Below are positions 1 to 64,000 of a stretch of DNA of 64,000 nt, in pieces (positions within the stretch are counted from its first letter, which is position 1; each line of letters starts with the position of its first letter). Source of the DNA: a virus (Duplodnaviria > Caudoviricetes); IMG/VR virus record IMGVR_UViG_3300034175_000069; one strand, given 5' to 3'. A model generated the notes under the pieces. That model was not told the DNA's origin. It made no database searches and was given only the letters and a program-made list of their open reading frames with translations. The position numbers were made by a program, and so were the translations under genes.

Positions 1-129
1 TACCACGCGGTTCCGATTCTGGAGCCGTTCGTGACCATCGACGGCAACAAGCTCTGGTACCCCGGCGACACCTCCGCTCCCCCGCACGAGTGGATGCGCT
101 GCCGCTGCTGGCTGAAGCTGACCAGGTAG
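1..129 (+). CDS. 3' end of MuF-like (Mu gpF / SPP1 gp7) head morphogenesis protein, partial
   Basis: Frame 1 reads YHAVPILEPFVTIDGNKLWYPGDTSAPPHEWMRCRCWLKLTR*, matching the MuF C-terminal pattern pF.vgG..l.yPGD......iNCRC. Confidence 0.75.
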   Translation, partial: YHAVPILEPFVTIDGNKLWYPGDTSAPPHEWMRCRCWLKLTR

Positions 130-141
130 GGACACATCTGG

Positions 142-375
142 TTGACACGGACTGACAGACTGGCGATCGTGCCGCCCTCCCGTCGCTCTCAGCTGCTCAT
201 GTACTCCCGGCGTCTGCGCTACTGGCTCTGGCAGTTCAGCTGGTTCGGGATCTTCGCCGTGCTGTTCGGACTGCTGGCGGTCGGGCTGTCACTGCACGAA
301 GCACCCATCGGCCAGGTCGTGGCGGCGGGCTTCGCCGCCGTCACGCTGGCCATCCTTTCGACCAAGGAGACCTGA
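142..375 (+). CDS. small membrane protein
   Basis: Two hydrophobic segments; stop overlaps the next ATG; start uncertain (TTG 142 or ATG 199). Confidence 0.6.
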   Translation: MTRTDRLAIVPPSRRSQLLMYSRRLRYWLWQFSWFGIFAVLFGLLAVGLSLHEAPIGQVVAAGFAAVTLAILSTKET

Positions 376-689
376 TGACCCAGATCGAGTTCACCGAGTC
401 CGAGCCCACCGAGCCCGAGTTCGAGGTCCGCCGGGCGATGAAGAAGCCGGTGGAGATCCAGTCGGTCAAGGCCACCACCGACAACCTGCGCGAGATCGTG
501 GAGTGGATCGAGGGGAACAACCACGCCGCCGTCCTCGGTGAGGGCCAGCTGATCATCCAGACGCTGGAGGGCCCGTTCACCGTGCGCCCCGGCGACTACG
601 TCATGCGCGGCATCCGAGGGGAGTTCTACCGGTGCGACGCAGAGATCTACTCGGAGAGCTACGACGATCTGGGCCCGGCCGAGTCCTGA
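375..689 (+). CDS. conserved phage protein (KKPV..IQTLEG..PGDY..GEFY.C family)
   Basis: Motifs KKPVEI, IQTLEG, PGDYVMRGIRGEFYRC; RBS AAGGAG; TGATG overlap. Confidence 0.75.
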   Translation: MTQIEFTESEPTEPEFEVRRAMKKPVEIQSVKATTDNLREIVEWIEGNNHAAVLGEGQLIIQTLEGPFTVRPGDYVMRGIRGEFYRCDAEIYSESYDDLGPAES

Positions 690-1147
690 TGGCCGCCATC
701 TCTGACGTGTTCGCCGAGGCCCTGACCAAGGTGATCACCGACCGGCTGAGGCCCGAGCAGGCCAGCCGCCTGGCCGCTCTGGTGGCTGCGCGCGGTGCGC
801 GTCCGAACACCGATGCCTCGGACCAGATCCAGCTGGCGCACTTCATCCTCACGGGCAGCGGGGACATGCCTTCAATCGAGGAGCTTCAGCGTCTGGAGGC
901 CCTGGAGTTCTCCAGGCGAGGCACGGACGAGAGCTACACCGTCGAGCTGGGCGGCCAGCACTTCACGAAGGCCCAGTGGGAGGCCGTCCAGGTCTACGCC
1001 CAGGGCACGACCGCCGAGACAGCGCCGCTGGCCGAGGTGGCGATCGAGGAGCACCCCGACGATCCCGGTCCGGCGGCTCCGCCGGACTTCGATGCCGTCC
1101 CGCCCGCGCCCCGCGCCGGTGAGGGGTGGCAGGGTCACGCCCCGTGA
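689..1147 (+). CDS. hypothetical protein
   Basis: ATG overlaps upstream TGA; typical GC3 codon usage. Confidence 0.65.
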   Translation: MAAISDVFAEALTKVITDRLRPEQASRLAALVAARGARPNTDASDQIQLAHFILTGSGDMPSIEELQRLEALEFSRRGTDESYTVELGGQHFTKAQWEAVQVYAQGTTAETAPLAEVAIEEHPDDPGPAAPPDFDAVPPAPRAGEGWQGHAP

Positions 1148-1335
1148 GCCTGTTCCCCTTCCGGTGTTCGGCCTGCGGGACCGTCCACTACATCAACCGG
1201 GCGCTGGCCGTGGAGTGCCCGGTGGAGGCCTGCAAGGCCAAGGTCGGCCAGCCCTGCCGGGATCTCCGGACCAAGGAGGAGGCGGGGAAGACCCGGCTCC
1301 AGCCGCACCCCGAGCGAGAGGCGCTGCTGCCATGA
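1144..1335 (+). CDS. small Cys-rich zinc-binding protein
   Basis: CSAC, CPVEAC, PC...HPER; GTGA overlap start. Confidence 0.6.
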   Translation: MSLFPFRCSACGTVHYINRALAVECPVEACKAKVGQPCRDLRTKEEAGKTRLQPHPEREALLP

Positions 1336-1697
1336 CGTTCCGCCGCAAGGGTGGGGGTGTCCCCGCTGCAAGCGTGGGGGTCACCCCGCTGCAAGCACTG
1401 ACCCTCGGGCTGGCCACGGCCCGGTTGACACAGCTGGTGGTGGACGACGAGATCACCGAGCCGGGCCGGAAGGCCGTCCGCCGGGCCTACCAGGCTGCCG
1501 CACCCGGCTCCCAGCGAGAGACAGCGCTGGACTTGGCGGACACCGTGCTCAACTGCCACGCCTGCTCATCGGTCTGGGCCGGTGGCGCGGTCGTGACAGC
1601 CGAGCTGACCGGGGTGGGACGCTTCCTGGTGCGGGTGCTGGCGCTGAGCCAGGCTGCCCTGGCCGTGAAGGCCGTGATCGAGAGGATCGACCGATGA
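1332..1697 (+). CDS. DUF1360-like membrane protein
   Basis: LATARLTQLVVDDEIT...LNCHACSSVW pattern; ATGA overlap. Confidence 0.7.
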   Translation: MTFRRKGGGVPAASVGVTPLQALTLGLATARLTQLVVDDEITEPGRKAVRRAYQAAAPGSQRETALDLADTVLNCHACSSVWAGGAVVTAELTGVGRFLVRVLALSQAALAVKAVIERIDR

Positions 1698-2080
1698 CCG
1701 CCAGCATCACCCTGATCGCCGACATCTACCCGGCGTCGATCATCGACGGCCGGACCGGTGCCCGGCCCGAGGGCGTCCCGGCCAAGGCCAAGATCCGGGT
1801 CATCCTGGCCACCACCGAGATCAAGGTGGCCTGGGCCGCGCCGGGCGGCGGGGTCGAGAGCCTGACCATCCCGCTGACCTTCGAGGAGACGGCCGAGGCC
1901 GACCACAACGGCGGCACCGTCGGGACCTACGAGATCAAGCGCGCGGGCGGGTGTTCGTGCGACAAGATGCTGAAGCGCTGGAACCCCTACGCCGGGCAGC
2001 CGACAGCCCAGGTCGTTCGGTCCACGCCCAGCTCACGGACGGAGTCCTGGGGTCTGCCCCAGAAGTACAAGCGGCTCTGA
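1694..2080 (+). CDS. hypothetical protein
   Basis: ATGA overlap, coding-type codon usage. Confidence 0.65.
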   Translation: MTASITLIADIYPASIIDGRTGARPEGVPAKAKIRVILATTEIKVAWAAPGGGVESLTIPLTFEETAEADHNGGTVGTYEIKRAGGCSCDKMLKRWNPYAGQPTAQVVRSTPSSRTESWGLPQKYKRL

Positions 2081-2118
2081 GTCCAGGCCTTGTCAACCGC
2101 ACCCGGTGACTCTGCCGC

Positions 2119-2130
2119 TACGCTGCCGTC
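2119..2130 (+). promoter_or_regulatory. putative -10 (TACGCT) of a leaderless portal transcript
   Basis: TACGCT 2119-2124 then 6 nt then ATG 2131; no RBS; reverse TGTCAACC box at 2091-2098. Confidence 0.45.
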
Positions 2131-3777
2131 ATGGCTGGTGGGGTTCTCCGACGGAAGCGTGACGCCGCCCCCGAGGAGGGCCTGACCGCCGGAGCGCAGG
2201 TGGTCAAGCTCCCGGAGCGCCAGGCATCGGCTGCCCGGTACAGCAAGCCCCGGGCCATCGTCGCCTCCGCCGAGCGGGTGGACCTGGACACCGCCTGGCA
2301 GGAACGATCGCGGGCGTCCTACGCCGCCTGGCAGTCCGAGGCCTGGACCGGCTACGAGCGCGTGGGCGAGATCCACTACGGCTTCAACCTGGTCTCCAGC
2401 GTGCTGTCCCGGCTGCGGGTCTTCCCCGCAGCGCTGGTTGACACCGAGGAAGCCCCGATGGGGGCCCAGGACGCGGCCGAGAAGGGCCTGGTCAGCACGG
2501 ACCTGGCGCAGGACGCCGAGGAGATCATGCGGGAGATCTCCGGCCCGGCCTTCGCCGGTCTGGTCCGCAGCTTCGGCCTGAACATGAACGTCCCCGGCGA
2601 GTGCTACCTGATCCGCCTGGTGGGCGAGGACAAGGACAAGCGCAAGACGGTCCAGTGGAAGATCGTCTCCACCGACGAGCTGGTCGTGGACGCCACCGGC
2701 GCAGTGCTCCGCCCGATCCGGGGCGAGACGACGCAGCAGAAGGTGCTCCCGAAGAACACCTACATCGGCCGGATCTGGCGCTCCCACCCGCGCTACTCCG
2801 GTGAGCCCGACAGCTCCATGATCGGCGTCGCCGACGCGGTCGAGGAGCTGCTGATCCTCCAGCGCCTGGTGCGCTCTGCGACCCGCACGCGGCTGAACAA
2901 CGGCCTGCTGTTCCTGCCCGACGGCCTGCTGACCACGCGCATGGCGATGGCCCTGAACGGGCTGAACGAGGACGGCAGCCCGATCCCCGAGGATCAGCTG
3001 GCCGAGATGACCAACGATCCCGGCAACCAGCTGGTGGCCGACATCCTCCAGGCGATCGTCACGGCGGTCTCCGACGAGGGCGACGCCAGCGCGGTCGCGC
3101 CGATCATGGTCACCGGCGAGGGCGGCCTGGCCGAGCAGATCAAGCACATCACCTTCGAGCGCGGCTCCGACGAGTGGCTGGTCAGCCGCACCGAGCGCGC
3201 GCTGGAACGGATCCTCCAGGGCATCGACGTGCCCAAGGAGGTCGTCACCGGCCTGGCCAACGTCAAGTACTCCAACGCCCTGGTGATTGACGAGAACCTC
3301 TACAAGGCCAACATCGAGCCGCTGGCCCTGGTCCTCTCCGACGCCCTGACCGAGGTCTTCCTGCGGCCCATGTTGAGGGCCAAGGGGTATTCTGAGTCCG
3401 ATCTCAACAGGATCGTCGTCTGGTACGACCCGAGCGAGATCGTCACCCGCCCGAACCAGGCCCAGGACTCCAGCGATGGCTACGACCGCTTCGTGCTCGG
3501 CCCGGGTGCCTGGCGGCGGGAGCACGGCTTCAGCGACCAGGACGCCCCGAGCGAGGCCGAGATGGGCATGATGCTGCTGACCAGCGGCGCAGCCCTCCCG
3601 CCCGAGGTGCAGATGGCCCTGCTCCAGGCGATGCTGCCGAAGCTGCTGGGTGAGCAGCGTGAGAAGAACCTGGCGGAACAGCCGGTTCAGCAGCCCGACT
3701 CCGCCAGGAACATCCTGAGTCCAGCCCCCGAGTCCGTGAACGTCAGCGATGCAGCGACTGGAGTCAACGCCGCGTGA
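2131..3777 (+). CDS. portal protein
   Basis: 548 aa; WQSEAWTGYERVGEIHY, GECYL, RIWRSHPRYSGEPDS, WYDPSEIVTRPN, typical of actinophage cluster-B-like portals; position at the start of the head module. Confidence 0.85.
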   Translation: MAGGVLRRKRDAAPEEGLTAGAQVVKLPERQASAARYSKPRAIVASAERVDLDTAWQERSRASYAAWQSEAWTGYERVGEIHYGFNLVSSVLSRLRVFPAALVDTEEAPMGAQDAAEKGLVSTDLAQDAEEIMREISGPAFAGLVRSFGLNMNVPGECYLIRLVGEDKDKRKTVQWKIVSTDELVVDATGAVLRPIRGETTQQKVLPKNTYIGRIWRSHPRYSGEPDSSMIGVADAVEELLILQRLVRSATRTRLNNGLLFLPDGLLTTRMAMALNGLNEDGSPIPEDQLAEMTNDPGNQLVADILQAIVTAVSDEGDASAVAPIMVTGEGGLAEQIKHITFERGSDEWLVSRTERALERILQGIDVPKEVVTGLANVKYSNALVIDENLYKANIEPLALVLSDALTEVFLRPMLRAKGYSESDLNRIVVWYDPSEIVTRPNQAQDSSDGYDRFVLGPGAWRREHGFSDQDAPSEAEMGMMLLTSGAALPPEVQMALLQAMLPKLLGEQREKNLAEQPVQQPDSARNILSPAPESVNVSDAATGVNAA

Positions 3778-6700
3778 GCGACAGCCCGAAGTACACGACC
3801 GCGATCATCGCGGCGGTCCCGGCCAAGGCCGACCCCGTCAACGACGTGGTCATCGAGGACGCCCACGTCACGCTCCAGTTCCTGGGCGAGGCCGACAGCC
3901 TGTCGCCGGAGCAGATCAAGGACATCCAGGACGCCCTGGCCCTGATGGCCCCGAACCTCTACCCGTTCCCGGCGGACGTGGCCGGGACGGCCGAGCTGGG
4001 CCCGGACAAGGCCAAGGTGCTGCTGGTCCAGAGTGAGCCGCTGACCAAGCTGAAGGAGCTGCTGGGCACGGTCCCGGCGGTGTCAACCGCTGTCGCGGCG
4101 GCCGAGCAGTTCCCGAACTGGATCCCTCACCTGACCCTGGCCTACGGCGACGACGGCACGCAGGCCGACGGTGACGGCATCGAGCAGGTGACCATCGGCT
4201 CCCTGGAGCTGTGGCTGGCAGAGGAGCACCACGTGTACGAGCTGGCCAAGAGCGCACCCGGCCCGGTCGAGGAGGACAGCGAGGTCGCCAGCGTGATCGC
4301 GGCCGGACTCAAGAGCTTCGAAGAGGGCCTGCACCCGCGTGCGGCGGACGGCCGGTTCATCGACAAGTTCGGGGTGGTCAAGTACCTCTCGCCGAAGGGC
4401 GGCTGGGAGTACGGCAAGGTCGAGGGGATCAACAAGGACGAGGACAGCGGGGCCATCCAGGTCACGGTCACGCCCTCGGACCTGTCCGGGAAGATCACCG
4501 GCGCGGAGAGCAAGGTGCTCTCCCCGAAGCAGCTCTACCACGCACCGAAGGCCAAGGCGCACCTGACGATCGCGGCTCCCGGCTCCAAGAAGGTCGGCGG
4601 CCAGGGCGGGTCCAACCCCGGCGGGCTCTACACGATCCCAGTCGCCTTCCCGAAGGAGGGCAGCAACGGGCAGCCCGAGAAGTACTACGTCAAGCAGCCG
4701 AAGACCAAGTCCCACGGGGCCAACGAGGCGCTGGCCAACGACCTCTACGCCGAGGCCGGGGTGCCGGTCCCCGAGGTTGACATCGGCTCGGACGGCCAGA
4801 TCTACAGCAAGATCATCGAGGGCAAGCAGGACATGGCTGCCCAGCTGAACAACCCCGAGTGGACCGACCAGATCCAGCGGAACTTCGCCGTGGACGCCTG
4901 GCTCGGGAACCGCGACGTGTTCGGCATGACCTACGACAACGTCCTCACCGACGAGCACGGCACCGCCTGGCGCATCGACAACGGCGGGGCCCTGCTCTAC
5001 CGCGCGATGGGCGAGAAGAAGACCGACTTCGGCTCCCAGGTCACCGAGCTGGACGCCTTCCGTCAGGGCAAGAAGGCCAAGATCTTCGGCCCCTCGATGA
5101 CCAAGGCGCAGGAGCTGGATGGGGCCGAGCGCGTGGTGGCCATCTCGCCCTCGCGCATCGAGGAGATGGTGGCCGACGCCGGGCTGCCGAAGTCCCTGGC
5201 CGACACCCTGAAGGCCCGCCGCCAGTACATCGCCAACTACTACGGGCTGGAGCTGCCCGAGACCAAGAAGGCCGACGAGGCCCAGGAGGGCTCCAGCGCG
5301 CCGCTGGTGGACCCGGCCGACATCTCGGCGACCAAGGGCAAGGCCCGGGGCTGGTTCAAGACCACGCTGGCGCAGGCCGCCTTCGTGCTCCAGACCGGGG
5401 ACAAGGTCGAGTTCGGCGACGGCAAGCGGGTCGATCCGGGCGTGGACGACGACGGCAGCCCGCTGTCGATGATCGGCGCGGCGGCCCAGCTGCTGGGCTG
5501 GCAGAACGAGCACGGCGCGAACGCCGAGATCTTCGTCTACAAGGGCAAGGTCACCGCCGGGATCCCCCGGCCGAGCCACGGCCAGAAGCTGGCCACCGCC
5601 GACCTGGCCGACCAGCGCTGGCAGCGCGGCGACACGATCACCAGCCCGCTGGGCAACGACGCCAAGATCCTCGGCTGGAACTCCGACACCGGCGCGGTGC
5701 TGATCCAGTACCCCAACCAGCAGCCGCAGCTGCTGGACTCCAAGGGCACGAACGCCAACGCCGGGCCCTGGACGGTCAAGAGATGGGACCCACCGGCCCA
5801 GGAAGACCTGGACCTCTCGGCCCCTGAGTCGGCCACCCCGGAGGCTCAGGCCCCGGCTCCCGCGCCCACGCCGATGGTCGAGGACGTGCCCGCGCCGGAC
5901 ACCGTCCCGCCGACCGCTGAAGACCTCGGGATCGTCATCCCGACGCCGGGCAAGACGGGTCAGGCCGCTGAGGCTGAGACCGCGATCAAGGCCGACCTGG
6001 ACCAGCCCCTGCCCGCCGGTACCGGCGCTCCCGCTCCCGCCAAGACCTCCGCCAAGGGCGGGGCCAAGACGATGGTCCTGGGCGACGGCACCGAGGCCGC
6101 CCCGGGCGCTGAGGTGGTCAGCAAGAAGGACGGGAAGACCTACAAGTTCGTCAAGCCGAAGGGCCAGTACTCGGTCGTCACCGACCCGAACGGCGACGAC
6201 CCGGACAAGCTGCTGCTGAAGCTCGCGTCCACCATGACGCAGCCCGGCAAGGAGCCCACGGCCGACGCGGGCGCGATCGAGGCCCCGAAGACCGCTACCG
6301 GGGAGATCCCGGCGCTGGGCATGATGGCCGTCTCCAAGGACGGGCACGCCGGTGAGATCACGCTGATCTCCCCGGATGGCAAGTTCGTCTTCATCACCGA
6401 CGCGAACGGCGTCCGCAAGCGCAAGAGCACGGGCACGGTCACGATCACCTCCGCCCCGCAAGCGGTTGACACGACCCCGAAGGCCGCGCCCGGCCCGCTG
6501 AAGGACTACGGCGCGGCTCCCGACCTGAAGGCGGCCAAGGAGGCCTTCCCCGGGCTGGACTACGACCCGGCTGAGGATCTGGACGCCGGGGACATGGTCA
6601 TCGTCGGCTACGCCGATGGCAGCTTCGGCAAGGAGCCCTACACCGGCCAGCCGCTGGACAGCCTGCTCCAGAACACCGGGGGCAAGGTCGCCAACCACGG

Positions 6701-9700
6701 CACGGTGAAGGACTACACCGGCCCGATCTCCACCCAGCAGCTGGTCCAGGCGTCGGCGGTCAAGAACAACAGCACGACCTTCGAGGTCGTCTGGGGCGGC
6801 ACGATCGGCTTCACGGACGGCACGGTGGGCCCGAGCGGCGGGCTGGTCATCTGGGGTGTTGAGAACGGGATGCCGGACCCCGGCTACGCCTTTGAGCTGC
6901 CGAAGGAGGGGCAGAACGTCCACATCCTCGGCTCGGAGGAGAACTTCGCGCTGGCGCTGCCCGGCGGCACGGGCTTCCAGGCCAACGATGGCTGGACCGG
7001 CACCGCCTCTCCGGCTCCGCTGTACGGCGACGAGGCCAAGACCCCGGCCGAGTGGTCCGGCCAGATCTCCGTCGGCCAGGAGATCAGCCTGGACGGCCAG
7101 AACTGGCTGACGGTCACGAACGTCATGGCCTCCGACTCCCTCCAGGTGGAGGACAGCAACGGGGCGACGGCCTACCTGGCTTCCTCCTCCCCGGCCACCT
7201 ACGTGCTGAAGGCCCCGCCGATGAAGGACGCGGACGCGCCTTCCCCGGCCTTCGACCCGGCCAACGACACGACCCCGGACATCCCGGGTGCGGACGAGAC
7301 CACGACCACCGGGCCGCCGACCAAGAAGCCCAGTGAGCTGGTCAGCGGTGACGTGGTGGTGGCCTTCGACGGCACCTACGCGATCATCGAGCAAGCCGAG
7401 AAGGAGGACGGCTTCGGCGGCTGGAACCTCACGTCCCTGGGCACCTTCGAGACGGAGTGGGCACCCAGCTCGGCCGACCTGAAGTACCAGGGCAACATCA
7501 AGGCCGGGTCGGTGGATGTCCCGATCGGTGCCTTCGCCGGGCAGTTCTACCCGGGCGTGAACTTCCAGCCCGGTCCGGACCACGACATGACGGTGGTCTC
7601 CTACCCGTCCCTCCAGGACAACGGCAACCAGAAGTTCGCCGTGATGATCAACGGCGACCCCGAGAACCTGGCGATCGTGCAGGTCGGCCCGGGTGCCGGA
7701 GCGGACATCGGGCCGGACGCGGTGATGGGCGTCTACCTCGCGCCCTTCCAGACCTCGGCCGAGAGCGGCGTGGACACGGGCAAGGTCAACGACCTGTTCG
7801 ACGCCAGCGTGACGGTCGATCAGACCCCGCCGGACCACTACTGGGCGATGTCTGACCAGGGCATCGACTTCGGCAACGCGCAGTACCCGATCTACGCCAG
7901 CGGCAGTGGCGGCTACTACCGGATCGGCCCGAACGGCGGGCAGGTCTGGAACGCCGCGCAGCTGGAGTGGGAGTCCTCCAGCACGACCGTCACCGGCATG
8001 GACAAGGTCTGGGACGGCAAGCCTTTCGAGGGCAAGCTGAAGATCCCCGAGGGCACGAGCCTCTCGCTGTACGGCGCGGGCTCGGCGGACTACAAGCCTG
8101 ACGCGGGCGAGGCCGTCGCCCTCATCACGCTGCCCGGCACTTCCGGCGCGCTGATCGTCTCCCCGTCCGGCAGCTTCTCACCGGGGTCGAAGGTCTACAC
8201 GGTCAAGGGCGACGGCTCCGGGGTCTACTCCCCCGGCTACAACGTCGAGGACCTGGGCCCCGGCCAGATCACCGTCATCCACGACCCCTTCGGTCCGGTT
8301 GACACGGGTCCGGCGCTGGTCCACCACCAGGGCCCGCTGGCTCCGACCTTCCTGGCGAACAAGCTCAACGACTACGGCTACACCCCGGCCGACGGGGAGA
8401 CCTTCCTGATCGCGCAGATGCCCTCCGGGGGCATGTCGGTGCTGACCAAGCAGTCCGACGGCACCTACAAGAAGATCGGCTACTCCGGCCTGGGTCAGAA
8501 GACCTGGACGCTGGACGAGGTCATCGAGCAGGGCAACGACGTCGGGGCGGACTTCTACACCTGGACGCATGTCCCCGAGGGTGAGAACGGGCCGACCGTG
8601 GTTGCCGGGCTGCCCGGGGACTACGCGCCGTTCATCCCGGGCGAGGGCCAGGCGGTCCTGAAGTCCACGATGCCCAACGGCAAGGTGAGCATCTACCTCC
8701 AGCAGCAGCCCGGCGGCGGCTGGTACCTGATGTCCCCGGACGGGACGATTGACGAGTCCTCGGACGCGATCAAGAGCAACCACGTCGTCCAGATGAAGCT
8801 GTCGGGCAAGGGCTCCAGCAGCCAGAAGTACGAGCTGCTGCACCCGACCGAGGGCGGCACGAAGGCCACGCCGGACGCCCCGCCGACCTTCAGCAACCAG
8901 TCCACCTCGTTCACCCCGGCCCCGGGGCAGAAGGTCGTGCAGCTGCTCAGCTACGAGGGCGACGACGACCCTTGGTTCTTCGTGCAGAGCACGCCGGGTG
9001 GCGAGTGGGCTCCGGCCCCGACCAACCCCGAGGCCGGGGCTCCGCTGGGCGACTCCGGGATGCAGGCCTACCTGGCCAAGTCCCTGGCTGCTCAGCCGGG
9101 CGCTGCCGGGTCCAAGTACACGCTGGTCTACGACGGCACCGGCAGCGCGGCTGCTCCGGCGGTTGACACCGAGGACACCCCGACGCCGGACTTCGAGGGG
9201 TACATCCCGCAGACCGGCGACAAGGTCATCTCCTACGCGCCGAACGGCACGACGGACCCGTACTTCTACGTCCAGCAGGGCGGCGAGGGCCCGTACAAGA
9301 TGGCCGTCGGGGGCCAGCTCTCCAGCTCCACGGTGATGCAGGCCAGCGAGATCCCGACCAACCTGGGCCCGGAGTTCGGCAACGACTTCCACCAGGAGTG
9401 GCCGCTGCCCGAGACGACCCCGGCCGCTCCGGCCGGTGGTGGCGTCTTCGACGGCTACCAGAGCGACCCCGGCGACAACGTCGTCTCCTTCACCGGCCCC
9501 ACCGGCGGGACCACCACGGTGGTCAAGAAGGACGGCACCTGGCAGCCGATCGTCAACGGCCAGCTGGAGGCCGATGACGCCTACAGCCAGGACACGATGG
9601 AGTGGGCGGCCAGCCAGTCCGGCTACACCGTCAACGTCCTCCAGGGCTCGCTGAAGGGCGTCCCGGGCGAGGGTGCACCGCTGGACACCGGTGGGGAGCA

Positions 9701-12536
9701 CTACGCCGGGGTCAGCGTCGCCACGACGCTGTCCAAGGACGCGGTCACCACCCAGGACGCCTCGCAGCTCAGCCCGACCGCGATGGACAAGCTGGACGGC
9801 CTGAAGCTGGCCGTCGGTCAGTCGGCCTGGGTTGCTGGCAACTCCGTCTTCGTGCGGAACAGCACGGGCGAGTGGTTCTACGCCTACACGGACGGGTCGC
9901 TGGACCTGGCTCCCACGTTCAGCGACGACGCGGACATGGCGGCCTTCTTCGGCAACACCACCGCCCCGGCCCCGGTCAAGGTCATCGTCACCGCCCCGAC
10001 GGCGGCCCCGGCTCCCCCGGCGGCCAACCTCTACGCCGGTCCGGCCATCTCCGGCTGGGCTGCTGAGGGGCTGCCCGACCCCACCGGCTTCGGTCACCTG
10101 GCCAGCTCGGCCGATGCGGTCGGGATGAAGGCGGGCGACTGGCTCTACGTCCAGGGCCTGACCGGCGGCGGCAACAGCGGCCTGTTCATTCAGCTGCACT
10201 CGGACGTGGACCCGGCCACCGGCGGGGACGTGGTCAAGCTCAGCCAGTGGGCGGCCGTGAAGGACGGCCAGGTCCAGCCGATCAAGAAGCCCAGCGGCAC
10301 GCTGGACTTCACCAGCTTCAGCCTGGTCGCGGCGGACTCGATCTACGCGCAGGGCAGTGCGGGCACCGCGCCTGCGCCGACCGTGCCTGCCACCCCCACC
10401 GCGAACGCCCCCATCGCGTCTGTGCCGTCCGCTCCCGAGGCCCCGGCCACTCCGGCCTACCCCGGCGCTCAGAAGCCCTCTCAGGAGGACATCAACGCCT
10501 GGGGCGGGTCGCTGACCAAGGACGGGCACATCCCGACCTCGGGCATGTACGTCACGGGCAAGGGCCCGATGTCGGGCAAGGTCATCTCGGTCTCGAAGGA
10601 CAAGACCAAGGCGGTCGTGCTCACCTCGGACGGGAAGAAGACCACCCGCCTGATCGAGGCCCTGAAGACCGACAAGTCGGCGAACTACAAGGCCTACGCG
10701 GCCCCGGTCACGCTGAAGGACATCCCCGGCGGGATGCCGCTGGCGGTTGACACGCCTGGAGAGGCGCTGGCCAAGACCGCGAAGGACGGGAAGTTCCGGG
10801 CCATCCTCACGGCGGCTCCGGGCGTCAGCGGCGGCCAGATGGTCGTCACGAAGACCACCGGCCCGTCGGGCAAGACCTACAACCGGGTGCACCTGACCCT
10901 GACCCCCGCCCAGCGGGAGCAGCTGGTCGCGTCGCTGGCGGGCTCCGGGGAGAAGGGCGACTGGGTCACCAGCTCCAAGATGTCGCAGGCGGTCGCCGCC
11001 GGTGACCTGCTGCCGATGCGGAAGTCCTCCACGGACAACCCGGACGGGACCCCGCGCTGGAAGGTGGACCCCGCCCAGGTGCCGCCGACCCACGAGGTCA
11101 CCGGCGTGGTGGACGACCCGGCCGCCAGCGGCGTCAAGATCGTCACGCTGAAGGACCGGAACACCGGCGAGGAGATCACCAGCCGGTTCCACCCCGGCAA
11201 GAGCCTGACGGTCTACGCCTGGGACGAGAACAAGCCGAAGAAGATCACCGCCGGTGCCTTCTCGGTCGGCGAGATCGCCAAGGCCCAGGGCTGGTCCCTG
11301 GTCACCGATGGCGGGATCTCGGCGGTCAAGGGCGGTGCGGAGAACGGCTCGCTCTACAACGAGCCCGGCTCGGCCGTGACCAAGAGCGCGCTGGGCCAGG
11401 TCTCGCACAGCTGGAAGACGCTGCGCAACGTCTCGGAGGACGGCGTCGTCATCGAGACGGTGGACCCGAAGGGCAGCAACGGGCACTCGACCACCGGCGT
11501 CACGGTGATCACGCTGCCCGAGGGTGTGGACGAGAAGTCCCTGGGCGCGGCGCTGGCCAAGATGGGGATCGACTACTCCCCGATGACCCAGGACTCGGCC
11601 AAGGACAACGTGCGGGGCGCGCTCCGCACGCTGCTGAGCCTGGACACCCACGACGTGGACACCCCGAAGCACTACACCGACGAGATGCTGTTCTCCCAGG
11701 CCGGGAAGACGATGGGCATCACCGACCTGGGCTGGCAGGACGTGCTGGTCGGGGTGGACGAGTCCACCGGCAAGACCAGCTTCTTCTGGTCGGACCGGGC
11801 GCGGAACGCGCTCGCCGCGAAGGCCAAGTACAACCTGGTCTACCGGGCGGCCACCACGGCCAACGCCGCGCAGATCGTGTCAACCGTGAAGTACGGCTCG
11901 GCCAGTTCGATCCTGAAGAAGACCACCGGGATGCTGGACGGCTCCGGCTCGGTCGGGAACGGTGCCTCGGCCAGCTCGGACAACGCCAACCACGCCGGGC
12001 ACGGGTCCTACGCCTCGGCCAGCACGGTCAACAAGCTGCCCAGCTCCAACGCCTCGGCCAGCTACAAGACCGCCGGGATGATGATCTACCACCGTCCCGA
12101 GGCGGTCCTGGGCCGGATCATGGACTTCCGGGTGGCCAACCACGACGCCTTCGGGATGGGCCACGGCCAGGGTGCCGACCACCTGGCCCACGCCACCTCG
12201 ATGTCCTCGGTGAAGGACTACTTCCTCGGCGGCGGGCTGCCGACGGAGGCGGTCGGCTTCATCGCCGTGCAGAGCGCTGAGGAGCGGCTGAAGGCGATCG
12301 AGCAGCTGAAGAAGGACGGCTTCGAGATGATCAACGGCCGCCCGATCGAGGACATCGTCATCACGAAGCAGAAGGCCGCGACGATGACCCCCGACGACCT
12401 GCCGCCGGTCACGATCCCGGCCAACGCCCGGCCGATCCTGGACCTGCCGGTCTCCTACGACACCGCTGCCCCGGCGGCGAGTGCTCCGGCCGCTGCTGCT
12501 CCCGTCACCGCTACCGCTGGAGATGCTGTCGCATGA
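3774..12536 (+). CDS. 2920-aa multidomain head-associated protein (N-terminal 2H phosphoesterase; HPRxxxGRF motif; PI3/4K/HipA-like kinase fold; repeats; unknown C-terminal domain)
   Basis: HVTL...PHLTL 2H motifs; LHPRAADGRFIDK; YYVK...NE...DAWLGNRD...DN...RIDNGG; GTGA and ATGA overlaps with neighbours; strong GC3 bias. Confidence 0.8.
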   Translation: MSDSPKYTTAIIAAVPAKADPVNDVVIEDAHVTLQFLGEADSLSPEQIKDIQDALALMAPNLYPFPADVAGTAELGPDKAKVLLVQSEPLTKLKELLGTVPAVSTAVAAAEQFPNWIPHLTLAYGDDGTQADGDGIEQVTIGSLELWLAEEHHVYELAKSAPGPVEEDSEVASVIAAGLKSFEEGLHPRAADGRFIDKFGVVKYLSPKGGWEYGKVEGINKDEDSGAIQVTVTPSDLSGKITGAESKVLSPKQLYHAPKAKAHLTIAAPGSKKVGGQGGSNPGGLYTIPVAFPKEGSNGQPEKYYVKQPKTKSHGANEALANDLYAEAGVPVPEVDIGSDGQIYSKIIEGKQDMAAQLNNPEWTDQIQRNFAVDAWLGNRDVFGMTYDNVLTDEHGTAWRIDNGGALLYRAMGEKKTDFGSQVTELDAFRQGKKAKIFGPSMTKAQELDGAERVVAISPSRIEEMVADAGLPKSLADTLKARRQYIANYYGLELPETKKADEAQEGSSAPLVDPADISATKGKARGWFKTTLAQAAFVLQTGDKVEFGDGKRVDPGVDDDGSPLSMIGAAAQLLGWQNEHGANAEIFVYKGKVTAGIPRPSHGQKLATADLADQRWQRGDTITSPLGNDAKILGWNSDTGAVLIQYPNQQPQLLDSKGTNANAGPWTVKRWDPPAQEDLDLSAPESATPEAQAPAPAPTPMVEDVPAPDTVPPTAEDLGIVIPTPGKTGQAAEAETAIKADLDQPLPAGTGAPAPAKTSAKGGAKTMVLGDGTEAAPGAEVVSKKDGKTYKFVKPKGQYSVVTDPNGDDPDKLLLKLASTMTQPGKEPTADAGAIEAPKTATGEIPALGMMAVSKDGHAGEITLISPDGKFVFITDANGVRKRKSTGTVTITSAPQAVDTTPKAAPGPLKDYGAAPDLKAAKEAFPGLDYDPAEDLDAGDMVIVGYADGSFGKEPYTGQPLDSLLQNTGGKVANHGTVKDYTGPISTQQLVQASAVKNNSTTFEVVWGGTIGFTDGTVGPSGGLVIWGVENGMPDPGYAFELPKEGQNVHILGSEENFALALPGGTGFQANDGWTGTASPAPLYGDEAKTPAEWSGQISVGQEISLDGQNWLTVTNVMASDSLQVEDSNGATAYLASSSPATYVLKAPPMKDADAPSPAFDPANDTTPDIPGADETTTTGPPTKKPSELVSGDVVVAFDGTYAIIEQAEKEDGFGGWNLTSLGTFETEWAPSSADLKYQGNIKAGSVDVPIGAFAGQFYPGVNFQPGPDHDMTVVSYPSLQDNGNQKFAVMINGDPENLAIVQVGPGAGADIGPDAVMGVYLAPFQTSAESGVDTGKVNDLFDASVTVDQTPPDHYWAMSDQGIDFGNAQYPIYASGSGGYYRIGPNGGQVWNAAQLEWESSSTTVTGMDKVWDGKPFEGKLKIPEGTSLSLYGAGSADYKPDAGEAVALITLPGTSGALIVSPSGSFSPGSKVYTVKGDGSGVYSPGYNVEDLGPGQITVIHDPFGPVDTGPALVHHQGPLAPTFLANKLNDYGYTPADGETFLIAQMPSGGMSVLTKQSDGTYKKIGYSGLGQKTWTLDEVIEQGNDVGADFYTWTHVPEGENGPTVVAGLPGDYAPFIPGEGQAVLKSTMPNGKVSIYLQQQPGGGWYLMSPDGTIDESSDAIKSNHVVQMKLSGKGSSSQKYELLHPTEGGTKATPDAPPTFSNQSTSFTPAPGQKVVQLLSYEGDDDPWFFVQSTPGGEWAPAPTNPEAGAPLGDSGMQAYLAKSLAAQPGAAGSKYTLVYDGTGSAAAPAVDTEDTPTPDFEGYIPQTGDKVISYAPNGTTDPYFYVQQGGEGPYKMAVGGQLSSSTVMQASEIPTNLGPEFGNDFHQEWPLPETTPAAPAGGGVFDGYQSDPGDNVVSFTGPTGGTTTVVKKDGTWQPIVNGQLEADDAYSQDTMEWAASQSGYTVNVLQGSLKGVPGEGAPLDTGGEHYAGVSVATTLSKDAVTTQDASQLSPTAMDKLDGLKLAVGQSAWVAGNSVFVRNSTGEWFYAYTDGSLDLAPTFSDDADMAAFFGNTTAPAPVKVIVTAPTAAPAPPAANLYAGPAISGWAAEGLPDPTGFGHLASSADAVGMKAGDWLYVQGLTGGGNSGLFIQLHSDVDPATGGDVVKLSQWAAVKDGQVQPIKKPSGTLDFTSFSLVAADSIYAQGSAGTAPAPTVPATPTANAPIASVPSAPEAPATPAYPGAQKPSQEDINAWGGSLTKDGHIPTSGMYVTGKGPMSGKVISVSKDKTKAVVLTSDGKKTTRLIEALKTDKSANYKAYAAPVTLKDIPGGMPLAVDTPGEALAKTAKDGKFRAILTAAPGVSGGQMVVTKTTGPSGKTYNRVHLTLTPAQREQLVASLAGSGEKGDWVTSSKMSQAVAAGDLLPMRKSSTDNPDGTPRWKVDPAQVPPTHEVTGVVDDPAASGVKIVTLKDRNTGEEITSRFHPGKSLTVYAWDENKPKKITAGAFSVGEIAKAQGWSLVTDGGISAVKGGAENGSLYNEPGSAVTKSALGQVSHSWKTLRNVSEDGVVIETVDPKGSNGHSTTGVTVITLPEGVDEKSLGAALAKMGIDYSPMTQDSAKDNVRGALRTLLSLDTHDVDTPKHYTDEMLFSQAGKTMGITDLGWQDVLVGVDESTGKTSFFWSDRARNALAAKAKYNLVYRAATTANAAQIVSTVKYGSASSILKKTTGMLDGSGSVGNGASASSDNANHAGHGSYASASTVNKLPSSNASASYKTAGMMIYHRPEAVLGRIMDFRVANHDAFGMGHGQGADHLAHATSMSSVKDYFLGGGLPTEAVGFIAVQSAEERLKAIEQLKKDGFEMINGRPIEDIVITKQKAATMTPDDLPPVTIPANARPILDLPVSYDTAAPAASAPAAAAPVTATAGDAVA

Positions 12537-13405
12537 CCGCGCCCGTGCAGTTCCCCAACCCCGCGATGGTGGAGACCACCTACCGGGTGACGACCGACCC
12601 GGTCACCGACACCGAGGAGGACCGGGTGCGCCTCCAGCCGGTCGGTGGCCTGGTCGCCGGTCTCGCCGACACCGGCGGCTGGAGCGTCGGCTGGGACGAG
12701 GACGGGGGCGACTACATCTCGGGTGTCATCCTGACCTCGGTGGAGGATCAGGGTGACTGGATCGTGGGCGTCTCGGACAACGGGCAGGCCTTCCGGTTCC
12801 GGGACCTGGACCCCTACGACGCAGTGACGATGTCGGCGGCTGGAGTTCCCCAGCCGCTGTCGGTGGTGCAGGCAGAAGTGATCCGAGGGGGAGTCTTGGC
12901 GAGTCAGCTGGACGCAGTCGTGGCACCGGACAACACGGTGGCCACCCTGATGCTGGAGACGGGTCTGGGCACCTACGTGCGCTACGCCGGGGACTGGCAG
13001 TTGCTCAGCAGCGACACCGGGGCCCTGGAGGACATGAGCCTGGTGGCAGTCGGTGCGGCGGCCCTGGATGTCTGGGACGCCGCTGACGCGGCCAGCCACA
13101 CGATCTCGGTCTTCGACCTCCCGGTGCCCAGCGCTGACGGCCCGGACATCGACCCGACCACGGACGTGGACGTGGAGACCACGGCGGCCATCGCGGCCAG
13201 CGGCGTGCAGATCCCGCAGATCGTCCGGACCGAAGACCTGGACCTCGGCATCCGCTACGCCAACACCCACCCGGCCGCGCGCTGGTACGTCACCAAGCGG
13301 GCTCGCGCGCTCAGCGCCTCCGCTCGGATCCCGGCGCACTGGAACGTGGCTCCAGTGGCCGTGACGCCCCCTTTCTCGATGGCCGGGCGGGAGATGGAGA
13401 TGTAG
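12533..13405 (+). CDS. head-module protein with C-terminal DUF6582-like domain
   Basis: C-terminus IPQIVRTEDLDLGIRYANTHPAARWYVTKRARALSASARIPAHW parallels a domain in the protease. Confidence 0.7.
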   Translation: MTAPVQFPNPAMVETTYRVTTDPVTDTEEDRVRLQPVGGLVAGLADTGGWSVGWDEDGGDYISGVILTSVEDQGDWIVGVSDNGQAFRFRDLDPYDAVTMSAAGVPQPLSVVQAEVIRGGVLASQLDAVVAPDNTVATLMLETGLGTYVRYAGDWQLLSSDTGALEDMSLVAVGAAALDVWDAADAASHTISVFDLPVPSADGPDIDPTTDVDVETTAAIAASGVQIPQIVRTEDLDLGIRYANTHPAARWYVTKRARALSASARIPAHWNVAPVAVTPPFSMAGREMEM

Positions 13406-13491
13406 TCCAGCTGGACTGCCCGGCGGCCATCCGATCGGCCGCTGGACTGTTCGCCGGACTGGCCGCTGCCGGGCAGCGACCACCCGATGGG

Positions 13492-14925
13492 ATGTACCTG
13501 GCCATCGTTGCTGCCGCACGTGTCAACGGGATGCTGCATGATCCTGCTGTGCTGACAGCCGCCAAGTGGCAGGACTGGCTGCACCCGCGCGGCAAGGACG
13601 GGCGCTTCATCGAGAAGCAGAGCTTCGTCAACGTCTTCGCCAGCGAGAACGCGCTGCTGTCCGACCGCACTGCGGTGCGCCGCCGGGCCAAGATCAGCGA
13701 CCTCCGTCCCGAGGGTGCCTACGTCGCCTACCAGGACGTGGAGGGCAACCCGATCCCGTCCGACGACGCGGCTGGCTTCCCCGCGCTGATCCCGGTCGAG
13801 CAGCTGTCCACGAAGGTCTCCACCGCGCCCAAGGCGCTGGCCCACCTCCAGCCCGGCGAGTCCGCGCGCAAGGAGGTCCAGGACGCCCTGGTCCCGGCGA
13901 TGAGCCAGGACGACTACGACGTGAAGATCGCCGAGATCAACGCCCAGATCCACGAGAAGCACCCCGAGCAGGCGGCGATCGTGTCAACCGGCCAGGGGGC
14001 CATCACCGACGCCGAGATGGAGAGCCACCTGGGCTTCATCGCCGAGGTGCACAGCCAGTACCTGGAGGGCGAGGGCCTGGGCTACGACTCGGCCTTCAAG
14101 GACAGCTTCGGCCTGTGGTCGGAGGAGTGGCAGCAGATCTTCGACGCGGTCGTGGACGAGGTCTACGACGAGGTCACGGTCAACCAGTCCAAGCCGAAGA
14201 ACCGCCGCGCCATCATGCTCGGCGGGCTGCCGGGGGCCGGGAAGTCCTCCACCCTGGATGCGATGGCGCAGAGCGGGTCCTTCCGCAAGGACGAGTGGAT
14301 CACGATCAACCCGGACCTGTTCAAGGACAAGATGTTCGAGCGGGGGCTGCACCCGGACATCGAGGGCCTGGCCCCGGCCGAGACGGCCAGCTTCGTGCAC
14401 GCCGCCAGCTCCGAGATGAGCTACATGCTGGAGCAGCTGCTGAGCGTCGAGGGCTACAACCTGATCTTCGACATCACGATGGGCGGCACGGCGCGCGCCG
14501 GGCAGAAGCCGAACTACGAGCAGGTCACCGACCACCTGGGCAACTGGGACTACGTCGTGGACGGCGTCTTCGTGGACGTGGACCCGGGCACCTCCCGGGA
14601 GCGGGTGGCGCTGCGCCACCAGCAGGGCCTGGACGCACTGCGCACGGGGCGCTCCCGGCGGCCGGACGATCCCGAGATCGTCAACGGCGGCCGGGTCGTG
14701 CCGGACTCCGTCATCGCGGACAACATCCTGGACGAGAACGACCCCGACGCCCAGCGCTACAACTCGGCGAACGCCCGGAACTTCGACCAGATGAAGGCCA
14801 CGTTCGTGCGGTGGGCGGAATGGGACAACACCGGCAAGAAGCCGGTCTTCATCGGCGGCAGTGGCACTGGTCCCGATGACACCGAGGGCACCCCCGGCTT
14901 CTATCCCGAGGAGCAGGCCGCATGA
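13492..14925 (+). CDS. zeta-toxin-family P-loop kinase with N-terminal HPRxxxGRF motif
   Basis: MLGGLPGAGKSS Walker A, INPDLFK, HAASS, YNLIFDITM; start may be GTG 13549. Confidence 0.8.
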   Translation: MYLAIVAAARVNGMLHDPAVLTAAKWQDWLHPRGKDGRFIEKQSFVNVFASENALLSDRTAVRRRAKISDLRPEGAYVAYQDVEGNPIPSDDAAGFPALIPVEQLSTKVSTAPKALAHLQPGESARKEVQDALVPAMSQDDYDVKIAEINAQIHEKHPEQAAIVSTGQGAITDAEMESHLGFIAEVHSQYLEGEGLGYDSAFKDSFGLWSEEWQQIFDAVVDEVYDEVTVNQSKPKNRRAIMLGGLPGAGKSSTLDAMAQSGSFRKDEWITINPDLFKDKMFERGLHPDIEGLAPAETASFVHAASSEMSYMLEQLLSVEGYNLIFDITMGGTARAGQKPNYEQVTDHLGNWDYVVDGVFVDVDPGTSRERVALRHQQGLDALRTGRSRRPDDPEIVNGGRVVPDSVIADNILDENDPDAQRYNSANARNFDQMKATFVRWAEWDNTGKKPVFIGGSGTGPDDTEGTPGFYPEEQAA

Positions 14926-15236
14926 CCGCACCCGCAGATCTGACGACCGGTCAGAACGTCCAGCCGGTACGCGATGCCCTGGAGGCGCTGCGCGCTGGCA
15001 CGGGCGACTACGAAGCGGTCAGGAAGGCCGTCGGATTGGCGCGGTTCGCCATTCGGCCGCCGCTGCGCACGCTGGAGGAGATCGGCCGGAACTGGGACTA
15101 CGTCCCGATCCCGGACAGCTTCACGGATACTGTCAGTGTCGCGCGGTGGCAGAAAGTGCTGACGCCTGAGCAGGAGAGGGAGCTGAAGGGCTTGGCCAAG
15201 TTCATCGCTCCCGCACCCCAGGACCAGGAGAGCTGA
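14922..15236 (+). CDS. hypothetical protein downstream of the zeta-like gene
   Basis: ATGA overlap; 104 aa, predicted helical. Confidence 0.7.
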   Translation: MTAPADLTTGQNVQPVRDALEALRAGTGDYEAVRKAVGLARFAIRPPLRTLEEIGRNWDYVPIPDSFTDTVSVARWQKVLTPEQERELKGLAKFIAPAPQDQES

Positions 15237-15238
15237 CC

Positions 15239-17779
15239 ATGCCGCTGATGATGTCGGGGTTCGACCTTCAGCACCGTCCCACCCGGACGATGCGCGAAGC
15301 AGCCCGAGGCTCCAGCGATCCGGTCTCCGCCCTCGTGTCAACCGGCCAGGTCCGGTCGTGGGACCTGCTGACCCTGAAGTCCTCCTCGATCCCCGGAGCT
15401 TCCGACTGGGCCGAGCGCACGCTGGACGCGGTCGTTGCAGCCGCTGCAACGAGTGCGACCAAGCCGCTGGACTGCGCCGACTGCGAGGACGTGGGCTTCT
15501 ACGGCATCGCGGACGCCGAGGACACCGACAAGCTGGTCGGCCTGCTGCGCCGGGTGGGCGAGAACGGCTACGAGCAGCTGGTGGCCGGAGCCTGGCGGCC
15601 TTACGAGACCCGCTACGACCAGCACGTGGAAGTCCTCTCCCGGGACCTGGCCGGAGATCTGGCCGAGGCGTTGACCGCCGGTGCCACCGGCCTGGTCCGC
15701 CGGTACTTCTGGCCGATCGCCTTCCTGCCGCCCGAGCGCCTGATCGCTGCGGGACCAGCACCCGAGGAGGTGCTGAGCACTCCGCCGAAGGCAGCCACCG
15801 AGGACGTGACGGCCGGTCCCGAGGACGGCTGGACCGAGTACGCGATCGTGGACGAGCTGGACACCGGCGCGGTGCTGGAGCTGATCCGGCTGCGTCCGGG
15901 GCCCGAGCTGCTGGCCTACCGCAACGGCAAGTGGGACGAGGCTCCCGAGGTGCTGGCCCAGCTCCAGGGCGTCCAGCCTCCACCCCTGGTTGAGCTTGAC
16001 CAGGCCCAGCTGGACAACGTCCTGGAGCAGATCGGCCAGGGTCAAGGTGAGGCTGAGGGTTCCGAGGACAGCGGGGATCCGGGCGAAGGCCTGGACGAGG
16101 CCGACAAGACCGAGCCGGTCGCGGCGGCCGGGGAGAAGAAGCACACGCTGCCCGAGGGCGCGTTCCCCATCGACAACCGCGACGACCTGAAGAAGGCCGT
16201 CAAGGCGCTCGGCCGGGCGACGAACAAGAACGCCGCGAAGCGGCACATCATCAAGCGGGCCCGGGAGCTGAACGCTGTCGGCGTGCTTCCCGAGGACTGG
16301 GGGATCACGGCCGGAGCGAAGGGCGCGCTGGTCGCTGACGCCCCGCTGACGGTCTCCCCTGACCCGCGCGCCGAGAAGCTGCGCCGCTACTGGACCAGTG
16401 GCAAGGGCGCGGCCAAGATCCGCTGGGGGACGCCGGGCGACTGGACCCGGTGCTACCGCCAGCTGCGCAAGTACATGGGCGTGCGGGCCAAGGGCTACTG
16501 CCAGAACCTGCACAAGCGGGCCACGGGTCAGTGGTCCGGAGCCCGTGGGAACCGGACCGCAGGAGCGGTCGCAGCATCTGGGCGACCCGCTCAGGCCGTG
16601 CTGTCGATAGAAGCTGCGCTGGTCGCAGCGATGTCAACCGGCCGCTGGATCGGCCCGGGAGGAGAGAGCATGACCACGACCCTGAAGGACGGCATCTACG
16701 CCGAGGCAGGCAACGAGGGTGGCCTGCTCCGGACCCTCACCGCTGCGGGGTTCCCCGTGGCACCGCCGGACGACTGGTTCGCTGACCCTCAGCTGGAGGG
16801 TCCGACTCCGCTCACGGTGGACGACGACGGCCGGGTCTACGGCCACATCGCCACCCGGGACGTGGCGCACATCGGCCTGCCCGGCCGGGTGCACGCGCCG
16901 AAGTCCCGCACCGACTACGCCTACTTCAAGACCGGCCAGCTGGTGACCGCCAGCGGCAAGCGGATCAACGTCGGGCAGCTGACCCTGGCTGGCGGCCACG
17001 CGCCCCTCCAGGCCGACGCTGCGGCGGCCGTGGCCCACTACGACAACACGGCCAGCGCGGCGGCCGATGTCAACTGCGGCGACGACAAGTGGGGCATCTG
17101 GGTGGCCGGGTCGATCCGGCCGGAGGTCACCCCGAACCAGCTCCGCGTGCTCCGTGCGAGTGCGCCGTCCGGCGACTGGCGGCCGATCAACGGCAACCTG
17201 GAGCTGGTCGCCTGCTGCCAGGTCAACGTCCCCGGCTTCCCGGTCACCCGGGCGCGCGTGGCCAGCGGCGCGATCATGTCGCTGGTGGCCGCCGGTTCCC
17301 GGCCGCTCTACGCGATGCGCCTGGCCATGCTGGCCGACGCCGCTGTGGCCGAGCGCCTGACCGCGCTGGAGGCCCACGTTTACGGTGTAAGCGACGGCCC
17401 GGACCTGGTGGGCGACGAGTCTGTCGTGGCCGACGGTGAGCCGGTGGACGCCGATGCTTCCGTCACGACCGAAACGGACACCGCCGAGGAGGTCGAGGAG
17501 GAGGAGACTCCGGCCCCCGAGGAGAAGCCCGTCTCCGAGGCTGTCCAGCGTGCTCGCGCGCTGGCCGCCGAGCGCCGGGCGGCTGCCGCTGCCACTGAGG
17601 AGGTCCCGGCCGAGGAGGCTCCGGCCGTCGAGGCCGAGACCCCAGCCGAGGAGAACGTGGCCGAGCTGACCCCCGACGAGCAGGAGCGGGCCGACCGCCT
17701 GGCCGCGCTGCGTGCTCGCGTGCACGGCGGTGACAAGCAGCCGGTCGCCGCGTCCGCAGGTGACCCGGGAAAAGCCTGA
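15239..17779 (+). CDS. capsid maturation protease (multidomain)
   Basis: GRVYGHIA, TGQL, GGHAP, HYDN, DDKWGIWVAG, SGDWRPINGNLELVA, VNVPGFP as in cluster-B-like proteases; acidic low-complexity C-terminal scaffold-like tail. Confidence 0.85.
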   Translation: MPLMMSGFDLQHRPTRTMREAARGSSDPVSALVSTGQVRSWDLLTLKSSSIPGASDWAERTLDAVVAAAATSATKPLDCADCEDVGFYGIADAEDTDKLVGLLRRVGENGYEQLVAGAWRPYETRYDQHVEVLSRDLAGDLAEALTAGATGLVRRYFWPIAFLPPERLIAAGPAPEEVLSTPPKAATEDVTAGPEDGWTEYAIVDELDTGAVLELIRLRPGPELLAYRNGKWDEAPEVLAQLQGVQPPPLVELDQAQLDNVLEQIGQGQGEAEGSEDSGDPGEGLDEADKTEPVAAAGEKKHTLPEGAFPIDNRDDLKKAVKALGRATNKNAAKRHIIKRARELNAVGVLPEDWGITAGAKGALVADAPLTVSPDPRAEKLRRYWTSGKGAAKIRWGTPGDWTRCYRQLRKYMGVRAKGYCQNLHKRATGQWSGARGNRTAGAVAASGRPAQAVLSIEAALVAAMSTGRWIGPGGESMTTTLKDGIYAEAGNEGGLLRTLTAAGFPVAPPDDWFADPQLEGPTPLTVDDDGRVYGHIATRDVAHIGLPGRVHAPKSRTDYAYFKTGQLVTASGKRINVGQLTLAGGHAPLQADAAAAVAHYDNTASAAADVNCGDDKWGIWVAGSIRPEVTPNQLRVLRASAPSGDWRPINGNLELVACCQVNVPGFPVTRARVASGAIMSLVAAGSRPLYAMRLAMLADAAVAERLTALEAHVYGVSDGPDLVGDESVVADGEPVDADASVTTETDTAEEVEEEETPAPEEKPVSEAVQRARALAAERRAAAAATEEVPAEEAPAVEAETPAEENVAELTPDEQERADRLAALRARVHGGDKQPVAASAGDPGKA

Positions 17780-17812
17780 GCCTGGCCCCACGCCAGGCAC
17801 CAGCGCTGCTGG
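17767..17812 (+). other. putative programmed -1 frameshift signal
   Basis: G GGA AAA in the protease frame (17767-17773), 6-nt spacer, 7-bp stem GCCTGGC/GCCAGGC (17780-17798). Confidence 0.7.
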
Positions 17813-19197
17813 CTGCCCCGGGCCAGTCCGCCAAGGAGCGGGCGGCTGAGGCTCAGTCCAAGGCCGCCCAGCACATCGCCAAGGGCAACCCCGGCAGCGG
17901 GCCCATCCCGAAGAAGGCCGGGCGGAAGGTCGCCACCGAGGCCGGGGTCAAGCGCTACGGCCTGCCCATCGGCACGCCCCTGGGACAGGGCAAGGCGAAG
18001 AACGAGAAGGACGCCTACGACCGGTTCATGTCCCAGAGCACCCCGGCCGAGCTGACCAAGGCCGCCCAGTGGATGTCCAACGGGGACCTGGCGCTCACGG
18101 CCAAGGCGGTCTTCTCCACCCCGCACGGGAACGAGCGGAACGAGGCGGCCCGGATGGCGCTGGTCCGGGAGCTGGCCAACCGTGGGATCGACCCGCACAC
18201 GCTGGGCTACGACGGTGGCTACGTCCCGCTCAACCCGAAGCCGAAGAAGGACCCCACCCTCCCGGCCGAGGTGAAGGCCAAGAAGGATGCCAACCCGGGC
18301 AACCTGGGAGAGGTCCAGCTGAAGTCCGGGCTGGACGCCGAGAAGCTGCCCGACGCCGACCTGGCCGCGCTGACCGAGGCGGGCTGGAAGGGCGTGCCCG
18401 GCGACGACAAGGAGGCGGTCTACCCGCCTGCGGACGTGCTGCCGATCAACAGCTCCAAGCTCAGCGACGCGACCAAGTCCCAGCTGATCAAGGCTGGCTG
18501 GAAGCTCGGGGGCAAGGGCGAGTTCGAGCAGCTGACGCCGCCGCAGGACCGGTTGACAGCGGCCCGGGACAAGCTCGCCAAGGCGGCCGAGAAGGACACC
18601 GGACCGGCCGGGATCAACGAGGTCCAGCTGCGCTCGCAGGTGGACGCCGATGATCTGCCCGAGGCTGACCGGCAAGCGCTGCTGAAGGCCGGGTGGAAGG
18701 GCGCTCCCGACGACAAGAAGGAGGCGCTGTACCCGCCAGCCGACACCGCACCGCTGAGCACGGCGGGGATCAGCGACGAGACGAAGTCCAAGCTGATCAA
18801 GTCGGGCTGGAAGATCTCGGGCCAGGGCACCGACGAGACCCTGGTCCCGCCGAAGGACCGGGTGACAGCCGAGCGGGACCGGGTGACCAAGGCGGTCGAG
18901 ACCGAGGCCAAGCGGGCGGCTTCCGCTGCCGAGGCCGAGGCCAAGAAGCAGGCGGCGGCGGCAGCTGCGGCCCAGAAGGCGGCGGACAAGGCGGCGGCGG
19001 CTGCGGCGAAGTCCGGGGCTACCCCGGCCCAGACCGATGCCTCAGACGCGGCCATGTCGGAGGCGCAGGCGGCCGTGACCACGGCGCGCAAGGCCTACGA
19101 CGATGCGGTGACTGCGATCGGGGACGCCCTCTCCAAGGGCGAGATCAACGAGCAGGAGGCGCAGGACCGCCGGAACGCCCTGGGCAGGAAGCCCTGA
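17773..19197 (+). CDS. -1 frame extension of the protease gene (474 codons; ORF track starts it at ATG 18028)
   Basis: Frame open from 17764 with no ATG/GTG/TTG before 18028, yet it encodes RKVATEAGVKRYGLPIGTP; contains a ~103-aa tandem duplication. Confidence 0.7.
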   Translation, partial: SLSLAPRQAPALLAAPGQSAKERAAEAQSKAAQHIAKGNPGSGPIPKKAGRKVATEAGVKRYGLPIGTPLGQGKAKNEKDAYDRFMSQSTPAELTKAAQWMSNGDLALTAKAVFSTPHGNERNEAARMALVRELANRGIDPHTLGYDGGYVPLNPKPKKDPTLPAEVKAKKDANPGNLGEVQLKSGLDAEKLPDADLAALTEAGWKGVPGDDKEAVYPPADVLPINSSKLSDATKSQLIKAGWKLGGKGEFEQLTPPQDRLTAARDKLAKAAEKDTGPAGINEVQLRSQVDADDLPEADRQALLKAGWKGAPDDKKEALYPPADTAPLSTAGISDETKSKLIKSGWKISGQGTDETLVPPKDRVTAERDRVTKAVETEAKRAASAAEAEAKKQAAAAAAAQKAADKAAAAAAKSGATPAQTDASDAAMSEAQAAVTTARKAYDDAVTAIGDALSKGEINEQEAQDRRNALGRKP

Positions 19198-19212
19198 CAG
19201 CCGGTTGACACG

Positions 19213-19253
19213 ACGAAGGGCCCCGCACCAGAGGTGCGGGGCCCTTTCGTTTG
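19213..19253. terminator. bidirectional intrinsic terminator
   Basis: AAGGGCCCCGCACC-AGA-GGTGCGGGGCCCTT 14-bp stem followed by TCGTTT, between convergent genes. Confidence 0.85.
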
Positions 19254-19259
19254 TGCAGG

Positions 19260-19652
19260 TCAGAAGGGAGGAGTGTCGTCCTTCGGCTTATCGGCCTGCT
19301 CGGGCTCGGTGGCCAGCGCGTTCCCGCTCAGCTGGGCCACCAGATCCTGGAAGGTCAGCGCCTCCATCTGCTTCTGCTCGCTGTCGGCGACCTTCTCCAC
19401 CTCCGGAGCGGCAGCCGCCGCGTCCTTGGCCGCCTTGTAGGCGTCGAAGTCCCGGGTGGACACGATCTCCCGGGCCTCCTTGGCCTTCTCCAGCGCCTCG
19501 GTCAGGAGCGAGATCTGCTTGTCCAGGATCTGGACCTGCTGTTCCTGCGTCGCGCCGGGCAGGCCCTTGGTCAGCTGGAAGATCCAGAAGGCGCGCTTGC
19601 GGATCGAGTGGCGGAGCTTGCGGACGTTGCGGTCGGTGCGGGGAGCGGTCAT
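19260..19652 (-). CDS. hypothetical coiled-coil protein
   Basis: ATGA overlap with upstream membrane gene. Confidence 0.65.
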   Translation of the reverse strand: MTAPRTDRNVRKLRHSIRKRAFWIFQLTKGLPGATQEQQVQILDKQISLLTEALEKAKEAREIVSTRDFDAYKAAKDAAAAAPEVEKVADSEQKQMEALTFQDLVAQLSGNALATEPEQADKPKDDTPPF

Positions 19653-19888
19653 GGCTGGTCCTCGTTCTTCTTCTCGGGGTCAGGAGCGGTCACTGCGGCT
19701 ACGACGATGGCGGTCCCGAAGATCAGGACGACGCCGAGCACCGGGGAGGCGGAGGCGATCAGCGCTACGACGATGATCCAGCCGACGAGCTGCCACCACC
19801 GGTCCGCCTTCGTCTTCGGCTTGCGATCGGTGGCCCCGCCGACCATGACGGGCCCGATCTTCACTCCCCAGATGTCCTTGTCGGTCAT
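19649..19888 (-). CDS. small membrane protein, leaderless
   Basis: MTDKDIWGVK..., two TM segments; ATG 6 nt after -10 box. Confidence 0.7.
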   Translation of the reverse strand: MTDKDIWGVKIGPVMVGGATDRKPKTKADRWWQLVGWIIVVALIASASPVLGVVLIFGTAIVVAAVTAPDPEKKNEDQP

Positions 19889-19925
19889 GGGAGAAGTATT
19901 GCATGGCCCTGTCAACACTGTCAAC
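19889..19925 (-). promoter_or_regulatory. tandem-box sigmaA-type promoter
   Basis: TTGACA-GTGTTGACAGGGCCATGC(18)-AATACT-6 nt-ATG. Confidence 0.75.
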
Positions 19926-20058
19926 TAGGACTTGCCGCGATTCTCGTTGACCACCCGATCGGGTACTGTCCCGACCGAAGCGACGACGCACGGTGACCAC
20001 TCCCGCGCGATGACCCTTCCGGTGATGTAGAGCCCCTTCCCACCGGAGGCATCCCTTC

Positions 20059-21654
20059 ATGGACCCCCTCGCCGACTTCCAGGGAGACCTGGACCGTCTG
20101 GCCGACCTCACCGACGAAGAACTCTCCGCCCTGGAGAGCCGTCTGGTCGAGGCGTTCGACGCTGCCGACTCCGGCGGTGACGACGCAGCTGCTGGTCAGC
20201 TGGCCGACGCTCTGGACTCCGTCCGCAACGAGATCGGGCAGCGCTCCGACGCTCCGCCCGCCGAGCCGGTGGCTGCTGCCGCCGACACCGCCACCACCGA
20301 CCCCGCCCCGACCAGCCAGGAGAGCACCCCCGTGACCGCTTCCACCGTCGTCAACGACGTCGAGCCCGAGGTCCCGGAGGGCCGGGCTCCCGTCGTCTCC
20401 AGCACCAGCGCTGTTGTCGCTGGCGCGAACCTGGGCGGGTACGACTCCGGCCAGGTCATCCCAGACCTGAACCGCATGTCCAAGGCGATGGCCGACCGCA
20501 TCTCCACCCTGGGCCGCGTCGGCGGTGCCGACGGGGAGCAGGTGCTGGTGGCCTCGATCCGCAGCAACATCCCCGACGACCGCTTCCTGAAGTACGGGGA
20601 CGCGATGGGGAACCGCGAGAAGATCGACGCCGCGACCAACCTGGACGCCATCACGGCGGCCGGTGGCTGCTGCGCCCCGCTGGACACCCGCTACGACCTG
20701 TTCGGCATCGGCGACACCGTCCGGCCGGTCAAGGCCAGCCTGGCGGGCTTCGGCGCTGACCGGGGCGGCATCCGCTTCTTCGAGGGTCCGACCCTGGACC
20801 AGATCGGCGCGGCTGTCGGCTTCTGGACCTGCGCCGACGACGCGGCCGTGGACGCCGACGACGAGGCGACCTGGAAGGTCTGCGCCCGTGTCAACTGCCC
20901 CGACGAGTCCGAGGCCCTGGTCCAGGCGGTCACGCTCTGCCTGACCTTCGGCGTCATGCAGTCCCGGGTCTTCCCGGAGATGGTCACGGCCAACAACAAG
21001 CTGGCCCTGGTCGCCCAGGCCCGCCTGTCGGAGTCGGCGCTGCTCTCCCAGATCCGCGCGCAGTCCAAGAAGGTCACCGGCGGCACCGTGGAGGCCGGTC
21101 TCGGCTTCCTGCGCACGCTGCTGGACACCGCTGACCGGGCCATCGCCTACTACCGCGACCGGCACCGCATCGCGGCGAACGTGCCGCTCAGCGCCCGCTT
21201 CCCGGTCTGGATGATCCAGGCGATCGACGCCGACATGGTCCGGCAGCCGCCCTCGACCGCGCAGATGGCCGACAACTTCGGCATGAGCGTGGACGAGATC
21301 GAGTCCTTCTTCCGGGACCGCAACGTCAACGTCGCCTGGACCTTGGACTCCCACGTCCCGGGCACCAACGGCGGTGGCTTCTACGGCAACGTCGCGGACG
21401 GCGGGGTCCTCCCGGCCTTCCCGGAGACCGTGCAGTGGTCGCTCTCCATCGAGGGCAGCTTCCTGTTCCTCGACGGCGGCCAGCTGGACCTCGGCATCGT
21501 CCGCGACAGCACGCTGGTCCGGACCAACGACTACCAGACCTTCACGGAGACCTTCGAGTCGGCCGTCCGGACCGGTGGTGAGGCCCTGTGGGTCACCACG
21601 CCGGTGGCCACCACGGGTCGCTACGCCGGGCCCATCACCTACCCGGCCGTCTGA
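20059..21654 (+). CDS. major capsid (hexamer) protein with N-terminal scaffold-like segment
   Basis: 531 aa; AITAAGGCCAPLDTRYD, DRGGIRF, KVCARVNCP, LFLDGGQLDLGIVRDSTLVRTNDY as in Rosebush-type hexamer proteins; RBS GGAGG. Confidence 0.85.
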   Translation: MDPLADFQGDLDRLADLTDEELSALESRLVEAFDAADSGGDDAAAGQLADALDSVRNEIGQRSDAPPAEPVAAAADTATTDPAPTSQESTPVTASTVVNDVEPEVPEGRAPVVSSTSAVVAGANLGGYDSGQVIPDLNRMSKAMADRISTLGRVGGADGEQVLVASIRSNIPDDRFLKYGDAMGNREKIDAATNLDAITAAGGCCAPLDTRYDLFGIGDTVRPVKASLAGFGADRGGIRFFEGPTLDQIGAAVGFWTCADDAAVDADDEATWKVCARVNCPDESEALVQAVTLCLTFGVMQSRVFPEMVTANNKLALVAQARLSESALLSQIRAQSKKVTGGTVEAGLGFLRTLLDTADRAIAYYRDRHRIAANVPLSARFPVWMIQAIDADMVRQPPSTAQMADNFGMSVDEIESFFRDRNVNVAWTLDSHVPGTNGGGFYGNVADGGVLPAFPETVQWSLSIEGSFLFLDGGQLDLGIVRDSTLVRTNDYQTFTETFESAVRTGGEALWVTTPVATTGRYAGPITYPAV

Positions 21655-21698
21655 TCCCCCTCGCTGAGGCTGGTTGACAGAGAGAGGAGGGACAGATC

Positions 21699-22853
21699 GT
21701 GCCTGGTTACGTGCAGGACAACGCCGCTTCAGTCCGAGGCCGCGCGCTTCGGGTGACGCAGCTGGGGTCCGACGGTGCACCCATCACCGGATCCTCGTGT
21801 GACGTGTACCTGACCGGCGGCTTCATCTCGTTCCAGTTCACCCCGGAGTACTCCGAGGGCGACGAGATCGAGATCAAGAACGCCGCTGGAGAGACCTGCG
21901 TCTACTACAAGCTCCCCGACACCCTGAAGAACGTCGGGCTGAGCATGAGCATCTGCGACCCGGACCCCGTCCTGACGCAGATGCTGGTCGGTGGTGAGGT
22001 GCTGACCGCTGGTGGCACCTCCACCTTCGCCCCCTCGGGGACCGACGCCGGGGACATGGTGGCCATCGGCTACGCCTCCGAGCTGGCCGGTGCCGTGGCC
22101 AACCCGAACGGCGTGGCCGTGGAGGTCTGGGCCGACGCGGTGGTCAACGGGCGCTCTGCGTCCCGCGCCCCGTTCTGGCACTACCTGTTCCCGTCGGCGC
22201 AGTTCCGGCTGGACGGCGACCGGGTCATCGAGAACGGCAACCTGGCCACGGCCTTCGCAGGCACGGGCACGGGCAACGAGGCCTTCGGCTCCGGTCCGAA
22301 CCTGGACCTGGCCGGAGTCACCCCGGCTCCGCCCGCTGGTGCCTTCGACTGGCGCTTCCCGGCCCACACGGACCGGCCCTTCCTCTACACGCGCAGCTTC
22401 TTCGCGCCGCTGGGGCTGAAGGGTCAGTTCGACAACCTCGGGATCCCGATCGTGCGGATCACCGCTGGGGATCCGGGCGTCTTCAGCCCGGTCAACGCCA
22501 CGCGACCGGCCGATCTGGCCGACCTCCAGTCGCAGGGCGCTCTGGGCAGCACCACCGCCTGGGACCCCAACGAGTTCGTCACGCTGCGGGACAACACCGA
22601 GGCGTACTGGGACGGGGCCGCCTGGGTCGCCGGTCGGGCTCCGGCTCCGGCCATCGTGGCCACCGGCGCGACGGCGGGCACGCCGGGCATGTTCACGCCT
22701 CCGGGCGCGGACGCTCCGGCCGACCTCGATGCGCTGGAGGATGTCGTCGCCACGCCGACCACTGCCTGGACCGTCGGGCAGCGGATCGTCCTGGCGGACG
22801 GTACGACGGCACACTGGAACGGCACCGCCTGGGTTGCGGGCTCCGCGACCTGA
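21699..22853 (+). CDS. major tail protein with two C-terminal repeat domains
   Basis: RALRVTQL, EYSEGDEIEIKNAAGETC, ICDPDP; tandem AG.PG.F.P...W.G.AW.AG domains; RBS AGGAGG. Confidence 0.8.
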   Translation: MPGYVQDNAASVRGRALRVTQLGSDGAPITGSSCDVYLTGGFISFQFTPEYSEGDEIEIKNAAGETCVYYKLPDTLKNVGLSMSICDPDPVLTQMLVGGEVLTAGGTSTFAPSGTDAGDMVAIGYASELAGAVANPNGVAVEVWADAVVNGRSASRAPFWHYLFPSAQFRLDGDRVIENGNLATAFAGTGTGNEAFGSGPNLDLAGVTPAPPAGAFDWRFPAHTDRPFLYTRSFFAPLGLKGQFDNLGIPIVRITAGDPGVFSPVNATRPADLADLQSQGALGSTTAWDPNEFVTLRDNTEAYWDGAAWVAGRAPAPAIVATGATAGTPGMFTPPGADAPADLDALEDVVATPTTAWTVGQRIVLADGTTAHWNGTAWVAGSAT

Positions 22854-22912
22854 TCGGGCCGGGGTTCGCCCCGGTTGACATGGCATGACCAGCGAAGGCG
22901 GAGGGTGTTCGG

Positions 22913-23626
22913 ATGCTCTGGGTTGACCCCACCGACCCCTCCGTCTTCGCTGCCGTCACGGGGCAGGCGGCACCTGAGACCGCACCGGCCGAGCCGGACG
23001 AAGACCTGGTCCTGGCCCTGGCTGTTGCCAGCGAGATCCTGACGCTGGCGACCGGGCACCTGATCCACCCGGCCGGGACGCAGGTGGAGGAGATGATCTC
23101 CACGCCGAACGTCCGCCGGATCTCGCCGGTCTACGGGCCGGTCCTCGAAGTCCTCGGCATCAACGTGGTGGACCCGCTCAGCGGCTCTGAGAGCCCGATC
23201 CGGAAGACCTACCGGCTCGTGGGCTCCACCATCCACTTCTTCGGCTCAGCGGGCGCTGTGCCGGGCTGGCGCGGCGGCTCTGCCTGCGGCGCGTCCGGGC
23301 AGCAGATCCTGCGGGTCGAGTACCGCTTCGGCTCCACCCTCACCCGGGGCGCTCGCAACGCGCTGCTGGCCTACGCCCGCCAGCTCTACCTGTCCTTCAT
23401 CGAGGACGGCGAGTGCCAGCTGCCCGACCGGGTCACCAGCCTCACGCGCGAGGGCATCAGCATGGAGCTGATCACCCCGCAGGACTACCTGGACAAGGGC
23501 CGCACCGGGCTGCCGACCGTGGACGCCTGGCTGTCCCAGATCAACCCGAAGCGCGCGCTGCGGCCGTCGGGGGTCTACACCCCGGACTCACCTCCAGGCG
23601 TCGGTGTGCGGCTGCGGAGGGCCTGA
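22913..23626 (+). CDS. head-to-tail adaptor
   Basis: ASEIL..ATG, YRFG, CQLPDRVTSLTREGIS, GRTGLPTVDAWL..INP. Confidence 0.75.
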   Translation: MLWVDPTDPSVFAAVTGQAAPETAPAEPDEDLVLALAVASEILTLATGHLIHPAGTQVEEMISTPNVRRISPVYGPVLEVLGINVVDPLSGSESPIRKTYRLVGSTIHFFGSAGAVPGWRGGSACGASGQQILRVEYRFGSTLTRGARNALLAYARQLYLSFIEDGECQLPDRVTSLTREGISMELITPQDYLDKGRTGLPTVDAWLSQINPKRALRPSGVYTPDSPPGVGVRLRRA

Positions 23627-23629
23627 GCC

Positions 23630-24184
23630 ATGACCTACGCCCGGACCGACCCGTTCGCGGCCGACCGGCTGGCTGAGGCCGATGCTGCGGCTGCCGCGAT
23701 GATCGAGGCGGCCGAGGCCGGTGCCAGCACCGGGCCTTCGACCCTCTCCAGCATGGGTGAGGCCTTGCTGGAGATCGTGAAAGCCGCCGCCCTTGCCAAG
23801 GGCACCCCGCTCCCGGCCAGGCAGTCGGTCTACATGGCCCCGATCCCGGCCGACTGTGAGCAGGTCGCCGTGCTGTTCACCGGCTGGAACCCCACCCCGG
23901 CCGCCGACGGGCCGACCATCTGCAAGCCGTGGCGCTGGATGGGCAGCTACTCGGTGATCATCACCCGCTGCACACCCGCCGTGCAGAAGGGCAAGACCCC
24001 GCCCTCGATGGAGATGATGATCGAGGCCGCGCGCCTGGCCAGCTCGGACGCCGAGATCCTGCTGGAGGCTGTCAACCGGCTGGACGAGATCGGCTCGGAC
24101 ATCTCGGTGGTCACGAACGCTCCCTCCGGCGGCTTCCAGACCGTCGAGCTGAACGTCCAGCTGCTGGCGGTCGGCACCTTCTGA
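23630..24184 (+). CDS. tail terminator-like protein
   Basis: PADCEQVAV, IITRCTP, PSGG pattern; synteny. Confidence 0.65.
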   Translation: MTYARTDPFAADRLAEADAAAAAMIEAAEAGASTGPSTLSSMGEALLEIVKAAALAKGTPLPARQSVYMAPIPADCEQVAVLFTGWNPTPAADGPTICKPWRWMGSYSVIITRCTPAVQKGKTPPSMEMMIEAARLASSDAEILLEAVNRLDEIGSDISVVTNAPSGGFQTVELNVQLLAVGTF

Positions 24185-24606
24185 TGGCCCGGACCAAGGT
24201 CGAATGGGTCCCCGACGAGGCAGCCATCAAGGAGTTCGCCGGGTGGACCGGGCCCGTGGGCCAGTCGGTCAACCGCCTGGCGATGGAGGCCGTCTTCCGG
24301 ATCCGTGGCCTGGCCAACCGGCGCTCGGGCGTGATGACTGCCGGGATGCACTACAAGAAGGGCACCTGGTCCCGGGGGATCCAGTTCGATGCGGGCTCCG
24401 ACGTGGGCTACACGCTGTTCGTGGACCAGGGGACCAAGCCGCACCCGATCAAGCCGAAGAACCCCGGTGGGGTGCTGACCTTCTACTGGCCCAAGGTCGG
24501 CCGGGTCGTGCACTTCAAGTCCGTCCAGCACCCCGGCAACAAGCCCTACAAGTTCCTGGAGCGCGGCCTGGAGGCCGCCCTGAGCATGTGGGAGCGCGGC
24601 GGTTGA
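24184..24606 (+). CDS. tail completion / HK97 gp10-like neck protein
   Basis: MARTKVEW...YTLFVDQGTKPHPIKPK...L.FYW...V.HPG.KP..FL. Confidence 0.7.
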   Translation: MARTKVEWVPDEAAIKEFAGWTGPVGQSVNRLAMEAVFRIRGLANRRSGVMTAGMHYKKGTWSRGIQFDAGSDVGYTLFVDQGTKPHPIKPKNPGGVLTFYWPKVGRVVHFKSVQHPGNKPYKFLERGLEAALSMWERGG

Positions 24607-24655
24607 CATGACCGGCTGACAGACTGCAAGCGCACGTGCACGCCCCGCTGATGAG

Positions 24656-25153
24656 ATGGAGATGTCGATGCCACGCAAGACGTTCAGGGTCGCTGCGGCG
24701 GTCGAGCCGATCAGCTTCGACCTGGAGGGCCCGATCCGGGGGATCCAGAACTTCCCCTGCCGCGACCGGATGGCCGCCGGTTCGCTGATGCGCTTCGCCG
24801 AGATGTTCTCCTCGATCAAGGACGAGGCCGAGGGCTCTCCCGAGGCCGCCTCCGACGGCGCGAAGGCCATCCCCGCGATCCGCCAGTTCTTCGACTCCGC
24901 CCTCCAGAAGGAGGGCCGCTCCCGCTTCTGGGACATGATCAACGACGACGACGAGGGCATCCCGCTGGACACCCTGGTCGAGGTCGCTGGCTGGCTCGCG
25001 GAGGTGTACTCGGGTGGACGCCCTACTGGGACGAACTCCGGCAGTACATCGGAGGGGACCTCAACTGGCGACGGTTCTCCGGCTACGCCCTCAGCCGGGG
25101 ACATCGTCGAGTACTCACGACCCTCACAGCTGACGAGTTCTACGACCTCGTAG
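24656..25153 (+). CDS. tail assembly chaperone
   Basis: Immediately before tape measure; ends W..EVYSGGRPT plus Ser/Thr-rich tail. Confidence 0.7.
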   Translation: MEMSMPRKTFRVAAAVEPISFDLEGPIRGIQNFPCRDRMAAGSLMRFAEMFSSIKDEAEGSPEAASDGAKAIPAIRQFFDSALQKEGRSRFWDMINDDDEGIPLDTLVEVAGWLAEVYSGGRPTGTNSGSTSEGTSTGDGSPATPSAGDIVEYSRPSQLTSSTTS

Positions 25154-25308
25154 AGCACTGGCTGGAGGAGAGGTCGATCGAGGACAAGGAACAGCACGAC
25201 GCCCGGGATCGGGTCAGGGTCAACCTGGCCAGGGCCACGAAGGTGGCCGAGCAGATGGCCTCGGGTGAGGACGTGAGCGACGTGCCGCCCCACCTGCTGG
25301 GGAGGTAG
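25021..25308 (+). CDS. -1 frame tail-chaperone extension (gpT-like)
   Basis: Start-less frame PYWDELRQYIGGDLNWRRFSGYALSRG...ADEFYDLVEHWLEE...PPHLLGR* overlapping the chaperone 3' end. Confidence 0.55.
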   Translation, partial: PYWDELRQYIGGDLNWRRFSGYALSRGHRRVLTTLTADEFYDLVEHWLEERSIEDKEQHDARDRVRVNLARATKVAEQMASGEDVSDVPPHLLGR

Positions 25309-25381
25309 CAGGACCGGCGGGGCTCGGTTGACACGGGCCCCGCCGGACGGGACAAGCCGTACAGGACAGGGGGGTGCGCGG

Positions 25382-28300
25382 GTGGCAATCGTCGGGACAG
25401 CGTTCGTCCGGCTGAAGGTCATCGGCGACACCCTGGCCAACGACATCGGCAAGTCCGTCAAGCAGTCCGTCGATGCCTCCTCCGCCGACCTGGACAAGGC
25501 CGGGGAGGACGTAGGCAAGAAGGTCAGCGACAGCACCGGCAAGGCGCTGGGCGACGGCATCAACGAGAAGATGGGCCCGCTCGCGGACTCCATCGGCGAC
25601 CAGATCGGTCGCCGCATGGGCGAGAACATGAACAAGAGCCTGCGGGTCAAGGTCGTCTCGGCCGTGACCAACAGCTTCGAGTCCGCCAAGACCGAGGTCC
25701 AGGGCTTCGGCGAGAAGTTCAAGCCCTCCATCGACAAGTTCACGACGGACTTCAAGAAGCAGACCGAGGGCGGCCTGAAGAAGGCGCTCTCCGGGTCGCT
25801 GTTCGCCATGCTCGGCACGGCGATCACCGTGCTGCCCTCGATGGTCGCCTTCGGTGGCGCGGTCGCCGGTGCACTGGTGTCAACCGTCATCACCGGGCTG
25901 GCAGCGCTGGGTCCAGCGGTAGCCGGTGGCGCGCTCGCGGCGGTAGGCGGGCTCGCTGCGATCACCATCAGCATGGGCCTGCTGAAGGCCGCGATGGACG
26001 TGCAGTCCCCCGCGATGGAGGTCTTCCGGGGCAACCTGCTGAACCTGAAGACGGCGTTCGCCGAGCCCGTGGCCGCTGGCCTGGCGACAGCTGCGCCCGC
26101 GCTCCAGCAGATGTCCGACCAGCTGTTCCCTGCCCTGAACCTCCAGCTGGAGACCCTGGGCTTCGTCGCGGCCGGGATCATCCAGGACTTCGCCGACATG
26201 GCCACCACCTCGGCCAACGTCGAGCGGCTGAACACCGTCCTGGCCAACAACAACACCTTCGTGGCCGGGGCCGGGGCCGGGATGGTCGGCTTCGCCCAGG
26301 CCGCGCTGATCCTGTTGTCCCACCTGGGCCCGGTGACCGACTTCCTGGGCCAGGGGATCCAGGATCTGGGCGAGTGGGCCGCCCGGACGATGGGTGCCGC
26401 TGAGGCCACCGGTGCCCTGGACGGCTTCATCACCCGATCGTTCGACGCGCTGCGCTACTTCGTCGGCATCCTGTGGGACTTCGGCGCGGGCGTGGTCAAC
26501 GTCTTCAAGGCCGCCTTCGGGGCCAGCGGCGGGATGCTGACCAACCTGCACGACGTGGCCGCGTCGTTCCGGGCATGGACCGGGGACGAGACCAACCAGA
26601 CCCGGATGACCGCCTTCTTCGAGAAGATGCGGGACATCGCGGGGCAGGTGCTGGACATCTTCATCCCGCTCGGCAAGGCCGGGCTGGGGGCCCTGGAGGA
26701 CACCGACCTCACCGCCGTGACCCAGGGCCTGGACGGGCTGAAGGCTCTCGGCCCGCCGATCGCGCAGATGTTCAACAGCATCAAGGACGCCGCTGGCCCG
26801 GCGCTGATGGACACCTTCCTGAACCTGGTCCAGGTCATCACGCAGCTGGCCGATAGCGGCGTGCTCTCAGCTCTGACCGGCGCGTTCTCCAACCTGCTGG
26901 CGATCATCTCCGCCGTGCTGGCCATCCCCGGGGTGGGTCAGCTGCTGGCCTTCGTGGCCGGGCTCGCGGTGATGATGAAGACGGTCATGCTGGTCGTGAA
27001 CGTCCTGAAGCTGCTCTGGCCTGCGATCCAGCTGATCATCGGCATCATCCGGGTGCTGGCTGCCGTCTTCGGTGGCATCCCGCTGGCCATCGCGGCTGTC
27101 GTGATCGCCCTGGTCTGGTTCCTGACCCAGACCGAGACCGGGCGCGCGATCCTGGCTGCCGCCTGGAACGCCATCAAGGTGGCCATCAGCGCGGCCATCG
27201 ACGGACTGGTCATCGCTTTCAACTGGCTGGTCGAGGCCTTCACGACCGCCTGGAACGCGATCACGAGCTTCCTGAGCGGGCTGGGCGGCTGGTTCGCCGG
27301 GGTCTTCGCCACGATCGGCGCGGCCATCTCCACCGCGTGGAACGCCGCGCTGGCCTTCATCTCCGGGCCGATCGGCGCGATCCGGGACTTCATCGTCTCG
27401 GTCTTCAACGGGATCCTGGGCTTCATCCAGATGATCTTCAACGCCTACCTGCTGGTCATCACGACGGTCTTCACGGCGATCTGGGGCTTCATCCAGCCGA
27501 TCCTGACGGCCATCGGCGGCTTCTTCGTCGCGGTCTTCAACGGGATCATGGCCGTGGTCCAGGGCTTCGTGAACGTGCTCTACGAGATCTGGATCCGGGT
27601 CTTCCCGCTGCTGCTGCTGCCGATCCGGATCTTCTACGGCGTCGTGATCTTGATCTGGCAGGAACTGTCGGCCGCCGTGACCGCCGTGGTCCAGGTGCTC
27701 TGGGACTGGATCCAGGCCGCCTGGACCGCGATCTACGACGCGGTGAGCGCGACGGTGCAGGCCATCTCGGACTTCGTCATCGGGGTCTGGAACGCGATCT
27801 GGGGCTTCCTCCAGCCGATCATCCAGGCGATCTGGGACTTCATCGTCTCGGCCTGGAACGGGATGAAGGACGCCGTCGGGGCAGCGATCCAGGCGATCAG
27901 CGATGTCGTCCACTCGGTCTGGGATGCGATCTCCGGCTTCATCAACACCGTCGTCGGCGCGATCGTGGACTTCGTCCAGGGCCGCTGGGAGATCATGCGC
28001 GGCAACATCGAGACCGCGCTGAACGCGATCAAGGGCGTTGTCGAGTCGATCTGGAACGGGATCTCCGGCTTCATCGGGACCGTCATCGGTGGGATCTCCA
28101 CTGCGATCTCCACGGTCTGGACCGGCATCTCCACTGCGATCAGCACCGCGATGGGGACCGCCAAGTCCACCATCGAGACGGTCTGGGGCAACATCGAGGG
28201 CTTCATCCAGGGCGCTCTGGACCGGATCAAGGGCCTGATCAACGCGGTCTGGGGCACGATCGGCGACATCGGCGAGGGCATCCTGGACGGCCTGAAGACG

Positions 28301-28699
28301 GCGGCCAACGGGATGATCAGCACGGTGAACGGCGTGATCAGCGGCCTGAACGCCGCCATCGGCGTGGCCAACATGCTGCCCGGTGCGGACATCCCGACCA
28401 TCCCGAAGATCCCGCTGCTGGCCAAGGGCGGAACCATCTCCCCGCTGGGTGGCGGCACGCTGGCGATGATCGCCGAGGCCGGACGGCCGGAGCGCGTCGA
28501 GCCGCTGGACTCCTCGGGCTTGTCAACCAGAGACCGGGCGATCATCAACCTCCTGGCCGACGGTTCTGGCGGGGGCAGCGGCGGCACGGACGTGCGCGTC
28601 TACATCGGTGAGCGGGAGCTGACGGAGATCATCGACGTGGTGGTGGAGGACCGAGAGGACTCCTTGGCAGGTCGCGTGCTGACCGGGACGAAGGGGTAG
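25382..28699 (+). CDS. tape measure protein
   Basis: About 1105 aa from GTG (MAIVGTAFVRLKV); Trp-spaced amphipathic repeats; LAKGG...AEAGRPERVEPL end. Confidence 0.92.
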   Translation: MAIVGTAFVRLKVIGDTLANDIGKSVKQSVDASSADLDKAGEDVGKKVSDSTGKALGDGINEKMGPLADSIGDQIGRRMGENMNKSLRVKVVSAVTNSFESAKTEVQGFGEKFKPSIDKFTTDFKKQTEGGLKKALSGSLFAMLGTAITVLPSMVAFGGAVAGALVSTVITGLAALGPAVAGGALAAVGGLAAITISMGLLKAAMDVQSPAMEVFRGNLLNLKTAFAEPVAAGLATAAPALQQMSDQLFPALNLQLETLGFVAAGIIQDFADMATTSANVERLNTVLANNNTFVAGAGAGMVGFAQAALILLSHLGPVTDFLGQGIQDLGEWAARTMGAAEATGALDGFITRSFDALRYFVGILWDFGAGVVNVFKAAFGASGGMLTNLHDVAASFRAWTGDETNQTRMTAFFEKMRDIAGQVLDIFIPLGKAGLGALEDTDLTAVTQGLDGLKALGPPIAQMFNSIKDAAGPALMDTFLNLVQVITQLADSGVLSALTGAFSNLLAIISAVLAIPGVGQLLAFVAGLAVMMKTVMLVVNVLKLLWPAIQLIIGIIRVLAAVFGGIPLAIAAVVIALVWFLTQTETGRAILAAAWNAIKVAISAAIDGLVIAFNWLVEAFTTAWNAITSFLSGLGGWFAGVFATIGAAISTAWNAALAFISGPIGAIRDFIVSVFNGILGFIQMIFNAYLLVITTVFTAIWGFIQPILTAIGGFFVAVFNGIMAVVQGFVNVLYEIWIRVFPLLLLPIRIFYGVVILIWQELSAAVTAVVQVLWDWIQAAWTAIYDAVSATVQAISDFVIGVWNAIWGFLQPIIQAIWDFIVSAWNGMKDAVGAAIQAISDVVHSVWDAISGFINTVVGAIVDFVQGRWEIMRGNIETALNAIKGVVESIWNGISGFIGTVIGGISTAISTVWTGISTAISTAMGTAKSTIETVWGNIEGFIQGALDRIKGLINAVWGTIGDIGEGILDGLKTAANGMISTVNGVISGLNAAIGVANMLPGADIPTIPKIPLLAKGGTISPLGGGTLAMIAEAGRPERVEPLDSSGLSTRDRAIINLLADGSGGGSGGTDVRVYIGERELTEIIDVVVEDREDSLAGRVLTGTKG

Positions 28700-28702
28700 G
28701 TC

Positions 28703-30289
28703 GTGGCTGGTCAGGAAGCTGTTGTCGCACGTGCTGATCTGATGCGCGGGATGATCCGGGTGCTCGGCCAGGGTGTCCCGGCCGGTCAGGTGCGGCTCAC
28801 CCGCTCGGAGAAGACCGGCGGTGCCCCGGTGCTCATCCGGAGCGGGGACTTCACGCAGGAGGAGACCGGGGGCTTCATCCGGCAGGACCCGGAGCCGCCG
28901 TTCGGCCGGGAGCTGATCTACCAGGCGACCCTGGAGGTCGCCAACCGCCACCTCCAGTCCAACCGGATCCTGAACCCGAAGGCCACGAACGGCACGGACA
29001 ACTGGTTGACAGGGACCGGCCGGACGATCGCGCAGGAGACCGCCCCCGAGCTGGCGCTCGGCGGGTCGATCAGGACTTCGTTCCGGATCAGCCGCAACGA
29101 CCCCGGGATGCGGACCGGCACGCTGGCCGACCGGACGCTGGCCACCACCCTCCCGGCGGACTTCGGGCCCGGCCGCTGGTTCTTCTCCGGCCGGATCCGC
29201 TACACGAACCCCGACATCTGGCTGTGGAACGACGTGAAGGGCCAGGGGACCTGGGGGGACCTCCGGGGGCGGGGAACCTGGCAGCAGGTCGCCACGGGTA
29301 CCAACAGCGGCAACCTGCCCTTCGTGACCGTCTGGGCCGCCGTGCTGTCCCCGGTGGGCGCAGTGGTCGTCGCGCCCTTCCAGGTGCTCGGCGTGCGCGC
29401 GAACGGCGCGGGCAACTGGCTGTCCTTCCAGGCCTGGGTGGACGTGCCGAAGTCGGCCCCGGCCGGGTCCCGGCTGGTCCTGCTCCACGGCCAGGCGCTC
29501 CGTGAGTACTTCACCTCGTGGTGGCTGACCACGGTCATGGTCACGCCGGAGTCCGAGATGTCCCTGGGCGCTGCGCTGACCTACTTCGACGGCGACAGCG
29601 CCGTCCCGGTGAACTCCGGGGCCTACTTCGCACCCGGGTACAACTGGGCCACCGTCACCCGCGACGCCACGATGGCCTGGAACGGGACCCCGAACGCCAG
29701 CGTCTCGGTCTTCACCGGGCCGTCGGTCATCTCCTCCAAGACCTCGGTCACGGTCACCCGGCCTTCGCGCAGGGATCTGCCACTGAAGCTGCCGGTCTAC
29801 CTGTCCGACCCGGTGTCGGCCACCCTCGGGGTCTGGTTCGAGCTGCTGGGTCTCGCGCCGCTGTCCTTCACCGCGCGGGCGACCCTCTACGACGTGCTCA
29901 ACCGTGGGGCCAAGGTCGCCGTCAGCCAGCGGCGGGCCTGGGCGTCGGGGCAGTTCACCTTCCTGACCAAGACGCTGGCCGAGGCCGCCGAGGCCGAGCG
30001 CATGTTCGACCCCGGCCGGATCCTTTTCTTCCGCAACCCGGACGTGCGGTTCCCGGAGTCGGACTGGTACCTGCACATCGGGGACGTGACCAGCGACCGG
30101 ATCGGGCCGCACTTCGGGCCCAACCCCGAGCGGGTCTGGGTCGTGCCGTTCGTGCGGGTCGAGCGCCCGGTGGGCCTGATCGAGGCCGCCTCGGTGGCCA
30201 CCTGGACCACGGTCAAGCAGGTCTACGACACGTGGGGTGCGCTGAAGGACGAGGGCCTGTGGGCCGATGTCTCGCTGGGTTCTGCATGA
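28703..30289 (+). CDS. minor tail protein (Dit-like position)
   Basis: First gene after tape measure; YFDGD; C-terminal W....VERP motif. Confidence 0.75.
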   Translation: MAGQEAVVARADLMRGMIRVLGQGVPAGQVRLTRSEKTGGAPVLIRSGDFTQEETGGFIRQDPEPPFGRELIYQATLEVANRHLQSNRILNPKATNGTDNWLTGTGRTIAQETAPELALGGSIRTSFRISRNDPGMRTGTLADRTLATTLPADFGPGRWFFSGRIRYTNPDIWLWNDVKGQGTWGDLRGRGTWQQVATGTNSGNLPFVTVWAAVLSPVGAVVVAPFQVLGVRANGAGNWLSFQAWVDVPKSAPAGSRLVLLHGQALREYFTSWWLTTVMVTPESEMSLGAALTYFDGDSAVPVNSGAYFAPGYNWATVTRDATMAWNGTPNASVSVFTGPSVISSKTSVTVTRPSRRDLPLKLPVYLSDPVSATLGVWFELLGLAPLSFTARATLYDVLNRGAKVAVSQRRAWASGQFTFLTKTLAEAAEAERMFDPGRILFFRNPDVRFPESDWYLHIGDVTSDRIGPHFGPNPERVWVVPFVRVERPVGLIEAASVATWTTVKQVYDTWGALKDEGLWADVSLGSA

Positions 30290-31410
30290 TCCCCGGGACC
30301 GCCCTGTTCAAGGACGCCTTGCGCTACTCCCGCACCGTCGTCACCGAGATGGACATCCTCTACGGCGACCGCGTGCTGGAGAACGACGTGCCGGTGGTGA
30401 CCGGGTCCGTGTCAACCGACCGGACCCGCAATACCCGGTACGAGGCGTCCGTCGAGATGGCCATGTACCCCTGGGACTCCCTGCCGCTGAACGCCCTGGG
30501 CACCCGGGTGGAGCTGCGGTACGGGCTCTCCTCGATCGGGACCAAGGAGGTCGTCCCGGTCGGGGAGTACCAGGTCTTCGACTACAAGCGCACGAACCGG
30601 GGCTCGCTCTCCCTGACCCTGAAGGGCCTGGAGAACTACGTCATCGAGTCCACGTTCCTCTCGCCCCGGACGCCGCCCTACGGGATGTCCACGATCACCG
30701 CGATCAAGAACCTGGTCCGCGAGGTCGGGGCGCTGAAGAACGTCGAGTTCGTCGTCCTGTGCAGCCGGGACAAGAAGGTCCAGGCCACCGCGCCCTGGGA
30801 CACCGACCGCTGGGCCGCGATCACGCAGCTGGCCACCTCGATCCAGGCCGAGGTCTGGGCCGGGCACGACGGCCGGTTCTACATCACCGACATGCCGGTG
30901 CTGTCCAAGCTGGTCAGCGCCTTCCAGGTCGCCGGTGGCGAGGGCGGGGTGCTGGTCGATGAGTCCCGGTCGAGCACCCGGGACCAGGTCTACAACGCCG
31001 TCTCGGTCTCCGGCACCTCCTCCGACACCGAGACCCCGCCGGTCTACGCCTACGCCTTCGACAACCGGCCGGACAGCCCGACGTACTTCTACGGGCCCTA
31101 CGGCCAGCGGGTCAGGTACTACTCCAGCCAGTTCTTCACCACGGCCGCGCAGTGCCAGAACTACGCCAACCTGCTGCTGGGGGAGTCCCTGGCCACGAAC
31201 AACACGCTGTCCATCGGGGCGCTGCCGATCCCGTTCCTGGAGGGCGGGGACGCCGTCCGGATCGTCTCCGAGCAGGACCCCGGCAGGGTCGAGACCTTCC
31301 TGATCCAGAAGACCGCGCTGGGCATGGGCACCGGGGCCTGGTCCGCTGACGTGCTGACCACGAACGAGGACTTCAGCAACAACGACGGCCAGCAGAACGG
31401 GGTTGGCTGA
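30286..31410 (+). CDS. minor tail protein (baseplate hub-like)
   Basis: ATGA overlap at 30286; GSVSTDR, DRWAAI, RDQVYNAVSV, FYGPYGQRVRYYSS, LEGGD. Confidence 0.8.
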   Translation: MIPGTALFKDALRYSRTVVTEMDILYGDRVLENDVPVVTGSVSTDRTRNTRYEASVEMAMYPWDSLPLNALGTRVELRYGLSSIGTKEVVPVGEYQVFDYKRTNRGSLSLTLKGLENYVIESTFLSPRTPPYGMSTITAIKNLVREVGALKNVEFVVLCSRDKKVQATAPWDTDRWAAITQLATSIQAEVWAGHDGRFYITDMPVLSKLVSAFQVAGGEGGVLVDESRSSTRDQVYNAVSVSGTSSDTETPPVYAYAFDNRPDSPTYFYGPYGQRVRYYSSQFFTTAAQCQNYANLLLGESLATNNTLSIGALPIPFLEGGDAVRIVSEQDPGRVETFLIQKTALGMGTGAWSADVLTTNEDFSNNDGQQNGVG

Positions 31411-32132
31411 TGCCTGACCTGGGAGCCCTCCTGGCCAGCCTGGGGGACAACGGGGCCACCCTGACCAAGGGCCTGATCATCAGCGTCCAGACGGGCACGC
31501 TGACGGTCTCAGTGCGCGGCGGCCAGTTCACCCGGGTGCCCTACATGCAGGGTGCCTGGGTGCCGGTCGCTGGCCAGTACGTCTACCTGCTGGCCCAGCA
31601 GGACTTCGGGATGATCGCGCTCGGATCCCCGACCCCCACGGGCGGGGCGGCACCGGACCCGGGCATCCCGACGGTGCTGGCGATCGACCCGCTGACGATG
31701 TCCAACTGGCAGGTCTCCGATGCCTACCCGCAGGGCCACTGGGTGGACCTGGCCGGAACGCTTGTGCAGTCGGCCCAGCAGGCCAGCTCGGGCGTCTGGT
31801 TCTACAGCCCGGCCGCGCTGGCCGGGATGGCGAACCTCTCGCTCGGCCAGTTCGAGGTCGAGCTGATGGTGGAGTCCGGCGGCTTCGTGGAGCTGACCCT
31901 GCACAAGACGACGCCGGGCGGCCCGTCGCCGGTTGACACGGTCGAGCTGCCGGTGATGGAGCAGAGCCGGTCCTTCCCGGTCTCCGGCGTCGGCAACACC
32001 AGCTGGATCCCGCTGCCGCTGCACTGGTCGGAGCTGCTGTCCTCGGGGGTGGCCAGCGGGATCATGGCCCGCTCGGTGCTCTACGACGCCCGCCTGTTCG
32101 GGCATGGAACGCTGCGGGTCACCTCTCTGTGA
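31410..32132 (+). CDS. minor tail protein
   Basis: N-terminal OB-like puncturing-type region, beta-rich C-terminus; TGATG overlap. Confidence 0.65.
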   Translation: MPDLGALLASLGDNGATLTKGLIISVQTGTLTVSVRGGQFTRVPYMQGAWVPVAGQYVYLLAQQDFGMIALGSPTPTGGAAPDPGIPTVLAIDPLTMSNWQVSDAYPQGHWVDLAGTLVQSAQQASSGVWFYSPAALAGMANLSLGQFEVELMVESGGFVELTLHKTTPGGPSPVDTVELPVMEQSRSFPVSGVGNTSWIPLPLHWSELLSSGVASGIMARSVLYDARLFGHGTLRVTSL

Positions 32133-32182
32133 CACCCTGAACACCGTGCGGCGCAGGCCGCCAGACTGAAGGAGAACCCCTG

Positions 32183-32968
32183 GTGAAGCTGCTGGACGCC
32201 GCCGAGGTCAAGCCCGGCACCGGAGACTGGACGCGCGGCTGGGACACCGAGCAGCGCGGCTGTGGAGGGCTCTCGATCTTCCTGTCCGAGTGCGACCCGG
32301 AGGTCACGGCCGATGTGGTCGGGGACGCGGAGAACCTGGATGCCGACGAGAACTGCGGCTACCGGGTGATCCCCTTCGGCTTCGTGGCCACGATGGTGCG
32401 CAACACCCGGGCAGCCCGGGACGACGACGAGCAGTGGCTGGCCAACACGCTGCGGGACAACGCCGAGATCCCCGTCAGCCGGGGCCTGCTGGTCCGTCAG
32501 GGCATCGCCGACACCTGGATCGGCAACCCGGACGTGGACGAGGTCCCAGCCCCGGCTCCGGGCGACAACGACGCCCTGGCCACGGCCATCACCGACGCGC
32601 GCCGGTTGTTCTTCGGCAAGACCTTCGGGCTCCAGCCGATCCTGCACACGAACCCGACCTCAGCCATCCGGCTGCGCAAGGCCGGTGTCATCGAGCTGGA
32701 TCCGGCCAACGGCGAGGACCGCACGCCCTGGGGTGACCCGGTGGTCATCTCGGCGGGCTACTACGACATCCCCGGGCTCTCCCCGGTGCCCCCGGCCTTC
32801 TTCACCGGCCCGATCGAGATCACGCTGTCCGATGTCAACGCGGAGGACATCGTCCGCTCGGTCCGCCGGAACAAGGTCATGTACCAGACCACGATGATGG
32901 CCGCGATCGACACCGCGCCGTGCGCGATGGTCCGGATCGGTGCTGCTCCCGGCCCGGTCGCCCCGTAA
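32183..32968 (+). CDS. major capsid pentamer protein (putative)
   Basis: 261 aa; YRVIPF, NAEIPVSRGL, PILH, RTPWGDPVVISAGY resemble Rosebush-type pentamer proteins; RBS AAGGAG. Confidence 0.6.
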   Translation: MKLLDAAEVKPGTGDWTRGWDTEQRGCGGLSIFLSECDPEVTADVVGDAENLDADENCGYRVIPFGFVATMVRNTRAARDDDEQWLANTLRDNAEIPVSRGLLVRQGIADTWIGNPDVDEVPAPAPGDNDALATAITDARRLFFGKTFGLQPILHTNPTSAIRLRKAGVIELDPANGEDRTPWGDPVVISAGYYDIPGLSPVPPAFFTGPIEITLSDVNAEDIVRSVRRNKVMYQTTMMAAIDTAPCAMVRIGAAPGPVAP

Positions 32969-32988
32969 CGGGTGAGACGGCCCGGCGC

Positions 32989-33016
32989 TGTTGAGTCCGG
33001 ACGCTATTCTCAGGCC
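32989..33016 (+). promoter_or_regulatory. leaderless promoter with proximal box only
   Basis: TGTTGAGT-8 nt-TATTCT(33005-33010)-6 nt-ATG 33017. Confidence 0.5.
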
Positions 33017-33322
33017 ATGACGAAGATCGAGTTGCGGGAGCCTCCGGCTCGGTCGGCACCCGGCCGTCGCCCGCTCATGCCGCTGGACGTGCGGATCCTG
33101 GAGATCGCCACCGAGGCCATGCGCCCAATGGAGATCACCCGGGTCCTGGCGGAGGAGGGCACCCACCCGGGCATCAACACCCAGCGGGTCGCCAGCCGCC
33201 TGAAGTCCCTCGTGGACCGAGGGATGATGACCCGGATCCGGCCAGCGGGCGGTCCGGCCAACGGGCCCGGCACCAGCCTGTACCGGGTCAAGACCGAGGG
33301 GGACAGCTCCAGCGATGGGTGA
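33017..33322 (+). CDS. winged-helix DNA-binding protein
   Basis: RILEI...MRPMEITRVL...TQRVASRLKSLVDRGMMTR...SLYRV wHTH pattern. Confidence 0.7.
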   Translation: MTKIELREPPARSAPGRRPLMPLDVRILEIATEAMRPMEITRVLAEEGTHPGINTQRVASRLKSLVDRGMMTRIRPAGGPANGPGTSLYRVKTEGDSSSDG

Positions 33323-33845
33323 GGTAGGCCTGCGCACGGTCCGGGACGGCCAGCGCGTGCTGCGCTTCCAGGCCGCCGTGATCGGCGCGGCCACCTCCCA
33401 GCGCGGCAGCTCCCCGCGCTGGAGTGAGCTGGTCGTCTACCGGATGGTGGACGGCCACTACCTGATCTCGAAGATCGGGCGCTCCACCGTGGCCCACCAG
33501 CCGACCTGCCTGCGTGTCAACCACCGCATGGTGCCCTGGTCGAAGGCTGCCGCGTTCGGTGAGGACTCCGTCCAGCGGGTGCCGTGCCCGGACTGCCGCC
33601 CCGAGCTGGGCCACGGCATCGCGCCGGACACGATGCTGGAGGTCACCCGCTACCGCGCCATCCTCTGCCAGACAGCAGAAAGCGCCGCCGAGTCCCTGAT
33701 GGGGGATCGGGCGGCGCTGCTCATGCCTCAGATCGTGCAGACGGTGCTGGCTCAGTGCTCGGAGTCGGACCCGAACTTCTCCAGGTACGCCGAGGCGGAC
33801 ACCGCGCTGCCCAGGGCCTGGGAGAACACGACCCGCACCCCGTAG
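33315..33845 (+). CDS. hypothetical protein (Cys-containing)
   Basis: PRWSELVVYRM..G.YL, CL, CPDC. Confidence 0.7.
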   Translation: MGEVGLRTVRDGQRVLRFQAAVIGAATSQRGSSPRWSELVVYRMVDGHYLISKIGRSTVAHQPTCLRVNHRMVPWSKAAAFGEDSVQRVPCPDCRPELGHGIAPDTMLEVTRYRAILCQTAESAAESLMGDRAALLMPQIVQTVLAQCSESDPNFSRYAEADTALPRAWENTTRTP

Positions 33846-34147
33846 CCGCTCTGGACGCCCGCTGCGAACACCTCGCGGGTCTCGGGCTCCATGACGGTCT
33901 CCGAGAGCTTCAGGATCGTCCTGGCGGCGTCTGCGTCGAGGTCCCCGCCGTCGTCCAGCGTTTCGCACAGCGCGCGCAGGTCGGCGGGCACCGGTTCGGT
34001 GCAGACGGCCCGCAGGATCTCGGCCATTTCGTCAATCCCGACGCCGGTCCAGGGGGCGTTCTCCTTGGCCCAGAACCGCCACGAGGTGAAGTTCTCCTCG
34101 CGCCGGGTCCAGGTCTCGGGGTGGTTCGTGTGGACTGCGTAGGCCAT
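33752..34147 (-). CDS. hypothetical protein
   Basis: MAYAVHTN..., RBS AGGAGG; convergent overlap with the previous gene. Confidence 0.6.
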   Translation of the reverse strand: MAYAVHTNHPETWTRREENFTSWRFWAKENAPWTGVGIDEMAEILRAVCTEPVPADLRALCETLDDGGDLDADAARTILKLSETVMEPETREVFAAGVQSGYGVRVVFSQALGSAVSASAYLEKFGSDSEH

Positions 34148-34205
34148 CGGGAGGCCTCCTCTCTCGTCGTCGTGTAGTTGACATCGGCAAGAATACTCGA
34201 TGCCT

Positions 34206-34538
34206 TTAGCGCTGGGTCTGCGGTTCACCCTTCCGGGCCACGCGGTAGGTCTGGGCGACCAGTGCCACCAGCGTCAGCGCCAGGCGCTCCAGGGCCCGCG
34301 TGCGCAGTGTGCCGGGCCCGTCCTGCTTCCGCCCGTGCTCGATGTCGCGGCGGACCTTCTTGCCCCAGTAGTCCAGGGACCAGACGCCCCAGTAGAGGTC
34401 GCTGCGGACGTTGGCCCACCAGCTGGGTCGCGGGGTGTCCGGCGTCCAGACGGTGCCGTAGTCGTGCATCCCGTTGACGACCGGCGGGGGTCCGTCCAGG
34501 CCCATGAGCTGCCAGGCGGGGATCTGCTTCTTGGCCAT
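34206..34538 (-). CDS. hypothetical protein
   Basis: RBS AGGAGG, Trp-rich. Confidence 0.6.
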   Translation of the reverse strand: MAKKQIPAWQLMGLDGPPPVVNGMHDYGTVWTPDTPRPSWWANVRSDLYWGVWSLDYWGKKVRRDIEHGRKQDGPGTLRTRALERLALTLVALVAQTYRVARKGEPQTQR

Positions 34539-34539
34539 G

Positions 34540-34848
34540 TCAGGCCTCCTTGCCGGGTCGGCGACCGACCACGTTGATGACGATGGGCGGGCGGGGTGCC
34601 ACGACGAACTCGGCCAGCTCGGCGTCGTCCTCCACGACCCACAGCGGTTCCCCGCAGTCGTCGCAGATGAGCACGACGCGGGGGACGACCTCGTTGAGGC
34701 GGAGCCGCCCGTCGCCGGGAGCGTGAGAGGAGACGCGGGCGTGCAGCGTCCAGCTCACCTTCCCCTCGCACGTCGGATCCGGGCAGTGGTCAGGGGGGGA
34801 GTCAGTCGCGGCGGCGCGACGCTGAGCGGTGTCGAGAACAGCGGGCAT
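34540..34848 (-). CDS. zinc-ribbon protein
   Basis: CPDPTC...CDDC; RBS AAGGAG. Confidence 0.6.
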   Translation of the reverse strand: MPAVLDTAQRRAAATDSPPDHCPDPTCEGKVSWTLHARVSSHAPGDGRLRLNEVVPRVVLICDDCGEPLWVVEDDAELAEFVVAPRPPIVINVVGRRPGKEA

Positions 34849-34868
34849 GGCGGTCTCCTTCAGGGGTT

Positions 34869-34902
34869 GAGCCCGGCCCCGGCGTGAACCGGGACCGGGC
34901 TC
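34869..34902. terminator. GC-rich hairpin / terminator
   Basis: GAGCCCGG(C)CCCGG-CGTGAA-CCGGG(A)CCGGGCTC. Confidence 0.6.
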
Positions 34903-34915
34903 GGGGTGGAGTGGA

Positions 34916-35614
34916 TCAGGACCAGTAGGTGGCGCAGACCGGGCCGATGCCGTTGGCGACCGAGACCGGGTCGGTGAGCGTCGCGCCGCAGCGGACGCAG
35001 AACCCGACCGCCTTGCCCTTGGCGGCGGCCTGGTCCTGGCTCAGCGGCTTGATGCCCGCCTGCACAGCGGCGACCAGCGCGCCGGGGACCCAGATGGTCT
35101 TCGTGACCTCGGTCTTGTTGTAGCCCTTGCCCGCGTAGGGCACGAAGGTGGCCTCGATCTTGGCGGCCTTCGTGGTGCTCCCGGCGGTGCCGTAGGCCTT
35201 CTTCCAGCTGCCCTTCTTCTTGCCGTCCCAGGTGGTGGTGATGTGCAGCTGGCGGAGGATCGGGTAGGCGTCCTTGCCGGTGATGTCCCAGTAGAACAGC
35301 GTGCCGTCCACCTCGTAGTAGCCGAAGGCCGGGCACTCGGTGAGGACCGGAGCGGCCGGGATGACCGGCTGAGCCACAGCGCCGGTGAAGACGGGGATCT
35401 GGATCAGCTTGGCGGTGGGCTGCGTGGTCTTGATCGGCGCGGCCAGCAGCGCGGTGATCCACTCGCTGGCCTGGCCCTTCTGGCACCCGCCGAGGCGGCT
35501 GACGAAGCGGTACTTCTCGCACACGTCGGGCAGGTCGCGCTTGACTACCAGGTCGTTCAGGAAGCTGATCTGGGCGGCGGTGGCGGGCTCGGTGGGGTTC
35601 TTGATCTGCGGCAT
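34916..35614 (-). CDS. DUF6011-like domain protein, leaderless
   Basis: C-terminal GFCVRCGATLTDPVSVANGIGPVC; N-terminal ATAAQISFL..L; ATG 6 nt after -10. Confidence 0.75.
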   Translation of the reverse strand: MPQIKNPTEPATAAQISFLNDLVVKRDLPDVCEKYRFVSRLGGCQKGQASEWITALLAAPIKTTQPTAKLIQIPVFTGAVAQPVIPAAPVLTECPAFGYYEVDGTLFYWDITGKDAYPILRQLHITTTWDGKKKGSWKKAYGTAGSTTKAAKIEATFVPYAGKGYNKTEVTKTIWVPGALVAAVQAGIKPLSQDQAAAKGKAVGFCVRCGATLTDPVSVANGIGPVCATYWS

Positions 35615-35650
35615 GAGAGAAGTATGCACCCTCGTGTCAACAGTGTCAAC
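35615..35650 (-). promoter_or_regulatory. tandem-box sigmaA-type promoter
   Basis: TTGACA-CTGTTGACACGAGGGTG(17)-CATACT-6 nt-ATG. Confidence 0.8.
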
Positions 35651-35667
35651 AAGCAACACGCCGGAAC

Positions 35668-35706
35668 GGCAGAAGCCCCCCGATCGAGTGATCGAGGGGC
35701 TTCCGT
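35668..35706. terminator. intrinsic terminator hairpin
   Basis: GAAGCCCC(C)CGATC-GAGT-GATCG(A)GGGGCTTC. Confidence 0.7.
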
Positions 35707-35722
35707 CACAGCTGGATCGAGG

Positions 35723-36073
35723 TCAGTCCGCGCACTCCCGGCAGAGGCACGGGGCCATGCACCCGGAGCAGAAGAAGACATCCCGGGCGTGCGGGTCCTC
35801 GAAGACGGTGCAGGCGCATCCGCCCGCCCCGCAGGACCGGCACACCCGGGCGAAGGCGCTGGTCTCCCGGGTCTCGCTGGCCTCGGTGCCGCACTCGGTG
35901 CAGCAGACGCCGTCCACGAACAGGAGGGCGTCGGCCAGCGTGCCGCCGAACTCGTCGCGGGCCTCCTCGACGGAGACGACCGGGAAGCGGTGCAGGTTGA
36001 CCAGGCCGGTGCTGACGGCCATGACGACCATCGCGTGCCGGACTTCGGGCTGGGGGAGCAGTGTCTGCGTCAT
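35723..36073 (-). CDS. Cys-rich hypothetical protein, leaderless
   Basis: MTQT start; multiple CxxC. Confidence 0.65.
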   Translation of the reverse strand: MTQTLLPQPEVRHAMVVMAVSTGLVNLHRFPVVSVEEARDEFGGTLADALLFVDGVCCTECGTEASETRETSAFARVCRSCGAGGCACTVFEDPHARDVFFCSGCMAPCLCRECAD

Positions 36074-36109
36074 GGGAGAAGTATGCGCTTCCCTGTCAAC
36101 AGTGTCAAC
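36074..36109 (-). promoter_or_regulatory. tandem-box sigmaA-type promoter
   Basis: TTGACA-CTGTTGACAGGGAAGCG(17)-CATACT-6 nt-ATG. Confidence 0.8.
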
Positions 36110-36119
36110 ACTGACACGC

Positions 36120-36341
36120 TCAGTCCGGCCAGGGGTTGCTCCGGACCCAGTGCCGCGCCCCGAGGACGTTCCCGGCGATCAGCACGACCAGCAGGACCAC
36201 GGCGGCGAACCACGCGGGCCAGCTGAGCAGTGCCTGCCCGAGGACCCCGCCCATCAGCCAGACCGGGCAGGCCGCGTTGATCACCTCGGCCTGCCAGGCG
36301 TGCAGTCCTTCGGCGTAGTCGTCCGCGTCGCTGTACGGCAC
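36120..36341 (-). CDS. small membrane protein
   Basis: Two hydrophobic segments. Confidence 0.55.
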   Translation of the reverse strand: MPYSDADDYAEGLHAWQAEVINAACPVWLMGGVLGQALLSWPAWFAAVVLLVVLIAGNVLGARHWVRSNPWPD

Positions 36342-36342
36342 C

Positions 36343-36597
36343 TCACCAGTGTGTGCTCCACCGGTGCATCTCGAAGGGACCGATCAGCGCCAGCAGCTGG
36401 TCCGGGTGCTCCCGAGCCCAGTGCACGACGGTTGACACGCCAGGGATGGTCTCCGCGATGCTGTCCGACGGCCTCACAGTCTCGATCCCGCTTCCCGTCC
36501 AGAACATCGGCATGGTCCCGTGAGGCAGGCAGACAAGCCACGGCTCAGCGAACGGGTCGTAGGTCCAGTCGCAGAACACGCACTCCCCGAGGTTCAC
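36343..36597 (-). CDS. hypothetical protein
   Basis: CVFC, CLPH motifs. Confidence 0.5.
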   Translation of the reverse strand: MNLGECVFCDWTYDPFAEPWLVCLPHGTMPMFWTGSGIETVRPSDSIAETIPGVSTVVHWAREHPDQLLALIGPFEMHRWSTHW

Positions 36598-36620
36598 CGA
36601 GCCGCCCTCCGAACGCCGGA

Positions 36621-36650
36621 AGACCCGGCCAGCGGGTGCTGACCGGGTCT
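36621..36650. terminator. hairpin / terminator
   Basis: AGACCCGG(C)CAGC-GGGT-GCTG(A)CCGGGTCT. Confidence 0.55.
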
Positions 36651-36666
36651 CGGGCGGTGCGAGGTC

Positions 36667-37005
36667 TCAGGCACCGTGGCCCATGAAGACCGAGCCCTGG
36701 AAGACGGCCCAGTGGGCCAGGCTCGTGTCCAGGGTCCCGGCCTTCTCGGCCGCCCGGATCTCGGTCAGGGCGAACTCGCAGGCGTTGCGCCAGCGGTCGG
36801 TGCGGCCCAGGGCGTAGCCCTCGGTGCTCATCCGCTGGGCGACCTCGACCATCTTCTCCAGCGGGTACGCGGGCATCTCGATGCCTGCCTGCTTGCTGTG
36901 GAAGGCCAGGATGTCGTGGTCAGCCATCGCGGCGGTGCAGTCCTTGATGAAGGCCATGCGCTTGTCGGTGGCGGAGAGCTTGGGGGCAACTGCTGTCTGC
37001 GTCAT
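36667..37005 (-). CDS. hypothetical protein, leaderless
   Basis: MTQT start 6 nt after -10. Confidence 0.7.
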   Translation of the reverse strand: MTQTAVAPKLSATDKRMAFIKDCTAAMADHDILAFHSKQAGIEMPAYPLEKMVEVAQRMSTEGYALGRTDRWRNACEFALTEIRAAEKAGTLDTSLAHWAVFQGSVFMGHGA

Positions 37006-37042
37006 GGGCTAAGTATGCACACGTCGTGTCAACAGTGTCAAC
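37006..37042 (-). promoter_or_regulatory. tandem-box sigmaA-type promoter
   Basis: TTGACA-CTGTTGACACGACGTGTG(18)-CATACT-6 nt-ATG. Confidence 0.8.
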
Positions 37043-37050
37043 ACATCAGC

Positions 37051-37299
37051 TCAGCGTGTCTGGAGGCAGGCGCGGCAGCCGCACATCGGGCAGGGATCCC
37101 CGGCCACCCAGAACTCCACGGCCAGCAGGCAGACCCGGCAGACCTGGTCGATCGACGGGGGCCGGGAGACCACCTCGTGCTTGTTCGCGTCGTCTCCGCA
37201 CCAGGTGCGCTCGACGTGCGGGCAGAAGACGTGGATGCCTTCGTCGTCCTCGTCCGCCGGTGTGTCAACCGGCCGGGCGATCACCTCGGTGGAGGACAT
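37051..37299 (-). CDS. small zinc-binding protein
   Basis: HVFC...TWCG...CRVC...CPMC. Confidence 0.6.
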   Translation of the reverse strand: MSSTEVIARPVDTPADEDDEGIHVFCPHVERTWCGDDANKHEVVSRPPSIDQVCRVCLLAVEFWVAGDPCPMCGCRACLQTR

Positions 37300-37392
37300 G
37301 ACTCAGGATGGCACGCACTCTGAGAATGGCCCGACCGCGTTCCGGAGCTGGCGTCCGCCAGGTGAACTGGAGGTCGTACCGCTCGTGCAGGC

Positions 37393-37752
37393 TCATGCGA
37401 CCACGTCCATCCGGTACTCGCCGTCGTCGGTGTCCGTGCACGGTCGCAGGGTCACCATCCGGTAGTTCAGGTTGTCGCCCGGCGTGAAGCCGCCCTCCAG
37501 GCGCTGGCCGAGCACCCAGACCGCCCGGCAGACCATCTCGTCGTTCAGCCGCTCGATCAGCGGGTGCCGAAGGCTGTAGGACCCGCCCGCGCGGAAGGTC
37601 ACCAGGTGCTCGCGCTCGTGGTCAGCCAGGATCTCGTGCGCCGCTGACCGGCGCGGGCACTCCTCGGCGTCGCACTGGATCCGGTACTGGGAGGAGACGG
37701 ACAGGGACTCCTCGCCGCAGGCTGGACAGAAGGCTCCCTCGATGCTGATCAC
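37393..37752 (-). CDS. DUF6085-like protein
   Basis: G.FCPACG...C...CP..AAHEIL.D.E.EHLV...HPLIERL; RBS AGGAAG. Confidence 0.6.
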   Translation of the reverse strand: MISIEGAFCPACGEESLSVSSQYRIQCDAEECPRRSAAHEILADHEREHLVTFRAGGSYSLRHPLIERLNDEMVCRAVWVLGQRLEGGFTPGDNLNYRMVTLRPCTDTDDGEYRMDVVA

Positions 37753-37784
37753 GGCTTCCTGTGTAGCAGGGGCGGCCGACGACC

Positions 37785-37970
37785 TCAGAAGGGGACGCCG
37801 TTCTCCACCTGGACGGCCAGGCCCTGCAACCACTGGTTCAGCTGGTTCACCGTGACCAGCTCGATCGTGCCGTCACCGGGCATCTTCAGGATCCCGGCGT
37901 TGATCTCGTCGGTGCGCTCTGTCAACCGGCGCAGCACACCGGCGATCTGGTCAGAGGTCAGCTCGTCCAT
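37785..37970 (-). CDS. hypothetical protein
   Basis: RBS AGGAG; 61 aa. Confidence 0.55.
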   Translation of the reverse strand: MDELTSDQIAGVLRRLTERTDEINAGILKMPGDGTIELVTVNQLNQWLQGLAVQVENGVPF

Positions 37971-37979
37971 CGGTTCTCC

Positions 37980-38546
37980 TCAGAGGTGGATCAGGCGGTT
38001 GACCAGGTAGATCACGTGCTCGGCGACCTGGTAGAGGCCGACGCCGAGCAGGGTCAGCAGGGCCAGCGGCACCACGAACCAGCCGGTGAGGATCGACATC
38101 AGGAGGACCAGGGGAGCGTCCCGCCACCATGAGCTGTCCCGGCGGGCGGGGTTGGCCAGCGCGCCCCAGCGGACGCCTGTCCAGTACATCCGGGCCAGCA
38201 GCGGCGGGGTGCCCAGGTCGCGCAGGAACTCGTAGAAGGCCTGGTCGGTGGATCGGGGACCGGCCATCGGGCCGTCCGGGTCGCGCTCGTCACGGGTGCG
38301 GCCCTCGCGGTAGCGCTTGTTCAGGTCGTTGCAGAGCATGTCGTGGAAGATCGCGGCCAGGTTGACACGGCGTCCGGCGTTGGCGATCAGGCCGCGCAGG
38401 ACGAACGGCACCGACGCCAGGTCGGAGACGAACCCGGCCCACACGACGAACCGGCCCCACCTCGTGTCGCGGGACAGCTCCTGCGTCAGCTGGATCTGTC
38501 CATCGGCACGAAGCAGGACCGGCAGGTCTTGCGTCACCAGGGGCAC
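37980..38546 (-). CDS. DUF1353-family protein with C-terminal TM segment
   Basis: GFVSDLASVP...AAIFHDMLC...D..FYE.L..LG...YW.GVR.G. Confidence 0.75.
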   Translation of the reverse strand: MPLVTQDLPVLLRADGQIQLTQELSRDTRWGRFVVWAGFVSDLASVPFVLRGLIANAGRRVNLAAIFHDMLCNDLNKRYREGRTRDERDPDGPMAGPRSTDQAFYEFLRDLGTPPLLARMYWTGVRWGALANPARRDSSWWRDAPLVLLMSILTGWFVVPLALLTLLGVGLYQVAEHVIYLVNRLIHL

Positions 38547-38560
38547 ACGGTCAGTGTCCC

Positions 38561-39061
38561 CTACGTCAGATGGCGGCGATCGGTGACCGCCACGTCCTCC
38601 CACCCCTCGCCGCGCATCCCGAACAGGCCGGAGACCGACCGGCTGGTCTCGCCGAAGCGGTACCAGCGGTGTGCGGCGGTCAGCGCCTCCCGGACGTTCC
38701 GCTCGCTCGCGGCCTTCTCGACGTGCCAGATCCGCTGGCAGCCACCGGCGCAGGCCAGCGTCCCGGTCCACTCCACGCTGGGCCGGTCCTCGCGGGACCA
38801 GATGTCCAGCTCCTCGGTGTGCAGGAACTCCCGGAAGTCCGGGGGCCAGAGCAGGTGCTGGACCGCGCGGACGATGTCCTCGGTGTCCGGCTCGTCGTCC
38901 AGGTCGGTGGCCATCTGCTCGATCGCGCCATCGGAGGGCTCGGTCTTCCTCTGGATCTCGATGGCGAAGACCCGCCAGTCGATCTCGCCCTTGCCGTGGA
39001 AGGCCTTGCCCTCGCGCCAGACCTCGGCCAGAGCCTCGGCCATGCCCTTGGTCGTCGTCAC
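38561..39061 (-). CDS. hypothetical protein
   Basis: GTGA overlap start; coding-type codon usage. Confidence 0.55.
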   Translation of the reverse strand: MTTTKGMAEALAEVWREGKAFHGKGEIDWRVFAIEIQRKTEPSDGAIEQMATDLDDEPDTEDIVRAVQHLLWPPDFREFLHTEELDIWSREDRPSVEWTGTLACAGGCQRIWHVEKAASERNVREALTAAHRWYRFGETSRSVSGLFGMRGEGWEDVAVTDRRHLT

Positions 39062-39465
39062 GGCTTGGCCGCCAGCTGGTCGGCCATCTCCTTGCGGCGC
39101 TTCTCCCGGCGGGCCCGGCGCGCGGCCTTCTCCTTCTCCAGCCGCTCGTACTCCTCGGCCGAGATGTAGCCGGAGCCGTCGCACTTCAGGCACTCCCGCT
39201 CGCACTCGGAGCAGAAGCCCTCGCCGTCGCACTTCGGGCAGGGCACGTCCCCGTCCTCCAGCGCCTCGTCGTAGGCGTTCAGGGGCGGGTTGACCAGCCG
39301 GACCTCCAGCAGCATCGGGCGCAGGCTCTCGGTGCCCAGGAGGGCCCACCAGGCCTCCTTCTCGTCCCAGGGGCCCGTGGCCACCCAGCGGCCCTCGTGA
39401 GCGCCCCAGACGCCGTAGGTGGCCATCTCCTGGCCATGCTCGTTCCGGCGCAGCTCAGTGGTCAT
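39058..39465 (-). CDS. protein with DnaJ-type CxxCxGxG zinc finger
   Basis: CPKCDGEG...CLKCDGSG; RBS AGGA. Confidence 0.6.
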   Translation of the reverse strand: MTTELRRNEHGQEMATYGVWGAHEGRWVATGPWDEKEAWWALLGTESLRPMLLEVRLVNPPLNAYDEALEDGDVPCPKCDGEGFCSECERECLKCDGSGYISAEEYERLEKEKAARRARREKRRKEMADQLAAKP

Positions 39466-39677
39466 GGGGTCCTCTCCCAGCTGATCACGATGTCGTCGTC
39501 CTCGACCGTGACGGTCAGGGCGTTGTCGGGGATGTCCTCCCAGTCCACGCTCAGCTCGCTGGCCAGTGCACGTGCGGCTGCGCTGAGCGCCTTGGACAGC
39601 TCGGTGCCGTTGCTCGGGGTCCGCAGCAGGTAGCGCGTGCGGGTCACCGTGATCTGCTCCCGGCCGAACTCGGCCAT
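39462..39677 (-). CDS. hypothetical protein
   Basis: Overlapping start/stop with neighbours. Confidence 0.6.
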   Translation of the reverse strand: MAEFGREQITVTRTRYLLRTPSNGTELSKALSAAARALASELSVDWEDIPDNALTVTVEDDDIVISWERTP

Positions 39678-40789
39678 CAGTCGAAGCTCGGGGTCGTGTC
39701 AACCGTCACCGCAGCGTCACCGTCGTTCGGCACGAAGGTCAGCATCAGCCGCCGGGTGCCCGGCGGGACGGTCAGGGACAGCCCCCGGTGCTCGCCCTCG
39801 ATGCTCGGCACGGCGTTGATCAGCTCGACGGCCAGGTTGTCCCGCTGCGTCACGACGTTGTCGAACTTCCGGCCCAGGTCGCTGTGCTCGGCCTGGAGGT
39901 GGCTGAACATCCGCCGGGCCTCGTCCCGCTCGTCCCGGAGCTGAGCCGCCTCGGAGTACTTGGCCGCCATCGCCGCCTGGGCGCGGTCGCGCACGTCAAT
40001 GGCCTCATCCCGCTCGGCCTCGGCACGGGTCAGGGCACCGGCCATCTCCTCCAGCGCGCGCTGCTGCTCGTGCTGGCCGCGCAGGGCCTCGCTCCGCTTC
40101 ACCTGGGCCTCGTCCAGCTGGTCCAGGGCCCTGTCCCGCTCGGCCAGCCAGCGCTTCACCGTGGTGTCCAGCAGGCCGATCAGATCCCCCTGGCTGAGAG
40201 CGGCCATCAGGCGCTTGGCGGGCTCGGTGTAGACCCGGCGCATCGCTCCTCGGCCGGACGGGCCTATGCCGTCGTCGGCCGCCCAGTCCCTGTCGAAGTC
40301 CAGACCGGTCATCGCACAGACGACCCGGTCCAGATAGACCGCGTCGATCTCGTGCTGGCGCTCGTCCTCGGCCTGCGCAGCCGACCACTCGGGGTCCTGG
40401 TCGCGGAGCTTCACCCGGGTCTCGGGAGTGGTTGACACGTCGCTGACCTGGGGGTTCTCCTGGTGGGAGAAGACGTGCGCGTTCTTCATGGCGTTGTGGT
40501 CCAGGCCGACCGTGTCGATGCCGTGATCGGTCTCCAGGTGCCCGGCCAGAACCGTGGCCGATCGGTCAGCGTGGAAGTCGGTCAGGCCGTGGTTGTGCTC
40601 GTGCGGGATCGGCAGCATGGGGGTCTCCTCGGGAGTGGCGGACTGGTGGGCCTTCAGGTGGGCCAGGTGGGCGTCGGACAGGCTCCAGAACATCGGGATG
40701 TCCGTGCCGTGCTCGTCCTTCAGGTGCCGGACCATCTGGCCCCAGCCCCAGTTGGCCGGGGTCACGGCGTGGACGTGCTGCTCAGCCAC
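39677..40789 (-). CDS. coiled-coil protein with His-rich N-terminal repeats
   Basis: Two HL..EH/DHG...H..H units; long AERDEA heptads. Confidence 0.7.
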   Translation of the reverse strand: MAEQHVHAVTPANWGWGQMVRHLKDEHGTDIPMFWSLSDAHLAHLKAHQSATPEETPMLPIPHEHNHGLTDFHADRSATVLAGHLETDHGIDTVGLDHNAMKNAHVFSHQENPQVSDVSTTPETRVKLRDQDPEWSAAQAEDERQHEIDAVYLDRVVCAMTGLDFDRDWAADDGIGPSGRGAMRRVYTEPAKRLMAALSQGDLIGLLDTTVKRWLAERDRALDQLDEAQVKRSEALRGQHEQQRALEEMAGALTRAEAERDEAIDVRDRAQAAMAAKYSEAAQLRDERDEARRMFSHLQAEHSDLGRKFDNVVTQRDNLAVELINAVPSIEGEHRGLSLTVPPGTRRLMLTFVPNDGDAAVTVDTTPSFD

Positions 40790-41138
40790 GGCGGCGGCGG
40801 ATCAGCGTGACGCCCTCGGGCAGGCCCAGCTCCGGGCCGGGGATGTCGGAGTCGTCCCGGACGATCCGCACGGCCTGGTGGGCCCCGTAGGTGTCCTCCA
40901 CGGCGGCCAGGAACTCCCGGAGGTACTTGGCCTCGGGGATGGTGCCGATCTCGGCCAGCCAGGGCAGCTGGCGGGTCAGCTCCTCACGGACCTGGGCCTG
41001 GGCGAAGACGAACCGCTCGGTCGGGACCTGCTCACCGGTGAGGTCACGGATCAGGTCGAAGGTCGGGCCGACCGGGCCGATGACCTTGCCGGTCACGGCT
41101 GCGAGGACTGCTGGAGTGGGGTAGCTGCGCTGCGTCAT
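40782..41138 (-). CDS. hypothetical protein, leaderless
   Basis: MTQR start 6 nt after -10. Confidence 0.7.
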   Translation of the reverse strand: MTQRSYPTPAVLAAVTGKVIGPVGPTFDLIRDLTGEQVPTERFVFAQAQVREELTRQLPWLAEIGTIPEAKYLREFLAAVEDTYGAHQAVRIVRDDSDIPGPELGLPEGVTLIRRRRG

Positions 41139-41173
41139 GCCATGAGTATGGCAGCTTTGTCATCTATGTCAAC
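41139..41173 (-). promoter_or_regulatory. sigmaA-type promoter with degenerate second box
   Basis: TTGACA-TAGATGACAAAGCTGC(16)-CATACT-6 nt-ATG. Confidence 0.65.
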
Positions 41174-41351
41174 TAGATGGGGTTGCAGCTTCCCGCGCGG
41201 CGCGGCGTTGCTGCACCAGGTCCCGGGTCCGCACGTCGATCAGCGGCCTGCGGAGCACCTGGCTGAACATCTCGATCAGCGCCTGGTCGGCGTGGTCCCG
41301 GCGAGTCCGGAGGTAGGCCGAGAAGTCGGCCGGACCTGCGTCGTCACTCAC
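41169..41351 (-). CDS. hypothetical protein
   Basis: GTGA overlap start; stop lies within the next promoter. Confidence 0.45.
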   Translation of the reverse strand: MSDDAGPADFSAYLRTRRDHADQALIEMFSQVLRRPLIDVRTRDLVQQRRAAREAATPSS

Positions 41352-42064
41352 GTCAGCAGGCCCTTGCGCTTGGCCTGCCACAGCTTCTCCTCATGCGGCA
41401 GGGCGGGCTTGATCCAGTCGCCGGAGTCGCACGCGATCAGGTCCCCGCCCATGTGCTCGGGGTCGTCCCAGTGCTGGCCGTGGAAGTGGCACCAGAGCCG
41501 GGAGGACGGCTTCTCCTCGGCGAACAGGTCGTCCTCGTCCGGCGGGATGTTCATCGTCGGGGCCCAGCCCTGGGCCAGCTTGTAGCCGTCCTTGGTGATC
41601 ACGCCGTTCTCCCAGATGGTCTTCATGCCTGGGTCGGCCTTCCCCTGGGACAGGGTGGCGTCGTGGTGTGTCAACCACTTGGCTGCCAGCTGCTCGGCCA
41701 CAGCGTCGGACTGCTCTGGGGTGGTGATCATCCCCACCGGGATCCCGTAGACCTGGGAGAGCTTCTCGGCGATGTCGGCGAAGACCGGGGAGATCTCGTG
41801 GTTGAAGGCGGCCATGCTCTCGCCCATCGCGGTGGCGGCCTCGCCGATCGACTTCATCTGCTCGGTGAGCACAGACGTGTCGAAGTTGAATGAGATCTCT
41901 GCTCCCGGGGGCAGCACGGTCAGCTCCTTGCCGTCCTCGCCGTACCAGGTGTCTGGAGCATCTGGCAGAACGAAGTCCAGGGGAGCGCAGAACCCGCCGC
42001 TGGCAAGAAGCATGTGCGACTCGTGCGGCTCCGGCGGGGTCCCGCACTTGCAGATGTCCGTCAT
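41348..42064 (-). CDS. hypothetical protein
   Basis: MTDICKC start by ATGA overlap. Confidence 0.6.
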   Translation of the reverse strand: MTDICKCGTPPEPHESHMLLASGGFCAPLDFVLPDAPDTWYGEDGKELTVLPPGAEISFNFDTSVLTEQMKSIGEAATAMGESMAAFNHEISPVFADIAEKLSQVYGIPVGMITTPEQSDAVAEQLAAKWLTHHDATLSQGKADPGMKTIWENGVITKDGYKLAQGWAPTMNIPPDEDDLFAEEKPSSRLWCHFHGQHWDDPEHMGGDLIACDSGDWIKPALPHEEKLWQAKRKGLLT

Positions 42065-42315
42065 CGACGCCGCTCCTCCGCTGCTGCCCGCTCCGCCCGG
42101 TGGGCGAAGATCCCATCCTGGTACCGCTTCTCCAGCGGCGTCCGGGGCACTGCGCCCGTGCGCAGCTCTCCCCGGCGATCGGGTGTCAACCACTCCGAGA
42201 ACGTGCCGTGCGTGCAGGTGCACAGCTTGGCCGAGAAGCAGTCGAGGTGGCGGCCCTGCTGGCATCGGTCACAGATCCAGGGCTCGGTCTCGTTGTCACC
42301 GACGAGCTTCAGCAC
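42061..42315 (-). CDS. small Cys-rich protein
   Basis: CDRC..H..C...CTC; RBS GGGGAAG. Confidence 0.55.
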   Translation of the reverse strand: MLKLVGDNETEPWICDRCQQGRHLDCFSAKLCTCTHGTFSEWLTPDRRGELRTGAVPRTPLEKRYQDGIFAHRAERAAAEERRR

Positions 42316-42522
42316 TGTTGCTTCCCCCACCCCGGCAGTATCGGGCGGCAGCGGGGAGGGGAGTCGCACCCCACGCCCAGCCTGCACTGACGGTTTCCTC
42401 GGCGGGACTAGCCGATGCAGTGGGACCGGTTGCCCGGTGCAGCCCCGCAGATGCTGCTTCGCCACTGCCGCCCGGGTGAAGTATGCCCGGCGCACTCAAC
42501 ATCGGGAAGACACGGTGTGTCT

Positions 42523-42559
42523 GTTGACAGTGTTGACATGCTCATGCCATAGTCATCCC
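42523..42559 (+). promoter_or_regulatory. tandem-box sigmaA-type promoter
   Basis: TTGACA-GTGTTGACATGCTCATGC(18)-CATAGT-6 nt-ATG. Confidence 0.8.
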
Positions 42560-42802
42560 ATGACGCAGACGAGCAAGCCCACCGCAGCCCCGGTCACCGA
42601 TGTCCGCACCGCCGAGCGCATGGTCACCGAGATCAGCGCCCTGGCCGGAGGCGGCGAGCACTACCAGGCCACCTTCCTGGAAGCCGACCTCTGGGAGGGC
42701 GTCCTGGAGGCCGTCGCCGGTGGCCACGCGCAGGCCGCCTACCTGGCCACCGCCGCGCTGAAGTCCAAGGAGATCGACTTCCCCCGGCAGAAGATCGCCT
42801 GA
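42560..42802 (+). CDS. hypothetical protein, leaderless; lone rightward gene in a leftward arm
   Basis: MTQTSKP...; own promoter and terminator. Confidence 0.7.
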   Translation: MTQTSKPTAAPVTDVRTAERMVTEISALAGGGEHYQATFLEADLWEGVLEAVAGGHAQAAYLATAALKSKEIDFPRQKIA

Positions 42803-42820
42803 CCTCCACCGCACAGCAGA

Positions 42821-42853
42821 GAGCCCCCTGGCCATCGGCCGGGGGGCTTCTTT
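42821..42853. terminator. intrinsic terminator
   Basis: GAGCCCCC(T)GGCC-ATC-GGCC(G)GGGGGCTT followed by CTTT. Confidence 0.75.
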
Positions 42854-42857
42854 GCGT

Positions 42858-43112
42858 TCAGGCCAGGTTGGCCAGGTGCTTGCGGTGCGCCCGCTGGCGA
42901 TCCGCGCCGGTCATCTCGTGCGGGCCGGTCCAGCCGCACTCGCAGAGCGCGTGACCGTGTCCGCCGACCGTGACCGCCGAGCCGACCTCGATCTGCTGGC
43001 CCTGCCGGTTGACCCGGTGGACTCCGGCGATCGTGTCGCAGGGCCACGACTGGCACGACTGCGCCGTGTACGGCGCTCCCCTGTCAACCAGACGGTGACC
43101 CTGAACTCGCAT
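42858..43112 (-). CDS. small Cys/His-rich protein
   Basis: CQSWPC, HALCECGWTG...HRKHL. Confidence 0.55.
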   Translation of the reverse strand: MRVQGHRLVDRGAPYTAQSCQSWPCDTIAGVHRVNRQGQQIEVGSAVTVGGHGHALCECGWTGPHEMTGADRQRAHRKHLANLA

Positions 43113-43113
43113 C

Positions 43114-43206
43114 TCAGATCAGCGGGTGGTGGTGCGTCTCGTGAGACGAGGCGCGGGTGAACAGCGCGACGAGACCGACTAGCAGGATGAGCATCAAGAG
43201 CAGCAT
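43114..43206 (-). CDS. 30-aa membrane peptide
   Basis: MLLLMLILLVGLVALFTRASSHETHHHPLI; RBS AAGGA. Confidence 0.45.
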   Translation of the reverse strand: MLLLMLILLVGLVALFTRASSHETHHHPLI

Positions 43207-43268
43207 GAGTGGTTCCTTACCCCCGGGGTGAGAAACCCAGTCTCCACCCCAGGGGTAAGCGCGGCCTG

Positions 43269-43400
43269 TCAGATCTCGTTGAGATCCGCCATCTCGCGGT
43301 CCTTCTTCGCCGGGCGGGTCCGCCGAATGGACCCTCGGGTCAGCAACCCGAGGATGCCCATGAACCAGAGCCCCTGGATGGCTTCCCACAAACTGATCAC
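43269..43400 (-). CDS. 43-aa membrane peptide (below the ORF-track cutoff), possibly leaderless
   Basis: MISLWEAIQGLWFMGILGLLTRGSIRRTRPAKKDREMADLNEI; TAAAAT 6 nt before GTG. Confidence 0.45.
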   Translation of the reverse strand: MISLWEAIQGLWFMGILGLLTRGSIRRTRPAKKDREMADLNEI

Positions 43401-43498
43401 GCTCAGATTTTAGTGGTCACATTCCGTCATCAGTAGTTCCCAAACGACTCATCTGAGTAGCTGAAAGCACAAGATCTGACAGGAATAAACCCCGCCTG

Positions 43499-44014
43499 TC
43501 ACTCCACCTTCTCGAACACCGTGCCGAGCTGATCGGCGGGGATCAGCTCCAGGCTGGGGAGCACCCAGCCTGGCTCCAGGACGGTGAAGTCCTCGCGCAT
43601 CAGCTGGGGCTGCGCCGTCGCGCCGAACGAGACCAGGCACGTCCTCCCCTGGTCCGCCAGCCACTGGGCGGCGTCCACCGCGTTCGTGCCGTCGTACTCG
43701 TAGGCCGCGACGACCGCCGACTTCCGTCGGAGCTGAGCGGACTTCCGGTCCTTCTTGCCCTTGCCGCCGTCAGACGCCGCTGAAGCCGTGTCCGGGGTAG
43801 CGGCTGCCGCAGCTGCTGCCGGGGCCGCCACGGCTTCCACAGCTGGCTGCACAGGCTGTGCAGTGACCGTGGGCGTCGCGGCCGGAGCGGTGACCGTCGT
43901 GGGCGGGTCCTTCTGGACGATCGCGGGCGTCGTGGTCTCGGCTGCCGTGCCAGCGGGGGTGGCAGGCGTCGCGGGCGTTGCCGGGGTGGTTGACGTGCCG
44001 GTGGTCTTGGCCAC
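43499..44014 (-). CDS. protein with long Ala/Thr/Pro low-complexity N-terminus
   Basis: RBS AGGGAC; folded-looking C-terminal ~65 aa. Confidence 0.7.
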   Translation of the reverse strand: MAKTTGTSTTPATPATPATPAGTAAETTTPAIVQKDPPTTVTAPAATPTVTAQPVQPAVEAVAAPAAAAAAATPDTASAASDGGKGKKDRKSAQLRRKSAVVAAYEYDGTNAVDAAQWLADQGRTCLVSFGATAQPQLMREDFTVLEPGWVLPSLELIPADQLGTVFEKVE

Positions 44015-44024
44015 GGGGTCCCTC

Positions 44025-44417
44025 TCAGTCTCGGGTGGCGGTCGCCAGGACGTTGACCGCCAGGTGGAGCGTGTTGTCCGCCGCGATCATCAGCCAGACG
44101 GACATCCACGGGGGAGTGTCCTCGGGGTACCCGGTGGCGGTGTGCGGCGGCCGGTAGGCGGCCGGGGCGGCCTGGTTCTTCAGCCAGACGGCGTGCTTGG
44201 CCAGCCGGTACCGGTCGATGACGGCGTGGGTGCCGCCGATGACCAGCAGCCGCCACGGGGACCGGGTCACCAGCAGGTGCGCGGCCGTGTACGTCGCGGC
44301 GTGCGCGAGCGCCGGACCCCAGGCCTCGGTCTTCCGCTGGGCCTGGTGGTGGGTCTGCACCAGGTAGTCGCCGATCAGGTGCGCGAGCACCAGCCGCGTG
44401 CCGGTTGACACGGTCAC
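44025..44417 (-). CDS. DUF3307-family membrane protein
   Basis: LAHLIGDYLVQT...HAATY...HAVIDR...ADNTLH. Confidence 0.75.
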   Translation of the reverse strand: MTVSTGTRLVLAHLIGDYLVQTHHQAQRKTEAWGPALAHAATYTAAHLLVTRSPWRLLVIGGTHAVIDRYRLAKHAVWLKNQAAPAAYRPPHTATGYPEDTPPWMSVWLMIAADNTLHLAVNVLATATRD

Positions 44418-44614
44418 AGCTTCTCCGGCTCCGCCTGCCGCTGCTCGGCGGTCTGGACCGAGTGGGCGTAGGCCTGGGTCAGCGCCTTGCCCACCTCCTC
44501 CAGTGTGGCCGTGCTCGACCACGCGCACTGCACGACCACCTCGATCTTCGACGGCTCACCGTCGGGCGCGGGCACGGCGGTCGGCAGCTCCAGGCGCAGC
44601 TGGAAGTTCCTCAT
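44414..44614 (-). CDS. hypothetical protein
   Basis: ATGA overlaps; RBS GGAGGAG. Confidence 0.55.
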   Translation of the reverse strand: MRNFQLRLELPTAVPAPDGEPSKIEVVVQCAWSSTATLEEVGKALTQAYAHSVQTAEQRQAEPEKL

Positions 44615-44769
44615 CTGGTCTCCTCCAGAGCCATCAGCATCTGGTCCAGGGTCTCCTGGGCCGTCTGGGGCACCGGGAACGGGTCCAGGAAGTCCACGGC
44701 CCGCACAGCGTGCTGCTGGTCCCCACCGCTCAGTGTCAGCGCGAGGGCCAGCAGACCGGCGAGACCCAT
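44611..44769 (-). CDS. small secreted or membrane protein
   Basis: Hydrophobic N-terminus; RBS AGGAG-like; TGATG overlap. Confidence 0.45.
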   Translation of the reverse strand: MGLAGLLALALTLSGGDQQHAVRAVDFLDPFPVPQTAQETLDQMLMALEETR

Positions 44770-44960
44770 CAGCTGGCCGCCTCGTCCTCGGGCTTGGCCA
44801 CGGACTTCCACTCGGTGCGGGCGTACTCGGCCACGGCGGTCCCGTCACCGCCGTACAGGACCAGGTTCCCGTCTCCGGTGACATCCCACGAGGCGGCGGT
44901 CGGGTGGGGGACCTTCAGGCCGCCGTAGTGGTCGCTGGTCGGAACGTAGACGTTCAGCAT
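44769..44960 (-). CDS. hypothetical protein, leaderless
   Basis: MLNVYVP...W...G.L.LY...AVAEY....W. Confidence 0.6.
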   Translation of the reverse strand: MLNVYVPTSDHYGGLKVPHPTAASWDVTGDGNLVLYGGDGTAVAEYARTEWKSVAKPEDEAAS

Positions 44961-44988
44961 GGGTCCAGTATGCCGAGAGATGTCAACC
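44961..44988 (-). promoter_or_regulatory. leaderless promoter with proximal box only
   Basis: GGTTGACA-8 nt-CATACT-6 nt-ATG; no canonical -35. Confidence 0.55.
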
Positions 44989-45001
44989 AGACCCCGGACA
45001 G

Positions 45002-45041
45002 CAGAAGACCCCCTGCCGGGGGGAGTCGGCAGGGGGTCTTC
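45002..45041. terminator. intrinsic terminator hairpin
   Basis: GAAGACCCCCTGCCG...CGGCAGGGGGTCTTC 15-bp stem. Confidence 0.75.
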
Positions 45042-45120
45042 CGGCGGCCAGCCCGGGGAAGCTGGTCTTCTCAGCCTACGCGGGCGGCCCAATCTCTCGC
45101 GGCCAGATTGTGGGGCCGGA

Positions 45121-45372
45121 TCAGGCCTCGATCTTGTCGGCGACGAACTGGTAGCCGAACTCCTCGGTGGCGGTGCGCGCGGCCTCGGTGGCCTTCCGCT
45201 TGGTCCAGTAGCGCTCGGCGTAGTCAGCCAGGAGAGGCGCGTGGACAGTGTACTTCGGGCCCTCGTAGATCCAGAAGCCGATGCCCGCGACTGCCAGTGC
45301 GAGAACGAAGGGGATGGACATCCGGACGAGGATCAGGAAGACGGTGGCCGTGTCGATCAGTGTCTGCGTCAT
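45121..45372 (-). CDS. small membrane protein, leaderless
   Basis: MTQT start; TM segment. Confidence 0.65.
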   Translation of the reverse strand: MTQTLIDTATVFLILVRMSIPFVLALAVAGIGFWIYEGPKYTVHAPLLADYAERYWTKRKATEAARTATEEFGYQFVADKIEA

Positions 45373-45409
45373 GCAAGAAGTATGGCATGGCTATGTCAAC
45401 AGTGTCAAC
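45373..45409 (-). promoter_or_regulatory. tandem-box sigmaA-type promoter
   Basis: TTGACA-CTGTTGACATAGCCATGC(18)-CATACT-6 nt-ATG. Confidence 0.8.
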
Positions 45410-45430
45410 AACTACTTTCGGCCGAACGCC

Positions 45431-45462
45431 AGAGAGCCCGCCACCGGCTGGTGACGGGCTCT
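45431..45462. terminator. hairpin / terminator
   Basis: GAGAGCCCG(C)CACC-GGCT-GGTG(A)CGGGCTCTC. Confidence 0.65.
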
Positions 45463-45476
45463 CGACCTGCGATTAC

Positions 45477-45728
45477 TCAGTCCACGGGGACCGGATCGAC
45501 CCCCAGGATCTTGCAGACCTTGACCTGGGTGGTCCCGGTCTCGCCCGGCTGCTCCAGGCGCTTGCGCTCCTCCCGGCGGAACCGGGCCGCCTCGCGGCGG
45601 GCCTCGGTCCGGTCGATGAACGGGAGCACCTGGTCCCCCTTCGTGTCCACGACCGGACCGGTCCCCCAGGCGTGGACCACCCCGTTGTCCGCGATCGTCA
45701 CCACCACGTAGAGCCCCGCGTCGGCCAT
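45477..45728 (-). CDS. hypothetical protein
   Basis: MADAGLYVVV...; RBS AAGGG. Confidence 0.6.
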   Translation of the reverse strand: MADAGLYVVVTIADNGVVHAWGTGPVVDTKGDQVLPFIDRTEARREAARFRREERKRLEQPGETGTTQVKVCKILGVDPVPVD

Positions 45729-45730
45729 CG

Positions 45731-46627
45731 TCAGCCCTTCCCGTTCCGGCGGGCGTCCTTGTTGGCCAGGTAGGTCTGCCGGTCCTGTGCGGCGATCTGG
45801 CGGTCGGACAGCCCGTCCTGGTTGTGCCGGTTCTTCCGGCCCTTCCGGCGCTGCTTGCGGCTGCCCGGCCGGTTGCGCGGCGCGGGGTAGGCGTCGGTCC
45901 GGAACTCCACGAAGTCCGGCCGCTCGGAGTCCATGCGCGCCAGGAACCCGGCGTGCTCGCTGTCCATCTCCTCGCGGCGGCGCAGCTCGTCCTCCTGCTC
46001 GTCCAGGAAGTTCGCCCGCTCCTCCTCGGTCATCCCGGCCCAGATCTCCTCGAACTCGTCGTCCGTGGCGCTGGACAGCGGGTCCGCGCCGGTCTTGCTG
46101 GAGAACGACGGAGCCGGGTCCTTGGCGATCGTGCCGCCGCTGTACTTGCTGTCCCAGTCGAAGTCCCGGGCGTAGACCGAGCTGCCGCCGTAGCTGTAGG
46201 GCATGACGGTCTGACCGGCACCCGGCCGGGTGTCGCGGCGGGCGGGCGTCCACGGCTTGGCCGGTGCCACGCCGCGCGGGGACTTGGAGTAGGGCGCGTA
46301 GTCCTGGAGCGCTGCCATCGCGGTCCAGAAGCCGTAGTAGGCGTTGTGGCGGCTGCCGAACTTCGTCTTCGGGGCCTTGCGCAGCGCCTCGTCCTTGAAG
46401 TGGCTGGTGATCCGGCCGTCCATGACCATCTGCGCGATGCGCTCGGCCACGTCGGTGCGCTTGACCTTCGCCCGCCACAGGTAGTCAGCGCCGGGGTGCT
46501 GCTCGACCGTGATGCCGGGGAAGTTGCCCTCCAGGTCTTCCCGGACGCGGGCCCGGAGCCACAGGTACTCGGGGTCCTTGCGGTCGGTGACGAAGGTGAA
46601 GAAGCCGTGCTCGGTGACTACCCACAT
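45731..46627 (-). CDS. conserved phage protein with charged low-complexity C-terminus
   Basis: MWVVTEHGFF...LRARVREDLE...ADY.WRA...FKDE; RBS AGGA. Confidence 0.75.
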   Translation of the reverse strand: MWVVTEHGFFTFVTDRKDPEYLWLRARVREDLEGNFPGITVEQHPGADYLWRAKVKRTDVAERIAQMVMDGRITSHFKDEALRKAPKTKFGSRHNAYYGFWTAMAALQDYAPYSKSPRGVAPAKPWTPARRDTRPGAGQTVMPYSYGGSSVYARDFDWDSKYSGGTIAKDPAPSFSSKTGADPLSSATDDEFEEIWAGMTEEERANFLDEQEDELRRREEMDSEHAGFLARMDSERPDFVEFRTDAYPAPRNRPGSRKQRRKGRKNRHNQDGLSDRQIAAQDRQTYLANKDARRNGKG

Positions 46628-46664
46628 GATGATCGTTTCCTGTCTGTCGGGTCGCTGCTGCGTT

Positions 46665-46701
46665 GGTTCAAGTATGGCATAGATGTGTCAACAGTGTCAA
46701 C
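46665..46701 (-). promoter_or_regulatory. tandem-box sigmaA-type promoter (leadered)
   Basis: TTGACA-CTGTTGACACATCTATGC(18)-CATACT; ~37-nt leader. Confidence 0.75.
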
Positions 46702-46707
46702 AAGCAA

Positions 46708-47292
46708 TCAGCTCGTGGCGCGCACCTGCTGCTGGAGGGCCACGAACCGGGCCTCGGCCTCCTCGGCCAGGGCCTGCCACTCGGCCACCTCGGAGGACAG
46801 CCGCTCGATGGTCGCCAGGGCGTTGTCCAGCTCGCGGGCGACGGTCGCCTTGCTCCGGCTGGTGCCGTAGTGCGTGGCCAGGTGGACGGCCTGCTGGGCG
46901 GGGCTGGTCTCCCGACCGCACCCGCCGAACGGGCAGAGCACCCGGCGGTGGGCGTGGGCGGCGTGGATGTTGACCCGGCCGACGGTCTGGAACGGCTTGC
47001 CGCAGTCCGGGCAGGTGGGGGACGTGTCAACCGACTCCGGATTGGCCGGTGCCGAGCTAACTCCGTGCTCGCGCTTCCAGCGTTCGATCTTGGTCCGGTT
47101 GTTGACCAGGTGCCGGGGGCTGCCCAGCTTCGGGGTGATGGAGCACGTGGACTTCCCGTCGGGTGCCCGCATGATCGCGTGCCCCGGGGTGCTCAGCCGA
47201 CCAGTCCAGCCGAGGTCTTCCAGCTCGCGTACCAGCGCGGCCATCTCTCGGTGGAAGCTGGCGGGCAGCTTCAGGCTCGTTGTCTGCGTCAT
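46708..47292 (-). CDS. HicA-like N-terminal domain fused to C2H2-type zinc fingers and a coiled coil, leaderless
   Basis: LEDLGW...GHAIMRAPDG...ITP..SPR..N...IER; CPDC-12-H-4-H; CPFGGC...HLATH. Confidence 0.55.
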   Translation of the reverse strand: MTQTTSLKLPASFHREMAALVRELEDLGWTGRLSTPGHAIMRAPDGKSTCSITPKLGSPRHLVNNRTKIERWKREHGVSSAPANPESVDTSPTCPDCGKPFQTVGRVNIHAAHAHRRVLCPFGGCGRETSPAQQAVHLATHYGTSRSKATVARELDNALATIERLSSEVAEWQALAEEAEARFVALQQQVRATS

Positions 47293-47329
47293 GCAAGAAG
47301 AATAGCAGCTGCTACTCAACTATGTCAAC
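47293..47329 (-). promoter_or_regulatory. sigmaA-type promoter with degenerate second box
   Basis: TTGACA-TAGTTGAGTAGCAGCTGC(18)-TATTCT-6 nt-ATG. Confidence 0.75.
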
Positions 47330-47810
47330 GAACGGCTACCTGCTCCGCCGTGTCGGTGCCATTGACCCGGTGGCGGCCCTCGCGCTCCGGAGTGCCCCAG
47401 GGGACCCGCAGCGGGGGCGGCGTGGGGATGTCCCCGGGACGCACGCCCATGCCGATCAGCTGCTGGGTGCGGTCGAAGTCCCAGCCCATGTGCTCGCGGA
47501 TCAGGCGGCCCAGCTTGTCGCGGTCCTCGAACAGCTCAGCGACCTGGCGCTCCAGCTCGGCCAGCTTCTGGGTGACGAACTCCCGGTCGCCCAGCAGCTT
47601 CTGGCGGTTCTCGCGGCGCTCCTTGGCCTCGCGCTCCTCGCGCTGCCTGCCCAGCTCGCGGATCCACCGGGCCAGGACCCCGATCGGGCCCTTCATCTTC
47701 GCGGCCACGTTCGTACCGAGGATCAGGATGAAGGCGGCCAGCAGGCACCACTGGACCACGACGTTGTCCGAGACCATGTCCCAGACCTCAGTGGGGATTC
47801 CTTCCAGCAC
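47325..47810 (-). CDS. membrane protein with coiled coil
   Basis: One TM segment, heptads, HMGWDFD...PTPPPL; RBS AGGAGG before GTG 47810. Confidence 0.7.
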   Translation of the reverse strand: MLEGIPTEVWDMVSDNVVVQWCLLAAFILILGTNVAAKMKGPIGVLARWIRELGRQREEREAKERRENRQKLLGDREFVTQKLAELERQVAELFEDRDKLGRLIREHMGWDFDRTQQLIGMGVRPGDIPTPPPLRVPWGTPEREGRHRVNGTDTAEQVAVR

Positions 47811-47841
47811 CGCTGGACCTCCTTCCTGCTCGTTCGATGCT

Positions 47842-48522
47842 TCAGTCGCCCAGGAGGCGGAGATCGCGGAGGTCTTCTTCTTCCTCCCGGCGCAGGCGCT
47901 CGTCACGCCTGGCCAGGATCTGGGTCCCGAAGCCGAAGACCAGGTGGAGAACCGCCGCGCCCAGGAAGCCGTTACCGGTGCGGTAGCCCGATCCCAGGCC
48001 GTGGGCGGCCAGCCAGCCGCCGATGCCCATCGCCAAGGCTCCGCCGAGCAGGGCCAGGATGTCCGGGACGCGCCGGGAATCGGTGACCAGCAGCCCCGCT
48101 GCCACCAGCAGCAACGCCGATCCAGCGCCCGCTGTCAACCAGTCGTCAACCGGGCTGTCCCGCAGGAACGTGATGCCCAGGACCAGGTAGCTCACGCCGA
48201 CCAGCAGGTGGCCGACGGACAGGCCACGAACCCATCCCATCGCCAGGCTGATGAAGGCCAGCCCGGCTGGAGCCAGGAAGGACAGGCCGAGCATCTTCAG
48301 CGAGATGTCGGCCTCGATGCCCCGCAGGGCCTCGGAGCCGCCCAGCTCCGCTGAGGAAGCTGCACCGACGGGGAGCGTCAGGTAGTCCATGCCGCGCTGC
48401 GCGGCCGTCCAGAGCGTCACCACCTGGGCGATGAGCAGGATCGTGTTCGTACTGCCTGGACGCCAGTTGCCTCGCAGTCTCCAGCTGCACAGGCGGTTCC
48501 AGGCGTGGCTGATGGCGTTCAT
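47842..48522 (-). CDS. multi-pass membrane protein
   Basis: About 6 TM segments; RBS AGGAG. Confidence 0.75.
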   Translation of the reverse strand: MNAISHAWNRLCSWRLRGNWRPGSTNTILLIAQVVTLWTAAQRGMDYLTLPVGAASSAELGGSEALRGIEADISLKMLGLSFLAPAGLAFISLAMGWVRGLSVGHLLVGVSYLVLGITFLRDSPVDDWLTAGAGSALLLVAAGLLVTDSRRVPDILALLGGALAMGIGGWLAAHGLGSGYRTGNGFLGAAVLHLVFGFGTQILARRDERLRREEEEDLRDLRLLGD

Positions 48523-48935
48523 GTCTCCTCGGGGACCAGCGGGCGACCAGTTGCATCGCGGGGATCGGTGAGCGGGGTGACACGGTCTCGTGCTCGGATC
48601 CGAGCGACGATCCACGGGCCCACCAGCGACCAGGCAACTCCTACGGCCAGGACGGCGGCGGAGGACTGGTCAGCGAGTGCTTGGAGGTCATAGTCCACGG
48701 GGATCAGCACCCCCAGCAGGCGCAACACTCCGCCGATGCTGAGGATCACACCGGAGATCGCTCCAGCCACCTTGGCCGCATTGAGCACGGGCTCGGGCCG
48801 CTTGCCGGAGTCCTCGACCAGCCGCTGGGCTGGCGGGTCCTCGGGAGGTGCTGGAGGCGTGTCAACCGGCGGCACCGGCCCCGGACGGGCCTGGATCGGG
48901 ATCTCGGTCGTGTCCGGGGCGCGGTGGTCGGCCAT
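48519..48935 (-). CDS. holin-like membrane protein
   Basis: Two TM segments then AR.RVTPL.DPR...G.PLVP, a pattern common in actinophage holin-like proteins. Confidence 0.55.
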   Translation of the reverse strand: MADHRAPDTTEIPIQARPGPVPPVDTPPAPPEDPPAQRLVEDSGKRPEPVLNAAKVAGAISGVILSIGGVLRLLGVLIPVDYDLQALADQSSAAVLAVGVAWSLVGPWIVARIRARDRVTPLTDPRDATGRPLVPEET

Positions 48936-49495
48936 CAGTCGTCCTGGGAGCCCTGGCCCTCGGCCTGGGTGCGGACAGCCGCCAGCTGCTGCTCGCGGCG
49001 CTCGTCGGACAGGGACTGAAGGGTCTCGGCGTGCAGCTGCGACCGCTCGGAGTTCAGCGCGATGCCGCCGTTGACCGAGGCCGTGGCGTTGCTGCCCTGG
49101 ACCTCCTCGGCGGCCTTGGGCTCCGAGGTGCCGTCGGACTGGGCCGGGCCGTTGGCGTCGGCCTCACGGAGCCGGGCCACGATCTCGTCCCGCGTCCCCG
49201 CAGCGTTGATCTCCCGGTCCTTGGCCTCGGACTGGAGCCTGCGGTAGGGCCAGACGTTCTCGTCGTCGTAGTCGTCACCGTCGTCCTCCTCAGCCTCCTC
49301 GGCGGCCGGTGGCTGGACAGTGCCGACCAGCGGGTCCTGGTTGATCTCCACGTCCGCCTGCTTGTTCTGGGCGGGCGCGACCTCGGACGTGTTGGCGGCG
49401 ACGGCAGACGGCTGAGCGTCCGCCGGGGAGTTCCCGGTCGTGTCGGCCGGGTTCCCGGGGGTGGTCGGGCTGGACGTGGCTGCGGGCTGGGTCAT
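48935..49495 (-). CDS. acidic disordered protein with SAP/HeH-like motif
   Basis: YRRLQSEAKDREINAAGTRDEIVARL; RBS GAGG. Confidence 0.55.
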   Translation of the reverse strand: MTQPAATSSPTTPGNPADTTGNSPADAQPSAVAANTSEVAPAQNKQADVEINQDPLVGTVQPPAAEEAEEDDGDDYDDENVWPYRRLQSEAKDREINAAGTRDEIVARLREADANGPAQSDGTSEPKAAEEVQGSNATASVNGGIALNSERSQLHAETLQSLSDERREQQLAAVRTQAEGQGSQDD

Positions 49496-49666
49496 GGAAG
49501 TGCACCTCACGGAGTCAACGGAGCGTGGGCATGTGCGCGCTCACGGTACCGAGGTACCCCGCAACTGGGTCCGGACAGCACAACGCCCCCGGCAGGACTC
49601 CCCTGGCCGGACGAACCGGTGTCCTGGGAGCCACCCTGACGGGGGCGCTGCTCGGTGCTGGGTGGA

Positions 49667-49990
49667 TCAGGTGGGATCGACTGGCACGAAGCGCAGGTAG
49701 ACCTCCACGGGATGGTCTCGCTCGACGCGCTTGTCGGTTGACACCTGGACCTCCCAGCGCCCGCCCTCGGGGTTGGCGAAGGCTGCGATGAGCCCCCGCC
49801 GGATGCGGTAGGCGGTCTGGGAGAACACGCCGTAGCGCGCTTCCGGGCCACCTCCCACCAGGTGCCACTCGCCGGGCTTGCCCTTGACGGTGTCGGCCAC
49901 GGTCCCGAAGTCCTCGAACAGCACCCGCGACCGGGTACGGCGCGGCTGCTGTGCAGTGACAGTCGGGCTGTCGATCACGGATGCAGTCAT
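49667..49990 (-). CDS. small conserved actinophage protein, possibly DNA-binding, leaderless
   Basis: VKGKPGEW...TAYRIRRG...AF...GRWEV. Confidence 0.65.
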   Translation of the reverse strand: MTASVIDSPTVTAQQPRRTRSRVLFEDFGTVADTVKGKPGEWHLVGGGPEARYGVFSQTAYRIRRGLIAAFANPEGGRWEVQVSTDKRVERDHPVEVYLRFVPVDPT

Positions 49991-50026
49991 GGGACCAGTA
50001 TGGGACAGATGGTCAACAGTGTCAAC
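49991..50026 (-). promoter_or_regulatory. tandem-box sigmaA-type promoter
   Basis: TTGACA-CTGTTGACCATCTGTCC(17)-CATACT-6 nt-ATG. Confidence 0.75.
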
Positions 50027-51981
50027 TAGCTGAACAGCGCCAGCAGCTTGTCCTGGTCCCCGACCAGGCTCTCCAGCAGCATCGCGTTCTGGCCGTGCCG
50101 GTCGATCTGCTTGTCCTCGACCGTGCCCGCTGTGACGTAGTCGATCACGTTGATGCTGTCGTGAGCCTCCGAGCCGATCCGGTGGACCCGGTCCAAGCCC
50201 TGCTTCCACAGGATCGGGCTCCAGCTCCGCTGGACCCGCAGCAGCCAGTTGGCGGCGGTCAGCGTGACGCCCGTGCCACCGGCCGCGTAGGTGTAGAGCA
50301 TCCAGCGCTTCTTCTTGCCCTGGAAGTCGTAGATGGCCTGGTCAGCGGCGGCCTGGGTCATGTCACCGGCGATGACGGCGATCTGGTCGGGGTCGATCCC
50401 GGACTCGATCATCTGGGCCTCCAGCAGCCGCAGCAGCCGCCGGGACTCCAGCGAGACGGCCACGGAGTCCGTGCCGAACTCGTCCCCGTTCATGTCCTCC
50501 AGGACGGCGTCGATCTTCCCGCTGGGCATCCGCAGCAGCATCTTGACCGGGATGTCGTCATCGGTGCTGGCGCTGGTCGCCTCGGGGTCCTCCGGGTAGC
50601 CGGTGGCGCTGGCCAGCATGGTCAGCCGCCCGGTGGCGACCATCGGGTTGGAGGCGATGATCTTGCCCTCCTTGACCAGCAGGATCATCTCGTCCCGCAT
50701 CTGGTTGTAGGCCTTGCGCTGCTCGGTGGCCATGTCAACCTCGCGGACCATGCCGCCACCCATGATCATGGGCGGCAGGCTCAGCACCTCGGCCTTCAGC
50801 CGACGCCGGGTGATCGCGCCGAAGCACTGCTGGAACTCGTCGGTCCGGTGCGGCTTCAGGCCGTAGGTCTCGAAGTACCCGGCCAGGTTGTAGCCGGACT
50901 CGGCGTAGTACTCGATCCAGCTGGTCTTCACCGGCCAGGCCTCGGCGTCCGCGTAGTGCAGGACGGTCCACGCCTGCTCCACACGGCGGCTGACGGGCGT
51001 ACCGGTCAGCCCCCACCGCATGGCCTCGGGAGCGCTGCGCACGACGCCCCAGAGCGCCTGGGTGGTCTGGGAGGTGTTGTTCATGGCCTTGTGCAGCTCG
51101 TCGGCCACGATCAGCGCCCAGGGGATCTTGTTCAGCTCCTTGGCGTGCGCCTGGCACTTCGCCTCGGTGACGGTGTCCTCGGCCGACTGCTGGGGGCCGC
51201 CGCAGGCCTCGCACTTCTTCAGCGCCTGGCCGGGCGCGGCAGCGAACCGGGTGTGGATCCGCAGGGCGTCCCAGCCGATGATGGCGACCCCGGTCTGGGC
51301 CTCGGCGATCTGGTCCAGGGCCTTGCGCCGCTGGGTCGGTGTGCCGGTCACCAGGACCACCGGGCCCGGGGCCTCGCCCAGGAAGTCGGTCAGGTCATCG
51401 AACCAGGCGGTCCGCATGGTCTTCTTCGGCGCGATGATCAGCACCGGCCGGTTGACATCGGGCAGGTTCAGCTTCCGCATCCCGTTGATCGCCCCGGCGG
51501 TCTTGCCGATGCCGGTCTCGGAGAGCAGCAGCCGCCCGCGCGTGGGCTCGATCCCATCGCCGTAGGACAGCCAGTCCCCGTCCACCTCCTGGTGCGGGAA
51601 GAACAGGTCGTCCGGGCCCTTGACCGCGTCCTTGTCCAGCTTGTCCGCCAGGGCCCGGAGCTTGCCCCAGTGCTCGGCCTGCTCGTTGACCCAGGCCTGG
51701 AGAGCCGGGTGCGGGAGGATCGGCAGCTTGGTCTCCTTCGCCATCGCCCCCAGAGCCAGCACGGCGGGCCAGGCCTTCGGCAGCGTCCAGATGCTGTCGG
51801 CCTTGGAGTACAGCGCACCCGGGATCGACTGGAGGCGCGGCATGTAGGTCGGCGGCACGTAAACCGCCATGCGCCCGGCGTACCGGCCCTCGTGGATGTC
51901 GAAGGGGTAGATGCCGGGCGTCGCACGCTCCAGCTTGGACGTGTCAACCGCCGGGGCGGGCTTGGACAGGGTGGCGGTCAT
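50026..51981 (-). CDS. SNF2-like DNA helicase
   Basis: SETGIGKT, IVADELHK, GLTGTP, AGGTGVTLTAA, QGLDRVHRIG. Confidence 0.9.
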   Translation of the reverse strand: MTATLSKPAPAVDTSKLERATPGIYPFDIHEGRYAGRMAVYVPPTYMPRLQSIPGALYSKADSIWTLPKAWPAVLALGAMAKETKLPILPHPALQAWVNEQAEHWGKLRALADKLDKDAVKGPDDLFFPHQEVDGDWLSYGDGIEPTRGRLLLSETGIGKTAGAINGMRKLNLPDVNRPVLIIAPKKTMRTAWFDDLTDFLGEAPGPVVLVTGTPTQRRKALDQIAEAQTGVAIIGWDALRIHTRFAAAPGQALKKCEACGGPQQSAEDTVTEAKCQAHAKELNKIPWALIVADELHKAMNNTSQTTQALWGVVRSAPEAMRWGLTGTPVSRRVEQAWTVLHYADAEAWPVKTSWIEYYAESGYNLAGYFETYGLKPHRTDEFQQCFGAITRRRLKAEVLSLPPMIMGGGMVREVDMATEQRKAYNQMRDEMILLVKEGKIIASNPMVATGRLTMLASATGYPEDPEATSASTDDDIPVKMLLRMPSGKIDAVLEDMNGDEFGTDSVAVSLESRRLLRLLEAQMIESGIDPDQIAVIAGDMTQAAADQAIYDFQGKKKRWMLYTYAAGGTGVTLTAANWLLRVQRSWSPILWKQGLDRVHRIGSEAHDSINVIDYVTAGTVEDKQIDRHGQNAMLLESLVGDQDKLLALFS

Positions 51982-52223
51982 CGCGGCTTCTCCATCAGCT
52001 GGGCCAGCACCTTCTGCTGGCGGATCTCCTCGCGGCCCTCCTCGCGGGCGAGCGCGATGGCCTTGGCCACCCGCTCGATCTGGCGCAGGCTGGCGTCGTT
52101 CACGTCCTGGATCCGGACGGTCTTGGCGGCGGCGGGCATGACCGCCTGGTAGGCGACGTGCATGTCCAGGCCGGTCGGCTTGATCTCGGCGGGGTTGATC
52201 ACGGTCGGGGCTCCGGGCTCCAT
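51978..52223 (-). CDS. hypothetical protein
   Basis: ATGA overlap with the helicase. Confidence 0.5.
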   Translation of the reverse strand: MEPGAPTVINPAEIKPTGLDMHVAYQAVMPAAAKTVRIQDVNDASLRQIERVAKAIALAREEGREEIRQQKVLAQLMEKPR

Positions 52224-52714
52224 CGGGTGTTCACGAACAAGATCGCGTGCTTCAGCGCCATGACGGCGTGGCCCTCGCCGCCCCGACCGACGTTCAGCGG
52301 CGGGACCTTCTCCGAGCGGTAGTGGTCCACCTTCGCCGGGGTCCCGAAGGACTTGGCGTGCGAGACCTCCTGGACGAAGAACCGCTCCGGGTCGTTGTTC
52401 ATCACCCAGCGGCAGAAGCCGATGATCTCCACGGCCTCGGGCTCCCAGGTCCGGACGCCCTCCCGGGGGTACCAGTTCTCGATGACGATCAGGTCCAGCC
52501 CGCGCTTCGTGCTCGGGTGGTTCTGGGAGGCCAGGGACCAGACCCGGTTGCAGAACGCCATCTGGGAGGGCTCCTCGCCCCACTCCAGGGGCTCGATGCC
52601 GATCCCTGTCAACTGCTCCTCGTCCACGACCGGCCGGAACAGCAGCCAGCCCGTGGTGCCCCCGGGGTCCACGGACAGCATCAGCCGGTCCCCGTGCGCG
52701 ATGACCTGCTTCAC
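52199..52714 (-). CDS. RuvC-like Holliday junction resolvase
   Basis: SVDPGGTTGW, IVIE, EIIG, K..GT, HA..A..HA. Confidence 0.7.
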   Translation of the reverse strand: MKQVIAHGDRLMLSVDPGGTTGWLLFRPVVDEEQLTGIGIEPLEWGEEPSQMAFCNRVWSLASQNHPSTKRGLDLIVIENWYPREGVRTWEPEAVEIIGFCRWVMNNDPERFFVQEVSHAKSFGTPAKVDHYRSEKVPPLNVGRGGEGHAVMALKHAILFVNTRWSPEPRP

Positions 52715-52893
52715 CACCACTCCAGGGCGGCCGGAGGCGCGGAGTTCGCCACCCGCCAGGAGAGGACGTGCGGGCCGTTCATCTCGCGGTACTTCTCCTC
52801 GTAGAGCTTGGCCCAGGTCTCGGCCTCCCCCTCGTTCTCGAAGGGTCCGACCAGCCCCGGTCCGGTCTGGAAGATCACGAACCACTGCCTCAT
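52711..52893 (-). CDS. hypothetical protein
   Basis: MRQWFVIF...GPFENEGEA..WA; ATGA overlap. Confidence 0.55.
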   Translation of the reverse strand: MRQWFVIFQTGPGLVGPFENEGEAETWAKLYEEKYREMNGPHVLSWRVANSAPPAALEWW

Positions 52894-54677
52894 CCCTTGG
52901 CCTCCGCCCAGTTGGCTCCGGAGCTGGGCTCGGCACGCACGGCCAGCCCGAACTCCTCCTCGGTCCACACGGTGTTCATCACCTCGGCGATCTCGTACAT
53001 CGCGTCCTTCTCCTCGGTCTTCGGGATCGAGAAGCAGACCTCGTCGTGGACCGGCAGCAGCATCGTGTCGCCGAACCCTGCGGCGTCCAGCCGGACCAGG
53101 GCCTTCTTCAGCGCGATGGCGGCCGTGCCCTGGGTGACGTAGTTGCCCAGCTTCCGGCGCTCCTGGGGGTCCTTGACCCGGAAGACCCGGCCGAACGGGC
53201 TGGTGGCCGTGTGGATGGTCTCGCCGCCGTCGTCCTTGGCCGTGGTGATCAGGGAGTTGCCCACGTCCTCCAGGGACGGGTAGGCGGCCTCCAGGGCCTT
53301 CCACGTCGGGACCAGGGAGTAGACATCGACCTCGGCCGTGGCCGCTGCGGTCTCGATGCCGCCGCCGAACAGCTTGGCGTAGACGGTGGACTTCAGCAGC
53401 GTGCGGCGCTTGTCGGCCTTCTTGAAGTCCGGCTCCCCGTAGACGGTCTTGCCCAGCTCCACGAAGAAGTCCCCACCGGTGGCATCGGCGGTCTTCAGGG
53501 CCTCGACCATCTTCTTGTCCTTGTTGATCACCGCCCAGATCCGCAGCTCGATCTGGCCGTAGTCCGAGGACACGAAGACCTCGTCCTCCGAGCGCGCGAC
53601 GATCCCCCGGCGGACGACCGGGTCGTTGGCGGGCAGCTGCTGGAGCGGCGGGTTCTCCACCGACATGCGGCCGGTGCGGGCCTCCATCGGCTTGATGCCC
53701 GGGTGCAGCAGACCGCGCTCCAGGGTGCTGCCCGCGCCGTTGAAGATCGGCTCCAGGTAGGTCCCGCGCCAGCGGTGCACCTGGCGGTACTCCAGGACCA
53801 GCTTGGCCGCCGGGTGGTCGATCAGCTTCAGCACGTCCTGGTCCAGCTTGGCCTTGCCCGACGCGGTCTTCTCCGCCAGCGGGTAGCCGTCGTTCTTCAG
53901 GACCACCTCCAGCTGGCCGTTCTGCGCCGGGTTGGAGATGCCGTAGAGCGCCAGCTGGGCCTTGATCGAGTCCTCGCGCGCCTGGTGGTCCTCGATCTGC
54001 TCCAGCAGGTACTCGCCGTCGGTGGGCAGGCCGCGCCAGCTCATGTCGTTGACCAGCCGGATGACCGCGATCTCCAGGTCGTGGTCGGCCGCCCAGAGCT
54101 TCCGGCGCGGGGCCCACAGCTCCCACAGGCCTGCGGTGATGCACGTGTCAACCACGCCGTAGAGCGGGTAGGGCTTCCACCCGAGCGGGACATCCGCCCA
54201 GGTCCAGCCCGCGTTCTTCATGCCGGTGTGCAGCACACGCTCCCCGGCTCCGGCCCAGCCGCCGAACTCGCGCTGGGCGCAGCCCTTCAGCGTGCGGGCC
54301 TGCTCGGCGAAGCCGCCCAGACCGGCCCAGACGAAGGTGTCCTCCACGATCGACCAGTCCAGCTCGATGCCGTGCGCGCGGAGCGCCAGGGCGTCGTAGC
54401 CGCTGTTGTGGAAGACCAGCGGGATCCGGGCCCGGGAGCAGTACTCCAGCGCGCCCTTGATCAGTGCGGTCCAGCCGTCGAACGGGATGGCCCAGCCACC
54501 CTCGACATCCCCGAACTGGATCAGCCGGACCTTGAAGGTGGAGGACCACCAGTCCAGCCCCGTCGTCTCCGTGTCGCAGGCAACCATCTTCCGGTCCGGA
54601 CGTGTCAGCCACGTCCAGAAGTCAGCGACCTGGTCCGGGCTGGTCAGCACGCGGATCCGCAGGTTCGGCACGCTCAT
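52890..54677 (-). CDS. polA: family A DNA polymerase (3'-5' exonuclease + polymerase)
   Basis: CDTETTG, FHNSGYD, YGVVD, TGRMS..PPLQQLP, SDYGQIELRI, QGTAA, PVHDEV. Confidence 0.93.
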   Translation of the reverse strand: MSVPNLRIRVLTSPDQVADFWTWLTRPDRKMVACDTETTGLDWWSSTFKVRLIQFGDVEGGWAIPFDGWTALIKGALEYCSRARIPLVFHNSGYDALALRAHGIELDWSIVEDTFVWAGLGGFAEQARTLKGCAQREFGGWAGAGERVLHTGMKNAGWTWADVPLGWKPYPLYGVVDTCITAGLWELWAPRRKLWAADHDLEIAVIRLVNDMSWRGLPTDGEYLLEQIEDHQAREDSIKAQLALYGISNPAQNGQLEVVLKNDGYPLAEKTASGKAKLDQDVLKLIDHPAAKLVLEYRQVHRWRGTYLEPIFNGAGSTLERGLLHPGIKPMEARTGRMSVENPPLQQLPANDPVVRRGIVARSEDEVFVSSDYGQIELRIWAVINKDKKMVEALKTADATGGDFFVELGKTVYGEPDFKKADKRRTLLKSTVYAKLFGGGIETAAATAEVDVYSLVPTWKALEAAYPSLEDVGNSLITTAKDDGGETIHTATSPFGRVFRVKDPQERRKLGNYVTQGTAAIALKKALVRLDAAGFGDTMLLPVHDEVCFSIPKTEEKDAMYEIAEVMNTVWTEEEFGLAVRAEPSSGANWAEAKG

Positions 54678-54706
54678 GGATCTCCCCCTTCCTTGTCAAC
54701 CGAGAC

Positions 54707-54744
54707 GACAACGCCGGGCAGCGGTGAGGCTGCCCGGCGCTGTC
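54707..54744. terminator. strong hairpin / terminator
   Basis: GACA(A)CGCCGGGCAGC-GGTGAG-GCTGCCCGGCG(C)TGTC. Confidence 0.65.
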
Positions 54745-54745
54745 A

Positions 54746-54940
54746 TCAGGGGATCTCGATCGAGATGATCTTCAGCTTCGGCTTGCCGCCGACGGTGGTG
54801 CGGACGGCCGGGAAGATCTGGTCCAGGTCGGCCCCGGTCTTCACGGCCTCGTCCCGGGCACGGTCCACCGCCGCGCCCAGCTCGGCGAGAGACAGGCCAG
54901 GCCGACCCTCACCGCGCTCGGCCCCGAGGATCAGGCCCAC
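54746..54940 (-). CDS. hypothetical protein
   Basis: Short ORF overlapping the SSB stop. Confidence 0.45.
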   Translation of the reverse strand: MGLILGAERGEGRPGLSLAELGAAVDRARDEAVKTGADLDQIFPAVRTTVGGKPKLKIISIEIP

Positions 54941-55533
54941 GGGTTGCCAGCGGAGCCGGGGGCCCCAGCGCCCGCCGTGGCGGGCTCCTGGATGACCTCG
55001 CCCGTGGTGGTGTCCACCTGCTCGTCGGCGGTCTCGTCCTCCAGGGAGACCGCAGCGGCGGCCGACGCGGAGGTGGTCTTGACCGCGCCACCCTGGCCGC
55101 CACCGAGCGGGTTGACCGAGACCGACTTCCGGTAGTTGACGTTGGTCTGTGGCTGGCCGTTGAACTCCCCGGCCTTTAGGTTGACCTCGACCACCGCGCC
55201 GACCATCTGCTCGGCGATCTGGTCCGGGGTCGGCTTGGCCGACATGATCCAGTCCTGCGGGGCCCCGAGGACGCGGAGCGACTGCGCGAAGATCCGGGCG
55301 GCCACCTCGCTCTCCGGGGACCAGACCAGGCGGTTGTCCACCGTCTTCCCCTTGGCCCCGAGCGGGCCGCCCTGGAAGGCCAGGGTGACCACGAACTGCT
55401 GCTTGCCCTTGGCCGTCTTGCTGGCCTTGGCCTTGGTGACCTTCATCGTGTAGTCGCCGGTGTAGGCCACGCCGTTCAGCTCGTCCCCGAAGGACTTGAA
55501 CTCGTCGGCGAAGCTGAAGTCGTTGTCGCTCAT
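54931..55533 (-). CDS. single-stranded DNA-binding protein (DUF669-like)
   Basis: GDYTMKV...TAKGK...F..., acidic flexible tail ending NPWA; follows the recombinase. Confidence 0.7.
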   Translation of the reverse strand: MSDNDFSFADEFKSFGDELNGVAYTGDYTMKVTKAKASKTAKGKQQFVVTLAFQGGPLGAKGKTVDNRLVWSPESEVAARIFAQSLRVLGAPQDWIMSAKPTPDQIAEQMVGAVVEVNLKAGEFNGQPQTNVNYRKSVSVNPLGGGQGGAVKTTSASAAAAVSLEDETADEQVDTTTGEVIQEPATAGAGAPGSAGNPWA

Positions 55534-55535
55534 GG

Positions 55536-56402
55536 TCAGTTGCTCCCCTGCTCAGTGGTGGTGTTGGCGTCCCCGGCCGTGTCAACCGGGGTCTCGTTCT
55601 GGGTCGGTCCGGTGTGCGCCGGTGCAGCGATGCCCCGGCCCTTGTAGACCATCTTGATCAACTTCTCGAACGTGACGTTCTTGGCGCGGATCTCGTCCTC
55701 GGTGTCGCCCGTGACCTGCGGCAACTGGATGATCGGCGGGATCCGGCCGCCCACCCGCTCCCCGGCCTCCTTGTTGTTCATCCGGCGGGTCTGGAGGAAC
55801 CGGGTCTCCACGCCGTTCACGTCGGGCTCGACGTAGATCCACGCGGTCACGTCCATCAGGTACGGGATCTGCGTGGCCAGCTGGCCCTGGAGGTAGGGGC
55901 GCATGGTCCCCTGCTGGTCCTCCTTGGTCATGGAGGTCAGCACGACGGCCTCCAGCGGCTTGGTCGGGTGCATCGTGAGGTCCCGGAGGTCCCGCACGAA
56001 GCCGCCGACCTCGCGGAGCGCAGCGCCCCAGTCCTGGATCTTCATCTGCTCACGGCCGGAGGCGTGCTCGACGTAGCGGTACTGAAGCTCCGAGATCGAG
56101 TCCACCGTGGCGGACCGGAACGGGTGCTCCCCCTGCTTCAGCCAGTCCAGCACCTGGAGGGCGGTGGACCAGTTGCGGGTCGGCACGACGGCCGTGTCCC
56201 ACTCGGGCTCACCCTTGACGATCTTCGGCGCGGGAGGCGGTCCGACGATCGGGTCCCAGATGATCGACTTGATCGGCAGGAACCGGGCGGCGCTCTCCAC
56301 GTCCAGCATCACGCGGGGCCAGGGGGTGGAGGCCCCCAGCAGCGACTTCCCCGCCTTGCTCGGTCCGTGGACCAGCATGGAGAGGGCGTTGACGGTGGTC
56401 AT
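55536..56402 (-). CDS. AAA_24 / Sak4-like ATPase recombinase
   Basis: HGPSKAGKS, LDVES, VDSISELQ, PYLQG, YLMD. Confidence 0.85.
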   Translation of the reverse strand: MTTVNALSMLVHGPSKAGKSLLGASTPWPRVMLDVESAARFLPIKSIIWDPIVGPPPAPKIVKGEPEWDTAVVPTRNWSTALQVLDWLKQGEHPFRSATVDSISELQYRYVEHASGREQMKIQDWGAALREVGGFVRDLRDLTMHPTKPLEAVVLTSMTKEDQQGTMRPYLQGQLATQIPYLMDVTAWIYVEPDVNGVETRFLQTRRMNNKEAGERVGGRIPPIIQLPQVTGDTEDEIRAKNVTFEKLIKMVYKGRGIAAPAHTGPTQNETPVDTAGDANTTTEQGSN

Positions 56403-56532
56403 CGGGCTCCGTTTCCGAGCCCGGTCAGTTCAGTGTTCAGTGATCGAGATCGTCTGATTCTGAGTCTGATTCGGGTTCGTGTTGTTGTTGATCGTGTTGA
56501 CATAACCTACCGCACTCTGCGGCAGGAAGCTA

Positions 56533-56868
56533 CTAGGGGCCCCAGACCGAGAACAGCGTGTCCGGCGGGTAGGTGCAGACGCCGGAGGTCGTGCAGACGT
56601 AGACGCCCCGACCCTCGGGCTCGGTGTGCCGGAGGTAGCCGCGATGGCCGGGGGTCTGGATGATCCGGCCGAAGTGCTTGGCCTTGTCCAGCTCAGCGGC
56701 CGTCAGGTGCTCGACGGGCTCTCCCGAGCGCCGGGCGCGCGGCACGCGACCTGCGGAGCCCAGCAGCGCCCTGGCGGCCTGCTCGCAGCCCTTGCAGGCT
56801 GTGCTCCTGCCCTCATGCCGGAACCGGGCGTGCAGGTCGTTGCGGACCGCTGCCTGCCCCTTCTTCAC
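56533..56868 (-). CDS. hypothetical protein
   Basis: GTGA overlap start; CKGC. Confidence 0.45.
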   Translation of the reverse strand: MKKGQAAVRNDLHARFRHEGRSTACKGCEQAARALLGSAGRVPRARRSGEPVEHLTAAELDKAKHFGRIIQTPGHRGYLRHTEPEGRGVYVCTTSGVCTYPPDTLFSVWGP

Positions 56869-57053
56869 GTCGGGTCTCCGGTGTCCGCCGACATCGTGAT
56901 GGTGATCGTCTCCGGACTGTCCTGGGACTCCCAGGACCCACGGGACAGGGTCAGGGTCAGCATGGCCTCGTGGGCGTTCTGCGGGCTCGGCAGCCGGAAG
57001 GCCACGGTGGAGTGGCGGTCCAGCGGCGGGAAGTGGACCAGCGTGTACTTCAT
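56865..57053 (-). CDS. hypothetical protein
   Basis: MKYTLVHF...; TGATG overlap. Confidence 0.5.
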   Translation of the reverse strand: MKYTLVHFPPLDRHSTVAFRLPSPQNAHEAMLTLTLSRGSWESQDSPETITITMSADTGDPT

Positions 57054-58051
57054 CAGGCCGGGCCCCCGGAGATCTCGGCGTCCCCGGCGCTGTCGGCCAG
57101 GTACCGGGCCCACGGGTTCCCCTCGGTGTAGAGGTCGGCCAGCATGTCCTCGGCACCCTGCGGGCTGGACTGCATCAGGTCGCACGGCAGCTTGAACGGG
57201 CACGTGGCGCACTGCCAGCCGGGCTGGAAGTAGGCGATCCGGCGGTGGTCCACCCCGGCGTCCAGGGCGAACCGGGTCCGGGCCAGCTCGGAGACCGCAC
57301 CCTCCAGGCGCACGTCGTAGGCGGCCTGCTCGACCTCGGAGATCTCGATGGTGACCCGCTTGTAGAACGGCGGCTTGGCGGTCGGGGTGCGCAGCACCTT
57401 CCGCAGCAGCGTGTAGACCACGCCGCGCACGTCGGAGTCCGGGTCGTTGGCCTTCAGCAGCCGCCGGTACAGCCGGGGCTGCGGCGACTTGTAGAGGGTG
57501 ACCATCGCGGGCTCCCCGAAGTTGCCCATCGTCTTGAAGTCCGCCACGTAGATGGTGCCGTCGGACTTCCGCCGAATCTGCCGGTCCAGCTTGCCGCGCA
57601 GCAGGATGGTCACCTCGGTGTCGCCATCGGGCGTGTCAACCACCATCGGCAGCTCGTGGGTCAGCGCCTGCTCCACCGCGACGGTGTCGAAGTAGGCGTC
57701 CTCACCGTCGGCCTCCAGCCACTCCAGGTAGCCCTCCATCATCCGGTGGCCCAGCTTCGACTCCTTGTCCAGGGCCTCGATGAACGGGTTGCCGTTGGCC
57801 TCGGCCACCGCGTACTCGTGGGCCATCAGCTGCTTCCACGCCTCGGCCGGGTGCAGGCCCAGGTCGTAGTAGGCCTCCAGCGCGGCGTGGATCCGGGAGC
57901 CGAACGGGAGCGGCCCGGTCGGGGGCTCGTCCTTCAGCCGGAGCTTGCGGTAGGTGCCCAGGTACCAGGCGCGGCGGCACTGGGCGAACTTCCCCAGGTC
58001 GCTGAAGCTGGCGATCGTGTTGTCCGGGATGTGGATCGCAGGTGCGCTCAC
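57053..58051 (-). CDS. Cas4/RecB-like PD-(D/E)xK exonuclease with Fe-S cysteines
   Basis: SFS...QCRR.W, GSRIH..LE, GKLD...ADFKT, CATCPFKLPC. Confidence 0.85.
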   Translation of the reverse strand: MSAPAIHIPDNTIASFSDLGKFAQCRRAWYLGTYRKLRLKDEPPTGPLPFGSRIHAALEAYYDLGLHPAEAWKQLMAHEYAVAEANGNPFIEALDKESKLGHRMMEGYLEWLEADGEDAYFDTVAVEQALTHELPMVVDTPDGDTEVTILLRGKLDRQIRRKSDGTIYVADFKTMGNFGEPAMVTLYKSPQPRLYRRLLKANDPDSDVRGVVYTLLRKVLRTPTAKPPFYKRVTIEISEVEQAAYDVRLEGAVSELARTRFALDAGVDHRRIAYFQPGWQCATCPFKLPCDLMQSSPQGAEDMLADLYTEGNPWARYLADSAGDAEISGGPA

Positions 58052-58272
58052 AGGGTGCTCCAGTTGGTCGGGGTCTGCCCGGCGGCCAGCCGGTAGATGG
58101 TGTCGGCCCAGGCGGCGGCGTCCGGGGTGTTCACGGCCAGCAGGGCGGTCGCAGCAGCGTCCAGCACGTCCCTGGGCTCGTAGCTGACCCGGGTGCCCTG
58201 GTGCTGGGTCAGGGTGACCTCGGCGACCGGCTCCAGCTCGACGGCGGCGGTGCCGTGACTGATCCGGATCAC
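58048..58272 (-). CDS. hypothetical protein
   Basis: GTGA overlaps; RBS AAGGAG. Confidence 0.5.
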   Translation of the reverse strand: MIRISHGTAAVELEPVAEVTLTQHQGTRVSYEPRDVLDAAATALLAVNTPDAAAWADTIYRLAAGQTPTNWSTL

Positions 58273-59012
58273 AGGAAGGTCTCCTTCGCTGAGACGGTGA
58301 TCTGCCGCCGGGGCTTGGCCGGGACAGGCGTGGGAGACGGGGCGGAGACGGCCGGTTCCCGGGGGACCGGCGGTAGCGCGGGGACGGGCACGGGCCCCTC
58401 GTCGTGGCGCAGCGCGGCCCGGTACCGGTTGACACCCCACTGGACGGCGAAGCAGGACCAGAGGAAGTGGTGCTTGAAGCCGCGCAGGTCCCACTCCCAG
58501 GCGTCGGAGAACCGGAAGCGGTCGGCGTGCCCCTGCCACTCGAAGCGGTCCACGGCCGAGCGGAAGGTGCCCTCGTCCTCCTCGACCTCCCCGTCCAGGA
58601 TCTCGTGGCAGATGTCGTCCCAGAGATCCCGGGTCGCGGCCAGCACCCAGCCGTGCTCGTCCGCCCACTCGCGGAAGTGCTCGATGACGTGCTGGCGGGC
58701 CAGGTCCGGCTCGTAGGCCCGGATGTCCCCGGCCTTGACCTTCTCGCCCCAGTAGCCGGGGTTGATGTCCTGGCCGGGGCGGCCGAAGAAGGTGGTCATG
58801 TCCTCGACGCGGCTGAACACGTAGGTGCCCATGTCGCCGTTGAAGCACAGCGACCCGGGCCAGGTGATCAGGTCGAACCAGTAGAGGCCGGTGTCCGGTC
58901 GCCGGAAGGTCAGGTGCCGGTACAGGCCGTCGTCGTGGAGCACGGTCATCTCGTGCTTGGCCGTGTCCATCACGAAGATCTTGGCGGCGAGAGGGTGTCT
59001 CGTCTGAGTCAT
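58269..59012 (-). CDS. conserved phage hypothetical protein
   Basis: HEMTVLHDDGLYRHLTF...FDLITWPG.L...GDMG.YVF...IN..YW.EK. Confidence 0.75.
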   Translation of the reverse strand: MTQTRHPLAAKIFVMDTAKHEMTVLHDDGLYRHLTFRRPDTGLYWFDLITWPGSLCFNGDMGTYVFSRVEDMTTFFGRPGQDINPGYWGEKVKAGDIRAYEPDLARQHVIEHFREWADEHGWVLAATRDLWDDICHEILDGEVEEDEGTFRSAVDRFEWQGHADRFRFSDAWEWDLRGFKHHFLWSCFAVQWGVNRYRAALRHDEGPVPVPALPPVPREPAVSAPSPTPVPAKPRRQITVSAKETFL

Positions 59013-59038
59013 CTGAGATCCGTATCTAGTTGACGTTG

Positions 59039-59074
59039 TTGATGCAATCTAACATACCCGTTAGAGTGAACGGC
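59039..59074 (+). promoter_or_regulatory. putative rightward promoter
   Basis: TTGATG(59039)-17-TAGAGT(59062)-7 nt-ATG 59075; AT-rich divergent intergenic region. Confidence 0.5.
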
Positions 59075-59404
59075 ATGAGCAACTTCAAGCGCCACCTGAC
59101 CCTCGCAGGGGGGTCTGACAGAACCGTCATCCAGAGGTTGAGGTACGCCAGCCTTCCCGCCCGTGACCTGCACTTTCGCGGTCGGTGCCTGGTCAGGCTC
59201 ACACCCCGCCGGGCGCGCAACGTCTACGGCCTGGTGACCGTGCTGCGGGCTCACCCGAACGGGTTGTCCGTGCTGAAGCGCGACATCGAGGGTCTGCGGA
59301 CACCCCGGCGGCAGTGGCTGAAGCTGCGGCTGATCTGCGGCGTCCTCGTGTGCACGCGCTGGGGTTCGGTCATGGTCCAGTGGCGGGGGTTCCCCCGTGG
59401 CTGA
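59075..59404 (+). CDS. small basic protein
   Basis: MSNFKRHL...; Arg-rich. Confidence 0.5.
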   Translation: MSNFKRHLTLAGGSDRTVIQRLRYASLPARDLHFRGRCLVRLTPRRARNVYGLVTVLRAHPNGLSVLKRDIEGLRTPRRQWLKLRLICGVLVCTRWGSVMVQWRGFPRG

Positions 59405-59416
59405 GGGCAGGCACTG

Positions 59417-60064
59417 ATGCCGCGCGGAGTGAAGTCCGAGCCGGGGCCGATGCGCTACGACGTGTGCCGGAGTCCTCGCGGCCGGGCCGGTGCCGAGCGG
59501 CACCGGAAGGACGGGACGCCGTCCTGTCAACCGTGCCGGGACGCGGCGTCCAAGGCGCACCAGCTCTACAAGCTGCGGTGCATGAGGCAGGGCGAGCAGC
59601 TGGTCTCCAGCATCGGCACCCGGCGGAGGCTGCGCGCGCTGGCCGCGATCGGCTGGACCTTCGGCGAGATCGGCACCGAGCTGGGCGGCTGGAACCACAC
59701 GACGGTCCAGAAGCTGGCCAGCGAGCGGTCCGACCAGTGCTGGCTGTCCACCGTCCAGGCCGTCCGTGGGGTCTACGACCGGCTGTCGATGACGCCAGGC
59801 TGCTCTGCCTACGCCCGGAACCGGGCGGCGCGGCAGGGCTGGCTCCCGCCGCTGGCCTGGGACGACGAGATGATCGAGGACCCGGACTACGTGCCGCTGG
59901 AGCAGGTCATGCGGGACTGGGAGCAGGCGCTGACCGAGGACCGCGCCTGGGAGGCCCGGCACAAGAAGCGGCTGGCCCGGCAGCGCAAGGCGGCCGAGCG
60001 GGACTCGGAGTTCCTGGCGCGGCAGCGCGAGCGCGAGCAGACGGCCAGGGAGAGTGCGGCGTGA
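59417..60064 (+). CDS. HTH DNA-binding protein with N-terminal Cys/His zinc motif
   Basis: RH.K.G...C.PC; RRLRALAAIGW...IG.ELG; YDRL; GWLPPLAWDD. Confidence 0.75.
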   Translation: MPRGVKSEPGPMRYDVCRSPRGRAGAERHRKDGTPSCQPCRDAASKAHQLYKLRCMRQGEQLVSSIGTRRRLRALAAIGWTFGEIGTELGGWNHTTVQKLASERSDQCWLSTVQAVRGVYDRLSMTPGCSAYARNRAARQGWLPPLAWDDEMIEDPDYVPLEQVMRDWEQALTEDRAWEARHKKRLARQRKAAERDSEFLARQREREQTARESAA

Positions 60065-60357
60065 CCACGGCAGCGCGGCGGACCTGGCAGCACCGGGGCG
60101 GGCAGGACTGGCGGCCCCTGTTCATCACCCGGCTGGACTGCGGCTGCTGGATCGACTCGATGGCCACCCCGGTCCGGATGTGGGAGCCCTGCATGGCGCA
60201 CGAGGCCGACGGCCACCTGGCGGCGATCAGCGACGACGACGGGATGACCGTGGCCCGATGTCTGGTCCGTGACTGCAAGTGGACCGTCCGGGAGTTCTAC
60301 GAGTCGGTGGCCGTCCGTGCAGCTCAGGACCACTGGCAGGACACCCGGGCCAGTTGA
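60061..60357 (+). CDS. Cys-rich hypothetical protein
   Basis: GTGA overlap; CGC, C..H, C...C. Confidence 0.55.
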   Translation: MTTAARRTWQHRGGQDWRPLFITRLDCGCWIDSMATPVRMWEPCMAHEADGHLAAISDDDGMTVARCLVRDCKWTVREFYESVAVRAAQDHWQDTRAS

Positions 60358-60478
60358 GCCCGGGACTATTTGAGGGCTTCACAACACGTAGTGGCCCGGT
60401 GCCCAGCTGTGAGCACCGGGATAGTGTCGATGGTCCCGGGACGGCTTCGGCCGGACCGGGATCGCAGGGGGAGATGAG

Positions 60479-61624
60479 ATGGCGACAGCGGCGTTGACGG
60501 AGGGCTGGCCCGCACGGAGCGTGCGGAGGCTGGAGCAGGTGATCGAGCCGGGTCCGGTGCCCGGTGACGGGGCGCTGGCGGGCGAGCGCTGGATGCTGGT
60601 CTGGAACCGGGACAGCCTCGGCGAGTGCTGCTGCTGGCGCGGCACCGTGCGGTCGGTGGAGTCGCCGGTGGCGTCCGTGGGGTCCTGCCAGCGGCCGGGG
60701 AAGCACCCCTGGACGGTGCGGGTTGACGGTGAGCAGTACGGCTTCGTGCACGGGGCGGCCGACGCCCTGGAGTACGTGGAGCTGCTGGACCGCTTCGGGC
60801 CACCCGGAGGCGCGCGGCAGCTCGGGGTCGTGCTGGACGACCTCCTCCTGATCGACATCGACGGGCCGCGCGCGCTGCGGGACTTCGCCCGGATGTCGTT
60901 CACCGTGCCGAAGGACAAGATCATCGGGGTCAGCACCTCGCCTCGCGGCTACCACGTCTGGCTGGACGTGCCGGGCTGGTCGCAGAAGGCGGTCAACGAG
61001 TGGATGGCCAGCTGGCTGGGGCCGCTCGGGGGCTGGGACGGCACCGACGAGAAGAAGGCCGGTCGCCGGGGCTTCCTGGTGGACGTGCGGACCGGGAGCA
61101 ACCGGTACGCGGTCTGGCCGGGGTCGGCCGCTGAACGGCGCTGGATCTCGCGCCGGGAGTTCGGCGCTGTCCTCGCGCGCGCGCTCGTGGGGATGCCGCC
61201 GTGGCGGATGGTCCCGGCCGGGGACAAGAAGGACGGCGGCAACGCCCCGTGGTCGGTTGACATGGGGGACCAGTGGCTCCAGGGCTGGATCAGTGAGCGG
61301 TCCGGCGGCGGCGAGATCTCGCTGGAGGGGCTGACGTTCTCGGGGGAGGACGCCGAGCTGGAGATGACCTGGGCGGAGCTGGAGCGCTGGCTGGCGCGGC
61401 TGGAGCGCATGGGTGCAGGTCAGGGGCGCAACAACGCGCTGAATCAGGCCGCGTACTTCAGCGGGTCACGGTGCATCGCAGCTGGATGGCCGGTGGACAC
61501 GGTGCGCGCGCGGATCATCGAGGTGGGGGAAGCAGTGGGCACGCACGGAGTTCGAGCGACGGTGGAGTCGGGGCTGGGCTCCGGCCTGGCGGCGCTGCGC
61601 AAGCAGACCCAGGTCAAGGACTGA
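60479..61624 (+). CDS. bifunctional DNA primase/polymerase (prim-pol) with PriCT-like end
   Basis: PGKHP, LLIDIDG, TSPRGYHVW, VDVR..YAVWPGS, GRNNALN.AAY. Confidence 0.8.
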   Translation: MATAALTEGWPARSVRRLEQVIEPGPVPGDGALAGERWMLVWNRDSLGECCCWRGTVRSVESPVASVGSCQRPGKHPWTVRVDGEQYGFVHGAADALEYVELLDRFGPPGGARQLGVVLDDLLLIDIDGPRALRDFARMSFTVPKDKIIGVSTSPRGYHVWLDVPGWSQKAVNEWMASWLGPLGGWDGTDEKKAGRRGFLVDVRTGSNRYAVWPGSAAERRWISRREFGAVLARALVGMPPWRMVPAGDKKDGGNAPWSVDMGDQWLQGWISERSGGGEISLEGLTFSGEDAELEMTWAELERWLARLERMGAGQGRNNALNQAAYFSGSRCIAAGWPVDTVRARIIEVGEAVGTHGVRATVESGLGSGLAALRKQTQVKD

Positions 61625-61630
61625 CCCGGG

Positions 61631-63367
61631 GTGCAGGGGGATGCAGGGAAGGTGCAGGACCCGTGGACGGCGGCCACGGCGCGGATCGTCACGATGATCA
61701 AGTCCGGGGTGGACCCGCTGGAGGGGATGCTCGGGGAGGGCTACGGGACTGACCGGACCGTGGAGAAGCACGCGCGGTTGTTCGCCGAGGCCAACAGTGT
61801 GGACGTGGCGATGATCATGCCCGTGCTGCTGGCTGCCTACTCCGGGGCCACCCAGGGCGCGTTCCTCGCGCCGCTGTACTCCGAGGACTGGACCCCGGCG
61901 CACGTGCCGCTGGTCTTCCAGTTCCTGGGGATCGCGGAGTCGGGGGCCCGCAAGTCCACCGTGCTGAAGGAGGGCCGTGGGCCGCTGGAGCGCGCGATGG
62001 CCTGGGGCGTGGCCAGGCGGCGTGAGTGGTGCGCGGTGCAGCAGCAGCTGGCCAAGGAGGCGGCTGGCCACGACGGGATCTCCACGGACAAGTTCGCCGA
62101 CCTCTACGCCAAGGTCTTCGCCGGTGGGGTCTGTGCCAGCACCTTCGCCGACAACGGCACGCAGGAGGGCATCCGGAACAAGCTCATCGCCAACGGCGGG
62201 CACCGCGTGCTGCTCACCGGTGAATCGGATGTCCTGCGCGAGGTCGGTGCCTATGCCAAGGGGGGCGCGGGGTCGCTGGGGTTGTTCGTCCGCACCTGGG
62301 ACCAGGAGACCCTGTCAACCGACCGCGCCTCTGGGGACTCGCACCTCTACATGCCCGAGGCGTCGATGCCGTTCCTGATCTTCGTGCAGCCCAACGCCTT
62401 CACCGAGTACACGGCGGTGTCGGCCCGGGGCTACGACGAGTTCACCGACAAGGGCGTCTTCGGCCGCGCGTGGCTGTGGCGGATGCCCGAGGCCGAGATC
62501 CCGGAGTCGTTCACCTTCAAGCCGAAGCCGAAGCCGGGAGAGGGCAGTGGCCTGCTGAACTGCCGCCTGCTGGCCGAGGAGAAGATGCGGGTCCTCGTGG
62601 ACCGGTCCAACGAGTACCGGGCGACCAAGGGCATCCGGTACGCCTGGGAGACCACCGCCGGTGCGGCGTCGGCGCTGAAGGAGCCCTCGGAGGTGGCCCG
62701 GGAGCTGATCGAGCTGGAGCCGGGGATCGGTGAGGACGCCTTCGTCCGGGTGCAGAACATGCTGCTGGAGCTGCGCAGGGCGCTGCGCGAGGCCGACCAG
62801 GTCGATGCGGGGCTGTCCTACAGCTACCACCCGCTGGTCGCCCGGTTCACCGACCACGTCATGCGGCTGGCTGCCCTGCTGTCGCTGGCGGATTCTCCGG
62901 ACACCGCAACGGTTGACACCGCGCACATTCAGGACGTGGCCTGCCGGTTGATGCCCTGGCTGTGGTCGGGGTGGACCTCGGTGATGAGCGAGCGCCGGTC
63001 CTCGAACATCAGTGAGCTGGTCGAGGAGTCGGCCCTGAAGAACAGCAAAGGGATCGACCTCACCAAGCGCGGCGCGGTGCTGCGGGCGATGGCGGCGCTC
63101 GGGGACGGGCCTAGTGCGATGGCTGGCTTCACCGGGTCGCAGATCTCCGAGCGGGCCCGCGCGGTGGTCAAGGGCGGGAAGAAGATCAGCGGCCTGGGTG
63201 CCGAGATGCGCCGGGTCCTCGATGAGCTGGCCAACGCGGGGGAGCTGGTCGAGAGGTTCACCCTGCCCGGCGCGAAGCTGGACGCCACCGGCAAGGCCGC
63301 GCCGACCTACCGGCTCACCCCGGCCGGGCATCAGGCGGTGCAGAAGATGGGCCCTGGAGGCAGCTGA
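61631..63367 (+). CDS. DUF3987 / YfjI-like ATPase (helicase partner of prim-pol)
   Basis: IAESGARKST, T.EG...L, R...ASMPFLIFVQP, G..GR..., RLAALL. Confidence 0.75.
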   Translation: MQGDAGKVQDPWTAATARIVTMIKSGVDPLEGMLGEGYGTDRTVEKHARLFAEANSVDVAMIMPVLLAAYSGATQGAFLAPLYSEDWTPAHVPLVFQFLGIAESGARKSTVLKEGRGPLERAMAWGVARRREWCAVQQQLAKEAAGHDGISTDKFADLYAKVFAGGVCASTFADNGTQEGIRNKLIANGGHRVLLTGESDVLREVGAYAKGGAGSLGLFVRTWDQETLSTDRASGDSHLYMPEASMPFLIFVQPNAFTEYTAVSARGYDEFTDKGVFGRAWLWRMPEAEIPESFTFKPKPKPGEGSGLLNCRLLAEEKMRVLVDRSNEYRATKGIRYAWETTAGAASALKEPSEVARELIELEPGIGEDAFVRVQNMLLELRRALREADQVDAGLSYSYHPLVARFTDHVMRLAALLSLADSPDTATVDTAHIQDVACRLMPWLWSGWTSVMSERRSSNISELVEESALKNSKGIDLTKRGAVLRAMAALGDGPSAMAGFTGSQISERARAVVKGGKKISGLGAEMRRVLDELANAGELVERFTLPGAKLDATGKAAPTYRLTPAGHQAVQKMGPGGS

Positions 63368-63395
63368 TCGTTGTCACGGAGCGTGAGCAGTGATG

Positions 63396-63425
63396 AGGGG
63401 CCCTCGCCGTCCGGCGGGGGCCCCT
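63396..63425. terminator. intrinsic terminator hairpin
   Basis: AGGGGCCCTCGCCG-TC-CGGCGGGGGCCCCT followed by T. Confidence 0.7.
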
Positions 63426-63444
63426 TGTCGTTGCAGTGGCTGTA

Positions 63445-63765
63445 TCTGTGCAGGTCAGGCGGGGTGTTTGCCGTTTCGCCCGTTTCGCCCCTGTTCCGCC
63501 CTTGCTTCGCCCGGACGAAAGTGCAGGTCAGGGCCCATTTCGCCCATTTCGCCCGTTTCGCCCGGGGGCAGATGTCGGAGGAGGTGATCGTCACTGTGTG
63601 TGCGTCGCGCGCGCTTGCGTGACGTGACCCGTGTTGAGAGAGAGTAGTAATACTTCTTATGCAGATTACTGGGCGAAATGGGCGGAATGGGGCGAAATGG
63701 GTCTGACCTGCGGTTTTGCTGGGCGAAACGGTGGGCGAAATGGGGGCGGAACGGTGGGGCGAAGC
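63445..63765. repeat. inverted iteron-like arrays around an AT-rich core (putative origin)
   Basis: 7 x TT(T/C)CGCCC-like units (63472-63563) and 7 x GGGCG(A/G)A units (63671-63765); AT-rich core 63640-63670. Confidence 0.7.
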
Positions 63766-63812
63766 GGCGGGGGTGGTGGGTGATGGCCGGTCAGCCGGTG
63801 CGCAGGGGGCGG

Positions 63813-64000
63813 ATGACGCCCGCCGAGCGGGCGACGCGACGGGTCGGGGAGCTGAAGGCCAAGGGGCGGGGGCTGCCCGTGGGGGCCCGGGAGTCGAGGG
63901 CCCATGCGACGCAGGTCTGGGAGGCGGCACGGGCGGAGGTGGCGGCGAAGGCGGCCGTGCTGGAGGTGGTGACGAGGGAGGCCGGGGAGGCGGCGCTGCG
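63813..64000 (+). CDS. possible 5' end of a gene running off the window
   Basis: ATG 63813 frame open to the window end (MTPAERATRRVGELKAK...). Confidence 0.35.
   Translation, partial: MTPAERATRRVGELKAKGRGLPVGARESRAHATQVWEAARAEVAAKAAVLEVVTREAGEAAL

Follow-up and report, generated by a model that had tools for sequence, protein, structure and literature searches.

A dispersed GTTGACA word, selected as a DNA signal and doubled in promoters, in the genome of an uncultured high-GC phage

Results

The window analysed here is a stretch of 64,000 nucleotides, bases 21438-85437 of the 85,437-bp genome of an uncultured, high-GC phage, and all feature coordinates are window positions. It contains exactly 54 copies of the word GGTTGACA/TGTCAACC, hereafter GG boxes, which with 29 further GTTGACA boxes form an array spanning 140..62918; the number agrees with the approximately 54 copies claimed in an earlier note on this DNA. 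There are 70 copies in the 85,437-bp genome, where ~1.4 would be expected, and dinucleotide shuffles of the window (n=100) gave a mean of 1.1 copies and a maximum of 5, close to the single copy formerly estimated from composition. The enrichment is about 50-fold and persists under codon-preserving shuffles.

From the left end, the boxes (strand in brackets) start with an intergenic copy at 140..147 (+), followed by N8-CAGACT in a single-box promoter-like arrangement, and continue within a gene at 1423..1430 (+), at a position shared with the relatives G006 and G007, between genes at 2091..2098 (-) and in the portal gene at 2436..2443 (+). The 2920-aa gene holds boxes at 4081..4088 (-), 4775..4782 (+), 6464..6471 (+; position shared with G006 and G007), 8297..8304 (+), 9161..9168 (+), 10745..10752 (+; shared with 4/4 relatives compared) and 11878..11885 (-). 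Then come copies in a zeta-like kinase gene (13982..13989, -) and within genes at 15336..15343 (-), 16632..16639 (-) and 18551..18558 (+), as well as intergenic ones at 19203..19210 (+), directly 5' of a hairpin and T-run, 21672..21679 (+) and 22873..22880 (+). Boxes are also located in a gene at 24070..24077 (-; position shared with G006 and G007), at a gene end at 24601..24608 (+), in the intergenic region preceding the tape measure gene at 25326..25333 (+), and within this gene at 25878..25885 (-) and 28521..28528 (-). In-gene copies at 29004..29011 (+), 30410..30417 (-) and 31931..31938 (+) lead to the arm junction, with an intergenic box at 33515..33522 (-).

Beyond the junction, in-gene boxes are found at 36430..36437 (+), 37263..37270 (-), 37920..37927 (-), 38360..38367 (+), 39697..39704 (-), 40430..40437 (+), 41669..41676 (-), 43082..43089 (-), 44403..44410 (+), 49736..49743 (+), 58427..58434 (+) and 59525..59532 (-); the copies at 42184..42191 (-) and 54694..54701 (-) are intergenic, and those at 48133..48140 (-) and 48860..48867 (-) lie outside called genes. 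Likewise, boxes are present in the genes for a HicA-like/zinc-finger protein (47025..47032, -; position shared with G001 and G006), an SNF2 helicase (50733..50740, -; 51450..51457, +; 51942..51949, -), DNA polymerase A (54146..54153, -), an AAA_24 protein (55580..55587, -; position shared with G002, G006 and G007), a PD-(D/E)XK nuclease (57634..57641, -), Prim-Pol (61255..61262, +) and a DUF3987 protein (62313..62320, -; 62911..62918, +).

The core of the box is the 7-mer GTTGACA, with 108 copies genome-wide against 3.9 expected. TTGACA is preceded by G in all 108, a rule that holds in three genomes (108/108, 84/84 and 95/95), and the Y..C-G flanks are also alike in three genomes. Two classes can be distinguished: ~70 solitary Y-GGTTGACA-C-G boxes, 74% of them in genes, in five codon phases and on both strands, and ~19 double-box promoters; most of the 38 GTTGACA copies in which T, A or C precedes the core belong to promoters. 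Called genes contain 52 copies of GGTTGACA, against 2.6 ± 1.6 (maximum 8) in synonymous-codon shuffles (n=500) and 0.7 in codon-order shuffles, and these copies fall in five strand/phase classes, which indicates selection at the DNA level, as previously proposed. The claim that the box forces rare codons was also borne out: GTT accounts for 3.1% of Val codons, and TCA for 3.0% of Ser codons; of the GTT codons, 36% are inside a copy, and of the TCA codons, 34%. The present proteins leave 111 synonymous placements open to GGTTGACA, 51 of which are used. The GTTGACA word is, in all, under selection as a DNA signal, and a literature search found no publication on such an array.

The boxes are near-evenly spaced, as the earlier note had observed, with a mean gap of 1.2 kb. 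The coefficient of variation (CV) of the gaps is 0.56 versus 0.98 under random placement (0/20,000 simulations as regular), the smallest gap is 257 bp where 17 would be expected at random, and the over-regularity also holds against a null of the 111 synonymously possible places. Neighbouring exact 8-mers in the window lie up to 2,915 bp apart (33515 to 36430), instead of the approximately 2.6 kb within the tape measure gene given before. Orientation is indifferent, with 28 in-gene boxes in the same direction as transcription and 24 opposite; the orientation labels are indistinguishable from random, and both orientations pooled are more regular than either one alone. A recount of the rightward arm gave 16 versus 11, correcting the former 16 versus 14. 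Among the genomes with the array, spacing is over-regular in the four with 70% GC only.

The mean gap is within the range of Okazaki fragments and the phage encodes a Prim-Pol and a DUF3987 helicase, so the boxes could be preferred starts of this primase (Prim-Pol/DUF3987) on the lagging strand, their spacing being the fragment length. This is very improbable, because no point of the genome has a strand bias to its left or right and single orientations are no more regular than under random labelling; besides, homologues of Prim-Pol and DUF3987 occur in G008, without the array, and went undetected in G006 and G007, which have the array.

Seven IMG/VR relatives with complete or near-complete genomes (portal identity 52-77%, GC 60-71%) have the array, as do several fragments; each array genome (this phage and relatives) contains 60-110 copies of the word, and three related complete or near-complete genomes (G008, G012 and G013) lack the array. 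Conservation of the sites in related phages, which the earlier note had proposed to check, is apparent: aligned box sites are kept in 54-67% of cases, versus 23% for background 7-mers, and 5-6/22 sites occupy the identical codon in genomes with ~50% protein identity, where chance would give 0.35. G012 has another over-represented word, and such arrays therefore look lineage-specific.

Around 19 near-identical leaderless promoters of the sigmaA type, 11 exact and ~8 degenerate, contain two direct copies of the box at a distance of 9-10 bp, one serving as the -35 element and one lying within the 17-nt spacer, with a CATACT-type -10 element 16-18 nt downstream of the -35 box. For instance, the promoter at 19886..19925 (-), with boxes at 19919-19925 and 19910-19916, extends through the ATG, and that at 35612..35650 (-) reads -35 TTGACA, 17 nt, CATACT; other double-box leaderless promoters are found at 36071..36109 (-), 37003..37042 (-), 42523..42562 (+) and 45370..45409 (-), and one with a leader, at 46671..46701 (-), belongs to a 298-aa gene. 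The second box is degenerate at 41145..41173 (-; GATGACA) and at 47290..47329 (-; GTTGAGT), the latter driving the HicA-like/zinc-finger gene, and is GTTGACC at 49988..50026 (-), with the leaderless ATG of a 107-aa gene at 49990. A single-box promoter at 44958..44988 (-) consists of the GG box 44981..44988 (-), N8, CATACT, N6 and ATG. The earlier note had overlooked the doubling of the box in the phage's own promoters.

A consensus scan retrieved 8 sigma-70-type promoters in 12.5 kb, precisely at the box promoters, against 0.4 in shuffles. Six array genomes (G000, G001, G002, G006, G007 and G011) have 9-12 double-box promoters each, and the array-less G008, G012 and G013 have 1, 0 and 0, respectively. 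The doubled box thus ties the grid to transcription. TTGACA-N16-18-TAnnnT is matched by only 1/108 boxes, and solitary boxes have no -10 partner.

These promoters make the host RNA polymerase holoenzyme a conceivable reader through sigmaA region 4, with solitary boxes as -35-only landing pads or sponges that would concentrate polymerase on phage DNA or divert it from the host. The box holds the exact -35 consensus and is followed by a 16-18-nt spacer in the phage promoters; contact with a -35 element alone would need no polarity, in line with the random orientation, and no phage DNA-binding protein cleanly tracks the array. Moreover, phages that range from 49 to 100% in portal identity and from 60 to 71% in GC all share the same word, as a universal host protein would impose. 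Nevertheless, we consider this reading unlikely: recognition is wider than the hexamer, with an invariable G before TTGACA and conserved Y-G..C-G flanks, the second box within the spacer is left unexplained, and G008 has ordinary TTGACA-N17-TAnnnT promoters, yet lacks the array. Furthermore, the holoenzyme binds a lone -35 element weakly. If this reading were true, purified holoenzyme would prefer GGTTGACAC fragments over mutated ones.

Pfam and PHROGs scans of all 124 called ORFs detected no HTH protein, ParB, sigma factor or repressor, and no integrase or parABS; because repressor, integrase and parABS were not detected, the phage looks lytic. The three binders proposed in the earlier note fail to track the array: a homologue of that at 59417-60064 is absent from the array-bearing G006 and G007, and those at 49667-49990 and 33017-33322 are also in the array-less G008. 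The 194-aa early gene at 46708..47292 (-), predicted to encode a HicA-like domain, two C2H2 fingers and a long helix, and the 298-aa gene that always adjoins it (45731..46627, -) do track the array in complete genomes. They are weak candidates for the reader: the fingers of the 194-aa protein are missing in the array-bearing G011 and their contact positions are variable, whereas the N-domain of the 298-aa protein had no fold match and its gene is also in G012, without the GGTTGACA array. Another weak candidate is the 63-aa Phage_zn_bind_8 zinc-finger gene (1144..1335, +): two lineages that are not enriched in GGTTGACA have it too, and in one lineage with the array no copy turned up close to the portal.

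Alternatively, a phage enzyme might recognise the boxes as a fixed word at which to nick or chemically modify the DNA, comparable to the localised single-strand interruptions known from T5-like and some Pseudomonas phages. The word is short, asymmetric, on both strands and retained in genes, and such an enzyme could hide among the small ORFs, most of which have no known family. We find this quite improbable, since the Pfam and PHROGs scans gave no nickase, HNH nuclease, methyltransferase or other modification gene, and a nick site would not be expected to coincide with the -35 and spacer boxes of promoters. The nick motifs of these phages and the 17-bp dyad repeats of cluster O mycobacteriophages are, like the box, short conserved words found genome-wide, also in genes, and of unsettled function; the cluster O repeats differ in being palindromic and fewer, and, to our knowledge, neither is a promoter part, unlike the box. 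Chi-like, primase-site and RNA-level readings all fit the array poorly.

Discussion

The earlier note had interpreted the boxes as a protein-binding grid, and a grid on duplex DNA is still the best reading. We put at about 35% the probability that the boxes are a binding-site array for a predicted duplex-DNA reader, also acting at promoters and probably encoded by the phage; the genomes show selection at the DNA level, the tie to promoters, the distribution among lineages and the lack of a preferred orientation, and from these patterns we infer protein binding, the phage origin of the binder and the outcome of its binding. GTTGACA would be the word by which a sequence-specific reader recognises double-stranded DNA; this reader would most likely be a phage protein on an asymmetric, monomer-sized site. 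Bound at the doubled promoter boxes, this reader would have to clash with region 4 of sigma and with the spacer, which suggests that the early promoters are switched by it, probably off. Solitary Y-GGTTGACA-C-G boxes, 60-110 in number, every ~0.8-1.2 kb and in either orientation, would be stand-alone high-affinity sites that may hold or load the same reader chromosome-wide, for coating, bridging or buffering. Against this reading, the relatives with 61-62% GC show no regular spacing, it is only in this genome that solitary boxes significantly avoid promoter boxes, and we know of no function for in-gene binding sites in an apparently lytic phage.

On the opposite strand, TTGACA reads as TGTCAA, the core of the L5 stoperator consensus. 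Cluster A stoperators (L5 gp71, Bxb1 gp69; PMC6550527, PMC9283540) resemble the array in being asymmetric sites dispersed over a phage genome, of which some are true operators within promoters and most lie away from promoters. The cluster A repressor is a precedent for a duplex-DNA reader, with dispersed sites that include a true operator within the Pleft promoter (PMC6550527), and is reported to bind as a monomer (PMC9283540). However, stoperators number 20-30, are oriented with transcription and have a consensus that drifts with the repressor between subclusters (PMC6550527), whereas here there are 60-110 shorter sites of 8-11 bp, 74% coding and in either orientation, a word that is constant across deep divergence, and a gene content lacking any detected repressor, integrase or parABS. 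The arrays are thus distinct, as the earlier note had held. Word identity across deep divergence, unlike the drift of cluster A sites, would also fit a host reader.

The uptake sequences (USS/DUS) of Pasteurellaceae and Neisseriaceae resemble in anatomy the boxes, which are 8-11 bp long and occur every ~0.8-1.2 kb: in either case a short, non-palindromic word is present at ~1 per 1.2 kb, about equally often in both orientations, more even than random and largely in genes in several reading frames (PMC2817400). This is consistent with a self tag that a processive DNA machine would read, as happens with uptake sequences or Chi; the tag would label phage DNA to be protected, recombined or packaged, and might spread partly via biased recombination instead of site-by-site function. 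Density is indeed maintained though many sites turn over, the 61-62% GC relatives have many boxes in near-random placement, as if dose outweighed position, and the phage encodes a recombination set of Cas4-like nuclease, AAA_24 protein and SSB-like protein. We judge it unlikely, because a strand-specific Chi-type signal predicts regularity in each orientation and only the pooled orientations are regular, the double promoter boxes and their co-occurrence with the array are unexplained, and actinophages are without any known machine of this kind. USS/DUS also differ in that they are chromosomal sequences of bacteria, recognised by the competence machinery and propagated through biased uptake and recombination, whereas the boxes are in lytic-looking phage genomes with no known uptake step and double as a promoter element.

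As for particular host proteins, the idea that the box contains the WhiA motif GACAC is weak, since C follows the box in 60-83% of solitary GG boxes of high-GC genomes and in 32-37% of those of the 61-62% GC relatives; in this genome, C follows 57% of all 108 boxes.

Selection on the box at the DNA level

The virus record (85,437 bp, 69.4% GC, with the window as its bases 21438-85437) was analysed with a set of 124 genes, called with a codon-usage model. The window holds 54 copies of the 8-mer GGTTGACA or its other-strand form TGTCAACC (the GG box), where dinucleotide shuffles gave 1.1 on average and never more than 5. The complete genome holds 70, of which 52 lie wholly within genes and fall into five classes of strand and codon phase, reading V-D (22), S-T (14), V-N (9), L-T (6) and C-Q (1). 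The codon-preserving shuffle that the earlier note had called for, with synonymous codons exchanged within each gene, left 2.6 ± 1.6 boxes (maximum 8) instead of these 52, and shuffling of codon order left 0.7. Each of GTT and TCA accounts for about 3% of the codons for its amino acid, and one third of both is found inside GG boxes. Moreover, the present proteins leave only 111 synonymous placements open to GGTTGACA, and 51 of these are occupied. Together, the five phase classes, the excess over the shuffles, the use of rare codons and the occupancy of placements indicate that selection acts on the DNA, as had been proposed from the sequence. The three kinds of shuffles rule out chance, composition or a codon artefact, and insertion of a mobile element or repeat is likewise ruled out, because the copies are read in frame within conserved genes and come with no indels.

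Counts of single-base variants across the genome define the core as GTTGACA, with 108 copies versus 3.9 expected, and a G precedes TTGACA in all 108 genomic hexamers. Seventy copies have a G before the core and constitute the solitary boxes, with the extended consensus Y-GGTTGACA-C-G(G); the remaining 38 are preceded by T, A or C and are mostly promoter boxes. Around 1% of the genome is thus kept as one fixed word despite strong codon bias, and so costly a constraint implies an important DNA-protein interaction that all annotation has missed; a full-text search of the phage literature for the box word turned up no relevant description. In practice, anyone who recodes such genomes synonymously, or synthesizes them, would erase the signal unawares.

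Spacing and orientation of the boxes

The gaps between solitary boxes in the record genome (G000) have a coefficient of variation (CV) of 0.56, versus 0.98 for random placement (0 of 20,000 simulations), and the smallest gap is 257 bp where 17 bp is expected. Spacing is still over-regular when compared with a random choice among the 111 synonymous placements, which bears out the near-even spacing noticed at first reading. Orientations are balanced in G000, with 32 boxes on the plus and 38 on the minus strand. Taken singly, each orientation has a CV of 0.71-0.82, the same as after permutation of the labels, whereas both pooled give 0.49-0.56. Orientation labels therefore behave as random, with neither the skew nor the separate spacing of Chi- or KOPS-type polarity. 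Likewise, 28 coding boxes are co-oriented with transcription and 24 are opposite to it (27/18, 22/28, 57/33 and 54/35 in the other genomes), which is not the single predominant orientation of stoperators. These results argue against strand-specific signals, be they Chi, KOPS, primase starts, RNA elements or stoperators. Two further tendencies were discarded: intergenic boxes are co-oriented with transcription in G000 (15 of 18), but this was not reproduced in the relatives, and solitary boxes keep away from promoter boxes significantly in G000 only.

The array resembles the uptake sequences USS and DUS nearly point for point in its statistical anatomy: these are defined as a non-palindromic word present about once per kb, in both orientations, spaced more evenly than random and located within genes (PMC2817400), and the GG array of G000 shows all of these properties. 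Uptake sequences, however, belong to competent bacteria, and a tag of the Chi kind is at odds with a regularity that appears only when both orientations are pooled. We consider a self tag of either kind improbable.

Conservation of the array and lineage-specific words

Neither megablast nor blastn retrieved DNA-level relatives among GenBank phages, whose best portal matches are about 40% identical; relatives were located in IMG/VR. Besides G000 (85.4 kb, 69% GC, 70 GG boxes, gap CV 0.56), the array is present in G001 (89.6 kb, 70-71% GC, 59 boxes, CV 0.54), G002 (86.5 kb, 70-71% GC, 66 boxes, CV 0.49), G011 (82.7 kb, 70% GC, 79 boxes, CV 0.58), G006 (86.5 kb, 61-62% GC, 102 boxes, CV 0.85) and G007 (86.2 kb, 61-62% GC, 109 boxes, CV 0.89). 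G001 and G002 share about 72% nucleotide identity with G000 across about 58% of the genome. The preceding G is found in all TTGACA hexamers of these two and in 111 of 112 in G011, and spacing is over-regular in the three high-GC genomes (P < 0.001 each). In G006 and G007, with portal identities to G000 of 52-54%, GGTTGACA is about 50-fold enriched and the 5' Y is kept, with nearly random placement (P = 0.06-0.12). The word also occurs at 0.5-1.1 copies per kb in the genome fragments G009, L130, L157, L158 and L162-L164 (portal identity 49-77%), so that an identical 8-mer spans portal identities of 49-100%. Three related complete or near-complete genomes hold only 3 (G008), 2 (G012) and 7 (G013) GG boxes.

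Conservation of sites among relatives, which the earlier note had named as a check, is partial: aligned boxes are intact in 54-67% of cases, versus 23% for random 7-mers, and in G006 and G007 5-6 of 22 mappable boxes occupy the same codon, versus about 0.35 by chance, at a protein identity of only about 50%. The remaining aligned sites have turned over while density was maintained. In all, the box is genuine as a DNA signal, under strong selection and conserved.

Other words are enriched in related phages. G012 (IMGVR_UViG_3300018481_000019, L231-L235; 93.8 kb, 57% GC) contains 66 copies of TTTCAAAA where 1.1 are expected; they occur in either orientation and in every codon phase, with random spacing. 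TTTTCAAA is likewise enriched in this genome, with 37 copies. A third word, GAATGACA, is enriched in the contigs L216 (1-15694)/L215, with 15 copies in 15.7 kb versus 0.28 in shuffles, and L180, with 5 copies in 6.6 kb. Roughly half of those in L216 sit at gene junctions, with a ribosome-binding site and then GAATGACATGA, so that GAATGACA was rejected as a clean dialect; the word may be either a variant of the box or a sequence tied to gene starts. TTGACA is nearly absent from L216, L215 and L180. G008 (IMGVR_UViG_3300043496_000175) has its own word, CCGAGCAAAGGA, in 11-13 copies, probably a promoter- or start-associated repeat.

Double-box promoters

The 38 copies preceded by T, A or C include 11 exact tandem GTTGACA pairs with a 9-bp period, together with about eight degenerate versions; the former and most of the latter lie between genes. 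The box pair is followed by about 8 nt, CATACT, 6 nt and then ATGACGCAGA, a layout that makes the upstream box a -35 element with a 17-nt spacer to a -10-like hexamer, and that places the second box within the spacer. The box thus serves as both -35 element and spacer copy in about 19 promoters, and an independent consensus promoter scan found 8 such sites in 12.5 kb versus 0.4 in shuffles. Judging from this layout, transcripts would begin at the ATG and be leaderless, with a common MTQ start. Members of the family, with shared boxes and ATGACGCAGA, are located at window 19886-19925, 35612-35650, 36071-36109, 37003-37042, 42523-42562 and 45370-45409, and at genome 513-12577. The first codons ATGACGCAGA (Met-Thr-Gln) are common to the family, so that many early genes that are otherwise unrelated begin with one fixed DNA sequence, as is also the case in G001 and G002. 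One leaderless promoter (49988-50026) sets the start of the conserved gene 49667-49990 (minus strand, 107 aa) at 49990, the start chosen at first reading, where the gene caller had placed it at 49924.

We searched the related genomes for double-box promoters, defined as a -35 box with another GTTGnn box 2-4 nt further downstream and with a -10 hexamer. Each of the six array genomes contains 9-12, those of G006 and G007 having a 10-bp period and TAnnnT as -10, while G008 contains one, along with 8 ordinary TTGACA-N16-18-TAnnnT promoters, and G012 and G013 none. Dispersed array and spacer box thus go hand in hand, which is our main argument for one reader serving both. We favour, tentatively and with a probability of about 0.35, that the array consists of binding sites for a putative duplex-DNA reader that also acts at phage promoters.

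This link to promoters is left unexplained if the boxes are primase start sites, which also fit poorly with the orientation and spacing results. It is equally unexplained if they are the target of a nicking or modifying enzyme, and Pfam and PHROGs searches of the 124 ORFs detected no nickase or methyltransferase family; we regard this latter possibility as very unlikely. The host sigmaA holoenzyme is another candidate reader: the strictly invariant GGTTGACA speaks for a reader tied to the -35 consensus of the host. TTGACA-N16-18-TAnnnT fits only 1 of the 108 boxes genome-wide, so that solitary boxes are devoid of a canonical -10 partner, and a -10 hexamer 16-18 nt past TTGACA is a feature of the promoter class only. 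A few solitary GG boxes do occupy the position of the spacer box in promoters without a -35 (GG box, N8, CAGACT or CATACT, N6, start codon). We consider the sigmaA holoenzyme unlikely as the reader. The lineage-specific word favours, in turn, a phage-encoded reader; a phage protein that has to contend with sigma region 4 for the -35 element would fit both the lineage-specific words and the invariance of GGTTGACA. A scan of 185,579 genomes with the promoter pattern, in search of the host, retrieved only chance matches in unrelated low-GC MAGs.

Candidate readers

Pfam and PHROGs searches of the 124 ORFs detected replication genes (SNF2 helicase, Pol A, AAA_24, Cas4-like nuclease, Prim-Pol and DUF3987), virion genes, a 2920-aa polyvalent protein, a zeta-like kinase, HIT, isochorismatase and amidase. 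The polyvalent protein (window 3774-12536) has an N-terminal 2H phosphoesterase domain and adjoins the portal gene; the zeta-toxin-like kinase (window 13492-14925) lies among virion genes and was detected in G012 as well as in each of the six array genomes searched. In the same searches we detected no HTH repressor, sigma factor, ParB or integrase, and neither an immunity repressor nor parABS, most small ORFs being without any family. From this gene content, the phage looks lytic.

A profile-based table of gene presence and absence in the six array genomes and the three without array highlighted two genes that track the array. The first (window 46708-47292, minus strand) encodes an early protein of 194 aa, with a HicA-like domain, two eukaryote-type C2H2 fingers and a long helix. 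The HicA-like domain has an alpha-beta-beta-beta-alpha order and aligns to HicA chains with TM 0.68-0.72 over 54-56 residues, at E values of only 0.1-0.6; the fingers match ZNF410 in PDB (E = 2e-5). The gene was found in 6 of 6 array genomes searched, was absent from the three without array, and always adjoins a 298-aa gene (45731-46627). In G011 (L211 18667-18918) the protein is reduced to the HicA-like part (83 aa) and the array is kept, and the residues at the contact positions of the fingers are not the same in G000 as in G001/G002; the fingers are thus not required for the array, and this protein was downgraded as reader. Scans of viral and metagenome collections for further zinc finger-bearing contigs gave the same genomes and one 3-kb contig. 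The adjoining 298-aa protein was rejected because it also occurs in G012 and because its N-domain (pLDDT 73) has no fold match (Foldseek E > 0.1; best VIA Z = 3.1).

The second gene (window 1144-1335, 63 aa) matches Pfam Phage_zn_bind_8, a "putative DNA-binding phage zinc finger", with 35.6 bits (cut-off 24). This family was detected in G006 and G011 and not in G008, G012 or G013, a clean correlation in complete genomes that is imperfect among portal-side fragments: it is present in L165-L167 and L180 despite no enrichment of GGTTGACA, and was not found in the word-bearing L162-L164. The gene is a weak reader candidate. None of the three binders suggested from the sequence (33017-33322, 59417-60064 and 49667-49990) tracks the array. 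The GACAC core of WhiA, suggested likewise, fares no better, since a C follows 57% of the 108 boxes in G000 but only 32-37% in G006 and G007; after GG boxes, C is found in 60-83% of cases in G000-G002.

Comparison with known arrays

We class the GGTTGACA array with dispersed operator-like arrays. It resembles the stoperators of cluster A in combining promoter operators with dispersed copies of an asymmetric site, and differs from them in number, orientation and consensus drift (PMC6550527). As in cluster A, with its operator in an early lytic promoter, the box is built into promoters, about 19 in this case; unlike there, where the consensus co-varies with repressor divergence, the same 8-mer is kept at portal identities of 49-100%. 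The stoperators of cluster A are, in addition, accompanied by a repressor and found in temperate phages (PMC6550527). The earlier statement that this array differs from stoperators thus agrees with the 28 versus 24 orientation and the lack of consensus drift. ParB and KorB arrays have palindromic sites and a ParB-family CTPase; here, the box is non-palindromic and no ParB family was found among the 124 ORFs.

A broader proposal, which we consider doubtful, is that an uncultured group of high-GC siphophages writes lineage-specific words genome-wide as a self-marking code (most members using GGTTGACA, G012 using TTTCAAAA and a third lineage perhaps using GAATGACA), which would be read by an undescribed phage machinery coupling promoter control to genome-wide DNA handling. 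If true, phages would have in this code an equivalent of uptake sequences or Chi, as distinct from another form of the repressor-stoperator system. The box being built twice into promoters provides a concrete route to a new actinophage transcription or chromosome-handling factor, and the system can serve to test why motif arrays that are evenly spread are maintained in phages at all.

Other occurrences of the box and genome ends

Two further sets of boxes were noticed elsewhere in IMG/VR. A 452-kb contig (G004, IMGVR_UViG_3300032315_001715) contains 30 GGTTGACA in 43 kb (19.9-63 kb), 25 of them on one strand; this looks like an oriented promoter set, unlike the array studied here. Locus L058 354-643 (IMGVR_UViG_3300013005_003338), on a 5-kb contig of 65% GC, has nine GTTGACA in 290 bp, on both strands, a density suggestive of a regulatory or origin-like cluster.

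At the end of the record, the final partial ORF (window 63813-63998) shares 98% identity with the first ORF (genome 19-342), so that the record ends overlap, pointing to a terminal repeat or to a genome assembled as a circle. Finally, at window 19203-19260, after gene 18028-19197, an intergenic GG box is directly followed by a GC-rich hairpin and a T-run, resembling a terminator, and similar box-plus-hairpin pairs are found in G006 at 54914, 69597 and 74199.

Follow-up and report, generated by a model that had tools for sequence, protein, structure and literature searches.

The DNA analysed here is a stretch of 64 kb from a metagenome-assembled viral contig of an uncultured phage, which in its full length is called the window below. 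On its plus strand it carries a gene for a capsid (prohead) maturation protease (15239–17779), with a zero-frame product of 846 aa and a protease domain at approximately residues 498–690. This identification comes from the open reading frame (ORF), from homologues and from PHROG head-maturation-protease families, which are matched at E-values of 1e-50 to 1e-60; the matches, among them phrog_18402 'head maturation protease' (3.6e-52), fall at residues 498–812. Arthrobacter and Microbacterium phages carry homologous genes annotated as capsid maturation protease, and alignment A3 has nearly invariant His and Ser columns. Similarity to isolated phages at the DNA level is limited to a 250–300-bp stretch of the protease core, present in Arthrobacter, Gordonia and Microbacterium phages, none of which has a frameshift annotated; GTDB genomes hold distant protease homologues only, with uninformative junctions. 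A PDB sequence search with the protease gave no match. A model of the protease domain (mean pLDDT 62) had its best second-look match in T4 gp21 (Z 6.4, rmsd 3.6, 122 aligned residues), followed by herpesvirus assemblins/proteases (Z 5.7–3.5), and these middling structural matches are consistent with an assemblin-type fold.

A slippery site and a start-less reading frame

Read directly from the sequence, the protease gene ends in GAC CCG GGA AAA GCC TGA (17762–17779). It contains, in the zero frame of the ORF, the slippery heptamer G GGA AAA (17767–17773, plus strand), followed by a 6-nt spacer (17774–17779) that includes the zero-frame stop TGA (17777–17779), and then by a GC-rich hairpin with a perfect 7-bp stem and a 5-nt loop (17780–17798), a candidate frameshift stimulator. 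All three elements had been pointed out in an earlier note on this DNA, and the sequence bears them out. The −1 frame has a TGA at 17761–17763 and is open from 17764 to 19197, so that the stops of the two frames bound the zone in which they could be joined; the overlap is just 13 nt, and the heptamer lies inside it with the X XXY YYZ phasing relative to the zero frame. Such a heptamer at the end of the protease gene is more than chance. AAA accounts for only one of 136 Lys codons in six genes of the window, that one being the slippery AAA, and GGA for 5% of the Gly codons in the six genes; on the plus strand of the whole window the heptamer site is the single place at which AAAA or GGGAAA is found. 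The length of the A-run (four A's, 17770–17773) is that of the assembled contig.

The stable RNA structure begins 6 nt 3′ of the heptamer, within the 5–9 nt expected of a −1 frameshift signal. The 45 nt that follow the heptamer fold with −21.1 kcal/mol (z about −1.9), a modest score for a genome of 69% GC, as is that of the related contig L048. Since the hairpin has no T-run it is not terminator-like, and no promoter-like or terminator-like sites were found on the plus strand between 17000 and 20200. The pseudoknot proposed earlier, in which the loop pairs with a GGG near 17820, is not upheld, as it would have 3 bp only and folding gives competing alternatives. The RNA of the site matched no Rfam family, and no tRNA genes are encoded in the window.

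The −1 frame continues from the heptamer as an extension of 474 codons and a stop (17773–19197, plus strand). As had been claimed, it is open to 19197 and has no ATG, GTG or TTG for 88 codons, the first being at 18028. These 88 codons are coding, because their GC3 is at the level of genes (0.914 over 17782–18024 in the −1 frame, versus 0.88–0.94 in genes) and because they align with homologues from about codon 13, with a Leu at codon 15 and the RYGLPIGTP block invariant (alignment A1). The downstream frame is therefore coding and, having no start of its own, apparently dependent on a shift. Ten residues past the junction stands an ALLAA motif (17803–17817, plus strand), whose Leu is invariant in A1 and which is a putative cleavage site of the maturation protease; similar motifs occur 5′ of the protease domain and at the end of the acidic, delta-like N-terminal region of about 200 aa that the capsid protein possesses. 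A conserved core domain (17923–18255, plus strand), defined by invariant columns in A1, opens with the motif RKVA..RYGLPIGTPLG and lies partly 5′ of the first ATG. Further on, a module of ~103 aa with an AGWKG motif is duplicated in tandem (18310–18933, plus strand), with 59% identity between the copies (E 2e-40). In the AlphaFold model the extension is helical, with pLDDT >90 over residues 81–165 and long helices at its end.

The extension is homologous to stand-alone proteins of 259–295 aa and to fused forms. Members of its family usually have a gene to themselves and a short N-terminal peptide, which in the stand-alone homologues precedes a conserved AAL(V/L)AA motif, and the extension proteins of relatives bear varied extra domains, enzyme-like cargo among them. 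No fold match to the AlphaFold model was found in BFVD or PDB, and no usable match in the ESM Atlas; Pfam and NCBIfam matched neither the extension nor the protease, and no homologue of the extension was found by tblastn in 50,697 isolated phages or in GTDB genomes. The start-less codons had been said to carry a motif typical of phage head proteins, and motifs of the RYGLPIGTP type are indeed present in further head-module proteins, among them the portal C-termini of another phage group. The suggestion that the extension serves as a scaffold, on the other hand, is unproven, because the capsid protein has a delta-like domain of its own; moreover, the family is normally a separate gene with varied domains.

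Two gene layouts among the relatives

The same arrangement recurs in four other lineages (L009/L048, L050, L211 and L212). Each has G GGA AAC at the equivalent place, 0–4 codons before the protease stop, and a homologous extension ORF in the −1 frame. Of the heptamer whose conservation was in question, GGGAAA is kept and the last base is not: it is C in all four, so that the A-site codon is AAC in four of the five frameshift-type lineages. The downstream ORF has no start codon in L009/L048, L211 and L212, while L050 has GTGs only, 20 and 41 nt after the stop and without a Shine–Dalgarno sequence. L009 and L010, which are independent assemblies from two samples, are identical at the frameshift site. 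Six other relatives (L001, L002, L003, L011, L025 and L213) have an extension gene with its own ATG or GTG start and an extra N-terminal peptide, and have no heptamer. Coupling of the two genes by stop/start overlaps (GTGA, ATGA, TGATG) is seen among relatives. GGGAAA was absent from all own-start loci checked, and no second copy was found anywhere else in the compared loci. Counting the window phage, L009/L048, L050 (with its GTGs), L211 and L212 as start-less, GGGAAA(A/C) is present in 5/5 start-less lineages versus 0/6 with a start (Fisher p ~0.002 by our own arithmetic). The signal is therefore conserved at the nucleotide level across diverged relatives.

Structure follows the same division. 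In all five frameshift-type loci stable structures (z −1.7 to −6.7) start 1–9 nt past the heptamer, those of L050, L211 and L212 being stronger than that of the window phage, whereas four own-start relatives are weakly structured and have no stable structure within the first 45 nt. In the protease tree L050 and L009 are basal and the window phage stands in an unresolved fork with own-start lineages; given the basal position of frameshift-type lineages, the layout looks ancestral and maintained. More distant relatives encode in-frame protease-plus-extension polyproteins of ~1500 aa, which indicates that fusions of the two proteins are viable. The single contig L063, which has no relatives, has C CCA AAA 10 nt before the stop and no start until a Met inside a conserved motif; on its sequence it is probably a further frameshift case, although its heptamer may simply encode a conserved G-P-K. 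L095, also considered, was rejected, since it has a 1-nt deletion after a conserved C CCA AAA where ~48 relatives have one long ORF.

The probable frameshift and its alternatives

The explanation that we consider very probable is a conserved programmed −1 ribosomal frameshift at the end of the protease gene, giving a fusion of protease and extension of 1319 aa. The earlier note had proposed such a shift, and the recurrence of the layout in four lineages and its absence from six own-start relatives speak for it. Most ribosomes on the protease gene would terminate at TGA 17777 and yield the 846-aa protease, while some would pause at the hairpin 6 nt downstream with GGA in the P site and AAA in the A site. 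Both tRNAs would then slip back by one base onto GGG AAA, and the −1 frame would be read for 474 codons; the resulting length (845 + 474) agrees with the size given before. As the extension has no start codon, the shift is apparently the only route to its synthesis, and its amount would be a fixed fraction of the protease.

It may be asked instead whether the extension is translated independently, from a CTG (17776, 17782, 17806 or 17809) or by re-initiation after TGA 17777, the heptamer being incidental. The CTG codons of the −1 frame do sit close to the protease stop, coupling through overlapping stops and starts is a habit of the family, and L050 has its GTGs shortly past the stop. Yet CTG initiation is very rare in bacteria, and no Shine–Dalgarno-like sequence precedes these CTGs. 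Nor would an independent start account for a perfect heptamer built from the genome's rarest codons just at the protease end, or for the presence of the heptamer, with a hairpin each time, in every start-less lineage and in none of the six with a start; we therefore regard it as quite improbable. The truncated protein of 389 aa called by gene finders (P0002), starting at ATG 18028–18030, has that call in its favour and would make the 88 upstream codons a decaying remnant. Such a remnant, however, would be free of stops, would have kept the full GC3 of coding sequence and would include the block that is best conserved in the family; the same 'truncation' would be needed again in L009, L211 and L212; and no Shine–Dalgarno sequence lies at a useful distance from 18028. 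The Met at this position, shared by most of the family but replaced by Thr in the two closest homologues, lies internally in every homologue in A1, by which the ATG is read as an internal codon and not as a credible start. That this is the whole product is scarcely believable.

Two further accounts concern the A-run itself. The frame break might be an error made in assembly or sequencing, or the result of a recent mutation, the true gene being an in-frame fusion (with five A's) or a broken one, and in a metagenome-assembled contig, with the similar break of L095 at hand, this has to be considered. However, the −1 relation and the heptamer are common to five distinct phages that come from different samples and assemblers, the independent assemblies L009 and L010 agree, and the contig is free of frequent indels, with a 2920-aa ORF, other long ORFs and all head genes intact. 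An in-frame version would still leave the rare GGA AAA codons without reason, and the search for in-frame fused homologues gave none of >835 aa, although this is weak evidence; an error is in our view highly improbable. Slippage of RNA polymerase on the A-run, with some mRNAs gaining one A, would lead to the same −1 fusion, but the run has four A's in the window phage and three in the other four lineages. A-runs of three or four are far below the lengths known to slip in transcription, and a heptamer phased as X XXY YYZ with a hairpin behind it is typical of shifting by ribosomes, so that this route can be given next to no weight.

If the ribosomal frameshift operates as proposed, the protease tether would carry the extension into the procapsid, a delivery role that in the own-start relatives would fall to the short N-terminal peptide of the free-standing protein. 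The fusion would then probably be cut by the protease at the conserved ALLAA↓P motif, releasing a head-internal protein of ~460 aa.

Known systems and implications

Conserved programmed frameshifts of tailed phages are best known from tail-chaperone genes and from a few capsid genes. Here a known mechanism appears in a new setting, the 3′ end of a maturation-protease gene, and no published frameshift at this place was found in the open-access literature. The earlier note had drawn a parallel with the −1 frameshift of the lambda G/GT tail assembly chaperone (Xu, Hendrix and Duda 2004). The parallel holds for the mechanism: there, too, a −1 shift takes place on a heptamer of the G GGA AAN type towards the 3′ end of the upstream ORF, a fixed, minor proportion of the product carries a C-terminal extension, and the position is conserved despite sequence divergence. 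It does not extend to membership of the family. The lambda site belongs to the tail module, where it is flanked by the genes for the major tail and tape-measure proteins and links two parts of a chaperone, whereas the present site is in the head module, as the earlier note had placed it, and lies between the protease and capsid genes, with the major tail gene at 21699–22853; its upstream gene encodes a maturation protease, and its downstream ORF exists elsewhere as a gene in its own right. The window showed no canonical tail-chaperone heptamer for comparison.

Other −1 shifts lie in head genes, namely that of the major head protein of Lactobacillus phage A2 (Garcia et al. 2004, as listed in PMC10885494) and 10A/10B in the T7 capsid gene. 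The A2 shift reportedly uses C CCA AAA and a stem-loop. In both phages a longer second version of the protein is made and built into the capsid, but there the shifted protein is a capsid subunit with a short or decorative extension, while here an enzyme would be joined to a separate protein family of 474 aa, and the junction is followed by a putative cleavage site. Lambda C/Nu3, Mu I/Z and P2 gpO co-express protease and scaffold from nested or fused genes; from one locus come a free protease and a form of it covalently joined to another head-assembly polypeptide that the enzyme later processes, as proposed here, but they do so by in-frame internal starts or plain fusions and not by recoding. 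The internal proteins of T4 have a capsid-targeting sequence that is cut by the prohead protease gp21, and the proposal made here shares the removable N-terminal element that brings cargo into the procapsid and the release by the maturation protease. The element in the window phage, unlike that of T4, would be the whole protease attached by frameshifting, and neither the cleavage motif nor the proteins are related to those of T4. Finally, the PRFect paper notes that separately framed MuF-like and VIP2 genes are possibly joined by frameshifting (PMC10885494). There, too, a head-module protein is linked to variable cargo, as one gene or as two in different frames, although the carrier here is the protease and the MuF case is a software prediction without comparative support like that presented here.

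A both-strand scan for A/T-type heptamers ending an open frame with a long −1 continuation found, besides the protease site, one minus-strand CCCTTTG and a second candidate, C CCT TTC at 13369 on the plus strand, upstream of the protease site. We tentatively suggest, while thinking it somewhat less than an even chance, that a probably actinobacterial clade of uncultured phages loads capsid cargo by recoding-based tethering at two conserved −1 sites in one head operon. C CCT TTC would join a 290-aa protein to a Zeta-like kinase and G GGA AAN would join the protease to the protein with the RYGLPIG domain, each cargo being fused to a head-assembly protein through a linker cut by the maturation protease. 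Frameshift, in-frame fusion and removable N-terminal peptide would then be interchangeable means of procapsid addressing and of setting copy number.

In all frameshift-type genomes the downstream gene is called too short by gene finders, with loss of its most conserved motif, and pipelines that seek frameshifts in tail genes only will miss sites at protease ends. The site also offers a compact frameshift cassette from high-GC phages, for which the rules of slippery sites are poorly known. The sister lineages, which either frameshift or have a start codon and an N-terminal peptide, amount to a natural experiment. If the present reading is true, the fusion would be a simple way of fixing how much of an internal head protein is made per protease, and would show that a covalent link to the protease can stand in for a targeting peptide.

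A probable -1 frameshift signal at the end of the protease gene

Near its 3' end, the capsid maturation protease gene (15239-17779, 846 aa) carries the heptamer G GGA AAA in the zero frame at 17767-17773, with the zero-frame stop TGA at 17777-17779 and, after a 6-nt spacer, a perfect 7-bp hairpin (17780-17798), all of them as described in the earlier note. The -1 frame is indeed open to 19197, with its first ATG, GTG or TTG at 18028; on the other hand, the pseudoknot postulated between the hairpin loop and a downstream GGG receives no support from folding. Just upstream of the heptamer the -1 frame is closed by a stop (17761-17763), and the two frames can be joined by a shift only within a 13-nt zone, inside which the heptamer lies. 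AAA accounts for 1 of 136 Lys codons in six genes of the window and is otherwise unused there, and AAAA occurs a single time on the plus strand of the 64 kb. After a slip, both tRNAs would re-pair well (GGA to GGG and AAA to AAA). With AAC as the last codon of the heptamer, re-pairing in the A site would be near-cognate, a situation that Escherichia coli data suggest to be less efficient, although A AAA AAC is itself a proven frameshift case (PMC4066793).

Judged by its composition and alignment, the stretch of the -1 frame that lacks a start codon is coding. Its GC3 (17782-18024) is 0.914, compared with 0.88-0.94 in the neighbouring genes. Homologues of the 474-codon extension, found in a collection of 5.8 billion proteins and by a full HMMER scan, form a small family (26 representatives at 50% identity) and can be aligned from about codon 13 on; two features of the alignment are invariant, a Leu within an AAL(L/V/T)AA motif and the block RYGLPIGTP, both 5' of the first ATG. 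The claim that these start-less codons encode a motif typical of phage head proteins also held up, as the motif recurs in portal proteins of a different phage group. In those loci (L013-L023 and L030-L047, for example L016:2100-3884), …GVRRYGLPIGTPLG… is found in portals of ~600 aa, ~120 residues from the C-terminus. As it is common to the extension family and to the portals of different phages, it appears to be a short, portable linear element of proteins in the head interior.

Own-start and frameshift-type relatives

The best 80 of 311 protease relatives in IMG/VR were taken in for comparison. The relatives described here have their genes in a common order, with proteases 66-74% identical to that of the window. 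In six lineages (L001, L002, L003, L011, L025 and L213), the downstream gene has an ATG or GTG of its own, which mostly overlaps or abuts the protease stop, and an N-terminal peptide of ~12 residues is added ahead of the AAL-AA motif; none of these six has a slippery heptamer. In five others (the window, L009/L048, L050, L211 and L212), the downstream ORF is in the -1 frame and this peptide is missing. All five carry a heptamer 0-4 codons 5' of the protease stop, G GGA AAA in the window and G GGA AAC in the other four. GGGAAA is found at one place in each frameshift-type locus and is absent from the own-start loci checked. Four of the five lack any canonical start, the exception being L050, in which the only possible starts are GTGs without a ribosome-binding site. 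In each of the five, a stable structure begins 1-9 nt 3' of the heptamer, with folding energies of -21 to -31 kcal/mol for 45 nt; in L211, a 70-nt span reaches -57.5 kcal/mol (z -6.7). Structure at the same place is weak in four own-start relatives. The L009/L048 lineage is represented by two independent assemblies from two samples (L009 and L010).

We therefore consider a ribosomal -1 frameshift at the end of the protease gene to be very likely. A sequencing or assembly error, or a recent mutation, is an improbable source of the frame break: five phages and several assemblies would all need to share it, and the rare-codon heptamer would be left without a reason. Somewhat less improbable, though still unlikely, is that the extension is made by non-canonical (CTG) initiation or by re-initiation, which would not account for the heptamer, its phasing or the hairpins. 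Least credible of these is that only a truncated product from the ATG at 18028 is made, as the protein would then lose its best-conserved part. Transcriptional slippage instead of a ribosomal shift is implausible on a run of merely three or four A's.

In a maximum-likelihood protease tree, L050 and L009 are basal, while the window falls in an unresolved fork with own-start lineages; because of this branching, the frameshift layout looks ancestral and kept through substantial divergence. In one own-start locus (L025:100-150), the protease and the downstream gene share one frame and are separated by TGA CCC and then GTG; stop-codon read-through there would yield a fusion of the same kind.

The head module and other candidate junctions

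The viral contig in IMG/VR that holds the window is 85,437 bp long (CheckV completeness 99%). The head module runs from the portal (2131-3777) through a polyvalent protein of 2920 aa, a 290-aa protein, a Zeta-toxin-like kinase, a 104-aa protein, the protease and the extension ORF, and then two small minus-strand genes (19260-19652 and 19649-19924), to the 531-aa major capsid protein (20059-21654) and the major tail protein. The protease is so named because it matches PHROG head-maturation-protease families (E 1e-50 to 1e-60), its homologues are annotated as capsid maturation proteases in isolated Arthrobacter and Microbacterium phages, and its medium-confidence model has T4 gp21 (Z 6.4) and herpesvirus assemblins as best PDB matches. 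The N-terminus of the major capsid protein (20059-20660) is an acidic, low-complexity region of ~200 aa that extends to an AITAA|GG motif; this region is probably a delta-like scaffolding domain that the protease cuts off. The plus-strand ORF at 19205-19996 (263 aa) seems spurious, with a translation rich in Arg and Pro; at this place, relatives carry two small genes on the minus strand. The two minus-strand genes of the window have no PHROG family match, and minus-strand positions 19924-19895 give a good match to a sigma-70-like promoter.

A candidate second -1 frameshift site, which would join the 290-aa protein and the kinase, is C CCT TTC at 13369-13375 (context 12533-14925). It is in the zero frame of the 290-aa gene, whose stop follows 36 nt further on; the kinase ORF, in the -1 frame relative to that gene, is open from 13138. 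In favour of the site, the heptamer is kept in all six loci covering the region, CCT makes up 4.5% of Pro codons, and in five of the six loci a conserved peptide is encoded 5' of every plausible start codon. Against it, GC3 in the 84-nt gap is just 0.71, and the structures 3' of the heptamer are inconsistent. Among distant relatives, L063 is probably a further frameshift junction, seen in a single contig for which no relatives were found. It has C CCA AAA 10 nt 5' of the protease stop (L063:5620-5632), and its -1 ORF contains first an LTAG motif and then an LHPRG..F motif, within which the first start codon lies. Another locus (L095:4885-4916, the same as L163) has a one-base deletion directly 3' of a conserved C CCA AAA, in a stretch that ~48 relatives encode as one ~1500-aa protease polyprotein; this may reflect an error or a defective phage, or else the pre-existing heptamer may rescue the break through slippage. 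The ends of the presumed tail-assembly-chaperone ORFs (24620-25330), 5' of the tape-measure gene (25328-28699), contain no canonical A/T-type slippery heptamer; this phage may lack the usual tail frameshift or have an atypical one.

The predicted fusion product and its possible role

The parallel drawn earlier with lambda G/GT is apt as regards the mechanism, a textbook -1 frameshift, but the site in the window is outside that tail-module family. It also resembles the frameshifts in the capsid genes of T7 and Lactobacillus phage A2; in function, the protease-extension pair resembles the nested genes for protease and scaffold in lambda, Mu and P2. In a full-text search of open-access papers, no frameshift described at the 3' end of a maturation-protease gene came to light, the nearest hint being the suggestion in the PRFect paper that frameshifting might link MuF-like and VIP2 genes (PMC10885494). 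The window would present, on sequence evidence, a known mechanism at a site for which no report was found.

The fusion would be 1319 aa long, as had been calculated for the proposed protease/scaffold form, yet the extension is not demonstrably a scaffold. Sequence-family and structure searches gave neither a family nor a fold match for it. It is modelled with a conserved helical core (pLDDT >90) and long helices at the C-terminus, and contains a tandem duplication of a 103-aa module whose copies are 59% identical. In relatives, this core is joined to a ~400-aa N-terminal domain without assigned function (P0003 and P0009), to a NUDIX protein (P0013) or, in the 864-aa P0017 (L050:4999-7107), to a Zeta-like kinase with an LTAG plus an HPR..GRF motif ahead of it. 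These differing fusion partners suggest that the core serves head-internal cargo as a carrier or anchor module.

Ten residues beyond the junction, the fusion has an ALLAA|P motif, and motifs of the same type directly precede the protease domain and close the ~200-aa acidic region of the capsid protein. From these motifs we infer that the protease would carry the extension into the procapsid and later cut it free; in the stand-alone homologues, a short N-terminal peptide in place of the protease would be removed at the same motif. In more distant relatives, the protease and a different C-terminal extension form one ORF of ~1500 aa, and covalent protease-extension forms are therefore common in the wider family.
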